DNA of 64,000 nucleotides from Syntrophobacterales bacterium (lineage in GTDB: Bacteria > Desulfobacterota > Syntrophia > Syntrophales > UBA5619): the NCBI GenBank assembly GCA_019429105.1, contig JAHYJE010000013.1, forward strand, positions 4,193 through 68,192, written 5' to 3'. The notes under the pieces are model-generated. The model made no database searches. It was not told the DNA's origin and worked only from the letters and a program-made list of their open reading frames with translations. A program made the translations under genes and the position numbers. Shown piece by piece: positions 1 to 64,000 of this stretch. Every line of letters starts with the position of its first letter. Position 1 is the first letter of the stretch.

Positions 1-170
1 AAGCCATTCTTTTTACCTCCTTACTTTTCCATGATCAGCTATTGGTATGAATTCCGAGTTCCGGCGATAGTATAAGATACTACATCGCTATTCGCTGCTA
101 TTTGCGGATCGGCATTGATCATCGACCACGTGTGGAAAACGATAAACTTAAGCTTATGAAATATCAACAG

Positions 171-1169
171 CTATCTTCCAATCCTAAAGCCCGAACCTTT
201 CTTTGGCCCGTTTTCGTAAGGTGTGGGGTTTGACGCCGAGGAGGCGGGCAGGGGCATGTCCCCGATCTCGTCCAAGAAGATCGTGCCCCGATCGGCGAGT
301 TCGAATTTTCCCTTCTTCTGCCGATCGGCCCCGGTGAAGGCGCCCCTCTCGTGACCGAACAGTTCGCTCTCCACGAGGGTTTCGGGGATAGCGGCACAGT
401 TGACGGTGATTATGGGTTCATTCTTGCGGGTGCTGTTGAAATGGATCGCCCGGGCGACAAGTTCCTTGCCCGTTCCCGTTTCACCCTGGATCAGAATGGC
501 AGAATCGTACAGGGCAGCAGCCCGGACGGTCTCCATGACCTTCGTTATGGCCGGACTCCGGCCGATCATATTTTGACCCGAGAATTCCCGAACCAGTTCC
601 TCCCGCTCGGCTTCCAGTTTTTCCTTGCGAAGGTAGGTTGCGGCTATCTCCAGCGTTTCCGGCGAAGGCAGTGTGATCCGGGGAAAGGATCCCAGCGAAA
701 GGCGAATCTCGGTAACGGCCTTTTGAGCTGGTCTCAGGAAGCGCGGCGGCGTAATCTTGAGGAGTGTGGCGGGTACCAGTCCCGACTGGGCGAGTAGAAA
801 CCAGACGGTCTGCATCTGCGGCGTTCCGGAGGCCGTGGCGACGGAGCATACCGGCTTTTGATCCCGATATTCGTCCAGAATTTTACGGCAAAGCCCACTC
901 ATGTGCAGAAAGAGGGCCTCGTAATCGGTGGGATCGGGGATGTCGAGGTTGTGGATATGGGTACGGCATTTCTCTACCCGTGTAACGATCTCCTGCTGGA
1001 GCTGCTGGGCGTTGAGAAGGGTGTTCGGCGTGGTGAAGATGTGGACGGCAGCAAAGGATCGCTCCGCAAGCAGCGTAAGTACCGGTCCGTCGGTGAATAC
1101 CCCCTTGACGATTTCGGCATTGAACGGATCCCGGTTTCCGGCAAAGGTGAGCAGAATATCCATAGCCAT
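171..1169 (-). pseudogene. 3'-truncated sigma-54-dependent transcriptional activator with RtcR-type (CARF-like) N-terminal sensor domain
   Basis: The N-terminal part 'DPTDYEALF...[30 protein letters not shown]' aligns by eye with E. coli RtcR 'NPWDFEEVY...TGTHVAQICWFLLAEARYLPARLIQSSPPR'. AAA+ motifs are present: Walker A 'GETGTGKE', '[15 protein letters not shown]', Walker B 'IFLDEIGDM'. Similarity stops near nt 246 and the last 24 codons are unrelated. The rest of the AAA+ domain and the C-terminal HTH are absent in all frames. Confidence 0.6.
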
Positions 1170-1380
1170 CTCTCGAATATTTTTTAATAATACGCCGTGA
1201 CATTATAATCAGATCAACAACCTGTCAAGGAAGAAAGCCAGGAAAAGGGAATATTAAATATTGACCGACATTGCCTTTTAACCTATAACCCCGTGGCGAA
1301 TCGGGGCTGGCGGATCAGCTTGATTGCAGGGGCGACCTTAGTGGCTGTCCGGAAGCAGGGCGGGCAAGGGAAGATTAACA

Positions 1381-3339
1381 ATGATTGACTATAAAAGTGA
1401 ACTTAACGCCGAGCAGCTTCAGGTCGTTGTTGAAGCGGGCGGGCCGATACTGGTTATTGCCGGGGCGGGGAGCGGTAAGACCCGGACGCTTACCTGCCGT
1501 GTTGCCCATCTTGTGGAAGAGGGGATTCCCCCGGAGCGAATAATGTTGGCAACCTTCACCAACAAGGCCGCCCGCTCAATGCTTTCGCAGGTTGAAAAGC
1601 TGATCGGCCGTGATATAAACGGTTTATGGGGGGGAACATTTCATCACCTGGCCCACCGCACCCTGCGCGTGCACGCGAGCCGCCTGGGATTTGCCGCCAA
1701 CTTTTCCATCCTCGACAGCGAGGATTCCCGCCAATTGCTCAATACCTGCATCAAGGAGCTGGGGATTGACGACAAGGCCGGCAAATTTCCTAAAGGGGAC
1801 GTTGTCGGCGGGATCATCAGCCTCGGAATTAATACGGAAATTGCCATTCCGGACATAATCGCGAATCGCTACCCGTATTTTGAGAATCGCACGGAGGATA
1901 TCCTTGCCGTCGCCTCCCGGTACAGAACGAGGAAACAGGCGTTGAATGTCATGGATTTTGACGATCTGCTCTTTTTCTGGCGGGAGCTGCTCCTGAATTT
2001 TCCGGAAGCAAGGGACTACTATGCGGAGCGATTCCTCCATATCCTTGTCGATGAATATCAGGACACCAACCGTCTTCAGGCGGAAATCATGAACCTCCTT
2101 GCCGCCCGCCACCGCAACTTGATGGTTGTCGGCGACGATTCCCAGAGCATCTACTCCTTCCGGGGCGCCAATTATGAAAATATCATGAATTTTCCCGACT
2201 TGTATCCCGATTGCCGGATGTTCAAGCTGGAGACGAACTATCGCAGCACCCCGGAGATCCTTAATCTGGCGAACCTGAGCATCAACAACAATGAAAACCA
2301 GTTTCAGAAAACCCTGCGGGCGGTGCGGGGAAAAGGTGTGCGCCCCGTTCTCGTTCCCACCCGGAATGTCCTGCAGCAGGCCGATTTCGTCGCCCAGCGG
2401 ATACTGGAGCTAAACCGCAGCGGCGTTCCCCTGAGTGAGATAGCGGTGTTGTATCGGGCGCATTTCCATTCGATGGAGGTGCAGATGGAGCTGACACGCC
2501 GGGGAATTCCGTTCGAGATCCGGTCGGGGATACGTTTTTTTGAGCAGGCCCATATCAAGGATGTTACGGCCTATCTCCGGATAATCGTCAATCCGAAGGA
2601 TGAAATGGCTTGGAAAAGGGCGCTTGGCCTTTACGATAAAATCGGCCCCGCGACGGCGGACAAGCTCTGGCGGTATATTAACGGGCAGGCGGATACCTTG
2701 GCGGCGGTTCTAACCGACGATTTCAAGAAGGCGGCGCCCCGTTCGGCAGCCCCCGGGCTCGGACGCTTTCTCGAGACCTTTCGGGCCGTCAATGCCGCAA
2801 GGGGAAGCGCTCCGCCTTTGCTTATCGAAGCAATCATTAAAAACGGATACATCGATCTTCTCCGGGAGAACCGCAGCGATGCTGCCTCCCGTGAGGAAGA
2901 CCTGTTGCAGTTCATGAATTTTTCCTCGCGCTTTTCCTCACCGGAGGATTTCTTGAGTGAACTTGCCCTGTTGACCAGCGTCAACGGTGACGACGCCGAT
3001 AACGAAACGATGCTGCAGGAGCGCGTTGTCCTGTCGTCCATCCATCAGGCGAAAGGGCTGGAATGGCAGGCAGTGCTGATGATCTGGTGCAGCGAGGGGA
3101 TGATGCCGCTGGCCCGGGCGTTGAAGGATGAGGGCGGGGAAGAAGAGGAAAGGCGGCTTTTTTACGTTGCGGCGACCCGCGCCAAGGACCAGTTATACCT
3201 CAGCTATCCCCTTACCGACTATTCGCGGGGGATGGGAAATATGCCGGTCAGTCCCTCCCGTTTCATCATGGAACTTTCCCCCTATTCGCGAAACGCCAAG
3301 GATCTTCCCTATGAAAGATGGCAGGTCGAAGACTTTTAG
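1381..3339 (+). CDS. UvrD/Rep/PcrA-family ATP-dependent DNA helicase (652 aa)
   Basis: Superfamily-1 helicase motifs: 'AGAGSGKTRTL' (Walker A), 'ILVDEYQDTN', 'VGDDSQSIYSFRGA', 'TNYRST', 'SSIHQAKGLEW', 'LFYVAATRAK'. Confidence 0.9.
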   Translation: MIDYKSELNAEQLQVVVEAGGPILVIAGAGSGKTRTLTCRVAHLVEEGIPPERIMLATFTNKAARSMLSQVEKLIGRDINGLWGGTFHHLAHRTLRVHASRLGFAANFSILDSEDSRQLLNTCIKELGIDDKAGKFPKGDVVGGIISLGINTEIAIPDIIANRYPYFENRTEDILAVASRYRTRKQALNVMDFDDLLFFWRELLLNFPEARDYYAERFLHILVDEYQDTNRLQAEIMNLLAARHRNLMVVGDDSQSIYSFRGANYENIMNFPDLYPDCRMFKLETNYRSTPEILNLANLSINNNENQFQKTLRAVRGKGVRPVLVPTRNVLQQADFVAQRILELNRSGVPLSEIAVLYRAHFHSMEVQMELTRRGIPFEIRSGIRFFEQAHIKDVTAYLRIIVNPKDEMAWKRALGLYDKIGPATADKLWRYINGQADTLAAVLTDDFKKAAPRSAAPGLGRFLETFRAVNAARGSAPPLLIEAIIKNGYIDLLRENRSDAASREEDLLQFMNFSSRFSSPEDFLSELALLTSVNGDDADNETMLQERVVLSSIHQAKGLEWQAVLMIWCSEGMMPLARALKDEGGEEEERRLFYVAATRAKDQLYLSYPLTDYSRGMGNMPVSPSRFIMELSPYSRNAKDLPYERWQVEDF

Positions 3340-3400
3340 GACAGCGCGACCATCAACACCTGTCTGCCCCCTTCCAGAAACTGGCCTACGTGGCCGTTCG

Positions 3401-5398
3401 TCATGCCGCAGATTCCGCTTGCCCTTCGCGTTTTCTGCGGAACCACTGGAACAGAAAAACAACAAGGAACAGAGCGACGCCGATCAGGTCGGTCTGGAGG
3501 CCCGGTTTGATCAGCAAAAAAGAGGTGACCAGCAGCAGCAATACCTCGTACCAGGTGGTCCTGACCAGCATGCAGCGCTGGACGGCAGCAGCCAGACAGA
3601 TCACTCCGAATGTGGCCGTAAGCAACGCCAGAAGTATCTTCCAGAGGCTGCCGACGAAGAGCAGTTCGGGGGCATAGACAAACATGAAGGGGATGATGAA
3701 GCCGGCGATCCCGAGCTGGAAGGCTGCCAGTCCCGTCTTCCAGGGGTCTGAGCGGGCGATCCCCGCCCCGGCATAGGCGGCCAGAGCCACGGGGGGGGTG
3801 ATGTCGGCGCGCGTTCCGAAATAGAGAATGAACAGGTGGGCGGCCATCGGCAGGACCCCCATCTGGACGAGAGCAGGCGCCACCAGCGCCGAGATGATGA
3901 CATACTGGGCCGTCGTCGGCACCCCCATTCCCAGGAACAGGCAGGCGATCATGGTGAACGGCAGAGCCAGGTAGAGCTGTCCCATGGAGGCATCGACGAT
4001 CATTGAAGAAAATTTGATCCCCAGACCGGTCATCGTGATGGATCCAATGATAATGCCCGCCGCGGCACAGGCGGCTGCCACCTCGACTGCGCCGACTGCG
4101 CCCTCCTCGAGACCCTCCAGGATCAGCTTCCCGAAGGTCTTCAGCGATTCCTTCCGGATAATGCTCATGAGGAAGGAGGTGGCGACTGTGGCGAGGATCG
4201 CCCAGAAAACGGCCCGTTCCGGAGAAAAGTCCTGCATCAAAAAAGCGATCAGCAGGAAGATGGAGAAGAGGTGGTGCCAACCCGCGGCAAAGGCGGCACC
4301 GATCTTCGGCAGTTCGTTCCGGGGAAGACCGACGAGACCCAGGGAAACGGCCCGGAAGTGGACCTGCATGAACGTCGAGAAGAAGGCGAGTGTCGCCGGG
4401 ATGGCGGCGGCGATGCAGACCTTGTAGTAGGGGACGGAGAGAAACTCCGCCATGATGAAGGCGGCGGCCCCCATGATGGGCGGCATGATCTGCCCCATAG
4501 TGGAGGATGCCGCTTCGACGCCGCCCGCGAAATGGGCGGGATAGCCGGTCCTTTTCATCAGGGGGATGGTGAAGGTTCCCGTCGTGACCGTGTTGGCAAC
4601 CGAACTCCCCGAGATCATCCCGAAGAAGGTGCTGGAGACGACGGCTGCCTTCGCAGGTCCCCCTCTCGTCCAGCCGGTCAGGGCGAAGGCCACGTCCGTA
4701 AAAAACTCTCCGGCGCCGGTCTTCCGGAGCAGGGCGCCGTAGAGAATGAACAGGAGGATGAAGTTGGCCGACACACCGAGGGGGATGCCGAATATCCCGT
4801 CTGTGGAAAGAGAAAGGTAGGTGGAGAGCCGCTGGATGCTGTACCCCTTGTGGGCCAGGGCATCCGGGAGATAAGGCCCGAAGAGGGCGTAGCCGATGAA
4901 GACGACGGCGATCAGAGGAACGGCCATGCCCGCGGCGCGCCGGGCCGCCTCCAGGATAATCAGTACGAGGATGGTGCTCGTGACGACATCCATCGTTCGG
5001 AAGCTTCCCGCACGGTTGAGAATGGCAGTGGAATTGATAAAAATCCACAGGCAGATGGCCACTGAAATGATCAGCAGCACCACGTCCGGGAGGGACATAC
5101 GCTTGAGCGGCGACCGCTTCTTGGAAAAAGGGTAAAGGGCAAACAGCAGCAAGGACATGAACAGCCAGTGGATCGCCCGGTGGTCCAGTGCGAAGAAGGG
5201 GTGAAAATAGGCGTACAGCAGGTGATAGCTGGATGTCATCACTGCCACGATCTTAATGAACAGGGCGGGAAGGTTCTTGTATTGGCGTTTCCGTTCGAAT
5301 TCGTCGAGCACCTCTTTGGCGCGTTGCGCCGCCAGGGCCTCTTCCGTCTCCTGTTCCTTTTTTATCGTTTGCTGCCGCTCTTCATTGTGCGAATCCAT
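3401..5398 (-). CDS. TRAP transporter fused permease (TAXI-type 4TM/12TM fusion)
   Basis: Long polytopic membrane protein located downstream of a TAXI receptor and a DUF1850 gene. I place the start at the ATG at 5398 ('MDSHNEERQ'), preceded by AAGGGAG, rather than at the ORF-track start 5530. Confidence 0.85.
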   Translation of the reverse strand: MDSHNEERQQTIKKEQETEEALAAQRAKEVLDEFERKRQYKNLPALFIKIVAVMTSSYHLLYAYFHPFFALDHRAIHWLFMSLLLFALYPFSKKRSPLKRMSLPDVVLLIISVAICLWIFINSTAILNRAGSFRTMDVVTSTILVLIILEAARRAAGMAVPLIAVVFIGYALFGPYLPDALAHKGYSIQRLSTYLSLSTDGIFGIPLGVSANFILLFILYGALLRKTGAGEFFTDVAFALTGWTRGGPAKAAVVSSTFFGMISGSSVANTVTTGTFTIPLMKRTGYPAHFAGGVEAASSTMGQIMPPIMGAAAFIMAEFLSVPYYKVCIAAAIPATLAFFSTFMQVHFRAVSLGLVGLPRNELPKIGAAFAAGWHHLFSIFLLIAFLMQDFSPERAVFWAILATVATSFLMSIIRKESLKTFGKLILEGLEEGAVGAVEVAAACAAAGIIIGSITMTGLGIKFSSMIVDASMGQLYLALPFTMIACLFLGMGVPTTAQYVIISALVAPALVQMGVLPMAAHLFILYFGTRADITPPVALAAYAGAGIARSDPWKTGLAAFQLGIAGFIIPFMFVYAPELLFVGSLWKILLALLTATFGVICLAAAVQRCMLVRTTWYEVLLLLVTSFLLIKPGLQTDLIGVALFLVVFLFQWFRRKREGQAESAA

Positions 5399-5844
5399 AC
5401 AGACTCCCTTTTCTTTGCAATGGACAACAGCGGTATTTCCCGACCGTGAAGGATCAGGACGTGGTTGGCGACTTCTCCAACCCGGAGCAGAAACCGTGGG
5501 AAAGGTCGGTGCAGACGCACCCGGGTCCATTCCCCGGAGAAGTCGGTTATCCCGATATCGGGGTGGGATTCCAGACCCGCCCCATACCAGAGGTAGCTTT
5601 CCTCGATAAGAATGATCTCCCCGTCATCGTCGATCGTGAACAGATCCCGCACCGGTGTGTGGTCGGAGGAGTGGCGGTATTCAATGGTGAAAAAATCCCC
5701 CCGCTTCACGGGAGATTCCCAGAGCGCCTCCTCTCCGGCCTTACGGACGATCTGAAGGGTCCACTCCCGCTCCGCGGCGGCGCCGGCAAATGCCGGCTCC
5801 GCCATCGGTAAGAACATGAGTGCCAGACAGAGAGCTTTGTACAC
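5362..5844 (-). CDS. DUF1850-family protein (TAXI-TRAP associated), signal peptide
   Basis: GTG start. N-terminal 'MYKALCLALMFLPMAEPAFA'. The segment 'EYRHSSDHTPVRDLFTIDDDGEIILIEESYLWYGAGLE' matches my memory of the DUF1850 pattern. Its position between a TAXI receptor and the fused permease is the typical one. Confidence 0.7.
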   Translation of the reverse strand: MYKALCLALMFLPMAEPAFAGAAAEREWTLQIVRKAGEEALWESPVKRGDFFTIEYRHSSDHTPVRDLFTIDDDGEIILIEESYLWYGAGLESHPDIGITDFSGEWTRVRLHRPFPRFLLRVGEVANHVLILHGREIPLLSIAKKRESVWIRTMKSGSKR

Positions 5845-5876
5845 AGGCGACCCTTTGATGCGTTTTTCCCTTCCTC

Positions 5877-6848
5877 CTACTTCAGCGCCCCGACTTCCCT
5901 GAAATATTTCGCCGCGCCGGGGTGAAGCGGAAGCGGGCTGTTCACGGCATTCTGCGGCGTCAACTGGGCCGCTACCGGATGGACGTTGATCAGGGCGTAC
6001 TTCCCCTCCTTGACGTTGCTGTAGATCGCCTTCACAATCTTGTAAGCCACGTCGTTCTTCATCTTCTTGTTGGCGATCATCACGTTGGAATCGCCCAGCG
6101 CGAGGACATCGTCATCCACCTTGGAGTAGGTCTTCCCCGGGATGGTGATCTTTACGTAATAGGGGTACTTCTTGATGATTTTGTCCGCCAGTTTCTGTTC
6201 GACCGGAACCAGGACGATGTCGCGGGTTGCCGCCAGGTCCATCACCGCCGAGCCCGGATAGGCGAAGTTGAAGAAGACCGCGTCCACGACCCCGTCCTTG
6301 AGGGCCTGGACCGATTCCGTCTGCGAGAGGTTGGCGATGGTGAGGTCTTTCTCCAGATTGAATCCGGCCTCTTCGAGAATGATCTTGGCCATCGTCGAGC
6401 AGCCGCTGCCGGGGACGTCGATCGAAACCTTCTTGCCCTTCAGATCGGCGATGCTCTTGATTCCGGACTGAACCGTCGTCACGAGGTGCTGGGGCGCCGG
6501 GTACATCTGGAACAGGGAGACGATGTCGTATTTCTTTTCAAAAGGCGCCTTTCCCTGGGAGGCGTTGTAGCCGACGCTCCCCATCACCATTCCCATGTCC
6601 GAATCGCCGTTGCCGACGAGACGGCTGTTCTCCACCGAGGCTCCTGTGGATTCGGCGGCGCAGCGGAAGCCTTCCACTGTTTTCTGGACGATGACTGACA
6701 TTCCGCCCCCGAGCGGATAATAGGCCCCGCCGGGGCTTCCCGAGGCGAGCGTCAGAAAGACCTTCTTTTCCGCAGCGAACGTCTGGGGCGCAAACCCCAG
6801 GGACGCTGCCACCAGTACCGCAAATATCATGATCATTGAACGTTTCAT
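5877..6848 (-). CDS. TAXI-family TRAP transporter solute receptor
   Basis: Signal peptide 'MKRSMIMIFAVLVAASLGFAPQTFA'. The motif 'LASGSPGGAYYPLGGGM' is typical of TAXI receptors. Start chosen at 6848 because it is 7 nt from AAGGAGGG; 6854 is also possible. Confidence 0.8.
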   Translation of the reverse strand: MKRSMIMIFAVLVAASLGFAPQTFAAEKKVFLTLASGSPGGAYYPLGGGMSVIVQKTVEGFRCAAESTGASVENSRLVGNGDSDMGMVMGSVGYNASQGKAPFEKKYDIVSLFQMYPAPQHLVTTVQSGIKSIADLKGKKVSIDVPGSGCSTMAKIILEEAGFNLEKDLTIANLSQTESVQALKDGVVDAVFFNFAYPGSAVMDLAATRDIVLVPVEQKLADKIIKKYPYYVKITIPGKTYSKVDDDVLALGDSNVMIANKKMKNDVAYKIVKAIYSNVKEGKYALINVHPVAAQLTPQNAVNSPLPLHPGAAKYFREVGALK

Positions 6849-6879
6849 TTTCATACCCTCCTTCGTTATTAATGGTTGG

Positions 6880-7641
6880 TTATTTTTTCCGCTCAGCGAA
6901 CTCCTCCAACTTATCCAGCCGTTCCGGCGCCGAAACGGTTGCCAGGCATGCCTCGACCTCATAGTCCATCAGCGCCTCCAGGCTGACCTCCGAGGCCATG
7001 TTGAGTCCCTTCTTGATCAGGTTGATGGAAAAAAGCGAATTGGCGGCAATCTTCTTCGCCATGGCAAAGGTCTCTTCCATCAATTGTTCGGCGGGAACAG
7101 CCTTATTGACCAGGCCGATCCGTTCCGCTTCCTTCCCGTCGATATAGTCGCAGGTAAACAGGAGCTCCCGGGCCTTGCCGGAGCCGACCAGATCCTGCAC
7201 GAGGCGCATCGCGCCGCCGGTGACCGAGGAGGAGACCCGCGCCTCGGGGGAACCGAACTTCGCCCCTTCCGCGGCGATCCGGATGTCGCAGGCCAGGGCC
7301 AACTCGTAGCCGCTTCCCAAGGCGAATCCATTTACGGCGGCGATGGTCGGCTTCGGATAGCGGATGATCTGGCGGGAGATATCCTGGAGGTGAACCAGAT
7401 AGTCCCGGTAGGCTTTGAGCGATCGCCCTTTGGAGTCCTTGAGGTCCGCGCCGGTTGAAAAGGCGCGTCCCGTCCCGGTGAATATGAGTACCCGGACGCT
7501 GTCGTCCTCGCGGGCGTCAGCGAGGGCCTGCTCGATGTCGAGCCAGAGCTGTTTGTTCATGGCGTTGAGTACTTCGGGTCGGTTCAGGGTGATGACGGCA
7601 ACCCCCTCTTTTTTCTCGTAAATGATGCATTCAAAGGTCAT
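6880..7641 (-). CDS. enoyl-CoA hydratase/isomerase (crotonase) family protein
   Basis: 'VAVITLNRPEVLNAM', 'VLIFTGTGRAFSTGADL', 'AAVNGFALGSGYELALACDIRIA' form the crotonase oxyanion-hole pattern. Confidence 0.85.
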   Translation of the reverse strand: MTFECIIYEKKEGVAVITLNRPEVLNAMNKQLWLDIEQALADAREDDSVRVLIFTGTGRAFSTGADLKDSKGRSLKAYRDYLVHLQDISRQIIRYPKPTIAAVNGFALGSGYELALACDIRIAAEGAKFGSPEARVSSSVTGGAMRLVQDLVGSGKARELLFTCDYIDGKEAERIGLVNKAVPAEQLMEETFAMAKKIAANSLFSINLIKKGLNMASEVSLEALMDYEVEACLATVSAPERLDKLEEFAERKK

Positions 7642-7652
7642 GATAATCCTCC

Positions 7653-9779
7653 TTAGGCGATGATGATCCGGGCGTCGACGATGGACGCCCCCTGTTCATG
7701 CACGATAATGGGATTGATATCCACTTCCTGAATTTCCGGATGATCGGCCGCCAACTGGGCGATCACCCGGAGGAGATCCTTAAGGATTCCGGTATCCTTC
7801 GGTTTCTGCCCACGGACGCCGCTGAGGAGGGGATATCCCTTGATTTCATGGATCATCTCCTCCATGTCGAGATCGGTCAGGGGGGCGACCCGGAAGGAGA
7901 CGTCCTTCAACACCTCCACGAAGATTCCGCCAAGGCCGAACATGAGAACCGTGCCAAACTGGGGATTCCGGATCATCCCGACAATGCACTCCTGCCCAGG
8001 TGGCGCCATCGGGGCGACGAGGACGCCCAAAACCTTTTCCGGGCTGCTGCGACGAGAAGCGTTGGCTACGACCTCCGCGAAGCCCTCGCGGACAGCAGCC
8101 TCGTCACTCAGGTTCAGGAGGATTCCGCCCGCGTCGGACTTGTGGATGATTTCGGGGGAGACAATCTTCAGGGCGACGGGAAAGCCGAGAGCCGCTGCGG
8201 CCGCGACTGCGTCATTCGCTGTTTTCGCCAGTGTTGCTGGAGGAAGGGAGACACCGTAGTACGTAAGGAGTTCCCGGGCCTCCGTCTCCAGGAGATTTTT
8301 TCTGCCCGCCTGCTTCACAGCCTCGATCAGGGTCCTGGCCTTGTCAACATCTGTCGGAATGGCCGGCAGAGGACTCGCGAGATTCAGGATTTTCCGTCGG
8401 GCAGCGAATTTTGCCATATATGCCAGGCACTGTGCGGCCCGCTCCGAGGAGGGGGTCAGCAATACGCCGTTTTCACTTAGTATTTGCATTGAGCGGAAGG
8501 GGGATTGGGCAAAGGAGGTGTGAACGGCGATCGGCTTGCCGTACTGCCGCATCAGACGGACCAGTTCCCGCGAGGTCTTCTCTTCCAGTTCGCCGACGTG
8601 CGGGGCGATGATTTCCTTGAACCCGCCGAAAAATCCTGTGAGATAGATGGAATCGATCCCCTGCTCCTCCATGAGGGCCTCGACGACCTTGCTGATCATG
8701 TCGGGGTTCTCCTCGGCCGTCCCGCCGTAATCAATCGGGTTTGAGGCCGGCATCCCGGCGAGCAGGAACGGGCGGATCCGCTCCTGGGTTGCCTGGGGAA
8801 GGACAGGGACCTCCAAACCGAAATGTTCGGAATTGTCCGCGGCTACCGAATTGTCTCCTCCCCCCTCGGAGACGATGGCGACCCGGTTTCCCTTCGGCAG
8901 GGGCATGTTGGCAAAGGACATGGCGACATCGAACATCTCGTCCACGTTGGTGACCCGGACAATCCCCGCCTGGCGGAAGGCCGCTTCCACGACGGCGTCG
9001 TCGCCAGCGATTGAGCCGGTGTGGGAGGCGGCGGCTCTGGCGCCGGCCTTGCTCCGCCCCACCTTGAGAACAACGACCGGTTTCAGCTTCGAGACCTCGC
9101 GTGCTGCCCGGACGATCTGTCCGCCCTCCTTGATTCCCTCCATGTACATCAGGATCGCTTTGGTTCCCTCGTCCTGTCCCAGGTATTCGATGTACTCGTG
9201 GAACTTTACGCCAATGGCGTTTCCGGCGGAGATGATGTGGCTAAGTCCGACTCCGCGCATTTCGGCGTAGTGGGTGATCGAGTCGATGATGTTCCCGCTC
9301 TGGGCGATGACGGCGAGAGGCCCTTTTTTGATCGGCGGAACCCCGAGAAGGTTCATCCCGCCGGAGGCAGAGAAGAGCCCCGAGCAGTTAGGGCCGATGA
9401 TCTTGGCGTTTCCCTCGGTGGCGATCCGCAGTATTTCCGCTTCGATCCGCTTGCCCTCTTCACCCGTTTCTCCGAGGCCGGCAGTGATGATCACGATCCC
9501 CTTGGCGTGCATCTTGACGCTGTCGGCCACGGCCTGGGGAATAAACTTCGGGGCGACGACAACCATGACAAGATCCACCGCCTCTCCGATGTCGAGGATT
9601 GAGGTATAGGCTTTTTTCCCGAACAGGGTATCCCGCTTGGGGTTGATGAGGAAGATTTTTCCGGGGTAACCCCCCTGGATCAAACTCCTGGTGCGCCGCT
9701 CGGCTGCCTTGCCGGGGACTTCGGAGGCCCCTATGATCGCGATGGAGGCGGGGTTAAAAAGACGATTTAACGATTGCAT
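7653..9779 (-). CDS. ADP(NDP)-forming acyl-CoA synthetase, fused alpha/beta (CoA-binding, ligase-CoA and ATP-grasp domains)
   Basis: 'FNPASIAIIGAS' (CoA-binding N-terminus), 'GPNCSGL', 'SGNI', 'SHTGSIAG' (phosphohistidine loop), and a C-terminal ATP-grasp region. Start at the ATG at 9779 after AAGGAGGG. Confidence 0.85.
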   Translation of the reverse strand: MQSLNRLFNPASIAIIGASEVPGKAAERRTRSLIQGGYPGKIFLINPKRDTLFGKKAYTSILDIGEAVDLVMVVVAPKFIPQAVADSVKMHAKGIVIITAGLGETGEEGKRIEAEILRIATEGNAKIIGPNCSGLFSASGGMNLLGVPPIKKGPLAVIAQSGNIIDSITHYAEMRGVGLSHIISAGNAIGVKFHEYIEYLGQDEGTKAILMYMEGIKEGGQIVRAAREVSKLKPVVVLKVGRSKAGARAAASHTGSIAGDDAVVEAAFRQAGIVRVTNVDEMFDVAMSFANMPLPKGNRVAIVSEGGGDNSVAADNSEHFGLEVPVLPQATQERIRPFLLAGMPASNPIDYGGTAEENPDMISKVVEALMEEQGIDSIYLTGFFGGFKEIIAPHVGELEEKTSRELVRLMRQYGKPIAVHTSFAQSPFRSMQILSENGVLLTPSSERAAQCLAYMAKFAARRKILNLASPLPAIPTDVDKARTLIEAVKQAGRKNLLETEARELLTYYGVSLPPATLAKTANDAVAAAAALGFPVALKIVSPEIIHKSDAGGILLNLSDEAAVREGFAEVVANASRRSSPEKVLGVLVAPMAPPGQECIVGMIRNPQFGTVLMFGLGGIFVEVLKDVSFRVAPLTDLDMEEMIHEIKGYPLLSGVRGQKPKDTGILKDLLRVIAQLAADHPEIQEVDINPIIVHEQGASIVDARIIIA

Positions 9780-9856
9780 GATACCCTCCTTATAACGAAT
9801 TTTCCCATGGATATACATGAAGGGACGGGCTTGTCCAACCCCCGAAACAATCTGCG

Positions 9857-10753
9857 TTATCGGGGGGAGGTGTTTTTCTTACGCTCGTTCTTGTAATCGG
9901 CGTAAGGGAGAACGTATATTTCCTTCTGTTGCCAGAGGAGTTCCCTGTCCTTCAAGGCCTTCATGGTCTCCTCCGGATTCTGGACGCTGAGTTCCGTCAG
10001 CAGGGCGTTCACTAGGCTCATGGCTGCGGTAAAGGATTCGATGAAGGAATCAAGTCGGGAGTGGACCGGCAGGACCCAGTCCGCATTGCGGGCGAGGGGT
10101 GAGACGAGGGAGTCGGTGATGGCGCCGACCCGGGCGCCGTTTTCCTTGGCGTATTTCAGAACATCGATTGTCAGCTTCGTATATCTCGGAAAACTGATTC
10201 CGATGCTGAGATCCTCGGCGTCCAAGCCGTGGAGGGTATTCCAGATATCCCCGTAGCCTGGGATCACAGGCGTTGCCTGTTTTCCCAGGAAACGAAGATA
10301 AAGGGCCAGGACAAGAGCCGGGGCGTGGGCTCCGCGGAACCCCACGACATATATGCGTCGGGCGTTCTTCATATCGGTGACGGCCTGGTGGAACGTTTCC
10401 AGGGAGATATCCCGGAGGGTCTCGGAAAGGTTCTGGATGTCCTCCTTCATGATCTTCGTGAGGATGTCGCCGTTCATCTGGATGTTTTTAACGGTTTTTT
10501 CGAGTCGAGTGACTGTGGTCAGACGGTCCTGGAGTTTGGTGCGGAGCATTTGCTGTAATTTTGGATAACCGCCGAATCCCAGTACCTTTGCCAGCCGTAC
10601 GATGGTTGCTTCGCTGACAGCCGCCTTTTGGGCCAGTTTCGAGGCAGTCAGAAAGATCGACTCCTCGTAATGGTCCATGATGTACTGAGCCGCGTGTTTC
10701 TGGGCCTCGGTCAGTTGAATCCGGTTGTCTGCAAGAATGGAGTTGAGTGGCAT
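9857..10753 (-). CDS. RpiR/MurR-family transcriptional regulator (HTH + SIS domain)
   Basis: N-terminal HTH_6-like 'LASKLAQKAAVSEATIVRLAKVLGFGGYPKLQ'. C-terminal SIS-like 'RRIYVVGFRGAHAPA'. Confidence 0.85.
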   Translation of the reverse strand: MPLNSILADNRIQLTEAQKHAAQYIMDHYEESIFLTASKLAQKAAVSEATIVRLAKVLGFGGYPKLQQMLRTKLQDRLTTVTRLEKTVKNIQMNGDILTKIMKEDIQNLSETLRDISLETFHQAVTDMKNARRIYVVGFRGAHAPALVLALYLRFLGKQATPVIPGYGDIWNTLHGLDAEDLSIGISFPRYTKLTIDVLKYAKENGARVGAITDSLVSPLARNADWVLPVHSRLDSFIESFTAAMSLVNALLTELSVQNPEETMKALKDRELLWQQKEIYVLPYADYKNERKKNTSPR

Positions 10754-10789
10754 GAAATAACTCCTTCACTAAATGGTAGCTGTGAAGAA

Positions 10790-10818
10790 ATTATTTCATA
10801 ATCGAAACCGGGTGTCAA
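10790..10818 (-). promoter_or_regulatory. candidate sigma-70 promoter of the RpiR gene (TTGACA-N17-AATAAT), overlapped by two 17-bp direct repeats
   Basis: The minus strand reads TTGACAcccggtttcgattatgaAATAAT. The repeats GTGAAGAAATTATTTCA (10782-10798) and GTCAAGAAATAATTCAA (10814-10830) cover the -10 and -35 elements. Confidence 0.3.
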
Positions 10819-10848
10819 GAAATAATTCAAATAACTCAAAACATGAAA

Positions 10849-12738
10849 CTAAACCCAACGATCCGATTTTGATTTTGCCTCGTATTCCTCTCGCAAGGCA
10901 ATCTGGGTAGCCTCGGCGATATCTTCCACCCTTTTTACCCAATCCTCAAATTTGATATCAACGCCGAAGATTCCCACCATCTCGTCATTCTCATCGACAA
11001 TCGGGGAGGAAACCGTGATGCACAATGCCCCCGTCATCTTCGAGATATAGAAATTGGTGACATGGATTTTCCCCGTCTGCAGGGGTTTGATGAACCATTC
11101 GCGATCGGACTGGTCGGTCCCGACGCCGTAATTTTCGTATTTGGCGCGATCGGCGATATTGGTAATGTTCCTGGTCGTCTTGCGACCGTTCATATCGACG
11201 ACGTAGGCAAACTGAATCGAAGGATTTTCCTCGATAAACTGCTGCATCGCCGGTTCCTGAAGCTCCGGTTTCATGGTTTTCATGTCGGGATGCTCAATGA
11301 CCTGATTGACAACAGCAACCGCCGTTTGCGAGGCAATATGTTTGATCTTTTCCAGTTCGGACATGAAGAGTTCCGGAATGTATTTCTGCACGCGCCTTGC
11401 CAGTTCTTCATTGGAGATACTGGTCACCCGGCCCGATTCGTATTCATCGGTCACCCATTTATGGATGCGGGAAACGCCGGGGTGGCGTTTATCCACGGCA
11501 CTTTCTCCCTTCAATCCGATATGGGAGTTGATCCAGAAAGCAATCCCTGCCTTGCCGGACTTGTCCGTAACCATCGGCATAATTGGCCGTTTCAGCAGGG
11601 CTGCGGTATCGAAGATATTGTAAATCTCTTCGTTTTTAATCAAGCCGTCAATATGGACTCCGGCCCTTGTCACATTGAAATCGGAACCTACAAACGGGTA
11701 GTTCGAAGGGATTCTAACGCCTATCTCCTTTTCAAAATAGTTGGCGATATCGGTTATTGCGGTAGTATCTATGTCGTTCGCCTCTCCTTTCAAGGAGATG
11801 TATTCGATGATCAACCCCTCCACGGGAGAGTTGCCGGTGCGTTCACCCATCCCCAAAAGCGCACCGTTCGCGCCGCTGCAGCCGTATAGCCAGGCATGGG
11901 AGGCGTTGATCAGCCCCTTGTGAAAATCGTTGTGGCCGTGCCATTCCAGCAGATGTCCGGGAACGCCGGCATCTTCGATAAAGGCGCGAACGAGCTTGTC
12001 AACGCTGCGGGGCAATGAGGCGCCCGGATAGGAAACGCCGTATCCCATCGTGTCGCAGAGCCGCACCTTGATGTCTATGCCGCTTTCCTCACGGAGTTTC
12101 ATTAGTTCTATGGCAAAAGGGATTGCGAAACCATAGATGTCGGCACGGGTTATGTCCTCGAAATGGCAGCGCGGGATTATTCCCGCATCGAGAATGGACC
12201 GGACTACGGCCAGATAGTCGTCCAAAGCCTGCCGTCTGTTTTTGTTCAGCTTGAGAAAGATGTGATAGTCGGAAACCGAGGCCAGGATGCCGGTTTCCTT
12301 CAACCCCATCTCCTTGACCAGTTGAACGTCATCCGCGGCGGCCCGAATCCAGCCGGTAATTTCCGGAAATTGCAAACCGAGAGCGCGGCATTTATCTACA
12401 GCCTCGCGGTCCTTCGCGCTGTAGAGGAAAAACTCGGACTGGCGGATAACCCCGTTTGGCCCCCCCAGTTTGCCCATCAACGAATAGAGATCGACGATCT
12501 GCTTTACCGTATATGGGGGGCGCGCCTGCTGGCCGTCGCGAAACGTGGTGTCGGTTATGAAGATATCCTCTGCGGGATTGATCGGCAAAATCTTGTGGTC
12601 AAAGTCTATCCGGCATACCTCGCTGTAGGGAAAAACATCCTTCTGCAGGTTCGGCTCTGCAACATCCTTCAGGTCGAATTTCCAGAAATTGGTATGCTCG
12701 TGCTCCAAAACCCTTCTGTCTTTATTCCATTTAGCCAT
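10849..12738 (-). CDS. HMGL-type (DRE-TIM) Re-citrate / homocitrate / isopropylmalate synthase-like enzyme with a C-terminal Cache-like (PDC-fold) domain
   Basis: 'ITDTTFRDGQQ', 'HFEDITRAD', 'LCDTMGYG', 'EWHGHNDFH' and 'GMGERTGN' are HMGL-like catalytic motifs. The last ~170 aa, 'FAYVVDMNGRK...DQSDREWFIKPLQTGKIHVTNFYISKMTGALCITVSSPIVDENDEMVGIFGVDI', follow the Cache/PDC sensor pattern. No TM segment is present. Start at the ATG at 12738. Confidence 0.75.
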   Translation of the reverse strand: MAKWNKDRRVLEHEHTNFWKFDLKDVAEPNLQKDVFPYSEVCRIDFDHKILPINPAEDIFITDTTFRDGQQARPPYTVKQIVDLYSLMGKLGGPNGVIRQSEFFLYSAKDREAVDKCRALGLQFPEITGWIRAAADDVQLVKEMGLKETGILASVSDYHIFLKLNKNRRQALDDYLAVVRSILDAGIIPRCHFEDITRADIYGFAIPFAIELMKLREESGIDIKVRLCDTMGYGVSYPGASLPRSVDKLVRAFIEDAGVPGHLLEWHGHNDFHKGLINASHAWLYGCSGANGALLGMGERTGNSPVEGLIIEYISLKGEANDIDTTAITDIANYFEKEIGVRIPSNYPFVGSDFNVTRAGVHIDGLIKNEEIYNIFDTAALLKRPIMPMVTDKSGKAGIAFWINSHIGLKGESAVDKRHPGVSRIHKWVTDEYESGRVTSISNEELARRVQKYIPELFMSELEKIKHIASQTAVAVVNQVIEHPDMKTMKPELQEPAMQQFIEENPSIQFAYVVDMNGRKTTRNITNIADRAKYENYGVGTDQSDREWFIKPLQTGKIHVTNFYISKMTGALCITVSSPIVDENDEMVGIFGVDIKFEDWVKRVEDIAEATQIALREEYEAKSKSDRWV

Positions 12739-12786
12739 TTCCCACCCCTTTTTCTCTGTAATGTTGATCCAGCACCACAGCGCCAA

Positions 12787-12816
12787 ACAAAAAAGGCGCC
12801 CTTTCCGAAGGCGCCC
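12787..12816 (-). terminator. candidate intrinsic terminator/attenuator (GGCGCC stem, 9-nt loop, U6)
   Basis: The minus strand reads GGGCGCCuucggaaaGGGCGCCuuuuuug. It lies about 170 nt after the aspS stop and about 50 nt before the start of the HMGL gene. Confidence 0.45.
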
Positions 12817-12987
12817 TCTGTTTCCCTTCTCCTTGGTCGTTAACTGGAGGCGGGAAAAAAGAGCGCCGGCATCATCCTGTCGGCAACGTTTTGTCCAAGA
12901 CGCTGTTTTCCGTCAGTGTTCACTGCAATAAAAAAATATTTGCAATTCATAAAAAACCCGCAGTGCCGAAGAACCGTTAAATGAAGA

Positions 12988-14766
12988 CTACAAAACAATC
13001 TTTAAGGAGAGTTCCATAAGTTGCTCTATACTGACATGAGACGGGGCTTCTGTCAAGAGACAGGTTGCCTTTTGCGTCTTGGGAAAGGCGATGACATCCC
13101 GGATGGATTCCGCGCCGGTCATCAGCATCACCAGACGGTCAAGCCCGAAGGCGATCCCGCCGTGGGGAGGGGCGCCAAATTCGAGCGCGTCGAGGAGAAA
13201 GCCGAATTTGGAACGGGCGTTTTCCTCGCTCAGTCCCAGCGCCTTGAAGATCACGGATTGGACATCCTTCTGGTGAATCCGGATGCTTCCCCCGCCGATC
13301 TCGGAGCCGTTCAGCACCAGATCATAGGCGCGGGCGCGAACCTTTCCCGGTTCCGTCTCGATGTACTGCATGTCCTCGGCAACCGGAGCGGTAAAGGGAT
13401 GGTGCGTGGCCATGAATCTTTTTTCGGTGTCGCTGTATTCAAAAAGGGGAAAGTCGGTAACCCAGGTAAAGGCGAGGGCATCGGGAGCGATCAGGCCGAG
13501 CTTCTTCGCCAAATGGACGCGCAGGTTGCCGAGCGAGTCGCGGACAACGCCCGGCGAGTCGGCGACAAAGAGGATGACGGCGCCCTCTGCGGCTTCCATT
13601 TTCGTGTTTATGGACGCTACCTCCTGGGCTGTCAGGAATTTGAAGATCGGCGATGTCCAGCCCTCCGCAGTCACCCGCGCCCAGGCCAGTCCTCCCGCTC
13701 CATATCTGCCTACAAATTCCTTCAATTCATCGAGATCCTTGCGGGAGAGGCCCTTGCCGTCGTCAACCATGATCGCCTTGATTACACCGCCTGCGGCGGC
13801 TATCTCGGAAAAGAGCTTCAGCCCCGAATTCCTGAGGATATCGGTCAAGTCCCTCATCTCCATGCCGAAGCGCAGATCGGGATTATCCTTGCCGAAGCGG
13901 CTCATCGCGTCCTGATAGGAAATGCGGGGGAAGGGGAGAACGAGAGTTCGTCCCAGGCAGGAGCTGAAGAGGTGAACAATCAACCCCTCGATCAAACTGA
14001 TGATTTGTTCCTCCGTAATGAAGGACATCTCCACGTCGATCTGGGTGAATTCCGGCTGACGATCAGCCCGGAGATCCTCATCTCGGAAGCACTTAACGAT
14101 CTGGAAATACTTGTCAAATCCAGAAACCATCAACAACTGCTTGAAGAGTTGGGGCGACTGGGGCAGGGCGTAAAACATCCCCTGATTGACCCGGCTGGGA
14201 ACAAGGTAGTCCCGCGCCCCCTCTGGCGTGCTCTTGGTCAGAAACGGGGTTTCGATCTCGGTAAATCCATTGCGATTGAAATATTCGCGCGTTGCCATCG
14301 CGACGCGACTGCGCAGGATAAGGTTTTTTTGCATCTCCGGACGGCGGAGATCGAGATAGCGGTACTTGAGGCGAACATTCTCCGAGATCTCCGACGTCTG
14401 ATCAAGGACGAAGGGGGGTGTTTTTGATTCGTTGAGGATTTCGAGCTCGTCGGCAATCACCTCAATCTTTCCTGTTTTCAGCTCGGGATTCTCCATTCCT
14501 TCAGGGCGGTTGCGAACACGGCCATGGATTGCCAGGACAAATTCACTGCGGATTCGTCCCGCCTCCTGGTGGCAGGTCTCGCTGGTTTCCGGGTTGAAGA
14601 CAATTTGGGTTAACCCTTCCCGGTCCCGCAGGTCAATAAAGATGACGCCGCCGTGATCGCGCCGCCGGTGGGCCCATCCCATCAGGACAACTTCCTCGCC
14701 GGCCTGTTTCTCGTTCAAATCTCCGCAGTAATGCGTCCTTTTATATCGCATCATGAAATCTGACAA
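12988..14766 (-). CDS. aspS: aspartate--tRNA ligase
   Basis: 'THYCGDL', '[22 protein letters not shown]', '[18 protein letters not shown]', 'GGGSIRIH' and 'GLDRLVM' are class IIb motifs. TTG start at 14766 with GAGG 7 nt upstream. Confidence 0.95.
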
Positions 14767-14771
14767 ATTAT

Positions 14772-16025
14772 CTACCTCGCTAATTTAATGATTGTTTCTT
14801 CCAAAATATCCAGGCTGGCTTCCTGTTGCACGCCCGTTTGCATATTGCGCACAGAGGCCTTCTTCTCGGCGATTTCCCGTTCGCCAAGAATCAGCGCGTA
14901 GCGGCATTTGAGCTTGTCAGCCTTCTTCATCTGGCTCTTCAGACTGCGGCCTGAATAGTCCATTTCGATCTGCAGTCCCCCCATCCGGAGACGATTGCAG
15001 ATGAAAAAGGCCTTTTTTAATGCCTCTTCGCCGACAGCCGCTATAAAAAGGAGGGGCGCATTTGCCTCTTCTTTTTCCGGAATCATCGCGACCAGCCGCT
15101 CAAAGCCGATCGCGAAACCGATCCCGGGGATATCGGGCCCGCCGAGATCCCGGACAAGGTGGTCATAGCGGCCACCGCCGACAACGGCGTTCTGTGCCCC
15201 AAGAAATTCCGTAGTGATTTCAAACGTTGTCCTGGTGTAATAATCGAGGCCCCGCACCATCTTCGGATTCAGCTTGAACGGCAGTGCGAAAAGAATGAGC
15301 GCTTCCTGAAGCGTTGAAAAATGATTCAGGCAATCGGCGCAGAGAAAATCGGGCAGCATCGGGGCTTCGGCGATGATTTTGGCGCAGCTTTCCACCTTGC
15401 AGTCAAAGACCCTGAGCGGATTGGTGGCCAGGCGGCGCTGGCAGTCGGGGCAGAGTTCCTTTTCCCGCCCCTGAAGAAAAGAGACGATCGCCTGCTGAAA
15501 AGCCGGGCGGCAATTGGGGCATCCGAGGGAATTGATCTCCAGAGAAATATTCTGAAGACCCAGTTTGTCAAGAAAATGCGTAAGCATCAAAATGAGTTCC
15601 GCATCGGTGCGCGGGTCGTCCGGGCCAAGAATCTCCGTATCGATCTGATGAAACTGGCGGTAACGCCCCTTTTGCGGTCTCTCCCGCCGGAACATGGGGC
15701 CGATCGTGTAGAGCTTTGTCACGCTTTCCGCGGCATGGAGGGAGTGCTCGAGATAGGCGCGAATGACGGAGGCGGTCGCCTCCGGACGCAGCGTGAGGGA
15801 TTCCTCGCCGCGGTCGATAAAGGTGTACATCTCTTTTTCCACGATATCGGTTGACTCACCGATGCCGCGGCGGAATAATTCCGTTTTTTCGAGCAGCGGA
15901 ACCCGAATCTCCCTGAAGCCGAAGGTACGGAAAACCTCGTGCGCCGTTTCTTCAACCCTTCGCCATTTATCCGTTTCCGGAGGAAGTATGTCTCTGAACC
16001 CTCTTACGGAATTTATCTTCTCCAT
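14772..16025 (-). CDS. hisS: histidine--tRNA ligase
   Basis: 'GFRDILP', 'LRPEATASV', '[17 protein letters not shown]', 'GGGRYD', 'GFAIGFERL'. Confidence 0.95.
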
Positions 16026-16219
16026 AAAGCAAAACCCACCAGCATTTATTAATTTAAGACCGGAGCTGATAGCATAAACATCCGTTTAACGCAACAAAAA
16101 TGAAACCGTTTTGCTTGCCATATCATCAAGGCAATCAAGTCTCCCTGCAAAATTCAGAAAAATAGCTTGAAGAGTGAACCTATTATTGATAGCATCAACA
16201 TGGTGAAAAGGTGGATGCC

Positions 16220-16669
16220 ATGCGGGCGGTATTGCAAAGGGTTGAATCGGCAAGTGTAACTGTAAGTAATCGATTAATATCGAAAATAGGAAAGGGAATA
16301 TTAGTATTTCTCGGCATTGAGCTGGGCGACAGTGAAGCTGACGCGGATTATCTTCTGGAAAAAATCATTAACCTCCGCATCTTTGAGGACGAAACGGGGA
16401 AAATGAACCTTTCCCTGCTCGACATGGATGCCGAGCTGCTCGTTGTTTCCCAGTTTACGCTGCTTGGCGATTGCCGGAAGGGCAGAAGACCCTCCTTCAC
16501 AAATGCCGCGCGACCGGAACAGGCGCGCCCCCTGTATGACCACCTGGTGTCTCAGGCAAAAAAACAAGTGCGTTTTGTCGCCGCGGGAGAATTTCAGGCC
16601 ATGATGACGGTCGTAATAGCCAATGACGGACCGGTCACAATGCTTTTGGACAGTAAACGATTTTTTTAA
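16220..16669 (+). CDS. dtd: D-aminoacyl-tRNA deacylase
   Basis: 'MRAVLQRV..ASV', 'GILVFLGI', 'LLVVSQFTL' and 'GRRPSF' form the Dtd pattern. ATG at 16220 follows AAGGTGG. Confidence 0.9.
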   Translation: MRAVLQRVESASVTVSNRLISKIGKGILVFLGIELGDSEADADYLLEKIINLRIFEDETGKMNLSLLDMDAELLVVSQFTLLGDCRKGRRPSFTNAARPEQARPLYDHLVSQAKKQVRFVAAGEFQAMMTVVIANDGPVTMLLDSKRFF

Positions 16670-16684
16670 TAAACTGGAGGTCTT

Positions 16685-18148
16685 ATGTTAGATGATACCG
16701 TAGTTGACGCATATACGTTCGATGATCTGTTGCTGGTACCGGCGGAATCGAGCGTTCTGCCGCGTGATATTGATGGCGCAACTTTTTTAACAAATAATAT
16801 CAGGCTTAATATCCCGATAATCAGCGCGGCGATGGATACCGTGACCGAATCCAGAACGGCGATCAGTCTGGCCCAGGAGGGGGGAATCGGAATCATCCAC
16901 AGAAACATGAGCATTGAAAGGCAGGTTGTCGAGGTTGACAAGGTCAAAAAGTCGGAAAGCGGAATGATTGTCGATCCGATCACCATTGAACCGGGGCGCA
17001 AGGTCAGGGATGCCCTGGCGCTGATGAATCAATACCGGATATCCGGCGTTCCGGTTGTTAAAAACAAGGTGCTGGTCGGCATATTGACGAACCGCGATTT
17101 ACGTTTTGAAACCGATCTTGATCAATCCGTTGCCGATGTCATGACAAAGGATAATCTGGTAACGGTTCCCTACACCAATATTTCCCTGGAGGATTCGAAA
17201 AAACTCCTCCATAAACACCGCATTGAAAAACTCCTGGTCGTTGATGAAAACTACAATCTCAAAGGTCTGATTACGATCAAGGATATCGAAAAGATAAAGA
17301 AATATCCCCTTGCCTGCAAGGATCCGCTGGGAAGACTGCGGGTCGGGGCGGCAGTCGGCATCGTCGATCGCGAAGAGCGGATTACCGCTCTCTTGGCAGC
17401 CGGGGCAGACGTAATTGTAATAGATACCTCGCATGGCCACTCTTCCGGTGTTCTGGATGCCGTTCGGGACACGAAGAGAAATTTCCCTCAATGCGAACTT
17501 ATTGCCGGAAACATCGCCACCTCCGAGGGCGCCCTGGCTCTGATAAAAGCAGGGGTTGACGCCGTCAAGGTCGGGGTCGGCCCCGGGTCCATCTGCACCA
17601 CAAGAATAATAGCCGGGGTGGGTGTTCCCCAGATGAGCGCGATTCGCGACGCCTACAAGATTGGCAATGAGTACAATATTCCGATTATTGCCGATGGGGG
17701 GATCAAGTATTCCGGCGATATCGTCAAGGCGCTTGCGGCAGGCGCACAAACGGTAATGATTGGAAGTTTTTTTGCGGGAACCGAGGAAAGTCCCGGCGAA
17801 ACTGTGCTTTTTCAAGGGCGCAGTTACAAGGTCTATCGCGGGATGGGCTCCCTGGAGGCCATGAAGATGGGAAGCAAGGACCGCTACTATCAGGATGATC
17901 TGGAGAGCAACGCGAAGCTTGTCCCGGAGGGAATCGAAGGACGGGTTCCCTATCGCGGTTCAATCTCGGCCGGCATCCACCAGTTGCTCGGAGGGATAAA
18001 GGCGGGCATGGGCTATGTCGGCTGTCGCACGATAGGCGAATTGCACCAGAAGGCCAGATTTGTGAAAATTACCACGGCGGGACTTCGGGAAAGTCATGTG
18101 CATGACGTCATCATAACCAAAGAAGCGCCCAACTACTGGCTGGATTGA
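16685..18148 (+). CDS. guaB: IMP dehydrogenase (with CBS pair)
   Basis: '[10 protein letters not shown]', '[11 protein letters not shown]', 'GIIHRN', '[14 protein letters not shown]', '[11 protein letters not shown]', 'GMGS..AM'. Confidence 0.95.
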
Positions 18149-18151
18149 GCA

Positions 18152-21100
18152 ATGGGATTCTCCGATTTTGTGCATCTGCACGTCCACACTCATTACAGCC
18201 TGCTTGATGGGATGATCCGTCTCGACGACCTTTTCCTGAAGGCAAAAGAATACGGAATGCCGGCTGTGGCAATGACCGATCACGGCAATATCTACGGTAC
18301 GATCGATTTCTATAAACAGGCCATTAAACATGGGGTAAAGCCAATCATCGGCTGCGAACTGTACGTGGCGCCGCACAAACGCACCGATCGGGCCGGCTCC
18401 GGACCGGGGGAAAACGCCTATCATCTGATCGTGCTTGCCTCCAATCTGCAGGGCTATAAGAACCTGATGAAATTATCTACCTTGGCGTTTCTTGAGGGTT
18501 TTTACTACAAGCCACGGATTGATAAGGAGATTCTCCGCGAGCATCACGAAGGGCTTATCGGCATGAGCGCCTGTCTGCATGGGGAAATCGCTTCCGCCAT
18601 CCTGAACGGAAATATGGACGAGGCAGGCCGGCAGGCTCTGGAGTACCGTGACATTTTCGGCGAAGGGAATTTCTTTCTCGAAATCATGGAAAACGGCATT
18701 CCCGAACAGAAGCAGGCAAACGAGGGTCTGCTTGAGCTGAGCCGCAAGCATTCCATCCCGCTTGTCGCCACCTGCGACTGTCATTACCTCAACCGGGAGG
18801 ACGCCGAGGCGCAAGAAGTGCTCCTGTGCATACAAACAGGCAAAACACTGCGGGATGTTGAGCGGATGCGTTTTTCCACTGATCAGTTCTACTTCCGCTC
18901 CCCGGAAGAGATGAAGCGGCTCTTTAATTATTGCCCGGATGCCATTGAAAATACAACAAAAATAGCAGATAGATGCAACATCTCCTTCGAATTCGGGAAG
19001 TTTTATCTCCCGACGCTGGAGGTGGGCACAGACGAAACGTTAGACGGCCGGCTGGAGCAAAAGGCGCGTGCAGGACTCGCGGCTCTTCTCCCGAATCTGC
19101 TGCGCGACGGCAGGGAAAATCTCCGGGAAACATACGAAAAAAGGCTCGAACAGGAGCTGGAGATGATCCGGACAATGGGTTTCCCGGGATACTTTCTGAT
19201 CGTTGCCGATTTTATCGAAAAGGCGCGAGAAAAAAACATTCCGGTGGGACCGGGAAGAGGCTCCGCCGCCGGCAGCCTGGTTGCCTTAGCTACCGGAATT
19301 ACTAAGGTCGATCCAATCCGTTACAACCTTTTTTTCGAGAGGTTTCTCAACCCCGACAGGGTAACCATGCCCGATATCGACACCGATTTCGCCCCGGAAG
19401 GCAGGGAACAGATATTCAATTATGTGACGGATAAATACGGTGCGGACAAGGTTTCCAAAATCATTACCTTTGGGAAAATGCAGGCCAGAGCCGTTATCCG
19501 GGATGTTGGCAGGGCGATGGGCATGCCTTATGGCGAGGTTGACAAGATTGCCAAATTAATCCCCAACGTTCTCAATATCAAACTTGCGGACGCAATAAAA
19601 TCCGAAAAACGCCTTCAGGATGAAGAGAAAAACAATCCGCAGGTTAAAAAGCTACTGGATTTTTCAAAAACTTTAGAGGGACTCAACCGCCATGCCTCGA
19701 TCCATGCGGCAGGGGTGGTAGTCTCCGACATCCCCCTTGTAGAAAGAATCCCGCTTGCCAAGAGCCTGAAAGAAGATATTGTTTTTACCCAGTTTGCGAT
19801 GAATGAAGTGGCCGATGTGGGGCTTACGAAATTCGATTTTCTGGGCCTGAAAACACTGACCGTGATCAGCGACGCCGTTCGTTTCGCGAAAGAGGGAAGG
19901 GGAGTGACGATCGATATCGACAACCTCCCGCTTGACGACCGCCCGACGTATGAGCTGCTGATGCGCGGGGACACCGATGGCGTTTTTCAGTTGGAAAGCT
20001 CCGGCATGAAGGATATGCTGATCCGGATGAAGCCGGACTGCATTGAAGACGTAATCGCGTTGATCGCCCTTTATCGTCCCGGCCCGATGGAAAATATTCC
20101 GGAGTTTATCGCCAGGAAGCAGGGCCGGACCAGGATCATTTACGAAACCCCCGAACTGGAGGCAATTCTCAAAGAAACTTACGGCATTATCGTCTATCAG
20201 GAACAGGTGATGCAGATCGCCGTAGCCATCGGCAACTACAAACTCTCCGAGGCTGACACGCTGCGCAAGGTCATGAGCAAAAAGAAGACCGAGGAGATGG
20301 AAAGCCGGGAAAAGCCGAAGTTCATCGCGGGAGCAAAGAGTAAAAATATTCCCGAAGCAAAGGCCCTCAAAATATGGGAGCAGATGAAGACCTTCGGGAA
20401 ATATGGATTCAATAAGTCTCACAGCACAGCGTACGCGATAGTCACCTATCAAACCGCCTACGTCAAGGCCCATTATCCGGCGGAATTCGTCGCTGCGCTT
20501 TTAACCAGCGAAAAGGATAACCGCGACAAGATCATAAGTCATATCAGCAGTTGCCGGGAGATGGGGATCAATGTCCTCCCGCCGGACATAAATGAATCAA
20601 TGAGAGACTTCAGCGTCGCCGGCGACCACGTGCGGTTTGGCCTTGCGGCGGTGAAGAATGTTGGGGCCGGCGCTGTCGATTCGATAATCGAGTCAAGAGA
20701 TGAGGGCGGCCCGTTTACGTCGTTTTTTGATTTTTGCGATCGCATCGATCCCCGCAAGATCAATAAAAGGGTCATCGAAAGCCTGATCAAGTGCGGGGCG
20801 TTTGATTCAACCGGAAATAACCGGAACCAGTTAATGACCTTCTATGAAGAGATTATGGAAAAGGCGCAGAAGCGCCATAAGGAGAAAAACAGCAATCAGA
20901 CAAACCTTCTTGATCAACTTGAAGAAAGTTCGTCAACTACTCGTAATGTAAATTCAAAGAATGAAGACTCGCTTCCTGAAATGGCAGAATGGGAACATAA
21001 GGATTTGCTCGCCTATGAAAAGGAAACGATCGGTTTCTATATCAGCGGCCACCCTCTTTCACCTTACAAGGAACGGCTCGGGATGATCGTAACGGCCGAT

Positions 21101-21625
21101 TCAGCGAATCTGAGATCCAAGACGGATCGCGAGGTAGTGACGATAGCCGGAATCGTCAGCAGCATCCGCGACGTTCAGACAAAGCGCAAAGAGACGATGG
21201 CTTACATCCTCTTGGAGGATTTGAAGGGTTCGGTTGACATCATCGTTTTCCCGGAAACATATAAAAACAGCTATCAACTTCTCCACGGCGACGCGCCGCT
21301 GCTGCTCAAGGGAATCATTGACGCCGGGGAAGAGAATGTGAAGGTGATTTCCTCCGAGGTGACACTGCTGACTGAAGCCGCGGAAAAATCCTACAGCGCG
21401 GCCTATTTCACGGTTGACATGAAACAGACCGTTCCCGATGATATCGAAACCCTTTTTCGCTGCCTTCAACGCTACTCGGGAAAACTGGAGGGATATATCA
21501 AACTGGTTGAGCCAAGGTGCGAAACCTTGATATACTTGGGCGAGGATATGAAACTCGATCTTTCCGCACCGCTGAGAGCGGAAGCGGAGCGGATCCTGGG
21601 CGCCGGTTCACTCCAGTTTGTATAA
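18152..21625 (+). CDS. dnaE: DNA polymerase III subunit alpha
   Basis: PHP domain 'FVHLHVHTHYSLLDG' and 'MTDHGN'. Also 'PGRGSAAGSLV', 'MPDIDTDF', 'FNKSH..AYA'. 1157 aa. Confidence 0.95.
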   Translation: MGFSDFVHLHVHTHYSLLDGMIRLDDLFLKAKEYGMPAVAMTDHGNIYGTIDFYKQAIKHGVKPIIGCELYVAPHKRTDRAGSGPGENAYHLIVLASNLQGYKNLMKLSTLAFLEGFYYKPRIDKEILREHHEGLIGMSACLHGEIASAILNGNMDEAGRQALEYRDIFGEGNFFLEIMENGIPEQKQANEGLLELSRKHSIPLVATCDCHYLNREDAEAQEVLLCIQTGKTLRDVERMRFSTDQFYFRSPEEMKRLFNYCPDAIENTTKIADRCNISFEFGKFYLPTLEVGTDETLDGRLEQKARAGLAALLPNLLRDGRENLRETYEKRLEQELEMIRTMGFPGYFLIVADFIEKAREKNIPVGPGRGSAAGSLVALATGITKVDPIRYNLFFERFLNPDRVTMPDIDTDFAPEGREQIFNYVTDKYGADKVSKIITFGKMQARAVIRDVGRAMGMPYGEVDKIAKLIPNVLNIKLADAIKSEKRLQDEEKNNPQVKKLLDFSKTLEGLNRHASIHAAGVVVSDIPLVERIPLAKSLKEDIVFTQFAMNEVADVGLTKFDFLGLKTLTVISDAVRFAKEGRGVTIDIDNLPLDDRPTYELLMRGDTDGVFQLESSGMKDMLIRMKPDCIEDVIALIALYRPGPMENIPEFIARKQGRTRIIYETPELEAILKETYGIIVYQEQVMQIAVAIGNYKLSEADTLRKVMSKKKTEEMESREKPKFIAGAKSKNIPEAKALKIWEQMKTFGKYGFNKSHSTAYAIVTYQTAYVKAHYPAEFVAALLTSEKDNRDKIISHISSCREMGINVLPPDINESMRDFSVAGDHVRFGLAAVKNVGAGAVDSIIESRDEGGPFTSFFDFCDRIDPRKINKRVIESLIKCGAFDSTGNNRNQLMTFYEEIMEKAQKRHKEKNSNQTNLLDQLEESSSTTRNVNSKNEDSLPEMAEWEHKDLLAYEKETIGFYISGHPLSPYKERLGMIVTADSANLRSKTDREVVTIAGIVSSIRDVQTKRKETMAYILLEDLKGSVDIIVFPETYKNSYQLLHGDAPLLLKGIIDAGEENVKVISSEVTLLTEAAEKSYSAAYFTVDMKQTVPDDIETLFRCLQRYSGKLEGYIKLVEPRCETLIYLGEDMKLDLSAPLRAEAERILGAGSLQFV

Positions 21626-21669
21626 TGTACCAGCTTTAAGTTTACATAACATATCTTATAGGCAATTGA

Positions 21670-22617
21670 TCAAATACCTTCCTCAGCCAGTTTTTTGATC
21701 AAACTCGTCTGGCTTGCGGAAAGCTTTCGAGGAACCTCAATGTTAATCTTTACAAACTGGTCTCCATGCGCCGTGCCAGACCCCTTGAGGGGTGGGATTC
21801 CCAAACCCTTAAGACGGATCTTGGCGCCGCACTGCGTCCCTGAGGGAACTTTAAGCCTTTTAACGGAACCATCGATCGTCGGGACTTCGATGCTGCCTCC
21901 CAAAGCCGCCTGGGTGAAGGAGATCGTTTTTTCAATGTATATGTCATTTCCATCCCGGGCGAACAGCGGATGAGGAAGTACATTAATGTTCAGGTATAAA
22001 TCGCCGTTGGCACCGTTGTTTTTCCCCGGATAGCCTTTTCCGGAGAGCCGCAGCTTCTTGCCGGTATTGATACCGGCGGGAATTTTTACCGTTATTTCAT
22101 TGATCCCGGTTTCACTGCGGAGGGAAATCTGTTTTTCCGCGCCTGCAACAGCCTCTTCAAGCGTAATGGAAAGATTGTAATGCAAGTCCTCCCCTTTTTG
22201 CGGCACAGAGTAAGCGGATCGTCCCCCTCCGAAGAGATCATCGTATCCTCCGCCGCCCGTTTGAAAACTGAAGCCGCCCCGCCTGCCGGTACTGCGAAAC
22301 CCGCCGCCCATACCGCCAAATCCAAAACCCCTCAATATTTCATTGAGATCCACATTGCGGAAGATGTCTTCCTGACTGTAGCGCTGACTGAACTGATCAG
22401 AACCATAGGTATCGTACTGCTTGCGCTTTTCAGCGTCGCTTAAAACGGCGTACGCCTCGCTGATTTTCTTGAATTTTTCTTCCGCCTCGCGGTTATTGGG
22501 ATTTTTGTCGGGATGATACTTCATCGCCAGTTTCCGGTAGGCCTTCTTTACCTCTTCCTGATCAACCCCTTTTTCTATACCCAGTGTCTTATAGTAATCC
22601 TGCGTCATAAATTTCAC
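21670..22617 (-). CDS. cbpA: J-domain co-chaperone of the CbpA type (no zinc-finger domain)
   Basis: '[11 protein letters not shown]...[13 protein letters not shown]' (J domain), a G/F-rich linker and DnaJ_C repeats. No CxxCxGxG motifs. Confidence 0.75.
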
Positions 22618-22640
22618 CCTTTAAAAAGAAGACGTCAAAA

Positions 22641-23327
22641 TCAACTCAATAGCGACAGCTTTCTTTTTATTAATATGCTCATCGCCGGATCAGTTGTTTT
22701 CAAAAGCGCCTTCTGATAGAATTCAACCGCCTTCTTGTTATCCTTCAATTGCTCGTAAATTCTCGCAATATTTGTGTAATTTATACTTTCAAATGATGAA
22801 CCGCCCTTCGTTTTCATCGCCAGATCATAAAATTCCAGGGCCTTTTTAAGGTCTTTTTTTTGTTCTGCGCATGCGCCCAACCCATTATAGGCAAGGGCAA
22901 CTAAATCGTTATCGGAAGAAGCACTTTTGATAAACGCATGATAGGAGGCCTCCGCCTCATCATAAGCGCGACGATTGTAATATAAATTTCCCAGGCGATA
23001 GTGACCGAGAGAAGCGGCATTGCTCCGCGGATATTTGGAGAGCAGTTCCTTCAATCCTTTCGTCAATGCTTCGTCGCCGGCGGGGGAACCCGCTTTCATC
23101 TGGGCCGTCAATATCCCATTGTAAAATCCGGCTGCTTTGTTTTCGTAATTCGCCTGATAGAGATAAACGCCGGCGGCAATGAGAAAGATGACGACCGCTA
23201 TCCCTGCTCCCAGATATATTTTACTCCGGTGGGTTTCGACAAAGGATCGTATTTTAATGAATAAAATTGTTAGCTTGTCCGGTTCTTCGAGTTCTTTTTT
23301 TTCTAACTTATTTGACATTATTTTCAA
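22641..23327 (-). CDS. membrane-anchored TPR-repeat protein (YfgM-like architecture)
   Basis: One N-terminal TM segment ('IYLGAGIAVVIFLIAAGVYLY') followed by TPR-like repeats ('LGNLYYNRRAYDEAEASY', 'ALEFYDLAM', 'AVEFYQKAL'). Confidence 0.6.
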   Translation of the reverse strand: MKIMSNKLEKKELEEPDKLTILFIKIRSFVETHRSKIYLGAGIAVVIFLIAAGVYLYQANYENKAAGFYNGILTAQMKAGSPAGDEALTKGLKELLSKYPRSNAASLGHYRLGNLYYNRRAYDEAEASYHAFIKSASSDNDLVALAYNGLGACAEQKKDLKKALEFYDLAMKTKGGSSFESINYTNIARIYEQLKDNKKAVEFYQKALLKTTDPAMSILIKRKLSLLS

Positions 23328-23371
23328 TTCTCTCCTTTATGGCGTGATTAATTGTTTAAAAGATATCCGTA

Positions 23372-23788
23372 TCAATGCGGATTATTAACAAATGTTCTGA
23401 GTTTGTCGGTTATTATGGCCGGGATGCGGATAATTTTTCCGGTGCGGTCGGTGCAGGCATGCACAGTATAGCCCTCGGTCAGCAAATTGATCTGCGCTTC
23501 GTCCCATATCTTGTGGGTAAATTTAATACTGGCCCGCTTGATAAAGTCTATCCCGGTTTGCAAAAGAACCAGATCATCATAGCGGGCAGGCAGGTGGTAA
23601 TGACAGTAGGCCTGGGTTACTGGCAGATTGCATCCTGATGCTTCAAGGTCCTTATAAACAATCCCCAGTTCGCGAAAAAGCTCGGTTCTCCCTATTTCAA
23701 ACCAGCGGATGTAATTGGTGTGATAGACAATACCCATCGCATCGGTGTCCGCGTAAATAACTCTAATTTTCAGCGGGCTTCTATTCAA
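23372..23788 (-). CDS. 4HBT/YbgC-type acyl-CoA thioesterase
   Basis: 'RVIYADTDAMGIVYHTNYIRWFE' is the YbgC catalytic-Asp pattern. I propose a TTG start at 23788 that overlaps the TAG stop of the upstream gene and has GGAGAGG 4 nt upstream. The first ATG of the ORF (23947) would overlap the upstream gene by 167 nt, and the next in-frame ATG would delete the catalytic Asp. Confidence 0.7.
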   Translation of the reverse strand: MNRSPLKIRVIYADTDAMGIVYHTNYIRWFEIGRTELFRELGIVYKDLEASGCNLPVTQAYCHYHLPARYDDLVLLQTGIDFIKRASIKFTHKIWDEAQINLLTEGYTVHACTDRTGKIIRIPAIITDKLRTFVNNPH

Positions 23789-24998
23789 AGAGCCTCTCCA
23801 AACCGCCGATGAAATGTTCCATGAATCTATACCCGGGCGATACCATGTTGCCGGAATTATGAGCACTGGTTTCCCCAAAAGAACCCCCCCGGCCCTGATT
23901 TTCACCTGGTCGGGAAGAGAGAAACGCCAGTGGGCTAGGATCGACAATATGGGTTTTTAGCGCAATCGGAGTCCGATGATCGCTTAAAACGGCAACCCGG
24001 TATTCACCAAACAGGGAAATACCGTCAAGGATTGCACCAACAACCTTCTTATCGAAATCCTCAATCGCCTTTATCTTCCCACCGACATTGCCTTCGTGCC
24101 CCATCTCGTCAGGGGACTCGACGTGGAGAAAGACAAAATCGAGATTCTGGAGTGCAGACAATGCCTTTTCTGCCTTGCCGACATAATTGGTATCGGTGTA
24201 GCCGGTTGCCCCCGTGACTTTGAGGACCTCGAGCCCGGCATAAATCCCGATTCCGTTCAGCAGATCAACGGCAGAGATCATCCCGCCTGTAATTCGAAAT
24301 CTCTCCGTCATTTTTTGAATCCGTGGCGCCCTCCCCTGCCCCCAAAGCCAGATAGACGTTACGGGCTTCAACCCCTTCGCTCGTCGTTCCCGGTTAAGCG
24401 GGTAATCGGCAAGAAAATCCTGGGACAGCTTCATCAGACGGGCTATCTCCAGAGCGCCCTCCCCACTGGGCAGATACGGCGCAACCCTTTGGCCGGTGAT
24501 GTCGTGGGGCGGAGTCGCCTTCATTCCAGGCTCTCCCCCGTGCCACACCAGCAGGTGCCGATACCCGACGCCGGGATGAAATTGGAACTCCTCCGAGCCC
24601 AGCGCAGCGTTCAAATCATTGATCAGGGGAGCTGCCTCCGCAGAGGAGATATGACCGGCCGTAAAATCCTCCATAACCGGCTCCACCGAGTCGCTTAACG
24701 TCACGAGATTGCAACGAAAGGCGACATCCTCCGGGGCAAGCTGGACCCCCATATTGGCCGCCTCGAGCGGCGCCCTGCCCGAATAAAAGACACGGGAATC
24801 ATAACCGAGGACGGCAAGATTCGCCACATCGCTTCCCGGGGCAAGCCCCGGGGGAATCGTGTCGATCAGACTCAACGTTCCCTCCGCTGCGATCCTGTCC
24901 ATATTGGGGGTGTAGGCGTATTCGAGCGGGGTTTTCCCTTGCAGGGAGTCAATGGGGTAATCTGCCATCCCGTCTCCCAGTAACACTATGTATTTCAT
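23781..24998 (-). CDS. cofactor-independent phosphoglycerate mutase (ApgM) family protein; candidate non-orthologous homoserine kinase
   Basis: 'MKYIVLLGDGMADYP', 'FVFLHVESPDEMGHEG' and 'VLSDHRTP' form the metalloenzyme ApgM pattern. Its start overlaps the hom stop by 4 nt. Confidence 0.8.
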   Translation of the reverse strand: MKYIVLLGDGMADYPIDSLQGKTPLEYAYTPNMDRIAAEGTLSLIDTIPPGLAPGSDVANLAVLGYDSRVFYSGRAPLEAANMGVQLAPEDVAFRCNLVTLSDSVEPVMEDFTAGHISSAEAAPLINDLNAALGSEEFQFHPGVGYRHLLVWHGGEPGMKATPPHDITGQRVAPYLPSGEGALEIARLMKLSQDFLADYPLNRERRAKGLKPVTSIWLWGQGRAPRIQKMTERFRITGGMISAVDLLNGIGIYAGLEVLKVTGATGYTDTNYVGKAEKALSALQNLDFVFLHVESPDEMGHEGNVGGKIKAIEDFDKKVVGAILDGISLFGEYRVAVLSDHRTPIALKTHIVDPSPLAFLSSRPGENQGRGGSFGETSAHNSGNMVSPGYRFMEHFIGGLERLFE

Positions 24999-26311
24999 GT
25001 AAGGTTATCGTCCTCAATTCTAATCAGCATGGTTTTTCCCATCACGACATCAAGCGTGTCAATCTCCGCAAGCGCCTTTTGGACATGACGCTCCTTGGCT
25101 TTGTAGGTAGTCATTACAATTGGAACGGCGCCATCCTGCCTTCGTCCCTTTTGGATCACTACTGCAATGCTGATGTTGTTCTGTCCGAGGATGCCGGAGA
25201 TGCGGGAAAGGACGCCCGATCGGTCGGCAACTGAAAAACGAAAATAATAATTGGTGAGAATCTCTTCAAAGGGCAAAAGATTGATATCGCTTATTTTTTC
25301 TTCGTCAAAGACCCGGGGCGGAACCCGTCCCGCGCTCCTTTTGATGATATCCCGGGCGATATCGACCACGTCGCTGATAACGGCGCTTGCCGTCGGCAGC
25401 ATGCCCGCCCCCTGTCCGTAGAGAAATACCGAATCAGCCGCGTCGCCTATGATATGAAAGGCATTGAAATTGCTGTTCACGTTGGCAAGCAGGTGGGAAA
25501 AAGGAACCATGGTCGGGTGCAGCCGTGCTTCGATGAATTCACCACGTCGAATGGCAATAGCCAACAATTTTATCCGATAACCGAGTTCCCGGGCAAAAGC
25601 TATATCCTGCTCGCCGATATTTGCTATCCCTTCCCGGTGCAGATCTTCAAGACGGACCCTCTTCCCGTAGGAGAGGGAAAGGAGTATGGCGAGCTTGTGC
25701 GCGGCATCCACCCCTTCGATGTCAAATGTCGGATTGGCTTCAGCAAAGCCAAGCGTCTGCGCCTCTTTCAGAACAGACTCAAAGGAACCGCCCTCATCGG
25801 TCATTTTGCTCAGGATGAAATTTGAGGTTCCGTTGACAATCGCCATGATTGATTCAATCCGGTTGCCGATCAGACTCTCCTTGATCGTTTTGATAACGGG
25901 GATTGTTCCGCCGACGCTGGGTTCAAAGCCGATATTGACCCCGTTTCTTTGCGCGCTTCGGAATATTTCATCCCCATAAGTCGCCAAAAGCGCCTTATTT
26001 GCCGTGCAAACGTGTTTTTTGTTGTCCATCGCCTTCAGGATAAAGGTGCGGGCCGGCTCATATCCCCCCATCAGTTCGATGACAATGTCTATTTCCGGGT
26101 CGGTGAGGATGTCGTCAGCTTTTGTTGTCAGAGTGCCTTCCGGGAGATCTACGCCCCGAGGGGTGGTGATATCGAGATCCGCTATTCTCTTCAAGCGAAG
26201 CTCGGCGCCCAGACGTCCTGAAATTAATTCACCGTTTTTCTGGAGCAGCCTGATTACGCCTGTGCCTATTGTACCAAAGCCTATAAGCCCTAAATTTATT
26301 ATTTTCTTCAT
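24995..26311 (-). CDS. hom: homoserine dehydrogenase with C-terminal ACT domain
   Basis: 'GLIGFGTIGTGV', 'TANKALLA', 'FEPSVGGTIPVI', 'GTSNFIL', 'EADPTFDIEG'. Start either at the ATG at 26311 or the GTG at 26320. Confidence 0.9.
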   Translation of the reverse strand: MKKIINLGLIGFGTIGTGVIRLLQKNGELISGRLGAELRLKRIADLDITTPRGVDLPEGTLTTKADDILTDPEIDIVIELMGGYEPARTFILKAMDNKKHVCTANKALLATYGDEIFRSAQRNGVNIGFEPSVGGTIPVIKTIKESLIGNRIESIMAIVNGTSNFILSKMTDEGGSFESVLKEAQTLGFAEANPTFDIEGVDAAHKLAILLSLSYGKRVRLEDLHREGIANIGEQDIAFARELGYRIKLLAIAIRRGEFIEARLHPTMVPFSHLLANVNSNFNAFHIIGDAADSVFLYGQGAGMLPTASAVISDVVDIARDIIKRSAGRVPPRVFDEEKISDINLLPFEEILTNYYFRFSVADRSGVLSRISGILGQNNISIAVVIQKGRRQDGAVPIVMTTYKAKERHVQKALAEIDTLDVVMGKTMLIRIEDDNLT

Positions 26312-26424
26312 GTTTATCACGTTACCAAGGTTTCTTTCACATAAAAGTCCGTGCTTTATATCAGATCACAAAAAACAATTAAAGCAAAAAAAGACAAGCT
26401 CCGCAGGTAATTTAGAATGAATAT

Positions 26425-28875
26425 TTATCCCGTCTTCGCCAGGGACAGTCTCCCTTCCCATCTGCGCAGGAGAACATCCCGGAGTTCAGAGTGATTCGGG
26501 TCTGTCAGATACGGGTCATCATCCACAACCGAAAAGGCATCCTCCTTCGCCTCCGAGAGAATCCTTCCATCCCGTGCGATATTGGCTATTCTGAAATCGG
26601 GAAGGCCGGATTGTCTGGTTCCCATGAATTCACCCGGCCCCCGTATAGCCAGATCCTCTTCGGCAATGCGGAAGCCGTCGTTAGTCTCCTCCATAATGCG
26701 CAATCTTTTGCGGGCGTCTTCAGAGGCAGGCTTCTGAGCAAGCAAAATGCAGTAAGACGGAGCACCGCCCCGGCCCACACGCCCCCTAAGTTGGTGAAGC
26801 TGGGAGAGCCCGAACCGCTCCGCGTGCTCGATTACCATCAGCGACGCGGCGGGAATGTCAATCCCCACTTCAATGACCGTCGTCGCGACGAGAATGTTGA
26901 TTTTCATCCCGACAAAATCACCCATAACCTGCTCTTTTTCCTTACCTTTCATCCGACCATGGACAAGGCCTACGTTCAGCTCCGGAAAAACATCCTTTTG
27001 GAGGTGTTCCGCCATACGAACGGCATCCTTAAGGTCAAGATTTTCCGAAGCTTCTACCAGGGGATAGACAATGAACGCCTGTCTGCCTTTTTTAACCTCG
27101 CGGCGGATAATTTCATAAACGCTCGACCTTTGGGCTTCCGAAAAAACCTTCGTCCGCGTTGGCTGTTTTCCGGGGGGCATTTCATCGATAACCGAGACGT
27201 CCAGATCGCCATAAACCGTCATTGCCAGGGTGCGGGGGATGGGGGTTGCGGTCATGACCAGGACATCGGGAATTTGCCCTTTTTTGCGGAGGGCTGCCCG
27301 CTGAACGACGCCGAAGCGGTGCTGTTCATCGATCACAACGAGGCCCAAATTTTTAAAAACAACCTTGCCCTGAATCAGGGCATGTGTGCCCACGACAAAC
27401 CCACTACGTCCGTTTTTTATTTTTTCCAGAACCTCCGCCTTTTGGGGCGCCGACAGGTTGCCGGTCAGCAGCTCGCATTGGATTCCCAGCTTATCCAACA
27501 ATGCAGATATATTGCGGTAGTGCTGTTCGGCAAGGATTTCGGTCGGGGCCATAATTGCCGTCTGATATCCATTCGCACAGGCAACCACGGCAGCGATGGT
27601 CGCAACAATTGTCTTTCCGGAACCCACATCCCCCTGCAAAAGCCTGTTCATCGGCAACAAAGAGGCCATGTCTTTCCCGATTTCCGCAATAGTGCGACTT
27701 TGGGCGTCGGTTAGAGAAAAAGGGAGGATATTGTAGAGAGTGCGCAGCATCTCCGGATTGACGTTGAAAGAAATGCCCTTTTCAAGAAGCTGTCCCTTTT
27801 TTCTCAGGGCCATTCCCAGTTGAAAAAAGAAAAACTCATCATAGATGAGCCGCCGATGGGCCGCCGAATGCATTTGTTGATAGTCATCGATATTGTGGTC
27901 GTTATCGGGAAAATGGACCATACGAAAAGCATCGCGAAAATTCATCAGGGAGCGGCTTTTGATTATGTTTTCAGGGATCGGGCTCATCATGAGGGGCGCA
28001 AAGTTACGCACAGCCCGCCATGTTATCCGCCGAATAGTTTTTTGGGGAAGCCCGGCTGTTTCGGAATAGATCGGCACAATCCGCTTGAAGTGAAGGAGCT
28101 GGTCGTCGCCTTCGCTGAGAATCTCGAAATCCGGATGGATTATTTCCCGGTCAAAAGGAAACCCGACAATCGCGCCGGCAAGGATGACGCGGGTGTTTGG
28201 CTTAAAGGAATTGCGCAAAAACAGTTCCTGTCCTTTAAACCATTTGGCCTTGATAACCCCGGAAAAGTCCTCGATTAGTGCTTCGAACACCTTTTTCCTG
28301 CCATAGAAACGCAGCTCGGCATGCACGACTCTGCCTACGACAATCTGCTTTACTCCAGGAACAGTTTCCGCGATCAGGGAAATATGTCGGCGGTCTTCGT
28401 AGCGACGGGGGAGAAAGTAGAGAAGCTCCTCTATTGTTTTTATATCTTTACGGGTGAAAAGAGCGGCTATCCTCGTTCCCACCCCGGAGATGGAAGTAAT
28501 GGGGAGAAAAAGGGCGGTTTGCGAACGTAACGACCCCTCCCCGCCTTTTTCTTTTTCATTAACGGAATCTCTTTGCAGAATGCCTTTCAAATCGGCAAGC
28601 GCTTTGACTGCATTATCGATCCGTACTTTCTTGTCTTCGGCGCCTGATACATCATAATCCAGAAACAGCCTTGAAAGTTCGTTTATGATGGCATCTGCCT
28701 CCTCAATTCGGGTAAGTTTATTGCCCTTGGGATTGACCGCTCCTCGGAGCTGATTCAGAAAAGACGTCATCGCCTCGCCGAGATTTTCGACAAGCGACAG
28801 ACGGCTGTAAGAGTTCCATGCTGCAAAAGAAAGCGGCGCCTCCATTTTTTCGATGATTTTTAATAATGGCTCCAT
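26425..28875 (-). CDS. recG: ATP-dependent DNA helicase RecG
   Basis: 'LPFSLTDAQ', 'MNRLLQGDVGSGKT', 'VVIDEQHRFGV', 'MTATPIPRT', 'LHQLRGRVGRG'. 816 aa, with a long N-terminal extension. Confidence 0.9.
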   Translation of the reverse strand: MEPLLKIIEKMEAPLSFAAWNSYSRLSLVENLGEAMTSFLNQLRGAVNPKGNKLTRIEEADAIINELSRLFLDYDVSGAEDKKVRIDNAVKALADLKGILQRDSVNEKEKGGEGSLRSQTALFLPITSISGVGTRIAALFTRKDIKTIEELLYFLPRRYEDRRHISLIAETVPGVKQIVVGRVVHAELRFYGRKKVFEALIEDFSGVIKAKWFKGQELFLRNSFKPNTRVILAGAIVGFPFDREIIHPDFEILSEGDDQLLHFKRIVPIYSETAGLPQKTIRRITWRAVRNFAPLMMSPIPENIIKSRSLMNFRDAFRMVHFPDNDHNIDDYQQMHSAAHRRLIYDEFFFFQLGMALRKKGQLLEKGISFNVNPEMLRTLYNILPFSLTDAQSRTIAEIGKDMASLLPMNRLLQGDVGSGKTIVATIAAVVACANGYQTAIMAPTEILAEQHYRNISALLDKLGIQCELLTGNLSAPQKAEVLEKIKNGRSGFVVGTHALIQGKVVFKNLGLVVIDEQHRFGVVQRAALRKKGQIPDVLVMTATPIPRTLAMTVYGDLDVSVIDEMPPGKQPTRTKVFSEAQRSSVYEIIRREVKKGRQAFIVYPLVEASENLDLKDAVRMAEHLQKDVFPELNVGLVHGRMKGKEKEQVMGDFVGMKINILVATTVIEVGIDIPAASLMVIEHAERFGLSQLHQLRGRVGRGGAPSYCILLAQKPASEDARKRLRIMEETNDGFRIAEEDLAIRGPGEFMGTRQSGLPDFRIANIARDGRILSEAKEDAFSVVDDDPYLTDPNHSELRDVLLRRWEGRLSLAKTG

Positions 28876-28926
28876 CTTTACCCTGGCCGTGGACTTGAGG
28901 TAATTTATAGAAATAACTTAACAAAC

Positions 28927-29100
28927 GAGGCAATTGCAAAACTCTCACATTCTGTCATTCCCGCAATGATTTTAAGCGGGAAAACGAAGTTTAATGTTCA
29001 TAATCTGGTTCTAACTGCTTGAAAAACCGTATTCCCGATAGAAGCATTGTGTACATTAAGCTCCGCTTTCGGGAATGACAAATAGTTTTGCAATTGGCTC
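28927..29100. mobile_element. MITE-like 174-bp inverted-repeat element (17-bp terminal inverted repeats, flanking AAAC duplication)
   Basis: The left end GAGGCAATTGCAAAACT (28927-28943) matches the reverse complement of the right end AGTTTTGCAATTGGCTC (29084-29100) at 16 of 17 positions. A second inverted pair is TGTCATTCCC (28953-28962) / GGGAATGACA (29071-29080). AAAC lies immediately outside both ends (28923-28926 and 29101-29104). Only one copy is visible, so mobility is unproven. Confidence 0.35.
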
Positions 29101-29148
29101 AAACATTAGTCTTTTTAGCATATTATACATTTAGAGACAAGTAAATAA

Positions 29149-29177
29149 TTGACTTTATCATAAAGCTAAGATAATAA
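29149..29177 (+). promoter_or_regulatory. candidate sigma-70 promoter for purM (TTGACT-N17-TAATAA, or N15-GATAAT)
   Basis: TTGACT at 29149-29154. AT-rich -10 candidates lie at 29170-29177. Confidence 0.3.
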
Positions 29178-29185
29178 ACGGCCGG

Positions 29186-29259
29186 CGATTTATGAACATT
29201 AATCTTCGATTTATGAACATTAATCTGCGATTTGTGAACATTAATCTGCGATTTGAGGA
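29186..29259 (+). repeat. direct tandem repeat, 3 full + 1 partial copies of a 21-bp unit CGATTTATGAACATTAATCTK
   Basis: Units at 29186-29206, 29207-29227 and 29228-29248 differ at 1-2 positions. A partial fourth unit is CGATTTGAGGA. The array lies 33 nt upstream of the purM ATG. Confidence 0.9.
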
Positions 29260-29291
29260 TTTTTAAATTATCGTTTGGGGAGAGAAACTGA

Positions 29292-30335
29292 ATGACAGAC
29301 AAACTTACTTACAGAAAATCCGGAGTTGACATAGATGCGGGCAATTCCTTTGTTGAGAGAATAAAACCTCTGATAAAAAACACCGCCCGCAGGGAAATGA
29401 TGAGTGGGATTGGCGGGTTCGGCGGCCTTTTTCACCTCGACACGGGGAAAATAAAAGACCCTCTGCTTGTCTCTTCCACAGACGGCGTAGGCACCAAACT
29501 CAAAATCGCGCAATTGATGGACAAGCATGATACGGTCGGAATCGACCTGGTGGCGATGTCGGTAAACGACATCATTGTTCAGGGAGCGGAGCCGCTCTTT
29601 TTTCTCGACTACATAGCATGCGGCAAGCTGGATGTAGATAAAAGCGTTCAAATTGTTGAAGGAATCGTCGCGGGATGTCAGGATGCCGGCTGCTCGCTGC
29701 TCGGCGGGGAAACGGCGGAGATGCCGGGGTTCTATCCCAACGGCGAGTATGATCTTGCCGGTTTTTGCGTCGGCGTTGTCGAAGCTGATAAGCTGATCGA
29801 CGGATCCGAAGTCCGCGTCGGCGACCGGATTATCGGGATAGCATCCTCCGGATTGCACAGCAATGGCTTTTCACTGGTGCGGCGCACCCTCTTTGACGAA
29901 GGAAAACTGAAACCATCCGCTAAAATAGCCGGTTTCGACCAGTCCTTGGGGCTCGAGCTCCTCACCCCAACTAAAATTTACGTAAAACCCATCCTCAATC
30001 TGATCAAAAATTTTCAAATCCACGGAATTGTGCATATTACCGGTGGGGGCTTTACCGAAAATATCCCCCGCATTATCCCTGCTCAGTGCTGCAGCGTAAT
30101 TCGCAGAGGAAGCTGGCCCATTCTGCCGATTTTTGATTTACTCCGCGACATCGGCAAGATTGATGCTGAAGAGATGTTTCGGGTGTTCAACATGGGGATC
30201 GGAATGGTCTTGATTGTCGCAAAAAATGATGAGGCAGAGATTATCGACCGGCTGGATAAAATGGGTGAGCACGGCTATGCCTTGGGAGAAATTGAAATGC
30301 GAGGAAAAGATGACCGATCAGTTTACTTCATCTGA
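29292..30335 (+). CDS. purM: phosphoribosylformylglycinamidine cyclo-ligase (AIR synthetase)
   Basis: 'YRKSGVDIDAGN', 'GIGGFGGLF', 'STDGVGTKL', 'DLVAMSVNDI', 'GGETAEMPG', 'HITGGG'. Confidence 0.95.
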   Translation: MTDKLTYRKSGVDIDAGNSFVERIKPLIKNTARREMMSGIGGFGGLFHLDTGKIKDPLLVSSTDGVGTKLKIAQLMDKHDTVGIDLVAMSVNDIIVQGAEPLFFLDYIACGKLDVDKSVQIVEGIVAGCQDAGCSLLGGETAEMPGFYPNGEYDLAGFCVGVVEADKLIDGSEVRVGDRIIGIASSGLHSNGFSLVRRTLFDEGKLKPSAKIAGFDQSLGLELLTPTKIYVKPILNLIKNFQIHGIVHITGGGFTENIPRIIPAQCCSVIRRGSWPILPIFDLLRDIGKIDAEEMFRVFNMGIGMVLIVAKNDEAEIIDRLDKMGEHGYALGEIEMRGKDDRSVYFI

Positions 30336-31020
30336 AAATCAAGGGTTAAGAGAGACACGGCGCAAGACTGTCCTGGGCGTGCTTGTTTCAGGAAACGGTT
30401 CAAACCTCCAGTCCCTCATAGAAAACATAGAAAACAAAAAACTCGACGGTCAGATTAGCGTAATGATCAGCAACAATCAATCCGCCTACGCGTTGGAGAG
30501 GTGTCGAAAACATAATATTCCCACGGCGGTAGTCGATCACCGTCGCTTTGCGGCGAGAGAGGATTTTGACAGACGCGTGATTGAAATCCTCAAAGCATCG
30601 GGAGTCGAACTTGTTGTGATGGCAGGGTTCATGCGAATACTGACTCCCCTCTTTTTTCGCGCCTTCCCGATGAAAATAATGAATATCCACCCGGCTCTCC
30701 TTCCCGCTTTTTCAGGAATCCATGTCCAGCAGAAGGCAATCGATTATGGGGTGAAATTTTCCGGATGCACCGTTCATTTTGCCGATGAAGGAGTAGATTC
30801 CGGTCCCGTAATTATCCAGGCTGTAGTTCCGGTTTATGATGATGATAACGCAAGCAGCCTCTCAAAACGCATTTTGGCAGAGGAGCATCGGATCTATCCC
30901 CAGGCCATCCAGTACTACGCTGAAGGCAGAATAGAGATAAATGGCCGCAAGGTGCGCATTCTTGACTCCAGCCGGCGGGAGTATGCAGCCCTTATCAACC
31001 CGCCTTTGACAATAGCTTAA
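30310..31020 (+). CDS. purN: phosphoribosylglycinamide formyltransferase
   Basis: 'VLVSGNGSNLQ', 'AGFMRIL', 'NIHPALLPAF.G', 'GCTVHF..EGVDSGP'. ATG at 30310 follows GAGGAAAAG and overlaps the purM 3' end. Confidence 0.9.
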   Translation: MTDQFTSSENQGLRETRRKTVLGVLVSGNGSNLQSLIENIENKKLDGQISVMISNNQSAYALERCRKHNIPTAVVDHRRFAAREDFDRRVIEILKASGVELVVMAGFMRILTPLFFRAFPMKIMNIHPALLPAFSGIHVQQKAIDYGVKFSGCTVHFADEGVDSGPVIIQAVVPVYDDDNASSLSKRILAEEHRIYPQAIQYYAEGRIEINGRKVRILDSSRREYAALINPPLTIA

Positions 31021-31034
31021 CGGAGGCTCATGGC

Positions 31035-32432
31035 ATGAAAAATCTTCATGAAACAGACATCGTTTATGATTTTACGATCCATGCTCTCGGCGAATGCACC
31101 ATCCCGTCTCCAGTAACCGTCAGCTATTTTGTTCCCGAAGAAAGGAGATTGCTTTTCAATACCTATCTGAACGAGTTCGATTTGCTGAAATCGCCGGAGG
31201 GCTTGCCGCTTTCCTTTGAGATGGCCGGACCGCGTGAGAAAATATTCTTCGATCCCTCCAAAACAAAAGCCGCCATTGTTACTTGCGGCGGGCTTTGCCC
31301 CGGCATAAACGATGTTATCCGCTCGCTGGTTATGGAACTTTATTATCGCTACGGCGTTGAAAATGTTATTGGCATCAAGTTTGGATTTCAGGGATTTATT
31401 CATAAATACGGCCATCCGGTAATTCAGCTCACACCCGATGTCGTAAAAGACATCAATAACCTGGGGGGATCAATTCTCTCCTCCTCCCGGGGACGTCAGG
31501 ATATAGACGAGATGGTGGACGCCCTGAAAAGAATGAACATTGACCTGCTTTTCACAGTAGGCGGAGACGGCACCATAAGGGGAACGGAGGGCATCTGCGA
31601 AGAGATTGCGCGCCGCGGTCTGAATATTGGGGTTGTCGGGATACCCAAGACTATCGACAACGACCTGAACCTGATACAGCAGTCCTTCGGCTTCGATACA
31701 GCCGTTTCCGAATCGGTCAAGGCAATCCAGTGCGCCCATGTAGAGGCCAAGGGAGCGCCCAATGGCATTGGCCTTGTCAAGATCATGGGACGGGAAGCCG
31801 GCCATATTGCGGCAAGCGCCGCTTTGGCACAAAATGATGTAAATTTTGTTCTCATCCCGGAGGTTCCCTTTGATTTGGATGGTGAAAAGGGGCTGCTCAG
31901 GCAAATCGAAAAAAGGCTGAAAGAAAGCGCCCATTGCGTTCTTCTTGTCGCCGAAGGCGCGGGCCAGGACATCATGTCTCAGGACTGGAAAAAGGGGGAG
32001 CCTGCCGCCTGCAGCCCTTTGCAAGGGGCAACTTGTCCATATCCGGCCAACCGGCGACAGTTGACTGTTGAGACAGACGCCTCGGGCAACCCCCGGCTGC
32101 ACGACATCGGCGCCTTCCTGAAAAAAGAGATTGCTGATCACTTTGAAAAAACGGGCATTGAAGTTAACATCAAGTATATCGACCCCAGCTACATGATCCG
32201 CAGCGTTCCGGCAAACGCCAGTGACAGCCGCTACTGCGGCGCCCTCGGACAATACGCCGTTCATGCGGGAATGGCAGGGAAAACAGGGATAATTGTCGGC
32301 ATGGTGAAGGATGAATACGTCCATATTCCCCTCAAGATGATTGGTTCCGGCACGCAGCTCGATCCCCTGGGAAATATCTGGATGAGGGTTCTGGAAGCTA
32401 CCGGCCAGCCCCCTTCCCTTACTAATGATTAA
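31035..32432 (+). CDS. pfk: 6-phosphofructokinase (long PfkA-family form; phosphoryl-donor specificity not determinable here)
   Basis: '[14 protein letters not shown]', 'VGGDGT', 'GIPKTIDND', '[11 protein letters not shown]'. Confidence 0.85.
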
Positions 32433-32497
32433 AAAATGCTTGCATTCCTGACCAATATGATTTAAGTGCACTCAACATTTCAATAAGGAGTTCGGCT

Positions 32498-32695
32498 ATG
32501 TCAAGAGTTTGTGAAATATGTGGGAAGAAGTCGTTGAAGGGCAATAAGGTAAGCCATGCCAATAACAAGCATTCCAAGGTCTGGCAACCAAACCTCCAGA
32601 AAATCCGTTGCGTTGACGATAAATCGGGAGGGGTCAAGCAGGTTAAGGTTTGTACCCGCTGCATCCGGTCCGGTTTTGTCAAAAAAATTGTTTAA
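32498..32695 (+). CDS. rpmB: 50S ribosomal protein L28
   Basis: '[11 protein letters not shown]...[10 protein letters not shown]....QPNLQ' is the L28 pattern. 65 aa, with AAGGAG upstream. Confidence 0.95.
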
Positions 32696-32718
32696 GAATA
32701 TCATTCAAGAACCACAAA

Positions 32719-32756
32719 AGGCCGGGGGGACTTTATTATAGTTGCCCCGGCCTTTC
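32719..32756 (+). terminator. candidate intrinsic terminator after rpmB
   Basis: GGCCGGGG (32719-32726) pairs with CCCCGGCC (32744-32751) around a 17-nt loop, followed by TTTCT. The U-tract is weak. Confidence 0.5.
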
Positions 32757-32804
32757 TCGGTTATTTTACCGATATGTTTATCATGCTTTTTCAAACGGAG
32801 TAAA

Positions 32805-34541
32805 ATGTCCGTTCATGATCTCCCGATAACCCGCTGGCAATTGCGGGAAGAAAACAGAGAAGCTCAGTATCTGCTCGTTCGGGCTCTGGGAATAAGCCCT
32901 ATCGTTTCCGGGATCATTATCAATCGCGACATCGGCACCCCTGATGAAATCAGACGTTACCTGTCCCCTTCCCTTCACGACCTTCATAATCCTTTTTTAA
33001 TGCGGGACATGAAAAAGGCCGTTGAGTGTTTTATCACCGCTTTCCAGCAAAAGAAAAAAATCGTCGTTTTTGGCGATTACGACGCAGACGGAATAACCTC
33101 GGTCGCTGTGCTTTTGCGTTTTATTAGCGAAATACATGGCAATGCAAGTTTCTACATACCGGACAGGGTGGCGGAGGGATATGGTCTTAACATGGCCTCC
33201 GTTAAACGATTCCACTCCGAAGGGGTGGGGCTTATTGTTACCGTTGATTGCGGCATGGCAAATCATGAGGAAATAGCGCTCGCCAAAGAGCTGGGCATCG
33301 ACGTTATTGTCCTCGATCACCATGAACCCTCGGAATCCCTGCCGCCGGCTGACGCAATCGTCAATCCGAAGCGCGCCGATTGCAACTTTCCTTTCAAACA
33401 ACTGGCTGCCGTCGGCATTGTTTTTAATTTCCTGATCGCCCTGCGCGGCGCCTTGCGCAGCGAGGGGTTCTGGAGCAACGGCAAATGCCCTAATCTGCGG
33501 GGCTATCTTGATCTCGTTGCGTTGGGCACCATTGGCGATGTTGTTCCGCTGGTCGATGAAAACAGGATATTCGCTAAAATAGGCATGGAACTGATATCGC
33601 AGGGATCAAGAATTGGGATACGCGCGCTGAAAATGGTATGCGGACTGGAGGGAAAGCCGATAGAGGCAAGCAGGGCATCCTATACCCTCATCCCCCGGAT
33701 TAATGCGGCGGGCAGGGTTTCGTCGGCGGCAAATGCCGTTGAACTGCTCCTTTCCGAAAACTCGGGAGAGGCTTTCATTCTCGCGCAAAAACTCGAAAAT
33801 TTTAACAAAAAAAGACAGTTGCTGGAAAGGGCGATTTTCGCTCAACTGCTGGAAACCGTTTCAAAAGCCGCAACTTCCGGGGATAATGAACCAATGGTTT
33901 TCTCCTCTCCGGACTGGCATCCAGGCGTGATCGGGATTGTCGCCTCAAAACTGGCGGATCGTTTTGGCCGACCGGCGATACTTATCAGCATCAAAGATGG
34001 ATTGGGCAAGGGCTCGGGACGCAGCGCCGCAGATTTTAATCTCTTCGAGGGAATCAAGCGTTGTGAATCGCATCTACTGGCCTACGGAGGCCATCGCTAT
34101 GCGGCAGGCATCCTGATCGAGGAAGAAAATATAGCCCCGTTCACAAAGCAGTTGGGTGAAATTATCAACGACAGCTGTCCGGAACAGGAATTCGCCTCCG
34201 GCACCGCAATTGACGCCCAGTGCCTGCTTACCGACGTAAACCATGAACTGCTTGAACAAATTCAGATGCTGGCCCCTTTTGGCAGCGGCAATCAGGAACC
34301 GATCCTCTTGGCCAGAAATGTCAGCGTTTCTTCTTTGGCAATTGTCGGAAACAACCATTTAAAAATGCGCGTGAGCAATAACGGCATCTCCCGGGACTCT
34401 ATCTGGTTCAACAAGGGCCAGTACCTCCCCATAATCAGCCAAGCTATGCTCGATATTGTCTTTACCCCAAAAATCAATGACTGGAACGGAGGGGAAAACA
34501 TCCAATTGATAATGAAAGACGCGCAAGTCAAAAAAAACTAA
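32805..34541 (+). CDS. recJ: single-stranded-DNA-specific exonuclease RecJ
   Basis: DHH motifs 'VFGDYDADGITS', 'TVDCG' and 'VLDHH', plus a DHHA1-like 'GGHRYAAG'. ATG at 32805 follows ACGGAG. Confidence 0.9.
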   Translation: MSVHDLPITRWQLREENREAQYLLVRALGISPIVSGIIINRDIGTPDEIRRYLSPSLHDLHNPFLMRDMKKAVECFITAFQQKKKIVVFGDYDADGITSVAVLLRFISEIHGNASFYIPDRVAEGYGLNMASVKRFHSEGVGLIVTVDCGMANHEEIALAKELGIDVIVLDHHEPSESLPPADAIVNPKRADCNFPFKQLAAVGIVFNFLIALRGALRSEGFWSNGKCPNLRGYLDLVALGTIGDVVPLVDENRIFAKIGMELISQGSRIGIRALKMVCGLEGKPIEASRASYTLIPRINAAGRVSSAANAVELLLSENSGEAFILAQKLENFNKKRQLLERAIFAQLLETVSKAATSGDNEPMVFSSPDWHPGVIGIVASKLADRFGRPAILISIKDGLGKGSGRSAADFNLFEGIKRCESHLLAYGGHRYAAGILIEEENIAPFTKQLGEIINDSCPEQEFASGTAIDAQCLLTDVNHELLEQIQMLAPFGSGNQEPILLARNVSVSSLAIVGNNHLKMRVSNNGISRDSIWFNKGQYLPIISQAMLDIVFTPKINDWNGGENIQLIMKDAQVKKN

Positions 34542-35338
34542 AGCCATCTTTTTCTACGCCGGTAGGATTTTACCTCGTCATAAGATTTGGCATCCCCTGT
34601 TACCGACATTCCCAGATAGAATTCCTTGATATCCGGGTTTTCACGGACGGCCTCCGCGGAGCCCTCCATAACAATCTTGCCATTTTCCATTACGTAGCCG
34701 TAATGGGCAATCTGGAGGGCCATCTGGGCGTTTTGTTCAACAAGGATGATAGTGGTTCCCTCTTCTTCGTTTATCCTTTTTATGATGCCGAAGATTTCCC
34801 GTACAAGGATCGGCGCCAAACCAAGGGAGGGTTCGTCCAGAAGCAGCAATTCCGGATGTGCCATGAGCCCCCGTCCAATAACGAGCATCTGCAATTCTCC
34901 GCCGCTGCAGTAACCGGCGAGTCTTTTGCGCATCGTACTTAAGGCGGGGAAATAATTATAAACCTTGTCGAGGTCTTCCTGGTATGGCTTCCCTGATCTT
35001 GTCGCCGTTCCCACGCGGAGATTTTCTTCTATTGTTAAATACTTGAACGGTTGTCTCCCTTCTAATACCTGGATAATGCCGTTTCGGGTGATTTCTTCCG
35101 GAGATTTGTTATGCATCGGACGCTCCTTATAAAGAATCGCCCCCTCCGTTACCATTCCGTTTTCCGGCTTCAGAAGTCCCGATATTGCCTTCAGGGTTGT
35201 CGTCTTGCCTGCCCCGTTGCTTCCCAGTAGGGAGACAATCTGACCCTGCTCAACCGACAGCGAGACACCCTTGAGAACCTGGATTACGTCCGAGTAAACA
35301 ACTGAAATGTTGTTGAGCTGCAATAATTTTTGTGCCAT
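34538..35338 (-). CDS. ABC transporter ATP-binding protein (LivF-like)
   Basis: 'GSNGAGKTT', 'YCSGGELQML', 'LLLLDEPSLGLAP'. Confidence 0.85.
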   Translation of the reverse strand: MAQKLLQLNNISVVYSDVIQVLKGVSLSVEQGQIVSLLGSNGAGKTTTLKAISGLLKPENGMVTEGAILYKERPMHNKSPEEITRNGIIQVLEGRQPFKYLTIEENLRVGTATRSGKPYQEDLDKVYNYFPALSTMRKRLAGYCSGGELQMLVIGRGLMAHPELLLLDEPSLGLAPILVREIFGIIKRINEEEGTTIILVEQNAQMALQIAHYGYVMENGKIVMEGSAEAVRENPDIKEFYLGMSVTGDAKSYDEVKSYRRRKRWL

Positions 35339-35348
35339 TTAAAAACCT

Positions 35349-36419
35349 TCAGTAAGGGAAAGGCCAGAGGCGGAAGTTGGAGCGAACGATTCGCCACACC
35401 TCCGCTAATCCGCGCGGTTCAAACAGAATAAAGAGAACGATGGCAACCCCGTAAAAAAATTCCCGCAGAGGCGCCAGGCTCAGACCCAGTTGCGTGACGA
35501 TTGCGCTGTTCATCAGGGAATCGGTCATAAACCGCAGTAGCTCGTTTAGCACTGTAATGAACACGGCGCCAAAAATGGAACCGGAAATGCTTCCCAAGCC
35601 GCCGATAATCACCATCGCCAGATACTCCACGGAAAGTGAGAGATTGAACGGTTCAGTCGTGATGCTGCCCATATAATACGCCCAAAGGGCGCCGGCAAAA
35701 CCGGCATAAAAAGAGCTGACGGCAAACGCAAAGACCTTGTAAGGGAAAATGGGAATTCCCATTCCTTCCGCCGCCCGGTCGTTATCCCTGATCGCAATCC
35801 ACGCTCTCCCAAAACGCGTGCGGATCAGATTGACGGCGATCCACAGCATCAAGGCGAGCAGCGGGAAAATTATATAATAAAAGGGAATATCCCCCTGGAT
35901 GGTGAATCCGAAGAACACGGGCATTGGCATCGTGATTCCCATCGTTCCCTTTGTCATATATTCCCAATGCACCAGTACATACTCGATTATAAACTGACCG
36001 GCCAAGGTGGCAATAGTCAAATACAGTCCCTTGAGACGTCCGGAGGGCACGCCGAAAATCATGCCCACCCCGGCGGTTATCAATCCGGCGGCAGGGATAG
36101 TGATAAATATCGGCAGATTAAGCCTGGTCGCCAGAATCGCCCCGGCATAAGCGCCGACACCGAAGAACGCCCCGTGGCCGAGCGATATCTGTCCGGTAAA
36201 ACCGGTCAGCAGATTCAAGCCGATTACTGAAATTGCCGCTATTCCGGTGATATTCATCACATAAATAAGATAAGGGCTGAGCGGCATCAGCGGCACGGAT
36301 AAAAGCAAGATAATCCCGACTATGGCCCAAATCCTGCCGAAGTCGGTAGAAAAGATTGTAAGCTCCCGGTCATAAGACTCGTTGAAGTTGCCGCAGGGAT
36401 GTAACTGGATTTTTTTCAT
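35349..36419 (-). CDS. branched-chain-amino-acid-type ABC permease (LivM-like)
   Basis: Polytopic protein with 'GQISLGHGAFFGVGAYA', typical of LivM-family permeases. Confidence 0.85.
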   Translation of the reverse strand: MKKIQLHPCGNFNESYDRELTIFSTDFGRIWAIVGIILLLSVPLMPLSPYLIYVMNITGIAAISVIGLNLLTGFTGQISLGHGAFFGVGAYAGAILATRLNLPIFITIPAAGLITAGVGMIFGVPSGRLKGLYLTIATLAGQFIIEYVLVHWEYMTKGTMGITMPMPVFFGFTIQGDIPFYYIIFPLLALMLWIAVNLIRTRFGRAWIAIRDNDRAAEGMGIPIFPYKVFAFAVSSFYAGFAGALWAYYMGSITTEPFNLSLSVEYLAMVIIGGLGSISGSIFGAVFITVLNELLRFMTDSLMNSAIVTQLGLSLAPLREFFYGVAIVLFILFEPRGLAEVWRIVRSNFRLWPFPY

Positions 36420-36425
36420 CTTTTT

Positions 36426-37304
36426 TTAGACCCGTTCGATTTCTTTTAACCCGAACAAACCGTATGGCTTGATCAGCAGAATAAGCACCAGGATGATATA
36501 AGGCACAACATCGCGCAACGAGGGGGAGATATATCCCCCGGTAAACGTCTCCAAAAGACCAATTATCAGGCCGCCGACAATCGCGCCGCCGATGCTGTCA
36601 AGCCCTCCCAGAATGATTACCGGAAACACCTTTAAACCCAAGGCAGACAGATCGTGAACATTGACGCCGTTGATGATTCCCAGCACTATGCCGCTCATCC
36701 CGGCTACAAGGGCGGCTATCGCCCAGGAAAGGGCAAAAACGCGTCTTACATTGACGCCGAGAGAAAGGGCAGCCCGCTGGTTGTCGGCAACAGAGCGCAT
36801 GTAAATTCCCTGTGAGGAAAATTTAAAGAAAAGACCGAAGATTATCAAAAAGAAGATGCCTATCCCAAAAGTCGCCACATAAACAGGCGGGATGCTGACC
36901 ACCCCTAACCTAAAGCCCATCGCCTCCGGAAGAAAATTGGGGTATGTGTAAAGATTCCCTCCCCAGATAAGCAGAATTATCCCTTTGAACATTGCCGCCA
37001 GACCAACCGTCAGCATAATGACAAAGATCAGTTTCTCGCCAATCAAGGGCCGGAGAAAAACCCTTTCAATCAGGATTCCGGTAATAAAGCAGGCAACAAG
37101 CGTAAAGATAAAAGCGAGAATAACCGGCAGCTTGACAACCGTGATGAAGATCAGAAAGAAATAACCGCCCAGTGCGAGCAATTCGCCATGCGCAAAGTTC
37201 AAAACGCTTGACGATTTGAAGATCATTACAAACCCCATCGCGGAAAGTCCATAGACGAAACCGACGGAAAGACCTCCGATGAGCAACTGCAAAAAGAAAT
37301 CCAC
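36426..37304 (-). CDS. branched-chain-amino-acid-type ABC permease (LivH-like)
   Basis: Polytopic protein with 'VLNFAHGELLALGGY', typical of LivH-family permeases. Confidence 0.85.
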   Translation of the reverse strand: MDFFLQLLIGGLSVGFVYGLSAMGFVMIFKSSSVLNFAHGELLALGGYFFLIFITVVKLPVILAFIFTLVACFITGILIERVFLRPLIGEKLIFVIMLTVGLAAMFKGIILLIWGGNLYTYPNFLPEAMGFRLGVVSIPPVYVATFGIGIFFLIIFGLFFKFSSQGIYMRSVADNQRAALSLGVNVRRVFALSWAIAALVAGMSGIVLGIINGVNVHDLSALGLKVFPVIILGGLDSIGGAIVGGLIIGLLETFTGGYISPSLRDVVPYIILVLILLIKPYGLFGLKEIERV

Positions 37305-37396
37305 TTTAACCCTCCCTAACCCTGCAGTGTCTTGAAAATCGTTTTTTGGAAACTATCAAATCGTAGATTTGAGTTTATAAACGGACGGCTGGTTTC

Positions 37397-39325
37397 TTAT
37401 AATGCAGTCATAACCCGCACGATTGTATCTATCTCGCCTACCTGCCCATCGCGATAGCGTATTTTTCCCTTGATCGGAATCTCGCTTTTGTCTGAGTACA
37501 TGCCCTCTATCAAGGTGTTATACGATTCACTAACAAAGTGGCGGCGCACCTTGCCGGTTCTGGTCAATTCCTCATCATCGGCATCCAGCAGCTTATAAAG
37601 TAGAATGAATTTGTTGATTTTCATAACATCCGGCAATTGCTGATTGACGGTGCGGACTTCGGAGAGGATCAACTCTTCCACGGGCGGCTGCTGAGAAAGA
37701 TCGATATAAGTTGTGTAGGGGATCATTCTTTTTTCCGCCCAGCTCCCGGTGTTGCCGAGATCGATGTTGATCAACGCCGTCAAAAACGGTCGCCCCTCGC
37801 CGAAGATAACGGCCTCTTTGATAAAGGGGCTGAATTTCAGCCTTGTTTCAATGAAATCAGGGGAAAAGGCTTCGCCGCTCTTGTTGCGGATAACCTCTTC
37901 CTTACGACCGATGATCAACAGATGACCATCCTGATCGAGATAACCGGCGTCGCCGGTCCGCAACCAGCCATCCAGGAAGGCAGCCGCGGTCGCCTGCTCA
38001 TTCTGATAATATCCCTGAAAGGTGGAACCGCTGCGAATCAGCACTTCCTGATTTTCATCAATTTTTATTTCGACGCCGGGTAGCGGCTTGCCGACCGTTT
38101 CCGGTTTCACTTCGTCATCCGGCTGAATCTGAAAGATTCCTCCGGACTCGGTCAAACCATAGCACTGCTTCAAATTAAGACCGAAGGAACGAAAAAAAAT
38201 TATAACATCCGGGCTGATAGGATGACCGCCGGTATAGGCGCCAAGAAAGTTCGCACACCCCACGCGGTCGAGAAGACGACGATAAATAATTATCGAGGAT
38301 AGTTTGTGCAGGAAACTCAAAAAAAATGAGGGGTTTTTTTTCTGCATGCGGGCGCTTTCCATCAAACGTCCCACTCGTTCTGCCTGGTTGAAGAAATGGC
38401 GCTTGATGAACCCTGCATCCCCCATCTTGACGCGAATCTTCGACGCCATGTCCTCCCAGAAACGCGATGCCGTGATTATGCGGGATGGCCCGATCTCCCG
38501 GAAATCATCCACCACCGTCTCCGGCATTTCCGGGAAATTCATAGTCATTCCCGAGTAAAGCGCTACGCCAAAGGCCCACATTTGATCGACAATCCATGCC
38601 GGCGGCGACATTGAAAGCCAGTTTTCGCCTGGTTTTATATCTATCGCCGTGGTCCACATTTTGCCGATCGTGATGATATTCTGATGCGACAGCATCGCCA
38701 TCTTGGGAACCCCTGTTGTCCCTGACGTCTGAATCATCAGGGCTGTTTCATCGCCCCTGCCCTTTTTCAGCTCTTCATGGAAAAGCTCCGTGCGCTCGTA
38801 ATCGAGTTTTTCGCCTTGCGCAAGCAGCTCACGGTAGGAAATGATCCAAGGATTGTCATCGTAGGAGCGCATTCCCGTAGGATCAATGTAGATGACATTT
38901 TTGACATGGCTCAGTTTATCGCGGCTCTCCAAGAGCTTGTCAACCTGTTCCTGATTTTCGGCAAAGACAAAAGCGGCGCTGACCCGGTTCAAAGCAATAG
39001 CAAGTTCCGCCGAGACAGCCGAGGTGAATAAATTCAGGCTGATGCCGCCCACCGCCTGTGTCCCCGCTTCGGCAAACAGCCATTCCGAATGATTGTCCGT
39101 GATGAGCCCCACCACATCGCCCCGTTTAAATCCGATCGCGATCAGGCCAAGCCCAATTTTCTTTACGTAGCCGAGGTAAGCTTTCCAACTGTAAACATCC
39201 CAAATGCCGTAAGCTTTTTCCCTGATGGCGGCCTGGTCTCCAATAATACTTTCAGCCTGTGAAGCCAGGAGCTGCGGGATAGTTCCCCGAAAATCTTCAT
39301 TTTGCTCGTTGCTGTCGAAGCTCAA
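37397..39325 (-). CDS. AMP-forming acyl-CoA ligase (long-chain-fatty-acid--CoA-ligase-like), embedded in the ABC operon
   Basis: 'IQTSGTTGVPKMAMLSH' (AMP-binding P-loop), 'YGLTESGG', 'LRTGDAGYLDQDG'. TTG start at 39325 follows AAAGGGGA. Confidence 0.8.
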   Translation of the reverse strand: MSFDSNEQNEDFRGTIPQLLASQAESIIGDQAAIREKAYGIWDVYSWKAYLGYVKKIGLGLIAIGFKRGDVVGLITDNHSEWLFAEAGTQAVGGISLNLFTSAVSAELAIALNRVSAAFVFAENQEQVDKLLESRDKLSHVKNVIYIDPTGMRSYDDNPWIISYRELLAQGEKLDYERTELFHEELKKGRGDETALMIQTSGTTGVPKMAMLSHQNIITIGKMWTTAIDIKPGENWLSMSPPAWIVDQMWAFGVALYSGMTMNFPEMPETVVDDFREIGPSRIITASRFWEDMASKIRVKMGDAGFIKRHFFNQAERVGRLMESARMQKKNPSFFLSFLHKLSSIIIYRRLLDRVGCANFLGAYTGGHPISPDVIIFFRSFGLNLKQCYGLTESGGIFQIQPDDEVKPETVGKPLPGVEIKIDENQEVLIRSGSTFQGYYQNEQATAAAFLDGWLRTGDAGYLDQDGHLLIIGRKEEVIRNKSGEAFSPDFIETRLKFSPFIKEAVIFGEGRPFLTALINIDLGNTGSWAEKRMIPYTTYIDLSQQPPVEELILSEVRTVNQQLPDVMKINKFILLYKLLDADDEELTRTGKVRRHFVSESYNTLIEGMYSDKSEIPIKGKIRYRDGQVGEIDTIVRVMTAL

Positions 39326-39336
39326 AAATTTTCCCC

Positions 39337-39381
39337 TTTATGAACATTAATCTGCGATTTATGAACATTAATCTTCGATTT
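39337..39381 (+). repeat. second locus of the 21-bp unit (about 1.9 copies plus a partial one)
   Basis: TTTATGAACATTAATCTG CGATTTATGAACATTAATCTT CGATTT. It fills the 55-nt spacer between the livG-like stop and the ligase start, in the same plus-strand orientation as at 29186. Confidence 0.85.
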
Positions 39382-40208
39382 TAGAGAATTTTATCATCAC
39401 CGAGGTATGCCTTGATCACCTCCGGGTGTTTGACAATTTCACCGGGAGTTCCCTCTGCCAGCTTTTCTCCAAAATTGAGCACGGCAATCCTTTTGGCAAT
39501 GCTCATGACAATTGCCATATCGTGCTCAACGAGAATCATGGTTTGCCCCCAAGCCCGGTTAAGCTCAAGCAGAAAACGCACCATATCCTCTTTTTCCTCA
39601 AGATTCATTCCCGCAAAAGGTTCGTCAAGCACCAGCAGATCAGGCTGGAGGGCAAGCGCCCTTCCCAGCTCGATGCGCTTCATCATTCCGTACGGCAGCG
39701 AACCAACCGGTTTGTTGCGAACGGACTGGATTTCCAGAAAATCAATGATCTCCTCTAGAATGCGCCGATGGGCAATCTCCTCTTGACGTACCGATTTCAA
39801 AAAAAAGCAGGCCGGTAAAAAACCATAATGGTAGTGAATGTGCCGGGCAAGAAAAAGATTGGAAATGACGGTCATTCCGGGAAACAATTCAATATTCTGA
39901 AAGGTTCTGCCAATGCCGATTTTTACCAACTGATGGGGATGTAAATTTTCAATTTGTTTTCCATTGTAAATGATCTTGCCTGCTTCCGGATGATAGAAGC
40001 CGGTAATGCAGTTCATCAGGCTGGTTTTTCCTGCGCCATTAGGGCCGATGACGGCGAAGAGCTCACCGCTCTTCACCGTCAAATCAACATTTGTCAAGGC
40101 CCTGACGCCTCCAAAGGAAAGGGACAGCCCCCTAATTTCAACTTCCGCCGGTCGTCTGGCGTTTTTTGTGTTTTCGTAAATGGACGGCTGTCCCCTGAAC
40201 GCCTTCAT
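39381..40208 (-). CDS. ABC transporter ATP-binding protein (LivG-like)
   Basis: 'GPNGAGKTS', 'LPYGMMKRIELGRAL', 'LLVLDEPFAGM'. I prefer the ATG at 40208 (GGGGGA upstream) over the ORF-track TTG at 40241. Confidence 0.85.
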   Translation of the reverse strand: MKAFRGQPSIYENTKNARRPAEVEIRGLSLSFGGVRALTNVDLTVKSGELFAVIGPNGAGKTSLMNCITGFYHPEAGKIIYNGKQIENLHPHQLVKIGIGRTFQNIELFPGMTVISNLFLARHIHYHYGFLPACFFLKSVRQEEIAHRRILEEIIDFLEIQSVRNKPVGSLPYGMMKRIELGRALALQPDLLVLDEPFAGMNLEEKEDMVRFLLELNRAWGQTMILVEHDMAIVMSIAKRIAVLNFGEKLAEGTPGEIVKHPEVIKAYLGDDKIL

Positions 40209-40275
40209 CTGCCTGTTTTCCCCCGTTTCACCTGCATTCAAATAACCGCTGTGTGGAAGCGACGCCTACCTTGTA

Positions 40276-41475
40276 CTACTTAAGGAGCTTTACGTTCTCC
40301 TTCCCCGGAACGTAGAAGTTCGTCAAAGGGGTGTACGAACCATCTTCATTAATCGAAACCATACGACCGCTGAACGAGGCCTCGTGATTGGAAGGTGAGT
40401 ACGTGACAGCAGGAATCAATCCGCCAAAATCCTCATTTTTAAAGGATTCCATCGCACTGTTGATGGTTTTGCTGTTGACGGCCTTGAATTTTTCGTCCGC
40501 CCGGACCATCGCCCGCTCCATGATGCTGCCGATGACAACCCCTTCCCAGTAGGCGTTATCAAATTTATCGACTGTCTTGTATCGTTTGATCAAATCCTGC
40601 ATAAGCGCTATTCCCTTATTGTTATCGCCAGGCAGGCAGCCGGGGAACTGCATTTTCAGGCGGTCTCTGATCAGTCCCTGCCCCATTTTGAAGAAATCGG
40701 GATCGGTTGAGGTCCATGTACCGATAAATGGCGGATTGTAGTTTATTCTGTCTGCGCTGCGCAGGGCGGTTATTATTGCCGCCGGCAGCATCTGGATAAA
40801 GATGTATTCAGCGCCGGCTTTCTGGAGCCGCAGCAGTTCCGTTGAAAGATCAACAGTTTTCGCCGGGAATTCCTCGATTGCGACAATATTTATCTTCTTT
40901 TTGGCGGCATATTCCTTGGTGGGCTTATGAATGGAGCGTCCGTAGGCATTGTTGTAGGTGAGAAGCCCGACCTTCGGCGGTTCCTTACCTTTGTGGACAG
41001 CCATGATGTAATCAAGAACGGCCTCGGAATCCAGGCGGTAACTGCCAAAAGGCAGGTACATATATTCTATCGGCGCTTCCAGTATCTCCCACCCGGTTGA
41101 ATAATTAATGGTAGGTATCTTGTAATTCTGAATGACCGGTTTGGCGGCGAGCCCTTCCCCTGTCCCCCAGGTGGCGATCATGTCAACCTTGTCCTGAACG
41201 GCAAACTTTCTAACCGCGGCCACCGCCTCGGGAACCTTATAAGCTGTATCCACAAGGATCATTTCAATCTTTTTGCCGTTAACGCCGCCTTTTACTTCAT
41301 TTACATAACGAAAATAATCCTGCTGTCCTTTAGCGTGAAATTTTCCCCAGCTCGATGCCGGACCAGTCAAATTGATAGCGGCGCCTACCTTGATAGACTC
41401 CGAAAACGCCATCCCCGGCCACAAAAAAGAAATGGCAAGGATGCCAACCAGAAACCCTCTTTTAAATAAATTCAT
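40276..41475 (-). CDS. ABC transporter periplasmic substrate-binding protein (LivK/Peripla_BP_6-like)
   Basis: Signal peptide 'MNLFKRGFLVGILAISFLWPGMAFS', then 'IKVGAAINLTGPASSWG'. The ATG at 41475 is 7 nt after AAGGAGGG. Confidence 0.85.
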   Translation of the reverse strand: MNLFKRGFLVGILAISFLWPGMAFSESIKVGAAINLTGPASSWGKFHAKGQQDYFRYVNEVKGGVNGKKIEMILVDTAYKVPEAVAAVRKFAVQDKVDMIATWGTGEGLAAKPVIQNYKIPTINYSTGWEILEAPIEYMYLPFGSYRLDSEAVLDYIMAVHKGKEPPKVGLLTYNNAYGRSIHKPTKEYAAKKKINIVAIEEFPAKTVDLSTELLRLQKAGAEYIFIQMLPAAIITALRSADRINYNPPFIGTWTSTDPDFFKMGQGLIRDRLKMQFPGCLPGDNNKGIALMQDLIKRYKTVDKFDNAYWEGVVIGSIMERAMVRADEKFKAVNSKTINSAMESFKNEDFGGLIPAVTYSPSNHEASFSGRMVSINEDGSYTPLTNFYVPGKENVKLLK

Positions 41476-41661
41476 GTTCAAGCCCTCCTTTTAATCACAA
41501 AAAAAATTTCCCCCCGACAAACCGTTGCCTTAGTGGACAACCAATTGTCCGTGGGAAGCCAACGACCCTTGCCCATGGCTCTGCCTAACTAAAAAACAAT
41601 ATACCGTTTTTGTTTGAAGCTAAATTTCTTTGGAGTGTTTTTCTCGTGTCTGTGTGCGGAC

Positions 41662-41690
41662 TTTATAAAGCATGAACTACGGGATGTCAA
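41662..41690 (-). promoter_or_regulatory. candidate sigma-70 promoter for the ABC/ligase operon (TTGACA-N17-TATAAA)
   Basis: The minus strand reads TTGACAtcccgtagttcatgcttTATAAA. The -35 element overlaps the stop codon of the upstream response-regulator gene. It predicts a leader of roughly 170-180 nt. Confidence 0.4.
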
Positions 41691-43081
41691 GCAAATTTTA
41701 TCATTGATGGCGATATCCCCAGTTTTTCACAGCGATAATGAAGGGAATCATAGGTTATTCCTAATAAATCCGCGGCCTTGCTCTTTGCCCCATTCGCTTG
41801 TTTGAGAGCCTTTTCGATCAGATTTTTTTCACATCTCGCCAGTTCCTCATTGAGATTCACCGCGCCATCGGCAACGCCGAGCGAGGACGTTACGCTGTTT
41901 ATCCCCCCTATACCATCGGAAAGAATCAAATTATCCGGCAATATGATGTTGGATGTCTCCAGAGCCACGCTGCGTTCTATGATATTCTTCAACTCGCGTA
42001 TATTGCCGGGGAATTGATACCCAAGCAGCAGTTCCATTGCATAGGTTGAGATAGTTTTTACGTCTTTTCCCAACTCTTTTGAATATTTTTCGATAAAGTA
42101 ATTGCTGAGAACGGGGATGTCTTCCTTCCTCTCCCGGAGAGGAGGCAAAAAAAGCGGGATCACATTTAGCCTGTAGTACAAATCCTCCCGGAATTTCTCG
42201 GCTTTGACCATTTCAGCAAGATTTTTGTTGGTGGCGGAAATAATGCGCACATCTACGCTAATGTCTTCAGAACCGCCAATCCGGCGAAAGGTTTTTTCCT
42301 GAACAACCCTGAGGAGTTTAACCTGGAGAAACGTGGAGAGTTCCGCTACCTCGTCGAGAAAAATTGTTCCCCCCCTGGCAAACTCAAAAAGCCCCTGCTT
42401 ATCTGTGAAAGCTCCGGTGAAAGCGCCTTTGCAATAACCGAATAGTTCGCTCTCCAGAAGATTTTCCGGTATCCCTCCGCAATTGATCACTACAAAAGGC
42501 ATTCCGTTGCGGGGACTGTTGTCATGGATTGCCCTTGCCACAAGCTCCTTGCCTGTGCCGCTTTCTCCGAGAATCAGAATATTTGTGAGGGTTTGCGCAA
42601 TCTTTCTGATGGTTGCGTATATTTTGAGCATCTCGCTGCTTTTCCCGATCATTTCTCCAAAGCGCACCTGCTGGCCGACTTCCTTCAGGAAAAGGAGATC
42701 CTTCTGTTTTTCTCCTTTGTTATTCAGAGCATTGCGGATGATTCTTTTCAAATCATCGATCGCAAAATCCTTTTCGAGGTAGTCGTAAACGCCTTCCTTC
42801 ATCGCCGCGAGCGCCGTTTCCGCCGAGGCGTACGCAGTGATCAGGATCACCATGACGCCGGGACAAATTTTCTTTGCCTCCCGCAGAAAGGTTAATCCGT
42901 CAACCTTGGGCATTTTGAGGTCCGTGATAATCAGATCAAAGACCTCCTTGCGGCAGCGCTGCAGAGCTTTGGTTGCGTCTGCCGCCGTTGCAACCCTGTA
43001 TCCCTCCCGGACAAGCATGATCTCGAGAAGTTCCCGCATGCCTTGCTCATCATCAACGACGAGTATTTTTTCCATTGCCAT
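41687..43081 (-). CDS. sigma-54-dependent response regulator (REC + AAA+ + Fis-type HTH; NtrC family)
   Basis: 'ILVVDDE', 'DLIITDLKMP', 'GESGTGKE', 'ESELFGYCKGAFTGA', 'GGTIFLDEV', 'RFREDLYYRL' region, C-terminal 'AADLLGITYDSLHYR'. ATG at 43081. Confidence 0.9.
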   Translation of the reverse strand: MAMEKILVVDDEQGMRELLEIMLVREGYRVATAADATKALQRCRKEVFDLIITDLKMPKVDGLTFLREAKKICPGVMVILITAYASAETALAAMKEGVYDYLEKDFAIDDLKRIIRNALNNKGEKQKDLLFLKEVGQQVRFGEMIGKSSEMLKIYATIRKIAQTLTNILILGESGTGKELVARAIHDNSPRNGMPFVVINCGGIPENLLESELFGYCKGAFTGAFTDKQGLFEFARGGTIFLDEVAELSTFLQVKLLRVVQEKTFRRIGGSEDISVDVRIISATNKNLAEMVKAEKFREDLYYRLNVIPLFLPPLRERKEDIPVLSNYFIEKYSKELGKDVKTISTYAMELLLGYQFPGNIRELKNIIERSVALETSNIILPDNLILSDGIGGINSVTSSLGVADGAVNLNEELARCEKNLIEKALKQANGAKSKAADLLGITYDSLHYRCEKLGISPSMIKFA

Positions 43082-43101
43082 AAGCTTGTTCCCTTCCAAT
43101 A

Positions 43102-44796
43102 TCACATCGCTGTTCCCGGGCACGAACGCGCAGGAGGAAACGTTATTGCAAACGTTGTCCCCTTTCCTGATTCACTTTCCACCGTTATCGTCCCCTGCCA
43201 GTTTTCAATTATCCGACTGACTACCGCCAATCCCAGACCAGTGCCCACTTCCCTTGTCGTATAAAAAGGTTCAAAGATCCGCCGTAGGTCAATTTTATCA
43301 ATGCCGCAACCGTCATCGCTGATCCTTATTTGGACGGCATCGGCGTCGTTCTTCCGGCACAACGCAACCTCGATGGTCAAAACTCCACCTGCAGGCATCG
43401 CCTGAAGAGCGTTCAGAGTCAGATTCCAGAGAACCTGTCTGATCTCTGTTTTATTCACATTGATCAATAACGGGGCTTCCGGCAGTCGGAGGTCAAGTCT
43501 TAACTCTTGGCGCCAATCAGGAACAAGACGAAGTGAATCAATAACATCGATGATTGTTTTTTGCAGCTCAACCTCCTCGCAAATACCCGGAGCGGGTCTT
43601 GCCAGCAATAAAAAGTCTTTCAGGAAACTCTCCAATTGCTCCTTTCCCCTCATAATTATGTCAAATAGTTTCTGGTTGACATGGTCAAAGGGGGTATCCT
43701 CGAGCAGCAGCTGTATCGAGCCGCCAATAGCGGCGAGGGGATTGCGTATCTCATGGGCAAGATTGGCGGCAACCTCGCCGGTAAAGGCCTGACGGCGGCT
43801 TTTTTCCAGAGATTCCCGCATATCGATAATCTCCGCAATATCCTCAAAGATGATAATCTCTCCGATAATTCGGCCTTGCGGATCGCGAAGCGGTGAAAGC
43901 GAAGCGCCAAGCTTTAACTTTTTTCCCTTGCTTGTATTAAATACCCCTTCAAAACGGGTCAAAAAAGGGGGGTTGCTGGCGCCCTGCTTTTGCTTCTGTA
44001 AAAAATCAAAAAAATCCGGGAATATATCGGCAAGTCTTTGGTTTTCCACTTCACTTAAATCAAAGCCGGTTATCTTCGACGCAGAGCGGTTGAAAGACTT
44101 TATCCGCCCTCCCGGATTGACAGTCATAATGCCCGCGTCGATAGACTCAATGATGCTTCTATGAAGGATGTCGAGCCTGGTGAAGGCATCCTGTTTTTCG
44201 GCAAGCAGTGCCTTTGTCTTTTTCTCCTGATCGACAACAAATATTGACAGGAATGCGGTAAAATAGAAGGATGTGATATGGGTTAAAACCCTTGCCAAAA
44301 CATAGCCGGCATTCGGTTGATGAATATCAAAAGGTGTAAGCACAGCCGGGACAATCAAAGAGTAATACTCCAGAACAGCAAGAAAACCATAAAATATGGC
44401 AGATGCGGAGGCGATAAGCAACCCTCCCCCCCGGCCAAGAAATGTAACAGTGTAAATTATAACAAGAGGATAGAAAACCGAATATAAACTGTTAATTCCC
44501 CCGGTCGCGAAAACCATTGCCGTTATGGCAATTACATCAGCGATGCCTTGAATGTAAATATTTGTTAAAACATTCCGGAGATAGTGGAAAACGAGAAAGA
44601 ATCCAATGGAAGCAATGTAAACGGATATTATCGTAATGAAAAGAGCTGATCTGTAGATATCGGAAATTTCACCGCCCGCATTTACCTTGGCGAAAGCGGC
44701 TATCCCCAGAATAAACGTGACGATAAATAAGCGGGAGAGGATGAGTAAACGAATTCGCTTTGTTATATTATCTTTTTGTAAATATTTATCGTCCAT
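43102..44796 (-). CDS. sensor histidine kinase (polytopic N-terminal domain, PAS, HisKA, HATPase_c)
   Basis: About 6 N-terminal TM segments. H-box 'LAHEIRNPLAAIGGS', N-box 'WNLTLNALQAM', G-boxes 'DDGCGI' and 'GTGLGLAVV'. Confidence 0.85.
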   Translation of the reverse strand: MDDKYLQKDNITKRIRLLILSRLFIVTFILGIAAFAKVNAGGEISDIYRSALFITIISVYIASIGFFLVFHYLRNVLTNIYIQGIADVIAITAMVFATGGINSLYSVFYPLVIIYTVTFLGRGGGLLIASASAIFYGFLAVLEYYSLIVPAVLTPFDIHQPNAGYVLARVLTHITSFYFTAFLSIFVVDQEKKTKALLAEKQDAFTRLDILHRSIIESIDAGIMTVNPGGRIKSFNRSASKITGFDLSEVENQRLADIFPDFFDFLQKQKQGASNPPFLTRFEGVFNTSKGKKLKLGASLSPLRDPQGRIIGEIIIFEDIAEIIDMRESLEKSRRQAFTGEVAANLAHEIRNPLAAIGGSIQLLLEDTPFDHVNQKLFDIIMRGKEQLESFLKDFLLLARPAPGICEEVELQKTIIDVIDSLRLVPDWRQELRLDLRLPEAPLLINVNKTEIRQVLWNLTLNALQAMPAGGVLTIEVALCRKNDADAVQIRISDDGCGIDKIDLRRIFEPFYTTREVGTGLGLAVVSRIIENWQGTITVESESGKGTTFAITFPPARSCPGTAM

Positions 44797-44844
44797 GTCC
44801 CCGTTGTGTGATAAGATATTTCACAGGTTAAATATTTTTCTCTT

Positions 44845-44873
44845 TCAATACGTTCAGTTCGTGGAAAAGTCAA
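44845..44873 (-). promoter_or_regulatory. candidate sigma-70 promoter for the histidine kinase operon (TTGACT-N17-TATTGA)
   Basis: The minus strand reads TTGACTtttccacgaactgaacgTATTGA. The single 21-bp repeat unit lies 10 nt upstream of the -35 element. Confidence 0.3.
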
Positions 44874-44882
44874 CCTTACAAA

Positions 44883-44903
44883 TTATGAACCTTAATCTTC
44901 GAT
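44883..44903 (+). repeat. third, diverged single copy of the 21-bp unit
   Basis: TTATGAACCTTAATCTTCGAT versus the consensus TTATGAACATTAATCTKCGAT (1 mismatch). It lies in the divergent HK/TetR spacer. Confidence 0.6.
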
Positions 44904-44937
44904 CGGGGAAATATCGTATCAATTGAATGGTGGGAGA

Positions 44938-45543
44938 ATGAAAGAAAACAGCTCCTTTGCGGGCTTGAAAAACGGCGAGAAACGGGCGCGGCAGGAAGCA
45001 ATCATCACCGCTGCCGAGCGGGCCTTTGCCATCAAGCCCTTCAATAAGGTCAGCATTCGCGACATCGCCCGGGAGGCGGGAATCTCCCATGCCGCCATTT
45101 ACCGTTATTTCCCGGATCAGCAATCCCTGTTCATCGAGGCCTTCCTACGCGGCGCCGGCGAGATCATCGCGTTTCTTACGGAGATTGTCTCCCGAAGCGA
45201 AACGGGAGATATCGACAAGGTTGCCGAAACCTATCTCGATTACCTGCTTACGCACGATCAGTATTTTCGCATGATGACCCACTTCATGCTCGACGGGTCG
45301 CTGACGCCGGAGATGATCGAAAGGCTGAACGTAGCCGAACGCGGGATATTCGATCAGTTTGACGTCATGTTTCGCAAAATGGAAATGCCGGAGCCGGTAA
45401 GAATATTATCCCACGCCTTTTTTGCCGCGCTGCACGGGGTGCTGATTACTTTCAACAACTACCCCGGACGGGATCAAAATGCGGTACGGGAACACATCAA
45501 GAAGGTGGCAAAAGTCATTACGGTGAAATTTGTCAGTCAATAA
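44938..45543 (+). CDS. TetR/AcrR-family transcriptional regulator
   Basis: TetR_N HTH 'FNKVSIRDIAREAGISHAAIYRYFPDQQSLF'. Start either at the ATG at 44938 or the TTG at 44923. Confidence 0.85.
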   Translation: MKENSSFAGLKNGEKRARQEAIITAAERAFAIKPFNKVSIRDIAREAGISHAAIYRYFPDQQSLFIEAFLRGAGEIIAFLTEIVSRSETGDIDKVAETYLDYLLTHDQYFRMMTHFMLDGSLTPEMIERLNVAERGIFDQFDVMFRKMEMPEPVRILSHAFFAALHGVLITFNNYPGRDQNAVREHIKKVAKVITVKFVSQ

Positions 45544-45558
45544 TCGGGGAGCCTGAAA

Positions 45559-46944
45559 CTACATAACCTGGCTGAACATCTCTAAAACATTCAAAGGCAG
45601 CAAGCCCAGAAGAATGATGGCAAGGCTGAAGAGCCAGCAAAGCGCTTTTTCAGAAAAGGACAGTCTCAAAGGTGTTTCATCTTTTATTTCCCGCGAATAG
45701 CTAATGCGAACGAGATTCAGATAATAGAAGACGGAAATTACGGTATTCACTGCGGCAATAATGACGATGGGCAGGTGCCCGGCCCTGAATGCCGTAACAA
45801 AGAGAAAAAACTTGCCGGTAAAACCGCCGGTCGGCGGAATGCCCGCCAGCGAAAAAGCGGCCACCGCCAGCGTAAACGCCAAAAGCGGCGCCCGGCGGGC
45901 CAGCCCGCCCAAATCGGCAATCTTCAGGTTCTCCCCGTTTCTGGAAAGCAGCATCATCACATAGAACAAAGCCAGATTCATGATCAGATAAACGGTTATA
46001 TAATAAGCTACTGCGGCGTTTCCCGCTTTATTGAACGACAAAAGGCCGAGCATCAGGTAGCCTGCATGGGCAATCCCGGAATAGGCAACCAGCCTTTTGA
46101 GGTCCTGCTGAACCAGCCCCACCAGATTGCCGAGGGTCATCGAAAAGGCGGCAAGCACCATTAGCAGCATGGTCAGTTGGGTCAAAGGCAGGCCCGCCAG
46201 CATCGTCAGTCTGATCAAGAGCGCGGCGCCGGCAACCTTCGGCACGGTGGCGATAAACGCCGTCGTTGCGTCGGACGCCCCTTCATAGATGTCCGGCGCC
46301 CAGAAATGGAGGGGAAACAGCGAAAGTTTGAAGAAAAAGGCACTCATCGTCAGGATAATCGCGAGGATGGCAAGCGGCCTGTCGCCGAAAGACGGCATCT
46401 GGGCGACAATATCGGCAAGATAGGTCGAATGAGCCATCCCGTAGAGATACCCCATGCCATACAGCATGATGCCTGTGGAAATAGCACCGAAAAACAAGTA
46501 CTTGATGGCCGCTTCCAGATGAGCTGTCGTCTTGGTGCGGCGCAGCGGCACGATCGCATAAAGGCTGAAGGAGGATATCTCCAGACTGATCAGAATCGAG
46601 ATAAGTTCAACGGAACTGACGAGGATGGAGAGGCCGAGGGTGGAAAGACCCAGAAACATGAAAAACTCCGGCATTTTTTCCACTTCATCTTCCTTGTTGA
46701 ACATGAAGATTACCAAAGCCAGGCCAATGGTCAGAACTAACTTGAAAATCTGCGAAAAACCATCTACCCGGTAGGCGCCGACAAAAAGAAGGCCCTCTGC
46801 ATTCAGGGAAAAGAGCGCAGCAGCCACTCCCCCGACGGCCAGCACCCGGGCCGGCACAAACAGCGATCGCCTCCCCTTTCCCAGCGACAGGAAAAGAAAC
46901 AATACGGAAAAGGAAAGTATGTAAATTTCAGGCAGCAGCGTCAT
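45559..46944 (-). CDS. nuoN: NADH-quinone oxidoreductase subunit N-type antiporter-like subunit
   Basis: 'PLHFWAPDIYEGASDATTAFIATVPKVAG' is the NuoN-type motif. 461 aa, polytopic. Confidence 0.85.
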   Translation of the reverse strand: MTLLPEIYILSFSVLFLFLSLGKGRRSLFVPARVLAVGGVAAALFSLNAEGLLFVGAYRVDGFSQIFKLVLTIGLALVIFMFNKEDEVEKMPEFFMFLGLSTLGLSILVSSVELISILISLEISSFSLYAIVPLRRTKTTAHLEAAIKYLFFGAISTGIMLYGMGYLYGMAHSTYLADIVAQMPSFGDRPLAILAIILTMSAFFFKLSLFPLHFWAPDIYEGASDATTAFIATVPKVAGAALLIRLTMLAGLPLTQLTMLLMVLAAFSMTLGNLVGLVQQDLKRLVAYSGIAHAGYLMLGLLSFNKAGNAAVAYYITVYLIMNLALFYVMMLLSRNGENLKIADLGGLARRAPLLAFTLAVAAFSLAGIPPTGGFTGKFFLFVTAFRAGHLPIVIIAAVNTVISVFYYLNLVRISYSREIKDETPLRLSFSEKALCWLFSLAIILLGLLPLNVLEMFSQVM

Positions 46945-46956
46945 TGGATCAACCCC

Positions 46957-48441
46957 TTAATGGGAAACTTTATCGAGTTGCATGGCAAGATTTACCAGCG
47001 TGTATTCCATTACATTGACGAAAGGACGGGGAAAGATCCCCACCCAAAGCACAAACACGGCAAGCGGCAGCATATAGATTATTTCCCGCAAGTTCATATC
47101 CCTGATATCCCGTTTGTCTTCCCTCCCCCAGGCTATCTGCTTCAACAGTTTCAGCATATAGGCGGCGGCAATGACCGCCCCGACAATGGCAAAGAAGCCG
47201 GCGATCCGGTTTGTGGCAAAGGTTCCAATCAGTACATACAGCTCGCCGACAAAACTGTTCGTCCCCGGAAACGCGAACGAGGAAACGGCGAAGAGGCCGA
47301 AAAAGAACATGTAAATCGGCATAATCTTCCCCAGACCGGCATTATCGTAAATCTGCCGGCTGTGGGTGCGTTCATAGACAATGCCGACCAGCAGGAAAAG
47401 CCCGCCGGTCGTGATCCCGTGGTTGAGCATCTGGAAGAGAGAGCCGATGAAGCCGTAAATCGAAAACGTGAAGATCCCGAGGATGACGAAACCCATGTGG
47501 GCAACACTGGAATAGGCGACCAGCTTCTTCATGTCAGTTTGACTCAGACAGACGAAGCCCCCATAGATGATGCCGATCAGCGACAAAACGATCATCAGCG
47601 GGGCAAAGTAAAAGCTTGCCTGCGGCACAATCGGCAGGCAGAAACGCATAAAACCGTATGTACCCATTTTCAAGAGAATACTGGCGAGAAAAACGCTGCC
47701 GACGGTCGGGGCCTCGGTATGCGCAGCAGGGAGCCAAGTATGAAACGGAAACATCGGCACCTTGATCGCGAAGGCGATGCCGAAGGCCAGAAAGACCCAG
47801 AACTGAAACTGAAAGCTGTAATTTCTGAACATCGCCTCGGGGATGCTGAAGCTGCCGTTTACTAAATAAATCGCAATGATGGCCACCAGCAGAAAAACGC
47901 TCCCGAAGAGCGTGTAGATGAAAAACTTCAGCGACGCATAGTCCTTGTTCGGCCCACCCCAGATCGCAATGAGCAGATACATCGGGATCAGCATCGCCTC
48001 CCAGAAGAAATAAAAGAGGATGAAGTCAAGGGCGCAGAAAACCCCGATCAGGGCCGTCTCCATGATCAAAATTGCAATCATGAACTCCTTCACCCGCGTC
48101 TGAATCGCCTTCCATGAGGATAGCACGGCAATCGGCGAGATAATTGTCGTAAGCAAAACCAGCATGATCGAAATACCGTCAACCCCCAGCGTGTAATTGA
48201 TCTTGTAGGCAGCAATCCAGGAGATATTTTCCCCAAACTGGAAAATGGGGGTCTTGATGTCGAAATTGGCAAAGAGAAATACCGAAACCGCCAGCGTCAA
48301 GAGCGTCGTAATGAAGGAGGCGACCTTGATCATTCTGTCGCTGCGCATAAAGAGGGTGAAGAGCACTCCTGCAAGCGGCAGGAAGATCGTGGTTGATAAA
48401 ACCGGAAATCCAAACGGATTCATTGTCAGGTATGGCAACAT
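46957..48441 (-). CDS. nuoM: NADH-quinone oxidoreductase subunit M-type antiporter-like subunit
   Basis: 'PFHTWLPAAHTEAPTVGSVFLASILLKMGTYGFMRF' is the NuoM-type motif. 494 aa. Confidence 0.85.
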   Translation of the reverse strand: MLPYLTMNPFGFPVLSTTIFLPLAGVLFTLFMRSDRMIKVASFITTLLTLAVSVFLFANFDIKTPIFQFGENISWIAAYKINYTLGVDGISIMLVLLTTIISPIAVLSSWKAIQTRVKEFMIAILIMETALIGVFCALDFILFYFFWEAMLIPMYLLIAIWGGPNKDYASLKFFIYTLFGSVFLLVAIIAIYLVNGSFSIPEAMFRNYSFQFQFWVFLAFGIAFAIKVPMFPFHTWLPAAHTEAPTVGSVFLASILLKMGTYGFMRFCLPIVPQASFYFAPLMIVLSLIGIIYGGFVCLSQTDMKKLVAYSSVAHMGFVILGIFTFSIYGFIGSLFQMLNHGITTGGLFLLVGIVYERTHSRQIYDNAGLGKIMPIYMFFFGLFAVSSFAFPGTNSFVGELYVLIGTFATNRIAGFFAIVGAVIAAAYMLKLLKQIAWGREDKRDIRDMNLREIIYMLPLAVFVLWVGIFPRPFVNVMEYTLVNLAMQLDKVSH

Positions 48442-48494
48442 AATTTCTCTTCCTTAAAACAACAGCTTATTAAAAAATAACGTCGGCTATTTTT

Positions 48495-50252
48495 CTATAA
48501 AACGGCCCAGAGAATCGCAAAAAAGAGTAAAAGGGAAAGACCAATGTACGTCTGCACCCTCCCGGTTTGCAATTTTTTAACCAGGGAAGCAACCCCCACG
48601 ACCGAGTAGGCTGTGCCGTCAACTACCCCGTCTATGGCCTTCTGATCAAATGTGTAAGACAGGGAGGCCGTGCCGAAAAGGGACCTCAAGCCCAGCGTTC
48701 GGTAAAGCTCGCCCCAGAAGGAATCAATCGGAGCGATTACCTTCTCGTCGAATTTTATGAAAAGCAGCGTTGCCTTGCGGTAAAAATAATCAATATCGAG
48801 GTTGAGCTTGGCGTCAGGGGAAAGCTTCTTCACCAGCAGATAAAAAACAAGCCCGGTAAAGGAGAGAATCTGCATCATCTCGGAAAGATGGGAGGCGTTG
48901 TACGGATTGAAATCTGCGGAAAAAGGCAGCAGTTGATAAAAGGTCTGCGGAAAAGTTCCGATAAGAAAGCACAAAAGTGAGGTGAGCCCCATCGCCCACA
49001 GCATGTTGGCCGGGGGCTCGTGGGCAGCCTGGTGGTTTCCCGCTTCCTTCCCGAAAAAGGTGAAATAGGTAACCTTCAGCCCCACCGAGAGGAATGTTCC
49101 AATCCCGGCAAGATTAAGCAGCTGCACCAGCCAGATTCTGCCCTCGTGATGAGCCGCGGCGATGATCATCGATTTGCTGACAAAGCCGCTGAAAAAGGGA
49201 AACCCGGAAATCGAGATCGCGCCGATGACGTAAAATATCATGGTAAGCGGCATGTACTTGTACATCCCGCCCAGTTGGGTCATTTTTGAGGTTCCCGTCA
49301 TGTAGAGCACCGCGCCGGCGCCCATGAAGAGCAGCGCCTTGTAAAGGATATGGGCAAAGGCGTGAGCGGCCGCGCCGTTTACCGCCAGCATCGTTCCAAT
49401 GCCCACGCCGGCCACCATGTACCCGACCTGGCTTATGATATGGTAAGCCAGGACGCGCCGGATGTCGTTTTCGATAATCGCGTAAACAACGCCGAAGACC
49501 GTCATCGCCGTTCCCAGAATGGCAAGAATCTCAAAGCCCGAAAATCCCCGGGCCAGAACATAAACCGCGGTCTTGGTAGTAAATGCGCACAGAAACACGG
49601 CCCCTTCAACGCTTGCCTCCGGATAGGCGTCCGGCAGCCAGGCATGCAGCGGAATCACGGCGGCATTGAGGGCAAAACCGGCAAGGATCAGATACTCCGG
49701 CCACGAGGCGCCGGCGGGGGGGATGGCGTTAAAGGCAAAGCTTCCGGTTTTTGTGTAGTAGAACATCATCCCCGCAAAAAGGAGCAAACCCCCGAAGACG
49801 TGGAAGAGCAGATAACGATAACCGGCAGCATCCGATTGCGGACGTTTACCATACCAGATCAAAAAGACGGAGGAAAAGGCCATCGCCTCCCAGAAGATGA
49901 AAAGGGTCAGGTAGTCGCCGGCAAAGACCGCCCCGAGCGAACCGCCCACATAATAGAACCCGGCGATATGATGACCATCTTCGTTTCGGTGCAGGGCATA
50001 AAGCGCGCCAAGAAAGGACATGATCACAAACACCCAGGCAAATACCATGCTGAGTTTGTCAACCCGGCCGAAGAGACCGGCAACACCGAGAAAATTATAC
50101 GCCCCGTAGTTGCCGTAATTGGTCAGGGCAACGGATATTATTGCCGCAGTGGGGATTAACAGAATAAAGACCTTCTTGAGCTTGCCCCGGAGAAACGGCA
50201 GGAACAGGGCCCCAATAAAATAGAATATTGCCGGATGGATCCAGTTATTCAT
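48495..50252 (-). CDS. MrpD/NuoM-type antiporter-like subunit with ~110-aa C-terminal extension ending in one TM helix (paralogue of 56893-58620); occupies the nuoL position
   Basis: 'PLHAWLPDAYPEASVEGAVFLCAFTTKTAVYVL', 'YHIISQVGYMVAG', 'AHILYKALLFMGAG'. The C-terminal tail is '...DIDYFYRKATLLF...TYIGLSLLLFFAILWAVL'. The ATG at 50252 overlaps the stop of the 82-aa ORF (ATGAATAA). Confidence 0.8.
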   Translation of the reverse strand: MNNWIHPAIFYFIGALFLPFLRGKLKKVFILLIPTAAIISVALTNYGNYGAYNFLGVAGLFGRVDKLSMVFAWVFVIMSFLGALYALHRNEDGHHIAGFYYVGGSLGAVFAGDYLTLFIFWEAMAFSSVFLIWYGKRPQSDAAGYRYLLFHVFGGLLLFAGMMFYYTKTGSFAFNAIPPAGASWPEYLILAGFALNAAVIPLHAWLPDAYPEASVEGAVFLCAFTTKTAVYVLARGFSGFEILAILGTAMTVFGVVYAIIENDIRRVLAYHIISQVGYMVAGVGIGTMLAVNGAAAHAFAHILYKALLFMGAGAVLYMTGTSKMTQLGGMYKYMPLTMIFYVIGAISISGFPFFSGFVSKSMIIAAAHHEGRIWLVQLLNLAGIGTFLSVGLKVTYFTFFGKEAGNHQAAHEPPANMLWAMGLTSLLCFLIGTFPQTFYQLLPFSADFNPYNASHLSEMMQILSFTGLVFYLLVKKLSPDAKLNLDIDYFYRKATLLFIKFDEKVIAPIDSFWGELYRTLGLRSLFGTASLSYTFDQKAIDGVVDGTAYSVVGVASLVKKLQTGRVQTYIGLSLLLFFAILWAVL

Positions 50253-50493
50253 AAAAATCCTCTTTTTTGCCAAGAATCGTATGGGCCAGTCCCTTGCTGA
50301 AGCGGACCAGCAGATAACCACCGATTATTGTAAACAAGGTCCAGAAGGCCGGGATTTTATCAACGAAGAAATGGACGTGTTCCCTCGGCAGCAGCACGTC
50401 GAAAATGACCAGCACAACAAGGAACCCGAAAAACAATTTCTTCAGGAGTTCGGCCCTTGCCAGTAAATACTCTATTATTTTAAGTATATTCAT
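50245..50493 (-). CDS. small (82 aa) two-TM membrane protein, conserved partner of the duplicated module
   Basis: Shares the pattern H-x2-(F/W)-x3-IP-x-F-x2-LF-...-K-x-L-...-L-x-K-x-ED-x-Y with the 72-aa ORF at 58610-58828. It is translationally coupled to the downstream gene. Confidence 0.6.
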   Translation of the reverse strand: MNILKIIEYLLARAELLKKLFFGFLVVLVIFDVLLPREHVHFFVDKIPAFWTLFTIIGGYLLVRFSKGLAHTILGKKEDFYE

Positions 50494-50568
50494 AAAACGC
50501 CTCTTGCACCCTTGAGAATGACAATCTTTTTAAAATGCTGCATGCTGACCAGGCTCTTTTTAACAGGG

Positions 50569-52038
50569 CTAAAACAAATTACTGATAAGCTTGACAAAAA
50601 AATCCGGATAAAACCCCAGCAGAACCGAGATCAGCGCTGTCAGCACGAGCGGCACAACCATCGTCAGCGGGGCTTCCTTGATGCCGGAGGTGGTCCAGTT
50701 CTCCTTTTTCCCCTGGAAAAAGGCCTTGATCGTAATCGGCACAAAATACCCGGCGTTCAAAATGCTGCTCGCCAACAAAACGACAACGATGGGGATGTTG
50801 CTTATCTCCAAGGCGCCGTTCAAGAGATACCACTTCGTCACAAATCCGGAAACAGGCGGCACGCCGATCATGCTGAGGGAGGCAAGGGCGAAAGCACCCA
50901 TCGTAAAAGGCATGGCATAGCCAATGCCCGCCATATCGCTGATCTTCCTCTTGTTATGGGCAACGAAGATCGCGCCGGCGCAGAAAAAGAGGGTAATCTT
51001 GCTGAACCCGTGATTGACAATATGGATGACCCCGCCCAGAACGCCGGTGTTGTCGAGAAGCGCCACCCCCAGGATAATGTACGACAACTGGCTCACCGTT
51101 GAATAGGCGAGCCTTGCCTTGAGGTCGTCTTTGGTAAGGGCGATAATGGAGGCCGCCAGGATCGTAAAGGAAACGACATACGCGGTGACAATGCCGATCC
51201 CCAAATCGTTGAGGATCTTCGTCCCGAACGTGGACAGCATGACCCGGGAAATGCAGAACACCCCTGCCTTCACAACGGCCACCGCATGCAAAAGGGCGCT
51301 GACCGGCGTCGGAGCGACCATTGCGGAGGGGAGCCAGTTGTGCAGGGGCATGATCGCCGCCTTGGCAAAACCGGCGATGAAAAGGATATAAGTGACGGTA
51401 ATCCAGATGCCGTCTGAACCGGCGGGAAATATCCCCGTGTGGATATTGTCGGCAAAATCAAGCGTACCGGTCATTATGTAGGTGAGAATGACAGCCGGCA
51501 ACAAAAAACCCTTCGATGTCCCGACGAGATAGACAAGATATTTCTTCGCCCCGGCATAGCCTTCTGCGTCCTGATGGTGGGCCACGAGCGGATAGGTAAA
51601 GAGACTGATAACCTCATAAAAGAGATAGAGGGTAAACAGGCCGCCCGCATAAGACACCCCCTGGGCTCCCAGGATTGCCGCGGCAAAACATGTGTAATAA
51701 CGGGACTGTGCATGTTCCTTGAGGGTTCGCATGTAGCCGATGTTGTAGATGGATGCGAAGATCCAGAGAAACGAGGAGATGATGCCGAAGATAAGCGACA
51801 GGGCGTCCACCCGGAAATTCAGGGAAATACCGGGAGCAATCGCCGAAAGGGTGTAGGTGATCACCCCGCCGTTCCAGACAATCGGAACCATTCCCATAAC
51901 GGCCGCAAAGGTCAGAACGGCCCCGGCTATCGACCAGAATTCCCTGATATTCGGGGTCTTGCGGAAAACCATGATCAGAATGGCAGTCGCAAAAACAATG
52001 CCGATCGGTAAAAGCGGTAATGCGCTATCGATAACCAT
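50569..52038 (-). CDS. NuoL/MrpA-N-type antiporter-like subunit without a long C-terminal lateral-helix extension (paralogue of 58825-60327)
   Basis: 'PLHNWLPSAMVAPTPVSALLHAVAVVKAGVF' is the NuoL/MrpA-type motif. It is only 489 aa long. Confidence 0.8.
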   Translation of the reverse strand: MVIDSALPLLPIGIVFATAILIMVFRKTPNIREFWSIAGAVLTFAAVMGMVPIVWNGGVITYTLSAIAPGISLNFRVDALSLIFGIISSFLWIFASIYNIGYMRTLKEHAQSRYYTCFAAAILGAQGVSYAGGLFTLYLFYEVISLFTYPLVAHHQDAEGYAGAKKYLVYLVGTSKGFLLPAVILTYIMTGTLDFADNIHTGIFPAGSDGIWITVTYILFIAGFAKAAIMPLHNWLPSAMVAPTPVSALLHAVAVVKAGVFCISRVMLSTFGTKILNDLGIGIVTAYVVSFTILAASIIALTKDDLKARLAYSTVSQLSYIILGVALLDNTGVLGGVIHIVNHGFSKITLFFCAGAIFVAHNKRKISDMAGIGYAMPFTMGAFALASLSMIGVPPVSGFVTKWYLLNGALEISNIPIVVVLLASSILNAGYFVPITIKAFFQGKKENWTTSGIKEAPLTMVVPLVLTALISVLLGFYPDFFVKLISNLF

Positions 52039-52041
52039 AGG

Positions 52042-52365
52042 TCAGTACTTCAGCTCCTTCATATCTCCACCCTCGATATGCTGATAGCGCTTTGCAATGA
52101 TGATGATGATGCTCAGCGCAATAGCCGATTCCGCGGCGGCTATTCCCATTATAATAAGCGTGAATGCCAATCCATAGGGGTTTTCCGGAACGATGAACCG
52201 ATTGATCGCAACGATATTTAACCCCGCGCCGTTCATGATCAGTTCCATCGAAACCAGCATCCCGATCAGCGTTCGTCGGTAAAGAAGGCCGGCAATCCCG
52301 CAAAACAGCATAAAAACGGCGACAAACAGATAGATGTTGGAGTTATTGTAAAGTAAATTGCTCAT
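52042..52365 (-). CDS. nuoK: NADH-quinone oxidoreductase subunit K
   Basis: 107 aa, 3 TM. 'RRTLIGMLVSMELIMNGAGLN' and 'GIAAAESAIALSI' form the NuoK pattern. Confidence 0.85.
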   Translation of the reverse strand: MSNLLYNNSNIYLFVAVFMLFCGIAGLLYRRTLIGMLVSMELIMNGAGLNIVAINRFIVPENPYGLAFTLIIMGIAAAESAIALSIIIIIAKRYQHIEGGDMKELKY

Positions 52366-52865
52366 TTGTCACCCCGCGAATTAAGGGAGAGCATAACCGC
52401 CCCGATAATGGCAACAACCAGCAAAAGCGAGATCAACTCAAACGGCAGAATCAGCGTGTCGGTAAACGCACGGCCCACATCCTTAGTCGTCATCAGAAAA
52501 TTCGGCGCCGTTTTGCCCGGCAGATTTGTCAAAACAAACCGGATGAACATGACAACCGAAACCAAGGCGATGACAAGCGCCGAAAGCAATTTTCCGACAG
52601 CCTTGAAATCGTGAGATTTCCTGGAATATTGACCCAGCAGCATAATTGCAAAGGCAATAAGAATGGAGATTGCCCCGACATAGATCAAAATCTGCATCAT
52701 CGCCAGAAAGGCGCTGTTTAGATAGATATAAAGCCCAGCCACGCCGAACATGGCGGTAATCAGACCCAGCATCGCATAGACTATGGAACTTGCAAAGACG
52801 GCCGTCAAGGCCCCTGCCATCGTCACCGCGACGGCGAAAAGGAATATGCTCTCCCCGATGCTCAT
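52362..52865 (-). CDS. nuoJ: NADH-quinone oxidoreductase subunit J
   Basis: 167 aa. 'FLAMMQILIYVGAISILIAFAIML' is the NuoJ pattern. Confidence 0.8.
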   Translation of the reverse strand: MSIGESIFLFAVAVTMAGALTAVFASSIVYAMLGLITAMFGVAGLYIYLNSAFLAMMQILIYVGAISILIAFAIMLLGQYSRKSHDFKAVGKLLSALVIALVSVVMFIRFVLTNLPGKTAPNFLMTTKDVGRAFTDTLILPFELISLLLVVAIIGAVMLSLNSRGDK

Positions 52866-53317
52866 GATGCCTTTTTCCTTTTATCGAATTCCTTCACCAG
52901 ATCGAAATAGAAATCTTCCCTTTTTAACCCCGCAATGTTGAAATCTCCCGAAAAACCGATGGCCTTCGACGGGCAGCTCTCGACACAGATTCCGCACTGG
53001 CTGCAGGTTGTAAAATCAAGCATGTACACAGTTACTCTTTTGCGTTTTTCCCCTTCCCTTTTCTCCCCATCCACCTTTTTTATCGATCCCGAGGGACAGT
53101 TGCGGACGCAGATCCCACAGGCGATGCACATATTTTCCAGCGGGTTTTCAGGACTGGCAAGGAGCTTTATATGACCGCGAAACCGGGGCGTGATCTCAAG
53201 AACCTCACGCGGATATTGAGAGGTCACCACCGGCTGAAAGAAGGATTTGAGCGTTACCCCCATTCCCGCGGCCAGCGAAACCGTACCTTTTATAAAAGAA
53301 GCAGGCGTTACAGTCAT
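52862..53317 (-). CDS. nuoI: NADH-quinone oxidoreductase subunit I (2 x [4Fe-4S])
   Basis: '[12 protein letters not shown]' and '[12 protein letters not shown]'. The ATG at 53317 forms an ATGA overlap with the nuoH stop. Confidence 0.85.
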
Positions 53318-54306
53318 AGCTTCAAAAGCCCTCCTGTTACGAGCAGATTTAAAAAGGCCAGGGGAATGAGCGCCTTCCATGATATATTCAACAACTGATC
53401 AAACCTGACCCGGGGAAACGTCCAGCGGAACCACATCATGACGAAGACAAGGAAGTACGATTTTAAGAGAAACCAGACAATCCCCGGCAGAAAGGGCCCC
53501 TGGTAGCCGCCCAGAAAAAAGGTGACGGTAATAGCGCTGACGATGAACATATTCGTGTATTCCGCGAGGAAAAAAAGCGCAAACATCATCCCCGAATATT
53601 CCGTGTGATACCCGGCAACCAGCTCGCTTTCCGCCTCCGGTAAATCGAACGGGGTACGGTTGGTCTCCGCAACACTCGCAATAAAATAGATGACAAAGGC
53701 AACCGGCTGCAGAACGACGAACCAGATGCCCTTTTGCGCCTCCACAACATCCTTGAGCGACAGGGAGTTGGCCATCATGACCACTGCCAAAAGCGACAGC
53801 AAAAGCGGAATCTCATAGGCGACGCTCTGGGCGATGCTTCTGATCGCCCCAATCAGCGAATATTTGTTGTTGGATCCCCACCCGGCCATCAGAATGGCAA
53901 GTACCGTAAAAGAGGAAAAGGCGAGAATGACGAGAATCCCCACATTTATATCCTTCACCTGCAGGAAGGAATCGAACGGAATTACCACAAAGGCGACCAA
54001 GACCGGAATGAAAATCATGATCGGGCCGAGGTAAAAGATGGGTTTGTCCACATTGCGCGGGGTAAGGATCTCCTTGCCGAGGAGCTTCAACGCGTCGGCA
54101 AGCGGCTGGATAAGACCGTACGGGCCGACCTCTTTGGGACCGATCCGGAGCTGCATGTGCCCCGCCACTTTTCTTTCAGCCCAGGTCAGGATCAGGGCGT
54201 TAAAAACGACAAAGACAAACGCGGCGAGGAGGCCGACCGCAATCTTTACAATTTCCAGATCGAAAAATCGCAGATCAATGCTCATAATCTTCACTATCTG
54301 TTCCAT
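53314..54306 (-). CDS. nuoH: NADH-quinone oxidoreductase subunit H
   Basis: '[34 protein letters not shown]', '[20 protein letters not shown]', '[21 protein letters not shown]'. Confidence 0.9.
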
Positions 54307-54349
54307 TTGGCCATCACATATATAACCTGTCTTCTTGAGACGGGTTTTC

Positions 54350-55924
54350 TTACCGGTCTATTTCCGGGATTACCAGGTCAAGGCTGCCCAAAATCGCAAC
54401 GGCATCGGACAGCAGGTTGCCTTTCGCCAACTCGGGGAAGATCATAAGATTGGAAAAAGAGGGAACCCGCCATTTCATCCGGTAGGGCTTGTCGCTTTCA
54501 TCGCTGACTATGTAGATTCCCAACTCGCCGCGGGGGGTTTCAACAACATGATAGAGATCCCCCTTGCGCGGCTTGAGCTTCTTCGGGGCCTTTTCAACTA
54601 TGAAGGGCCCGTCCGGGAGCCTCTCTATCGCCTGCTCGATGATGTTCAGGGATGTCTCCATTTCCTTGATCCGGATATGGTACATGTCAAGGGCATCGCC
54701 ATTTGTTCCGATGGGAACCTCAAAATCAATTTCCGGATAAGCCGCATAGGGCTCCTTTTTCCGTAAATCCATGCCGATACCGGCGCCGCGTAAAACTGGG
54801 CCGCAGACGGCGTATTTTCGCGCCCTTTCCTTTTCGATGACGCCTATGCCCCTGGTGCGGTTGATAAATATGACATTGCCCCCGACGAGCTTCTCATACA
54901 GCGCAAAACGCCCCCGCATGCGGGCAATGACAGCCTTTGTCCCCAAAATGAAGGCATCATCCACATCGTTGTAAAGGCCGCCGAAGCGGAAATAGCAGTA
55001 GGTCAGCCGGGAGCCGGTGACGGCCTCCAAAACATCCTGGATATTCTCCCTGTCATCGAAGGCGTAGAGAAACGGAGAAAGCCCTCCCAGATCTGCAAGA
55101 TAGGCGCCTATCCACAGGAGATGGCTGCAAATTCTGTTTAATTCCGTGGCAATTACCCGCACGTAATGGGCGCGCGCCGGGACGTCAATCCCGGCCAGTC
55201 GCTCGACGGCCGTAACATATCCCAGGTTAAACGACATCGCCCCCAGATAGTCCATCCGCCCGGTGTTGGGAAGAAACTGGTAATAGGAGCGGTTTTCCGC
55301 CATCTTCTCCTGCATCCGGTGCAGATAACCGAGTACCGGATAAGCATCCTCGATATACTCGCCATCCATTTTCAGGACAACCCGCAAAACGCCGTGCGTG
55401 CTCGGATGCTGGGGGCCCATATTAATAAATAACGAGTCATCCCGCAGCGCCGGAGAATATGAATTCAGCTCTTGCCTGTCCTTCTCGGAGACCGGTATTT
55501 TCTCTTTGCGCAACGGATAGAAATCAATTCCGTCATGCAGGAACAGGTAGGTCAGCCCCGGGTGACCTTCGAAACGAACACCGTAAAACTCGTGGATCTC
55601 CCGTTCATACCAGTAAGCGCAGGCATAAATTTTTGAAAGCGTCGGAGCCGCAGGCTGGGAGGGATCGAGCTTCAGGGTAACCTTTACCTTGCAGAGGGAG
55701 GAGTGAATGCTGAAAATATAGACAAGCTCGAGATAGTCTTTGTAGTCAACGCCAAGCTCAACGGCGAGATAAAAATGCCGTTCATCAAAAAAACCCGCCA
55801 CCTCCAGGATGTCTTTCGCCTTTAAATCTACCGAAAGGTGATAGCCGCATTGGGGATAGCTTTCCTCGATTATCGTCAGATCGGCAAATGCCGCCTGCAG
55901 CTCAGCTTTTGTTTTATCTACCAT
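54350..55924 (-). CDS. nuoCD: fused NADH-quinone oxidoreductase subunits C and D
   Basis: The N-terminal ~150 aa are NuoC-like ('[19 protein letters not shown]'). The remainder is NuoD-like ('[14 protein letters not shown]', '[10 protein letters not shown]', '[12 protein letters not shown]', C-terminus '[10 protein letters not shown]'). There are no [NiFe] CxxC motifs. Confidence 0.9.
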
Positions 55925-56373
55925 CGCTCTACCGGTCCCGGGAATCTTCTTTTCCCTGTTATCTTTTCCTCGAGTTTCAGAAAACCTTCGAGCAGCCCTT
56001 CCGGCCGCGGCGGACAGCCAGGAACATATACATCTACCGGAACAAGTTTATCAACTCCCTCGATCAAGTTATACTGCCCCTCGAAAACAAACGGGCCGCC
56101 GGAAATGGCGCAATTGCCCATCGCAATCACCCATTTCGGCGAAGGCATCTGGTCATAAAGGGTGACTAAGACGGGCGCCATCTTCTTCGTTACCGTGCCT
56201 GAGACGATCATCAAATCGGCCTGGCGGGGGGAGGGTCTGAAAACACCCGCTCCGAACCGGTCAATATCAAAACGGGCCATCGCGGCAGACATCATCTCTA
56301 TTGCGCAACAGGCGAGTCCGAAGGTCACCGGCCACAGAGAATTCGCCCTTGCCAGATCGAGCACCTTGTCCAA
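55918..56373 (-). CDS. nuoB: NADH-quinone oxidoreductase subunit B (N2 cluster cysteines present)
   Basis: '[14 protein letters not shown]', '[10 protein letters not shown]', 'VPGCPPRPE'. Confidence 0.9.
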
Positions 56374-56384
56374 AACCGCAAAAC

Positions 56385-56789
56385 TTACAGGTGGGAGATT
56401 TTCCTTTTCCAGGTAAACACCCCTTTCCCCCAGGCATAAACAACAGCCAAGGCAAGAATTACAACAAAGGAAAGCAATGCGTAAAATTCATGAATCCTCT
56501 CTCCCTTGGCATAACTTAGCGCAACGGGGAAAAGATAGAGAACGTCAACATCAAAGGCAATAAAGATAAGCGCGTAAACATAATAATGGATGCCGTATTT
56601 TATCCGGGCGCTGCCGAAGGGAGGGATCCCGCATTCGTACGTATTATGGGTATTTTTGCCCCTGGTTTTCGAAGCAAGAAGGTGGGGGAGAATGATGGAA
56701 AAAAGCGCAAATAATACTGCAACGAGGCTGAAAATGGCTACTGGTGTAAAGTCTTCTAAATTAGTCATATAAAACTCAATTCCAATCAA
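56385..56789 (-). CDS. nuoA: NADH-quinone oxidoreductase subunit A
   Basis: 134 aa, 3 TM. '[15 protein letters not shown]...[13 protein letters not shown]' is the NuoA pattern. Confidence 0.85.
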
Positions 56790-56829
56790 GCTGCATCTGA
56801 ACCGCTCAACGGCTCACTGAACTTGGCGC

Positions 56830-56858
56830 TCTTTAACAATGATGCCATTCGTTGTCAA
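56830..56858 (-). promoter_or_regulatory. candidate internal sigma-70 promoter in front of nuoA (TTGACA-N17-TAAAGA)
   Basis: The minus strand reads TTGACAacgaatggcatcattgtTAAAGA. It lies in the only gap over 100 nt (56790-56892) within the 18-kb array. Confidence 0.3.
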
Positions 56859-56892
56859 GATTTTTTTCACTTTAAGTGCAAAAGGCAACTGC

Positions 56893-58620
56893 TCACAACT
56901 GCATGAGCCAGCCCCAGCCGGCAAGCAACAGATAAGATAAAAGCGTGACAGCAATCAAAATTCCTACCGCCGGTCGGTAATCGTCCGGATCATAGTCTCT
57001 GGCATCGGCCTTGCCCGAAAAGAAAGAAACCGGGTTTTTGCCGATAACCACAAGTCTGCGGACTATGCCATTGATGCTCTTTTCCGCCCTATTGAAAAGC
57101 GCTTCGACATTCACGGTAAAAATTCTTTCCACCAGTTGCGCCGGCTTGCGGTAGAACCAGTCCACATCGAGGGCTATTTCCGCTTTTCCGGCAACCTTTT
57201 TCCGATAAATCCAGAAGGCGACAAACGTAAAAATCAAGATCTGAGACGTTTCGGTCAGATGGATAAGCGTGTATGGCGCAAAGGGAATGTGAAAAGGCAG
57301 CATCTCGTAGAGAAGATTCGGCATGACCCCGAATAATATACAGAAAAAAGCGGCTATCGTCATGGCGAAATACATATTCACACGCAAAGGAATTGGCGAC
57401 AAGCCCCGGTCCTTGCCAAACCACGTATAATAAGGCAACTTCAGGCCGATGGACAAAAAGGTCCCCACGGAAGCGAGTGTCAGCAAGAGCCAGACCATTG
57501 TGTAATGCGCCTCTCCCGCTGCCGCGATGACCATTGATTTGCTGATGAACCCGTTGAAAAGGGGAAAGCCGGAAATGGAAAACGCGCCGATCATATAAAG
57601 CCATAAAATAAGGGGCTGTTTTTTCACCAGACCGCCCAACTCGGTCATTTTGCTTTTCCCTGTGGTATAGATGACGCTTCCCGCTCCCATAAAAAGAAGC
57701 GCTTTGTAGAGGATGTGGCTAAACGCGTGGGCTGTAGCGCCGTTAATGGCCAACTGCGTGCCGATCCCGGCGCCGGCAACCATGTATCCCACCTGACTGA
57801 TGATGTGATAAGACAGGATGCCGCGGATGTCGTTTGCCAGAACGGCAAAGACAACGCCGTAAAGCGCCATGAAAACGCCGAGAAAAACAAGAATTTCCCA
57901 GCCGGGGAATATTCTCAGCAAGACATAAACGGCGGTTTTCGTAGTCAGGGCGCTCAAAAAAACAGCCCCCGTCACCGTCGCTTTCGGATAGGCATCGGGG
58001 AGCCAGGCATGTAAAGGTACAACCGCCGCATTTAACGCGACTCCACCCAAAATCAGCCAGGAGGAAAGGGCGTTGCCGGGGGGAAGCTGTTCAATCAGGA
58101 TTTGCCCTGTCTCCGCGACGTGCATAATGATTCCGGATAGTAAAAGTGCGCCGCCAAAGAGATGAAAGATAAGATAGCGCATCCCCGCCCGTCCGGATTC
58201 CTCAGTTTTACTCGCCCAGACCAGGTATGCGGAGGGAATGCTCATCAGCTCCCAGAAGACAAAGAGAGTAAAGAAATCACCGGCAAACGTAACCCCTATG
58301 GCGCCCGCTGCATACAGCAGGGCCGCCGCCTGTTCCGCTTTTTCCCGGACATGAAACGCAAAAAGCGCGCCGATGAACGTAATCAAGGCAAATATCGTCC
58401 CGAAGACACGACTCAAACTGTCCATCTTGAACAGTACGAGCTGATAATCCATGAACTTCAAGGTGAGATTTATCCCGACCGGCGCCAACCAGACGGCAAG
58501 CAGGGCGAGTAACGGAATGAGCAGCGTGAGATAAGCGCGAGACAGTCTTGGCAAGAAGGGAAGGAGCATGGCGCCGGCAACCATGATGATAAACGGGGCT
58601 ACGGTTGTTTCAATTCCCAT
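56893..58620 (-). CDS. MrpD/NuoM-type antiporter-like subunit with ~110-aa C-terminal extension ending in one TM helix (paralogue of 48495-50252)
   Basis: 'PLHAWLPDAYPKATVTGAVFLSALTTKTAVYVL', 'YHIISQVGYMVAG', 'SHILYKALLFMGAG'. The tail is 'DVDWFYRKPAQLV...VGILIAVTLLSYLLLAGWGWLMQL'. The ATG at 58620 overlaps the 72-aa ORF by 11 nt. Confidence 0.8.
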   Translation of the reverse strand: MGIETTVAPFIIMVAGAMLLPFLPRLSRAYLTLLIPLLALLAVWLAPVGINLTLKFMDYQLVLFKMDSLSRVFGTIFALITFIGALFAFHVREKAEQAAALLYAAGAIGVTFAGDFFTLFVFWELMSIPSAYLVWASKTEESGRAGMRYLIFHLFGGALLLSGIIMHVAETGQILIEQLPPGNALSSWLILGGVALNAAVVPLHAWLPDAYPKATVTGAVFLSALTTKTAVYVLLRIFPGWEILVFLGVFMALYGVVFAVLANDIRGILSYHIISQVGYMVAGAGIGTQLAINGATAHAFSHILYKALLFMGAGSVIYTTGKSKMTELGGLVKKQPLILWLYMIGAFSISGFPLFNGFISKSMVIAAAGEAHYTMVWLLLTLASVGTFLSIGLKLPYYTWFGKDRGLSPIPLRVNMYFAMTIAAFFCILFGVMPNLLYEMLPFHIPFAPYTLIHLTETSQILIFTFVAFWIYRKKVAGKAEIALDVDWFYRKPAQLVERIFTVNVEALFNRAEKSINGIVRRLVVIGKNPVSFFSGKADARDYDPDDYRPAVGILIAVTLLSYLLLAGWGWLMQL

Positions 58621-58828
58621 CGTAGTAGTCCTCCCGCTTGGACAACAAAATCTTGCCGAGAAATTTTGCAAAAATGATTATCAACAGACAACCGAAAAAA
58701 CCGAACAGGGCGAAGAAACCGGGAATTGCACTCCACCACCCATGGAGCTCATCGCCGGTCGTCATAATACCTCCCGCGATGGAAGCCGCGCCGCCAATTC
58801 CCAGAAGAGCCCAGCGCAATTTATTCAT
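58610..58828 (-). CDS. small (72 aa) two-TM membrane protein, paralogue of 50245-50493
   Basis: '...HGWWSAIPGFFALFGFFGCLLIIIFAKFLGKILLSKREDYY'. It has an ATGA overlap with the upstream gene and an 11-nt overlap with the downstream gene. Confidence 0.6.
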   Translation of the reverse strand: MNKLRWALLGIGGAASIAGGIMTTGDELHGWWSAIPGFFALFGFFGCLLIIIFAKFLGKILLSKREDYYDGN

Positions 58829-60327
58829 GATCCGGTTACCCCCAAGATGCTGCCGCTTACCTGAACGGCAAGACTATAGAAATGCAGAAACAGATCGGGA
58901 CGAATCCCCCACAAGATCGATAAAAATGCCGTAACAGCAAGAGGAATAACAATAGCCAAGGAAGCCTCTCCCCTGAGAAACGGCGCGGCAGGGCTCTTGA
59001 AAAAGGCCCGATAAACAACCGGGGCAAAATATCCGGCATTGAGAATGCCGCTCAGCAACAGTAGTGCCAGCGGAACAACGGAACCGGCCTGCAAAGATCC
59101 CAGTCCCAGTTGCCATTTACTGACAAAGCCGTTGAGCGGCGGGACTCCCGCCAAGCCGATCGCGCCGATAGTAAAGGCGCCCATCGTCCAGGGCATCACC
59201 CGGCCAATGCCATCGAGTTCACTGATTTTTTCCTTATGGTGCGTCACATAAATTGCCCCGGCGCAAAAAAAGAGCGTGATTTTCATAGTCGCATGGCTGG
59301 CTATATGGAGCAGACTGCCGACAAGCGACGCAGGTGAAAGCAGCGCCGCGCCGAGAACAATATAGGACAAGTGCCCGACTGTCGAATAGGCCAAACGATG
59401 CTTCAGGTTATCCTGCCTGAAGGCAAGCAGTGAGGCAAAAATGATCGTAACGCCGGCAAAGGCCGCCAATATGATATTAAGATCGAATTGTCGCATCAAT
59501 TGCGGCCCGAAAACAAAACCGACAACCCTCACAACTCCGAATACCCCGGATTTGACCACCGCGACGGCGTGCAGCAGGGCGCTAACCGGGGTCGGAGCTA
59601 CCATCGCCGCCGGAAGCCAACTATGCAGCGGCATAATGGCGGCCTTTACCCCCACGCCGCCGATAAAAAGGGCAAAAAGAACTAAAACCGTACCCGGCGA
59701 CAGCAAGGCATCCCCAAACATCCCCCCCGCTTTGAAATCGAGAGTTCCAGCCAAACGGTATGTCCAGGCCGTCGCCGCGATCAACAGCACCCCCGCGGTA
59801 AGGGTATAGACGAGATACTTACGGCCCGCCGCTATGGCCACAGGAGTTTCCTTGTGAATAACCAGCGGATAGGTGGCAATGGTCAATATCTCGTAAAAAA
59901 AGATGAATGTCAGCAGGTTGGCGGCAAAGGCGACGCCGATGGTCGCGGAAAGGCAGATCGCGAAGCTTGCAAAATACCGGGTCTGCTTATGCTCATTCAA
60001 ACCCCGCACGTAGCCGATGGAGTAAATGGAAGTCAACATCCAGAGACCGGAGGCGATCAACGCAAAAAAAATCCCAAAGGAGTCTGCTTTCAGCGCCAGC
60101 GAGATGCCGGGAGATATTTCCCAGAATGTGAATTCAGCCACCTTTCCTGCCAAAACGCCCGGCAACAGCAGAAGCACAAACGAAAATTTGGCAACGCTTG
60201 CCGCAAGCGTCCAGAATTCCCTTATAAAAACATGTCTGGAACTCAAGGCAATCAGCAGAGCGGCTGCCAGCGAAACCAAAACCGCACAGAGCGGCAGCAA
60301 AGATCTGTAAATTTCAGGATCGGTCAT
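58825..60327 (-). CDS. NuoL/MrpA-N-type antiporter-like subunit without a long C-terminal extension (paralogue of 50569-52038)
   Basis: 'PLHSWLPAAMVAPTPVSALLHAVAVVKSGVF', 'KITLFFCAGAIY'. 500 aa. Confidence 0.8.
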   Translation of the reverse strand: MTDPEIYRSLLPLCAVLVSLAAALLIALSSRHVFIREFWTLAASVAKFSFVLLLLPGVLAGKVAEFTFWEISPGISLALKADSFGIFFALIASGLWMLTSIYSIGYVRGLNEHKQTRYFASFAICLSATIGVAFAANLLTFIFFYEILTIATYPLVIHKETPVAIAAGRKYLVYTLTAGVLLIAATAWTYRLAGTLDFKAGGMFGDALLSPGTVLVLFALFIGGVGVKAAIMPLHSWLPAAMVAPTPVSALLHAVAVVKSGVFGVVRVVGFVFGPQLMRQFDLNIILAAFAGVTIIFASLLAFRQDNLKHRLAYSTVGHLSYIVLGAALLSPASLVGSLLHIASHATMKITLFFCAGAIYVTHHKEKISELDGIGRVMPWTMGAFTIGAIGLAGVPPLNGFVSKWQLGLGSLQAGSVVPLALLLLSGILNAGYFAPVVYRAFFKSPAAPFLRGEASLAIVIPLAVTAFLSILWGIRPDLFLHFYSLAVQVSGSILGVTGS

Positions 60328-60340
60328 TTTCGTTCGTCCG

Positions 60341-61855
60341 TTACATTCCCGCAGGAATGATGTTCTGGATAATCCCCTTCACAATAGCCGAGTTGAACAA
60401 GCCGATAAAGATAAGGGAAAAAGAAAGGACAACTACCGGAATGGTCAGTGAAAAATTCTCTCCTCCGGCAATGGTCACTTCGTTCGTTGCATTTTCCGGG
60501 GCGTTCCCTGCCTCAGTAGCACGGTCCGGCGGCGACTTGAGATAGATATTTTCAAGGATCCGGAAAAAATAAACGGCATTCAACAGGCTGCTGGCCATAA
60601 TCACCGCCAGAAAAAGCCAGTTTCCCTTATCCACTGCGCCCAACGCCAGGTACCACTTGCTGAAGAAACCGGCTGTGGGCGGCAGGCCGATCATCGAAAG
60701 AGCGGCTAACGTAAAGGCGGCCGTTGTCCAGGGCAGTTTTTTCCGGCATTCGGAGTCCATCTTTTCGATATCGGAATGACCCAGCTTTTTTCTCAGGTTG
60801 GCGGCAACAAGAAACAATGAGCCTTTCATGAAGGCATGATTCAGAATATGCAGCACCGCGCCGATATAGCCCAGCGGATTGGCCAGCCCTATCCCCAGAC
60901 CGATATAACCGATTTGCGCGACACTGCTATAGGCAAGCATCCTCTTTAGCTCTTTCTGGGCGATCGCCATAACGGAACCGTAGATAATGCCTGCTGCCGA
61001 AAGCCAGGCAATAAAATCGGCAATGGGGAACGCCTTATCGACAAAAGGAGCGCCAAAGACAAAAAACATTATTCGGATAATTACGTACGCGCCTATTTTA
61101 GTGCCGATTGGGGCGATCAGCGCCGAAGAGGTGGAAGGGGCATAGGTATATGAGTCGGGCAGCCAGCCGTGGAGCGGAAAAATCGCCATCTTGATACCGA
61201 TGCCTGTCACCATGAGCAAAAGGGCAACGTTGACAGCAGAATTCGGACCAAGCAGGGGAAGGATCGCCTTCACATCGGCCATATTCAGCGAACCGGTTGC
61301 CATGTAAAGAAATCCTATGCCGATAAGGTAGAAGGAAGCGCCAATTGTTCCCATGATCAGGTACCGAAAGGCTGCAACCGGCGCCTTCTTTTCGCCGATG
61401 CCGATCAGACCATAGGCCGAAAGCGAAAATATTTCTATAAAGACATAGAGATTGAATAGATCGCCCGTGATGATTATGCCGTTTGCGCCGCAGAGAAAAA
61501 GCAGGACCAGGGCATAATACGGAACCGGCTTCTCGTTAATTTCCGACGTCTGCAGGCCGCTTGAATGCCAGATAACAAAAAGGGCAACAACATTCACCAC
61601 CAGGGCAATAAACGCCGAAAGGGGATCAAGGACATACTCGATGCCGAGGGGAGGAATCCAGCCGCCGAAATGATAAGAGATGCGGGCGCCGCTGAGAATC
61701 CTGGTAAGATTGTAACAAGCCACGACAACAGAGAAAAAAGAAGCCGTCGCCGCAAGGGGAAACGCCAGTTTCTCTTTTTTAAGCGCCAGCACCGGGATCG
61801 AGATTGCGGTTGCCAGAAGCGCCAGAGGAATGAGGGCGGGGGAATTCGGGATCAT
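60341..61855 (-). CDS. mrpD: MrpD/MbhH-type antiporter-like subunit
   Basis: 'PLHGWLPDSYTYAPSTSSALIAPIGTKIGAYVIIR'. 504 aa. It directly follows the MrpC-like gene. Confidence 0.8.
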   Translation of the reverse strand: MIPNSPALIPLALLATAISIPVLALKKEKLAFPLAATASFFSVVVACYNLTRILSGARISYHFGGWIPPLGIEYVLDPLSAFIALVVNVVALFVIWHSSGLQTSEINEKPVPYYALVLLFLCGANGIIITGDLFNLYVFIEIFSLSAYGLIGIGEKKAPVAAFRYLIMGTIGASFYLIGIGFLYMATGSLNMADVKAILPLLGPNSAVNVALLLMVTGIGIKMAIFPLHGWLPDSYTYAPSTSSALIAPIGTKIGAYVIIRIMFFVFGAPFVDKAFPIADFIAWLSAAGIIYGSVMAIAQKELKRMLAYSSVAQIGYIGLGIGLANPLGYIGAVLHILNHAFMKGSLFLVAANLRKKLGHSDIEKMDSECRKKLPWTTAAFTLAALSMIGLPPTAGFFSKWYLALGAVDKGNWLFLAVIMASSLLNAVYFFRILENIYLKSPPDRATEAGNAPENATNEVTIAGGENFSLTIPVVVLSFSLIFIGLFNSAIVKGIIQNIIPAGM

Positions 61856-62229
61856 GGCTGCGCTTTCATCCGTTCGATCAGGAGCGGTTCGTCCAGGGTC
61901 TTATAGTGACGATAAATGACAATGGCCAATGCGAAGGCGACCCCGCTTGTAGCCACGCCGACGACGATGGCGGTAAGCATCAGGCAATGCTGCAGCGGAC
62001 TGATATAGCGCGCTGCATCGGCAGCGCCGATCGCCGGATCGAGTACAGGCACTGTCGCTGCCCATTTGGCAGCGCTTGCCACATAGAACATGATGATCGA
62101 AACCTGGAAAATGGTCATCCCGATCAGCTTCTTGACGAGATTGTTCTTGAAAATCATCCCATACATGCCGATCAACATGAGAAGAATAACGCCCCAGTAG
62201 GTATAGTGCCCCCGGATAAAATCAATCAT
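61852..62229 (-). CDS. mrpC: MrpC/MnhC (NuoK-like) subunit
   Basis: 'GMYGMIFKNNLVKKLIGMTIFQ' and 'SPLQHCLMLTAIVVGVATSGVAFAL' form the MnhC pattern. The ATG at 62229 overlaps the upstream stop (ATGATTGA). Confidence 0.8.
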   Translation of the reverse strand: MIDFIRGHYTYWGVILLMLIGMYGMIFKNNLVKKLIGMTIFQVSIIMFYVASAAKWAATVPVLDPAIGAADAARYISPLQHCLMLTAIVVGVATSGVAFALAIVIYRHYKTLDEPLLIERMKAQP

Positions 62230-62662
62230 CGGGATATTCCTCCAGCAAATCATCGTATATGGCAACGAGAATCGCCATAACCGCAAGGCCTACGCCAATT
62301 TCCACCATCAGGATCCCAAGCGAACGAAGTTCCGGTGCGCTAAGACCGGGAAAGGGAAGAAAGGCGTAGTTGAGAAATTCCCCCCCGGACAGCATCGCCG
62401 TTAAACCTGTCCCGAAATAAATCAGCACCCCGATGGAACCAAGAGGCGTCCCCCAGATTCTCCGGAACTGAAGCTGGGCCAGATCATAACCAGCGGCGAG
62501 GCGGATGAGCAGGAGGGCGGCAGCCAACATTGTCCCACCCTGGAAACCCCCTCCGGGGCTGTAATGTCCATGAAATATGACATAAAGGCCGAATAACATA
62601 ATAAACGGCGAAACAGCTCCGCTTACCGTTAGTACTATGGGATTATATTTGTAGGCAAGCAT
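62222..62662 (-). CDS. MrpB/MnhB-domain subunit (MbhF-like)
   Basis: 'HGHYSPGGGFQGG' is the MnhB-domain hallmark. 146 aa, 4 TM. Confidence 0.75.
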   Translation of the reverse strand: MLAYKYNPIVLTVSGAVSPFIMLFGLYVIFHGHYSPGGGFQGGTMLAAALLLIRLAAGYDLAQLQFRRIWGTPLGSIGVLIYFGTGLTAMLSGGEFLNYAFLPFPGLSAPELRSLGILMVEIGVGLAVMAILVAIYDDLLEEYPDD

Positions 62663-62722
62663 CCCGATTACCTCATAAAAAATAATGGCGTGAGAAAATC
62701 TCCTGCTTTATCTGCCTTAATG

Positions 62723-63037
62723 TCAGCGGGAGTTCTTTAAAGGCTTTTTCCTTCTTCTCAGCACCAGAAAACAGATCAGCCCGGCCGTAAGGATAACCGT
62801 CTCCTCTCCCAGCGTATCGAAACCTCGATAATCGGCAAGGATGACTGTCACCATATTGGGTGTTTTCGCATCCCTCAGGGCATTGCGGATATAGAAGGAA
62901 GACGCCCCCGGGGAATCCACCAGACTTCTTGTTGAGTGCATGCCCGCCCCGGCATCGCCACGATTGGGAAGCCCTGTCGTGCCATAAATCAAAAGCGCCC
63001 CAAAGGCGATCAGCAATAGCCAGTTGACTATTTTCAA
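62723..63037 (-). CDS. MnhB-N-terminal-like small subunit (MbhE-like)
   Basis: 'NMVTVILADYRGFDTLGEETVI' is the motif I associate with the MnhB/MbhE region. 104 aa. Confidence 0.65.
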   Translation of the reverse strand: MKIVNWLLLIAFGALLIYGTTGLPNRGDAGAGMHSTRSLVDSPGASSFYIRNALRDAKTPNMVTVILADYRGFDTLGEETVILTAGLICFLVLRRRKKPLKNSR

Positions 63038-63279
63038 TCCCCGCTCCTTCTTGATGTCTGGAAAATCAGGACAACAAAAAATATTCCCGTTATCCCGGCG
63101 CCGACCACCGCCTCGGTAAACCCTACGTCAATAGCCCCCATCACCGCGTAAAGCAGGGCCGATACAAAGCTGAAGACACTGAGCGTTACCACCGCCGTCA
63201 GGAGATCCTTGACCGTCAACGAAATAACCGCCGAAACAAGCATAAAAACAGCCATGATCGTCTCTATTTCCCAGTACAT
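63034..63279 (-). CDS. MbhD/DUF4040-like small subunit (MrpA C-terminal-region homologue)
   Basis: 81 aa, 3 TM. 'GAIDVGFTEAVVGAGITG' fits the MbhD/DUF4040 pattern. Confidence 0.65.
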   Translation of the reverse strand: MYWEIETIMAVFMLVSAVISLTVKDLLTAVVTLSVFSFVSALLYAVMGAIDVGFTEAVVGAGITGIFFVVLIFQTSRRSGD

Positions 63280-63599
63280 TTCTCAGTCTCCCCACCGCTT
63301 CTTTTTTTAAACCATGGTCTGAGCCCACTCTGGATGGCCGCATTGGCAAGGGCATGTGTTCCGGTTGGATTCGTCAGAAAAACAAAAATGAGGATGAACA
63401 GGAGCTTGGCGCTGTTAAGCGTCAATCCCTCAATAAGAATCATTCCAAAAATCACGAGCATTATTCCCAGTGTATCGCTTTTTCCGGTCGCATGATTACG
63501 GGTGTAGAAATCAGGCAGTCGGATTAATCCAACACTTCCGACCAGCATAAAAAAGGCGCCCGCTATTACCGCGGCAATGCCCACGGTATTTCCGATCAT
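63264..63599 (-). CDS. mrpG: MrpG/MnhG subunit
   Basis: 'GSVGLIRLPDFYTRNHATGKSDTLG' is the MnhG/PhaG pattern. Confidence 0.8.
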   Translation of the reverse strand: MIGNTVGIAAVIAGAFFMLVGSVGLIRLPDFYTRNHATGKSDTLGIMLVIFGMILIEGLTLNSAKLLFILIFVFLTNPTGTHALANAAIQSGLRPWFKKRSGGETEKCTGK

Positions 63600-63865
63600 T
63601 CGCCCACCTTTTTAACTGCTATGAATTTGGCAATGGCGACAATCCCGATAAAATTGAGAACCGCATAAGCAAGAGTAATATCCACAAACATGTCAAACCT
63701 TTTGAACACAAAACCTATAGCCAGAATCAACACCATCGTCTTGGTGCCGATCGCTCCGGCGCCCAGCATCCTGTCAAAAATGGTAGGTCCCCGGAGAACC
63801 CGATAAAGGGGGATGAAAATAATGGAGGTCAGTATAACTGTATAATATAAAAAGAATCTGTCCAT
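63596..63865 (-). CDS. mrpF: MrpF/MnhF subunit
   Basis: 'YRVLRGPTIFDRMLGAGAIGTK' and 'DITLAYAVLNFIG' form the MnhF/PhaF pattern. Confidence 0.8.
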   Translation of the reverse strand: MDRFFLYYTVILTSIIFIPLYRVLRGPTIFDRMLGAGAIGTKTMVLILAIGFVFKRFDMFVDITLAYAVLNFIGIVAIAKFIAVKKVGE

Positions 63866-63877
63866 TTTGTTTACCGC

Positions 63878-64000
63878 TCACACTCTTGTTATCGCTACCT
63901 CTTTCACAACCTTGCCGGGATTCCGTTCGAAGAGCCCCGCCACTTGACCGGGCAGGGAACCGTCAATGATGCCGGAAGATGAAGCATCCATCAGCGAATG
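63878..64000 (-). CDS. 3' end of an MrpE/MnhE-like gene (partial, continues beyond the window)
   Basis: My own translation of the open minus-strand frame gives '...HSLMDASSSGIIDGSLPGQVAGLFERNPGKVVKEVAITRV*'. This resembles MrpE C-termini as I remember them ('..H.MDAS....E.....I.EV..'). Its position is the one expected before MrpF. Confidence 0.45.
   Translation of the reverse strand, partial: HSLMDASSSGIIDGSLPGQVAGLFERNPGKVVKEVAITRV

Follow-up and report, generated by a model that had tools for sequence, protein, structure and literature searches.

A Syntrophales gene array joining an Mrp-type antiporter cluster to a complex I gene set without NADH module, most likely encoding two neighbouring membrane complexes

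Introduction

[quoted passage not shown] As summarised in two reports (PMC9040806, PMC7415380), two MrpD-like subunits stand in for NuoL both in this complex and in Complex_I_3 of Candidatus Manganitrophus; the rhizobial version is described there with a small ORF between the two, followed by NuoM and NuoN, giving four antiporter-like subunits. The Manganitrophus pair, MrpD1 and MrpD2, comprises one subunit of the L type and one of the X type, and is accompanied by a second NuoM (five pumps); the lateral helix of its MrpD2 is extended by an insertion of 26 aa. Its extra pumps were proposed to power reverse electron flow from quinol to ferredoxin (PMC9040806).

Operons for Nuo without nuoEFG are well known from sulfate reducers, with ferredoxin as the accepted proposal for the electron donor (PMC4287179). 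These NUO11 and NUO10 complexes of sulfate reducers, Chlorobi and others retain complete Q and P modules, lack the N-module and occur in menaquinone organisms, with ferredoxin again proposed as donor (PMC4758237, PMC4287179). With regard to Mrp-type (CPA3) antiporters, several structures are available (6z16, 7qru, 7d3u), and irregular clusters of an anaerobe type have been described as group 3 Mrp antiporters (PMC5703873). Finally, the MBH and MBS complexes (6cfw, 6u8y; PMC8165549, PMC7684303) carry an Mrp module in the order E-F-G-MbhD-MbhE-MnhB-C-D with NuoB/C/D/H/I homologues downstream on the same strand, and the NuoD homologue of MBS has no [NiFe] cysteines. Here we describe an array that resembles each of these systems in part. 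It lies in a 64,000-nt stretch of DNA (the window).

Results

The array comprises 23 intact genes, not 24 as counted in an earlier reading made from the sequence only, all on the minus strand and running unbroken from position 64000 to 45559 according to the ORF list and translations. Its end faces a convergent TetR gene (44923-45543, plus strand). The central observation of the sequence-only reading, a minus-strand array with seven antiporter-like subunits, is borne out by the translations and by Pfam: PF00361 matches fall on exactly the seven ORFs that had been named, and every other assignment is backed by Pfam except those of two small ORFs, which have no Pfam match. The TM5 glutamate is present in all seven antiporter-like subunits; the TM12 residue is a lysine in six and a glutamate in NuoM, as in canonical NuoM. 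Given that the same gene order is found in five independent assemblies (L001, L002, L004, L083 and L084), the array is no assembly artefact.

The first 11 genes follow the order MrpE-F-G-MbhD-MbhE-MnhB-MrpC-MrpD-L1-s1-X1. MrpE (63878-64000) is represented by its C-terminal 40 aa, which match the C-terminal end of the L001 MNHE gene (PF01899), and continues past the window edge. It is followed by MrpF (63596-63865; PF04066, 5e-12), MrpG (63264-63599; PF03334, 3e-28), an MbhD-like protein (63034-63279; PF13244, 7e-17), an MbhE-like protein (62723-63037; PF20501, 2e-12), MrpB or MnhB (62222-62662; PF04039, 1e-27), the NuoK-like MrpC (61852-62229; PF00420, 4e-17) and MrpD (60341-61855; PF00361, 6e-62). 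The latter is a canonical antiporter-like subunit, in which the TM5 Glu and the TM7, TM8 and TM12 Lys residues are all present. All seven Mrp subunit families of CPA3 antiporters are represented, and the "three mrpB-like genes" of anaerobes (PMC5703873) would, in our reading, fit MbhD, MbhE and MnhB. We favour the view that this half encodes an 11-gene Mrp-type cation/proton antiporter with three antiporter-like subunits (L1, X1 and MrpD), in which MrpA would have been dismantled into the MbhD-like and MbhE-like pieces of its C-terminal domain, the L1 core, s1 and X1. The cluster differs from the Mrp systems named above in that MrpA is split over four genes, in having an additional antiporter-like subunit (three rather than two), and in the asparagine that X carries where TM7 would have a lysine. 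No characterised member of this 11-gene cluster type was found in the literature.

The last 12 genes follow the order NuoA-B-CD-H-I-J-K-L2-s2-X2-M-N. NuoA (56385-56768; 127 aa; PF00507, 1e-27) precedes NuoB (55918-56373; PF01058, 1e-29), whose CCAIEMM, GNC and GCPP motifs confirm that the N2-cluster cysteines are kept in the CC...C...C pattern. These are followed by a NuoCD fusion (54350-55924; PF00329 and PF00346), NuoH (53314-54306; PF00146, 5e-127), NuoI (52862-53317; Fer4 families), in which both 4Fe-4S motifs are retained as claimed (two CxxCxxCxxxCP), NuoJ (52362-52865; PF00499, 1e-30) and NuoK (52042-52365; PF00420, 3e-18), which keeps both membrane glutamates. NuoM (46957-48441; PF01059; TIGR01972, 588 bits against a cut-off of 264) and NuoN (45559-46944; PF00361; TIGR01770, 339 bits against a cut-off of 333) close the array. 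ATG 56768 is the likeliest start of NuoA, and MrpC and NuoI likewise begin at internal ATGs (giving 125 and 151 aa); the starts of NuoA and MrpC are those used in relatives.

The NuoD part scores 429 bits with NCBIfam NuoD NF004739 (cut-off 360) and lacks the [NiFe] cysteines, as had been noted, while retaining the quinone-site His of HPSTHG and Tyr of SYYQF. The best PDB match of NuoCD is Aquifex NuoCD (7q5y_B, 1e-108), and NdhH scores 3e-98; the matches to MBS (1e-57) and MBH (2e-45) are much weaker. By its sequence, NuoD is therefore of the complex I type and not of the Mbx/MBS type. Furthermore, MBH and MBS have no NuoA/J/K/M/N, whereas a full complex I membrane arm is present here. The gene order E-F-G-MbhD-MbhE-B-C-D, previously taken as a mark of Mbh/Mbx, proved to be what a widespread type of stand-alone Mrp cluster normally shows.

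We favour interpreting this half, on its gene content, as a probable 12-gene complex I without NADH module and with four antiporter-like subunits (L2, X2, M and N). The absence of NuoEFG holds: of the 33 further large ORFs in the window, none encodes NuoE/F/G, a hydrogenase or a formate dehydrogenase, and relatives carry genes for DnaG, RpoD, a GTPase and a CT398-like protein upstream of MrpE, where nuoEFG had been considered possible just beyond 64000. The fused NuoCD corresponds to "NUO10", but textbook NUO11 has one NuoL in place of L2-s2-X2. The rhizobial proteins (loci L049, L052, L055, L060, L078 and L081) are orthologous to those of the array, with identities of 54-56% for L2, 50-52% for X2, 50-53% for NuoM and 59-60% for NuoB. 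Their cluster is rearranged (J-K-L2-s2-X2-M-N-A-B-C-D-E-F-G) and includes nuoEFG, whereas the array has the canonical A-B-CD-H-I-J-K order, a fused NuoCD, no N-module and an mrp operon before it. The L and X pair is shared with the Manganitrophus complex, and a relative is among the loci compared (L054); that complex differs from the array, with its one NuoM and one NuoN, by the additional NuoM and the insertion in MrpD2.

Each half contains an L-s-X triplet, which takes the place of MrpA-N in the Mrp half and of NuoL in the Nuo half. L1 (58825-60327; PTPVSALLHA motif in TM8) and L2 (50569-52038; NCBIfam NF006236, 759 bits against a cut-off of 663) both match PF00361 and, weakly, PF00662. Their designation as "L-type" is correct for the NuoL/MrpA-like core, but the lateral helix is missing. 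The X subunits, X1 (56893-58620; NF009310, 719 bits against a cut-off of 564) and X2 (48495-50252; NF009310, 726 bits), have an asparagine (N197 and N196, respectively) where the conserved TM7 lysine is expected. They had been described as D-type subunits with a C-extension; the last 125 residues of these subunits correspond to TM15, lateral helix and TM16 as in NuoL, NdhF and MrpA. The alignment of X2 (DGVVDG...LQTGRVQTY) with NdhF (6hum_F) and NuoL (8e9g_L) passes through the lateral helix and TM16 and stops only shortly before the C-terminal ends of both proteins. The AlphaFold2 model of X1 suggests an MrpA-N fold with a lateral helix: helices 452-476, 486-528 and 550-572 would be TM15, a 43-residue helix and TM16, with low confidence in this C-terminal part (pLDDT 41-69). 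The top Foldseek matches of X1 are MrpA, NdhF and NuoL.

The small ORFs s1 (58610-58828; 72 aa; K.EDYYD C-terminus) and s2 (50245-50493; 82 aa) encode conserved two-TM subunits that are real paralogues (32% identity). No match to them was found among Pfam or NCBIfam models, and a small ORF occupies the s position in 86 of 88 loci. L1 and L2 are 46% identical and X1 and X2 48.5%, and in the X tree the latter two belong to clades far from each other. The two triplets are accordingly old modules that have been juxtaposed and not products of a local duplication.

The only large gap of the array lies between X1 and nuoA. With NuoA starting at ATG 56768, it spans 124 nt (56769-56892) rather than the 103 nt (56790-56892) given before. 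It contains an imperfect palindrome and a putative promoter, assigned by its match to the consensus, with a -35 box TTGACA (56853-56858), a -10-like TAAAGA (56830-56835) and an A-tract upstream. In five relatives whose X1 is 70-86% identical, the box AAAAATCTTGACAA is invariant and is followed, after a spacer of 17 nt, by a hexamer beginning with TA. No conserved intrinsic terminator was found in the gap, as a GC-rich hairpin with T-run is not common to the relatives. The nuo genes may accordingly have their own promoter within the gap; since no terminator is evident, read-through from mrp to nuo is conceivable and the 23 genes may still share one transcript.

Discussion

The earlier statement that the composition is not the textbook one stands, but the compositions are not unknown: they lie outside textbooks and are already known in part, with published relatives in rhizobia, Manganitrophus and sulfate reducers. 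The less ordinary features are the triplet replacing both MrpA-N and NuoL, the asparagine of the X family, the conserved subunit s that fits no family model and the Mrp-nuo linkage elsewhere.

The array probably encodes two separate membrane complexes whose gene sets adjoin in a single Syntrophales lineage. Two complexes are favoured because each half is complete alone, has its own connecting subunits and is separated from the other by the promoter-like box. Pfam assigns a NuoK-type and a NuoJ-type subunit to each half, namely MrpC and MbhD/E in the Mrp half and NuoK and NuoJ in the Nuo half. Both gene sets, moreover, occur separately in many other bacteria. The cluster E-F-G-MbhD-MbhE-B-C-D-L-s-X stands alone amid unrelated genes in Ignavibacteria, Bacteroidota, Verrucomicrobiota, Acidobacteriota, Dehalococcoidia, Spirochaetia and many Desulfobacterota. 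The cluster A-B-C-D-H-I-J-K-L2-s2-X2-M-N is found alone in other Desulfobacterota, namely in L035, L040 (Desulfosudis oleivorans), L046, L048, L059, L070, L074 and L079 (Desulfoluna), with 2.5-3 kb of Mrp-free DNA upstream. Of the two readings offered earlier, a three-subunit Mrp-like complex next to a four-subunit complex I variant is thus the one favoured. This comes close to two neighbouring operons, but neither is a standard Mrp or Nuo11.

It is less probable, although worth considering, that mrp and nuo form an obligate functional pair of separate particles, co-transcribed and co-regulated, in which Mrp interconverts proton and sodium gradients. The tandem that the sequence-only reading proposed to look for in relatives exists, in a single Syntrophales clade, where it is kept down to 70% X1 identity in an always identical genomic context; this suggests selection for the linkage, and the gap without conserved terminator is consistent with co-transcription. 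Independently, this Mrp type is also linked to nuo genes in Bacteroidota and Ignavibacteria, where it lies within or next to nuo operons, and in Balneolales (L008, L015, L021 and L024 among these cases); in L011 it is nested between nuoM and nuoN on one strand (nuoK-L-M-[mrp]-nuoN). Such repeated linkage outside Syntrophales hints that the neighbourhood is more than accidental. By our estimate, a 14-kb operon would fall by chance less than 10 kb from a particular locus with a probability below 1%. However, in most genomes with this Mrp type no nuo gene lies closer than 10 kb, sister lineages as near as the tandem carriers have Mrp alone (X1 identity 70% in L085, 66% in L086 and 70% in L003), the relatives of the Nuo half in Desulfobacterota have no Mrp upstream, and a single ancestral insertion may explain the cases in FCB bacteria.

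A single super-complex of all 23 proteins, in which an MBS/Mbx-like Mrp module and an entire complex I membrane arm would be joined to carry seven antiporter-like subunits along one very long arm, is highly improbable and found no positive support: the single strand, the tight junctions, the Mbh/Mbx-like gene order and the precedent of Mrp modules built into MBH and MBS (PMC8165549, PMC7684303) are outweighed by the complete lone clusters, by the fact that the Mrp module of MBH/MBS stands in for the NuoA/J/K/M/N set that is present here as well, by a lateral-helix subunit and membrane anchor in each half, by a NuoD that is not of the MbsL type, by the promoter-like box between the halves and by the lack of an obvious linker subunit.

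If the array encodes two neighbouring complexes, as we prefer, the complex I half would be menaquinone-linked, and its donor or acceptor would have a potential lower than that of NADH, most plausibly being ferredoxin. X2 would occupy the NuoL position and clamp NuoM and NuoN with its helix, and L2 would be an added distal pump. About 5 ions would be moved per two electrons. The standard potentials are about -450 mV for ferredoxin and -74 mV for menaquinone. Transfer from ferredoxin to menaquinone would provide approximately 0.75 eV per two electrons, an amount that at 150 mV would cover about 5 H+, whereas NADH to menaquinone would suffice for only about 3 H+. In a syntroph the reaction could be reversible, the ion gradient driving electron flow from menaquinol to ferredoxin. 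The Mrp half would exchange Na+ (or K+) for H+, balancing the gradient made or used by complex I. Should the two halves prove to be an obligate functional pair, the array would act as a single physiological unit, namely a Na+/H+-balanced ferredoxin:menaquinone energy converter.

Gene content of the array

The array was found to comprise 23 intact genes on the minus strand, from 64000 (the window edge) to 45559, according to the ORF list and the translations; the sequence-only reading had counted 24 ORFs. Neighboring genes overlap by 4-16 nt or are separated by gaps of 75 nt or less, with the exception of a single larger gap between X1 and nuoA. This gap had been given as 103 nt and becomes 124 nt if NuoA starts at ATG 56768, which is the probable start codon. 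Profile annotation assigned Pfam and NCBIfam families along both halves of the array, and PF00361 was found in seven proteins, with the same coordinates as the seven antiporter-like ORFs that had been proposed.

The first 11 genes form an Mrp half, in which Pfam identified MrpF, MrpG, an MbhD-like protein, an MbhE-like protein, MnhB/MrpB, MrpC and MrpD. MrpE is a 40-aa fragment at the window edge, which was identified via the MNHE gene of the Syntrophales relative L001. These genes are followed by L1 (500 aa), s1 (58610-58828, minus strand, 72 aa) and X1 (56893-58620, minus strand, 575 aa), where L is a NuoL/MrpA-like core without lateral helix, s is a small protein and X is a helix-bearing antiporter-like subunit. 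Homologues of all seven MrpA-G subunits are encoded together in this half, MrpA being represented by MbhD and MbhE (C-terminal domain), L1 (core) and X1 (lateral helix). The last 12 genes form a Nuo half, which Pfam resolved into NuoA, NuoB, fused NuoCD, NuoH, NuoI, NuoJ and NuoK, then L2 (489 aa), s2 (50245-50493, minus strand, 82 aa) and X2 (585 aa), and finally NuoM and NuoN.

NuoE, NuoF and NuoG were stated to be missing, and none was found among the ORFs of the window. The other 45 kb consist of housekeeping and transport genes, and contain no hydrogenase or formate dehydrogenase either. The array ends against a convergent TetR-family regulator gene (44923-45543, plus strand) directly 3' of nuoN, beyond which a PilS-like PAS histidine kinase and a sigma-54 response regulator lie on the minus strand (the three genes spanning window 41687-45543). 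Elsewhere in the window, a 645-aa ORF (10849-12786, minus strand) contains both an HMGL-like domain (residues 76-349) and a Cache/PDC sensor domain (residues 506-615), which may reflect either an unusual domain fusion or the joining of two genes by the mechanical ORF call.

Distribution of the two halves

The proteins closest to those of the window belong to Syntrophales MAGs, and the same 23-gene order occurs in four further assemblies (L001/L002, L083, L084 and L004), with X1 identities of 70-86%. As the array is present in five independent assemblies, an assembly chimera is ruled out. The genes upstream of the window were read from these relatives. In L001, L084 and L083, the loci that reach far enough, the array is preceded by DnaG-RpoD-CT398-like-GTPase or at least by the GTPase, which indicates that it starts at mrpE with no nuoEFG before it. 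The possibility that NuoEFG genes lie immediately upstream of 64000 can therefore be set aside, the N-module (NuoEFG, NADH-oxidizing) being absent from the window and from the 4 kb upstream in relatives. With regard to sequence conservation, the window and its closest relative L001 differ most in X1 (10001-11722 in L001), with 86% identity; the adjacent NuoA shows 89% and the other 19 proteins 94-100%. The differences in X1 cluster in residues 360-540, lateral helix included.

A census was taken with one representative genome per species, scanned with an X-protein alignment, and 80 loci were annotated against the proteins of the window. A synteny search in related genomes recovered the tandem in Syntrophales relatives and each half also alone elsewhere. 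The 11-gene order E-F-G-MbhD-MbhE-B-C-D-L-s-X stands alone in Ignavibacteria, Bacteroidota, Balneolales, Verrucomicrobiota, Acidobacteriota, Dehalococcoidia, Spirochaetia and many Desulfobacterota, flanked by unrelated genes. This includes lineages as close as the tandem carriers, namely L085 (70%), L086 (66%) and L003 (70%); in L085, the Mrp cluster is followed by a convergent GGDEF gene. The Mbh-type gene order, previously regarded as a hybrid feature, is simply that of a stand-alone Mrp type found across many phyla. Conversely, A-B-C-D-H-I-J-K-L2-s2-X2-M-N stands alone in other Desulfobacterota, such as Desulfosudis oleivorans (L040) and Desulfoluna (L079), with unrelated sequence over the 2.5-3 kb upstream. 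The genes of the Nuo half also occur, rearranged, in rhizobia, Planctomycetota, Vicinamibacteria and Manganitrophaceae.

Identities between the two halves are 46% for L1/L2, 32% for s1/s2 and 48.5% for X1/X2. In a rough neighbor-joining tree without support values, which was used only for these two points, the X proteins form a family of their own, to which MrpD, L, NuoM and NuoN do not belong, and X1 and X2 lie on distant branches. A recent or local tandem duplication of L-s-X is rejected by the 46-48% identity and the distant clades, and these same identities and branches indicate that the tandem is a juxtaposition of two old modules.

The complex I half

The Nuo half contains a complete 11-subunit core of complex I, comprising NuoA, B, C, D, H, I, J, K, M and N (Pfam and NCBIfam) and a lateral-helix subunit. 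X2, whose alignment with NuoL/NdhF extends through the lateral helix HL and TM16, takes the role of NuoL together with L2. The best matches of NuoCD are Aquifex NuoCD (7q5y_B, 1e-108) and NdhH (3e-98), and weaker matches were obtained with MBS MbsL (1e-57) and MBH MbhL (2e-45). The NuoD model NF004739 was passed with 429 bits (cut-off 360). Membership of the Fpo/F420H2 dehydrogenases was rejected, as FpoD NF040602 scored only 362 (cut-off 600), and so was that of cyanobacterial NDH-1, as NdhH NF005649 scored only 361 (cut-off 583). Alignment of the translation to 7q5y_B and 6hum_H showed that both quinone-site residues, His (HPSTHG) and Tyr (SYYQF), are retained in NuoCD, and bore out the claim that NuoD is devoid of [NiFe] cysteines. 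The N2 cysteines of NuoB (tandem-Cys) and the two clusters of NuoI, which had also been claimed, were likewise read from the translations. NuoM carries the NuoM-specific TM12 Glu, NuoN the corresponding Lys, and NuoK both membrane Glu residues. To judge from its sequence, the Nuo half represents true Q and P modules of complex I, with no N-module. Complex I without NuoEFG (EFG-less) is well known in sulfate reducers, with ferredoxin as the proposed donor (PMC4287179), and a nomenclature of its types is available (PMC4758237).

The L-s-X triplet

L consists of a NuoL/MrpA-like core (weak PF00662 match; PTPVSALLHA in TM8) and ends after TM15, and X consists of an MrpD-like core followed by TM15, a long amphipathic helix and TM16. 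X2 aligned with NdhF (6hum_F) and mycobacterial NuoL (8e9g_L) nearly to their C-terminal ends, and its motif DGVVDG...LQTGRVQTY is NuoL-like. The AlphaFold2 model of X1 (pLDDT 73.5 overall, low in the extension) shows helices at 452-476, 486-528 and 550-572, and its best full-length structural matches are MrpA, NdhF and NuoL. NCBIfam NF009310 was passed by both X1 and X2, and NF006236 by L2. Taken together, the X2 alignment, the X1 model and the NCBIfam matches suggest that X is a helix-bearing stand-in for NuoL or MrpA-N and that L is an added pump. We infer that the subunit order in the Nuo arm would be L-X-M-N, because the X2 extension is of about canonical NuoL length, and accommodation of one more NuoM in Manganitrophus required an insertion of 26 aa (PMC9040806).

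A further feature of X is found in TM7, where Lys is replaced by Asn in X1 (N197, 58030-58032, minus strand) and in X2 (N196, 49665-49667, minus strand). In NuoL/M/N and MrpA/D, the TM7 lysine is regarded as essential. The Asn of X is present in 96 of 98 X proteins (86 loci); conservation in the family reaches 100% for the TM5 Glu and for the lysines of TM8, TM11 and TM12. The TM7 Lys is kept in MrpD, L1, L2, NuoM and NuoN of the window. The small ORF lies between L and X in 86 of 88 loci; s has two hydrophobic stretches, likely 2 TM, with the consensus ...H..W..IP.F.A.FGF.GC.LII..SK.LG...L.K.EDYYD, and neither s1 nor s2 matched any Pfam or NCBIfam model. In six Mrp clusters of Desulfobacteraceae and Desulfatiglandales (L028, L030, L036, L037, L038 and L039), a second s-X pair lies just downstream of the first X, resulting in four antiporter-like and two helix-bearing subunits per mrp cluster.

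Comparison with known systems

[quoted passage not shown] L2 and X2 of the window are orthologous to the rhizobial pair (50-56% identity), and the small ORF between them is common to both. In contrast to the A-B-CD-H-I-J-K-L2-s2-X2-M-N order of the window, Pfam showed that the rhizobial locus L049 (Mesorhizobium dulcispinae, 7455-21527) is rearranged to nuoJ-K-L2-s2-X2-M-N-A-B-C-D-E-F-G. As L049 carries the NADH module and the window does not, the latter is not a plain member of 'green complex I'. In Planctomycetota/Acidobacteriota loci (L053, L065 and L072), a 3.4-kb gap separates nuoD and nuoH, which could leave room for NuoEFG genes.

Membership of MBH/MBS (Mbx) was rejected on the presence of NuoA, J, K, M and N and on the closer match of NuoD to complex I; in those complexes, the Mrp module stands in for NuoA/J/K/M/N, whereas the window carries both sets. 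The '2M' complex I of Chadwick et al. (2018), cited in PMC9040806, has a second NuoM beside a canonical NuoL with extended helix; the window has a single NuoM signature (TM12 Glu; TIGR01972) and no canonical NuoL, and is not of this type. Irregular mrp clusters (group 3), including an anaerobe type with three mrpB-like genes, have been described (PMC5703873). What the window and its Desulfobacterota relatives combine is the L-s-X replacement and an EFG-less complex I in canonical gene order. No description of this combination or of its tandem with mrp was found in the searchable literature, nor did the literature on Syntrophus/Smithella with Mrp and Nuo, or on NuoEFG with Mrp, give an account of the tandem. 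No purification or structure of a three-pump Mrp or an L-s-X complex I was found in the literature.

The X1-nuoA junction

Alignment of the X1-nuoA gap from five genomes revealed an invariant AAAAATCTTGACAA (-35, 56853-56858, minus strand), a 17-nt spacer and a TA-starting, -10-like hexamer (56830-56835, minus strand). The remainder of the gap is variable, with a 31-nt deletion in the window. This box was missed by a generic scan for promoters and terminators, which did not rise above the shuffled background (28 found vs 17 expected; 40 vs 32), and was found only by aligning the relatives. Its simplest reading would be an internal nuo promoter, with possible read-through from mrp, consensus matching and conservation being the whole basis of the promoter call. 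RNA folding of the X1 3' end and the gap gave no GC-rich hairpin with T-run common to the five genomes. Upstream of the box, the relatives have a T-run that is deleted in the window. About 20 nt downstream of the box, an imperfect palindrome (GAGCC, 5-7 nt, GGCTC) is conserved in the gaps of the window, L001, L083, L084 and L004, and could be an operator or a 5'-UTR hairpin.

Linkage of mrp and nuo genes

In FCB bacteria (here Bacteroidota, Ignavibacteria and Balneolales loci), the L-s-X Mrp type lies in or beside nuo operons. The Bacteroidota MAG locus L011 (1-13224) reads nuoK-nuoL-nuoM-[11 mrp genes]-nuoN on one strand, and in the Ignavibacteriales locus L015 (1-11758), nuoL-M and mrp are separated by a 1-kb gap. 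In the Ignavibacteriaceae locus L008 (4234-20786), mrp is followed by 3 kb (VanY, ORF6N, tRNA synthetase) and then by nuoJKLMN. In Gracilimonas (L021/L024), nuoJK lies on the opposite strand 1.7-2 kb past the mrp 3' end, and an antiporter-like gene lies on the opposite strand 2.7-3.4 kb before mrpE; Pfam, run on L021 only, placed an Omp85 gene between the mrp 3' end and nuoJK. In a Verrucomicrobia MAG (L025, 3810-17782), the L-s-X mrp cluster is directly followed by genes best matching L2, MrpD, MrpE and MrpG. The L2-matching ORF (~1,000 aa) is, to judge from its length, probably MrpA, and together these genes resemble another mrp cluster, of canonical type and encoded on the same strand.

Two readings of the array had been offered, namely one long-armed complex, or a three-pump Mrp-like complex and a four-pump complex I variant. 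The array as observed was confirmed, and its interpretation is partly supported, namely in the latter alternative, which is favored as the halves are independent modules; the one-complex reading is not favored. The absence of a visible conserved terminator between the halves, the retention of the tandem across a clade and the FCB linkage of the same Mrp type to nuo (L011, L015, L008, L021 and L024) would all fit a single functional unit of mrp and nuo, which, given that each half also stands alone, we nevertheless consider unlikely. Going further, the L-s-X Mrp antiporter could be a dedicated complex I partner, its repeated independent linkage to nuo reflecting physical or obligate functional coupling to the membrane arm, and the TM7 Asn-for-Lys of X would be part of that specialization. 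We regard this proposal as decidedly doubtful; if true, antiporter and complex I would together make up a Na+/H+-converting respiratory unit for which no precedent has been described. A physical super-complex of Mrp and Nuo, to which the same three observations could be applied, appears highly improbable for two modules that so often occur apart.

Proposed mechanism and significance

Under the favored two-complex reading, the Nuo half would move ~5 ions per 2 electrons, because the usual count is one ion per antiporter-like subunit plus one (PMC9040806). Electron transfer from ferredoxin to menaquinone (~0.38 V) would suffice for ~5 ions at a gradient of 150 mV, and that from NADH to menaquinone (~0.25 V) would not. 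The reverse reaction in a syntroph, a gradient-driven flow from menaquinol to ferredoxin, would be equally plausible. The Mrp half, for which Na+(K+)/H+ antiport is predicted, would interconvert the H+ gradient and a Na+ (or K+) gradient.

In itself, the locus does not encode a new kind of machine. If the favored reading is right, it extends the growing set of complex I variants that carry additional pumps by a ferredoxin-type (EFG-less) version in syntrophic Desulfobacterota, where a reversible 5-ion/2-electron ferredoxin:menaquinone enzyme would bear on life near the thermodynamic limit. We consider the L-s-X module, the TM7 Lys-to-Asn exchange in X, the small subunit s and the recurrent mrp-nuo linkage to be the more interesting leads. 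One three-gene module (L core, s and helix-bearing X) replaced both MrpA-N in the antiporter and NuoL in complex I, which makes it a clean example of module exchange between the Mrp and complex I families, and the family-wide TM7 Asn of X is a natural test case for proton-pumping models that treat this lysine as essential.

Follow-up and report, generated by a model that had tools for sequence, protein, structure and literature searches.

Ancient paralogous antiporter trios in a predicted Mrp-type antiporter and a neighbouring 'green'-type complex I of a Syntrophales bacterium

The 'green complex I' of Rhizobium and Sinorhizobium has a pair of Mrp-type antiporter-like genes instead of nuoL between nuoK and nuoM, with a C-terminal amphipathic helix on the product of the second (Degli Esposti & Martinez-Romero, 2016; cited in PMC9040806 and PMC7415380). 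Equally, two MrpD-like subunits take the place of NuoL in Complex_I_3 of 'Ca. Manganitrophaceae'; this enzyme has two NuoM and five pumps, and its MrpD2 bears the lateral helix, which is described as carrying an insert of 26 aa in the presence of a second NuoM (Yu et al., 2022, PMC9040806). The 2M-type complex I of Nitrospira retains canonical NuoL, with a longer helix, and adds a second NuoM, a fourth pump that has been suggested to serve reverse electron flow through a higher ion/electron ratio (Chadwick et al., 2018; cited in PMC9040806). Among the Mrp antiporters, group 3 includes clusters with two mrpD genes such as mrpCD1D2EFGAB of Aphanothece and mrpFGBCDDAE of Microbacterium (Ito et al., 2017, PMC5703873).

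The 64,000-nt stretch of contig JAHYJE010000013.1 analysed here (the window) carries, on the minus strand, two copies of a gene trio encoding a NuoL/MrpA-class antiporter core without tail (X), a small membrane protein (s) and a tailed antiporter-like subunit (Y). With a probability of roughly 0.72, we read the region as a Mrp antiporter and a neighbouring green-type complex I with a proposed X-Y-M-N layout, which contain ancient paralogous trios.

The complex I cluster has the order nuoA-B-CD-H-I-J-K-X2-s2-Y2-M-N with one nuoM. Its minus-strand genes are nuoA (56385..56768, Pfam PF00507), nuoB (55918..56373, PF01058), a fused nuoCD (54350..55924, PF00329 and PF00346), nuoH (53314..54306, PF00146, E 5e-127), nuoI with 2x[4Fe-4S] (52862..53317, its counterpart called as 151 aa in a related contig, L001), nuoJ (52362..52865, PF00499), nuoK (52042..52365, PF00420), nuoM (46957..48441, TIGR01972, 588 bits) and nuoN (45559..46944, TIGR01770, 339 bits). 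Between nuoK and nuoM, where the initial annotation had located it, module 2 consists of X2 (50569-52038, 489 aa), s2 (50245-50493, 82 aa) and Y2 (48495-50252, 585 aa), the last in the position of NuoL. Pfam scans of the remaining large ORFs of the window detected neither nuoEFG nor a canonical nuoL, and tblastn of all seven antiporter-like proteins against the 64 kb found no further gene of this kind; a full-length canonical nuoL near the operon, a possibility raised beforehand, is thus missing from the window by both approaches. The cluster is a quinone-linked complex I without the NADH-input module, in which canonical nuoL is replaced by a Mrp-derived trio.

With the rhizobial enzyme, as described in the citing papers, this complex I shares the two Mrp-type genes between nuoK and nuoM, the lack of a canonical nuoL and the helix on the second subunit (MrpD2). 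The X and Y orthologs agree end to end at about 51-52% identity and flank the same small ORF; for Y2, genes on 97 rhizobial megaplasmids match residues 1-582 with 51-52% identity, and Sinorhizobium medicae pMl3 has the same trio in the order nuoJ-K-X-hypothetical(84 aa)-Y-M-N-A-B-C-D-E-F-G. The rhizobial operon differs in its rearranged order nuoJK-X-s-Y-MN-ABCD-EFG, with nuoEFG present and separate nuoC and nuoD, whereas the window has nuoA-K first, a fused nuoCD, no nuoEFG and a Mrp cluster with a second trio directly upstream. The arrangement nuoK-X-s-Y-nuoM was found in about 100 loci of Desulfobacterota, Verrucomicrobiota, Acidobacteriota, Zetaproteobacteria, Gammaproteobacteria, Alphaproteobacteria and Nitrospirota. 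As the simpler order nuoA-K-X-s-Y-M-N is common to many non-rhizobial loci, the rearranged order containing nuoEFG may be peculiar to rhizobia and not a hallmark of the type. To judge from the papers that cite it, the arrangement is already published as 'green complex I' and is widespread; new details are the occurrence of s in all X-Y pairs examined, an Asn for the TM7 Lys in Y and a tail that is matched to the host complex.

Complex_I_3 (PMC9040806) likewise has two MrpD-like subunits instead of NuoL with the helix on the second one, but in the window NuoM is single and the helix has the canonical length. The Nitrospira 2M-type enzyme, as summarized in the citing paper, also has a fourth pump unit; here, however, it is NuoL that has been replaced, and the helix has not been lengthened. 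An assignment to the 2M-type was rejected on the single nuoM and on the helix spacing, 88 aa against 80-87 in canonical NuoL.

The X subunits were labelled L-type in the initial annotation, and they do carry the full set of NuoL/MrpA-class residues, including the equivalents of H254, H334, H338 and K342, all of which are kept in more than 130 of 134 X sequences. Both the TM5 Glu and the TM7 Lys are present. The best solved relative of X2 is MbhH (E 1.8e-45), followed by NuoL and MrpA, and X2 passes NCBIfam NF006236 (PRK08375.1-1; 759.1 bits, cut-off 663), with X1 below this cut-off (571.5 vs 663 bits) and below that of NF005561 (584 vs 718 bits). Both proteins end after the core and have no TM15, lateral helix or TM16; X is an additional complete 14-helix NuoL/MrpA-class core without tail.

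The Y subunit aligns end to end with NuoL 8e9g_L and NdhF 6hum_F, and positions 79-625 of the 630 of the TIGR01974 model align to Y residues 63-581. In the AlphaFold2 model of Y2 (pLDDT 84.6), TM15 is followed by one 74-residue helix (489-562) and TM16 (566-584); a fold search with this model returns MrpA, NdhF and NuoL, and superposition of the isolated chain on NuoL gives a large rmsd of about 15 A, with the helix orientation uninformative. TM15 and TM16 are 88 aa apart in Y2, as against 87 aa in canonical NuoL from another contig (L093) and 80 in E. coli NuoL, and the amphipathicity of the Y2 helix is on a par with that of the E. coli helix. A profile of the tails alone, taken from Nuo-context Y proteins, picks up the C-terminal ~75 residues of NdhF, NuoL and ND5 (E 5e-7 to 4e-5), with no hit to MrpA. 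These comparisons indicate homology of the Y tail to the lateral helix and final transmembrane helix of NuoL/NdhF, which it also equals in length, and bear out the earlier proposal that the tail is an amphipathic lateral helix on Y and not on X. Y, labelled 'D-type' in the initial annotation, carries the full NuoL layout.

With canonical NuoL/ND5/NdhF, Y2 shares layout, helix length, motifs (W.E.Y ... FD...IDG.VDG ... QTG..Q.Y) and the final anchor helix; it differs in its TIGR01974 score (181 vs 407.5 bits), in the Asn for the TM7 Lys and in lacking the GPTPVSAL motif and the His254 equivalent, both of which are found in X. The TM7 Lys (EcNuoL K229), present in every characterised antiporter-like subunit, is Asn in 161 of 162 members of the Y family (Asn197 in Y1, Asn196 in Y2), with the TM5 Glu (E. 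coli E144) kept. Y1 and Y2 pass NCBIfam NF009310 (PRK12668, 'Na+/H+ antiporter subunit D'; 719.5 and 726.0 bits, cut-off 564). An assignment to canonical NuoL was rejected for all four proteins, which stay below the 407.5-bit cut-off of TIGR01974 (NDH_I_L; X2 192.4, X1 159.9, Y2 180.7, Y1 111.2), with the TM7 Lys missing from Y and the tail from X, yet the TM15, ~110 A lateral helix and TM16 of the canonical layout are present in Y2.

The initial annotation had gone further and proposed that one NuoL function, comprising antiporter core and coupling helix, is redistributed over three polypeptides, the trio being functionally one NuoL. The NuoL/MrpA-class core (X) and the lateral helix (Y) do reside on separate polypeptides, and s follows X directly, in module 1 translationally coupled as the X1 stop codon overlaps the s1 start (ATGA), as expected of a fission product. 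On the other hand, both X and Y are whole antiporter-like proteins of 14 helices, each with a Glu/Lys set of its own, the alignment of Y by itself extends over full-length NuoL, and a profile built from 30 diverse s proteins detects no Pfam family and no solved relative (best E 1.4, unrelated chains). Similarity of s to segments of NuoL, MrpA or MbhI was not detectable, and X-s fusions in other genomes were apparent only, as artefacts of out-of-frame ORFs. Such a fission is therefore quite improbable; canonical NuoL is replaced by two pump cores and a small protein, not split in three, and with X as an additional full core the enzyme would gain a fourth pump. The s gene sits between X and Y in 128 of the 128 X-Y pairs examined. 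A helix-less NuoL-class core followed by a gene for a small membrane protein is likewise found in the MBH/MBS arm (MbhH and the separate lateral-helix protein MbhI), but s as an MbhI homolog was rejected on the profile of 30 s proteins, and the helix is here borne by a second full-size subunit and not by the small protein.

The physical order X-Y-M-N we infer from helix length and motif conservation alone. Y2 would occupy the place of NuoL beside NuoM, with its 74-residue NuoL-type lateral helix spanning NuoM and NuoN and TM16 as anchor; X2 would lie beyond Y2 at the distal tip, and the two-helix protein s2 probably helps to hold X2 to Y2. In the reverse placement, X beside NuoM would be the true replacement of the NuoL core and Y an outer add-on with its helix reaching back over X and NuoM. 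X does carry precisely the set of NuoL-class residues that usually faces NuoM, and the missing TM7 Lys of Y might be better tolerated at a terminal position; length and motifs of the Y helix, however, are those of canonical NuoL, which spans two subunits, a span of three would need about 26 more residues as in the enzymes with an extra NuoM, and the helical part is down to ~36 aa in Mrp clusters, where there is one less proximal subunit. The reverse placement is thus unlikely, and X-Y-M-N is preferred. An enzyme so arranged would have four pump units instead of three and might translocate roughly five ions per two electrons. Since Y lacks the TM7 Lys, pumping by Y is in question and the count of one additional pump could be wrong. 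A higher ion/electron ratio would suit, in a syntroph, reverse electron flow to a low-potential carrier driven by the proton motive force or, alternatively, forward oxidation of ferredoxin; the role of s, ion stoichiometry, electron donor and physiological direction we equally infer.

Upstream of nuoA, the second cluster has the order mrpE(cut)-F-G-mbhD-mbhE-mnhB-mrpC-mrpD-X1-s1-Y1. All of its genes are on the minus strand: a truncated mrpE at the window edge, of which the 3' end is present (63878..64000; tblastn with MrpE of a relative, L098, 37% identity over 35 aa, E 6.6e-4; mrpE precedes mrpF in L098 and L093), mrpF (63596..63865, PF04066 MrpF_PhaF, E 5e-12), mrpG (63264..63599, PF03334, E 3e-28), separate MbhD-like (63034..63279, PF13244, E 7e-17) and MbhE-like (62723..63037, PF20501, E 1.6e-12) genes, each corresponding to part of the MrpA C-terminal domain, mnhB/mrpB (62222..62662, PF04039, E 1e-27), the NuoK-like mrpC (61852..62229, PF00420 Oxidored_q2, E 4e-17; start codon uncertain, with the ORF reaching 62286) and a gene for a MrpD-like subunit of 504 aa (60341..61855, PF00361, E 6e-62) with all canonical Glu/Lys residues. 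Module 1 follows with X1 (58825-60327, 500 aa), s1 (58610-58828, 72 aa, two hydrophobic segments) and Y1 (56893-58620, 575 aa), whose tail is of the shorter Mrp type (helix, NP, loop, final TM). The Mrp (CPA3) gene set is complete, with MrpB, C, D, E, F and G and the MrpA core and C-terminal domain, mrpE being represented by its 3' end only. By gene content, this is a Mrp-type antiporter with split MrpA, 'group 3-like', with predicted cation/proton antiport activity. Irregular gene order, several MrpD-like genes and a separate MrpA C-terminal domain are shared with group 3 (Ito et al., 2017, PMC5703873), a likeness of gene order and content; the window cluster differs in having three antiporter-like genes plus s.

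Both clusters lie on one strand, only ~100-125 bp apart, and the tandem is conserved in three related Syntrophaceae contigs (L001, L002, L010). The order mrpEFG-mbhD-mbhE-mnhB-mrpC-mrpD...nuoB-CD-H-I resembles that of the mbh operon, mbhA-N. At least 22 genes might thus encode one machine, a Mrp module physically joined to complex I with seven antiporter-like subunits in mbh/mbs-collinear order. Against it, downstream nuo genes are absent from the closest relatives of Y1 (L083, L086 and L109, 64-70% identity) and from about 20 further Mrp clusters, relatives of module 1's cluster usually standing alone; the S. aciditrophicus MAG (L003), a close relative on the Nuo side, lacks Mrp genes in the 3.4 kb preceding nuoA; and K/J-like subunits as well as a clamp-bearing Y are present separately in each half. 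In the Y1-nuoA gap (56790..56892, minus strand), a -35 box with the exact TTGACA sequence and a weak hairpin across the Y1 stop codon, consensus matches only, possibly mark a candidate promoter of the nuo cluster. A single machine is therefore very unlikely; the region is best read as two neighbouring systems on one strand, with co-transcription or functional coupling possible.

The coordinates of all six module genes were verified, as were the shared motifs quoted in the initial annotation, and the two trios proved to be intact old paralogs in the same order, as had been proposed, with BLASTP identities of 46% for X (488 aa, E 2e-140), 32% for s (50 aa, E 2e-9) and 49% for Y (542 aa, E 4e-170). 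At the DNA level identity is patchy (66-77%), third-codon-position identity at identical residues is 43-47%, and synonymous sites are near saturation, in agreement with an old split. The mere presence of two copies, and nothing else, would speak for one module being a redundant decaying product of a recent duplication. As both copies retain the conserved channel residues and have conserved orthologs (50-98% identity) in many genomes, neither is decaying; together with the near-saturated synonymous sites and the separate clades of the copies, this leaves such a decay with next to no probability. The view of a duplication within the present genome was equally abandoned: Y1 falls into a clade of Mrp-context genes (100% bootstrap) and Y2 into one of Syntrophales Nuo-context genes (99%), and likewise X1 sits with genes of Mrp clusters that stand alone in other organisms, and X2 with those of Nuo clusters. 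The trios are ancient paralogs, a Mrp and a Nuo lineage of one module family.

In these bootstrapped trees, whose deep nodes are unsupported, X and Y agree, and one Mrp-context group lies inside the Nuo clade (99-100% bootstrap). The trio thus appears to behave as a transferable two-pump block, with X and Y moving together between Mrp and Nuo settings, which upholds the building block originally suggested. Tail type follows the host complex and not the phylogeny of the core, and on one contig (L148) the Y tail is 28 aa longer.

On the minus strand of the window, NuoL of a complex I-like enzyme is replaced by a NuoL-shaped subunit (Y2), an extra antiporter core of the NuoL class (X2) and a small membrane protein (s2), and the same trio is present in the adjoining Mrp cluster. 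This cluster starts with the 3' end of mrpE (63878-64000) and continues with mrpF, mrpG, MbhD-like, MbhE-like, mnhB, mrpC and MrpD-like (504 aa) genes and module 1 (X1, 500 aa; s1, 72 aa; Y1, 575 aa); the region upstream of mrpF was read from a 98% identical relative and more distant Mrp clusters. Across a gap of ~100-125 bp flanked by minus-strand genes on both sides follow nuoA, nuoB, a fused nuoCD (54350-55924, minus strand, one 524-aa gene, annotated as two separate genes in S. medicae), nuoH, nuoI, nuoJ and nuoK, then module 2 (X2, 489 aa; s2, 82 aa; Y2, 585 aa), nuoM and nuoN. The nearest database relatives are Syntrophales MAGs, one of them 98% identical with identical gene order. With all seven antiporter-like proteins as tblastn queries no eighth such gene was found in the 64 kb; equally, nuoEFG and a canonical nuoL, whose presence in the operon context would speak against a replacement, are absent from the rest of the window, the remaining genes being housekeeping genes.

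The initial annotation had described a lateral-helix-like tail on the Y subunit and had inferred that the NuoL function appears to be spread over three polypeptides. The tail is borne out, but the division is not, since Y alone has the complete NuoL layout and X is an additional core. Residues 63-581 of Y2 align to almost the entire NuoL models TIGR01974 and NF005141, and NdhF (6hum_F) and mycobacterial NuoL (8e9g_L) align with Y2 end to end. TM15 and TM16 are 88 aa apart in Y2, 87 aa apart in the canonical NuoL of L093, a homologous locus, and 80 aa apart in E. coli NuoL, and the tail motifs W.E.Y, FD...IDG.VDG and QTG..Q.Y of Y2 and NuoL are in register. While a shallow alignment (37 sequences, at least 71% identity) gave an AlphaFold2 model with pLDDT 61 and an unusable tail, 120 sequences resolved it (pLDDT 84.6, pTM 0.81), with TM15 at 453-473, TM16 at 566-584 and one unbroken predicted helix of 74 residues at 489-562, about 111 A long; the best full-length fold matches of this model are MrpA, NdhF and NuoL. 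A profile of the tail of Nuo-context Y proteins alone matches the C-terminal ~75 residues of NdhF, NuoL and ND5 chains (E 5e-7 to 4e-5) and does not match MrpA, and the single Y2 tail as query gives borderline matches (E ~0.3). The helix is as amphipathic as that of E. coli NuoL.

Alignment of X and Y with E. coli NuoL, NuoM and NuoN (NC_000913.3) demonstrated that X, which ends directly after the 14-helix core and has MbhH as its best solved relative followed by NuoL and MrpA, carries the full set of residues of the NuoL/MrpA class (TM5 Glu, TM7 Lys, the His254 equivalent, TM8 Lys, His334, His338, Lys342 and TM12 Lys). Y retains TM5 Glu, TM8 Lys, His334, His338, Lys342 and TM12 Lys and has Asn (Y2 N196, Y1 N197) at the TM7 position, where every other subunit aligned has Lys. 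In the fetched loci, which supplied 134 sequences of X and 162 of Y, these patterns are essentially invariant, and 161 of the 162 Y proteins have Asn at the TM7 position. The TM7 lysine is held to be essential in current coupling models, according to which the input gate of Y cannot work with an invariant Asn, so that any count of four pumps in this enzyme is putative.

Two intact trios that can be aligned end to end had been recognized before, and the proteins indeed share 46% (X1/X2, E 2e-140), 32% over 50 aa (s1/s2, E 2e-9) and 49% identity (Y1/Y2, E 4e-170), with the conserved residues retained in both copies. The high age assigned to the duplication is equally upheld, as DNA identity between the modules is patchy (66-77%) and, where residues are identical, just 43-47% of the third codon positions agree. 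Neighbour-joining trees of X and Y are mutually consistent, and in a bootstrapped tree of the Y core without the tail Y1 groups with Mrp-context genes in a clade of 100% support and Y2 falls into a 99% clade of Syntrophales Nuo-context genes, while the deep nodes have no support. The copies are thus ancient paralogs, and the two lineages they come from belong to the same module family. A Mrp-context group (L040, L052 and L079) is nested in a 99-100% clade of Nuo-context genes, and the X-Y pair has switched its host complex more than once. The earlier idea of a building block is in line with the agreement of both trees and with the nested group, whereas a duplication within this genome conflicts with the separate clades; the overall interpretation was right in part, and the finding itself is real and was well observed.

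The tail of Y, counted after its conserved DxDWFYRK motif, follows the host complex. In the Nuo context the tail has 100-109 aa and shows the NuoL signature. In the Mrp context this signature is missing and the length is mostly 85-92 aa, with about 36 residues from an invariant Pro to an invariant Asn-Pro, followed by a loop and the last TM; a profile of these Mrp-context tails found no relevant match among solved structures. Tail type matches the host complex even in the Mrp group nested within the Nuo clade. Mrp-context Y proteins inside the Nuo clade (L040, L052, L133 and L064) have ~108-aa tails with 'FFIDGPARL...WQLTG', which resembles a decayed remnant of the NuoL-type FD..IDG...QTG, as expected if that Mrp group acquired the pair from complex I. 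In the metagenome locus L148 (contig Ga0213870_1007904, Y gene 338-1786) the tail reaches 130 aa with an internal repeat of a D..VID..VN motif, about one subunit-width more than tails of 100-103 aa, on a contig that ends before any second nuoM would show; this agrees with the 26-aa insert in the amphipathic helix of Manganitrophus MrpD2 where a second NuoM is present (Yu et al., PMC9040806). Helix length thus tracks how many subunits lie on the proximal side of Y (MrpD as the only one, NuoM and NuoN as two, or three), a scaling that would place Y beside NuoM and X outside the clamp at the distal tip.

The arrangement is no new kind of enzyme. Full-length matches to Y2 with 51-52% identity occur in 114 plasmid records, most of them megaplasmids of Sinorhizobium, Rhizobium and Ensifer. 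In S. medicae pMl3, nuoJ and nuoK precede X (487 aa), a 'hypothetical protein' (84 aa) and Y (586 aa), after which come nuoM, nuoN and nuoA-G, which identifies module 2 as the already published green complex I arrangement, the original 2016 account of which is summarised in PMC7415380 and in which the amphipathic helix has been assigned to MrpD2 (Yu et al., PMC9040806). Its distribution extends far beyond rhizobia. Scans of species-representative genomes (at least 583 confirmed relatives) and metagenomes (584) provided 160 loci that were annotated against the window proteins, and this survey for the trio recovered nuoK-X-s-Y-nuoM(-nuoN) in about 100 and mrp(E)FG-mbhD/E-mnhB-mrpC-mrpD-X-s-Y without nuo genes in about 30, archaeal contigs among the latter. 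Hosts of the former include Desulfobacterota (Syntrophales, Desulfovibrionales, Desulfobulbales, Desulfobacterales and Geobacteraceae), Verrucomicrobiota, Acidobacteriota, Zetaproteobacteria, Ectothiorhodospiraceae, Telmatospirillum and Dissulfurispiraceae. The distal end of the green type is a three-gene unit that it shares with a class of Mrp antiporters. Because both X and Y receive the name 'Na+/H+ antiporter subunit D' from standard pipelines, such complex I operons seem to be without NuoL. Order variants comprise nuoK-nuoM-X-s-Y-nuoN in an uncultured Desulfocapsa (L027) and, in a metagenome (L116), s-Y-...-mrpG-mbhD-mnhB-mrpC-mrpD-X, a permutation of the Mrp cluster that puts X and Y at opposite ends. 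In L093 a canonical 682-aa nuoL (1887-3932, minus strand) and nuoM (245-1873, minus strand) lie divergent beside a stand-alone Mrp cluster with X-s-Y, showing that a normal NuoL and the Mrp-type trio can coexist in one genome.

The small protein s is annotated as 'hypothetical protein' in the source records. According to an HMM derived from the loci, all 128 of 128 adjacent X-Y pairs, Mrp and Nuo contexts alike, have an s gene in between. Two hydrophobic segments, a loop rich in His, an IPGFWA.FG motif and EDYYD at the C-terminus characterize the consensus of s; no relative was found in Pfam, NCBIfam or among solved structures. A library of 1.84 billion representatives holds 568 members at E <=0.001, the best 150 of which are all short (56-148 aa). 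One guess is that s acts as a tether at the X/Y boundary. Thirteen long ORFs were considered as natural X-s fusions, twelve of which are out-of-frame stop-to-stop ORFs in high-GC genomes; the sole case with X and s apparently in one frame (L079, 8215-9921, Desulfuromonadales MAG) is possibly a true fusion, possibly an assembly error, and stops before EDYYD. We know of no solved structure of the X-s-Y module. The presence of s in all pairs examined, the TM7 Asn of Y and the host-matched tail add to published descriptions; the literature, with the 2016 original represented by papers citing it, yielded no description of these three features, and the Asn and s are concrete targets for mutagenesis and cryo-EM.

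NuoD, read by eye, has the usual [12 protein letters not shown] and GYLH motifs without hydrogenase cysteines. The enzyme would be quinone-linked and complex I-like without NADH module, with NuoN, NuoM, Y2 and X2 as four putative pump units and an expected ratio of about five ions per two electrons, which might be useful in a syntroph for ferredoxin-driven pumping or pmf-driven reverse electron flow. Such extra-pump variants bear on the ions moved per electron pair and on uphill electron transfer in anaerobes near the thermodynamic limit.

Apart from the window, a Mrp-then-Nuo tandem was seen, among the matches listed, in L001/L002 (the 98% relative) and the Syntrophaceae locus L010 alone. No nuoA lies downstream of the closest Y1 relatives among the matches listed (L083, L086 and L109, 64-70% identity), and in the close Nuo relative L003 Mrp genes are missing upstream. 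Within the Y1-nuoA gap there is a perfect TTGACA box, and a weak hairpin covers the Y1 stop, both consensus matches only; scanning the entire cluster for promoters and terminators gave results near background, and a literature search for Mrp-Nuo tandems in Syntrophales found no paper. That the Syntrophaceae Mrp cluster and the green-type complex I are co-transcribed and assemble into, or work as, one coupled machine with seven antiporter-like subunits, in a gene order collinear with mbh/mbs operons, is considered highly improbable; if true, redox-driven pumping would be tied directly to Na+/H+ exchange.

Directly beyond nuoN lies a divergent gene for a TetR-family regulator (44923-45543, plus strand), followed by genes for a PilS-like PAS histidine kinase (43102-44796, minus strand) and a sigma-54 response regulator (41687-43123, minus strand). 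These neighbours recur in L001, the 98% relative, and may regulate the nuo cluster. Elsewhere, a 645-aa ORF (10849-12786, minus strand) has the uncommon combination of an HMGL-like (pyruvate carboxyltransferase-type) and a Cache/PDC sensor domain and may represent two genes joined by a mechanical ORF call.
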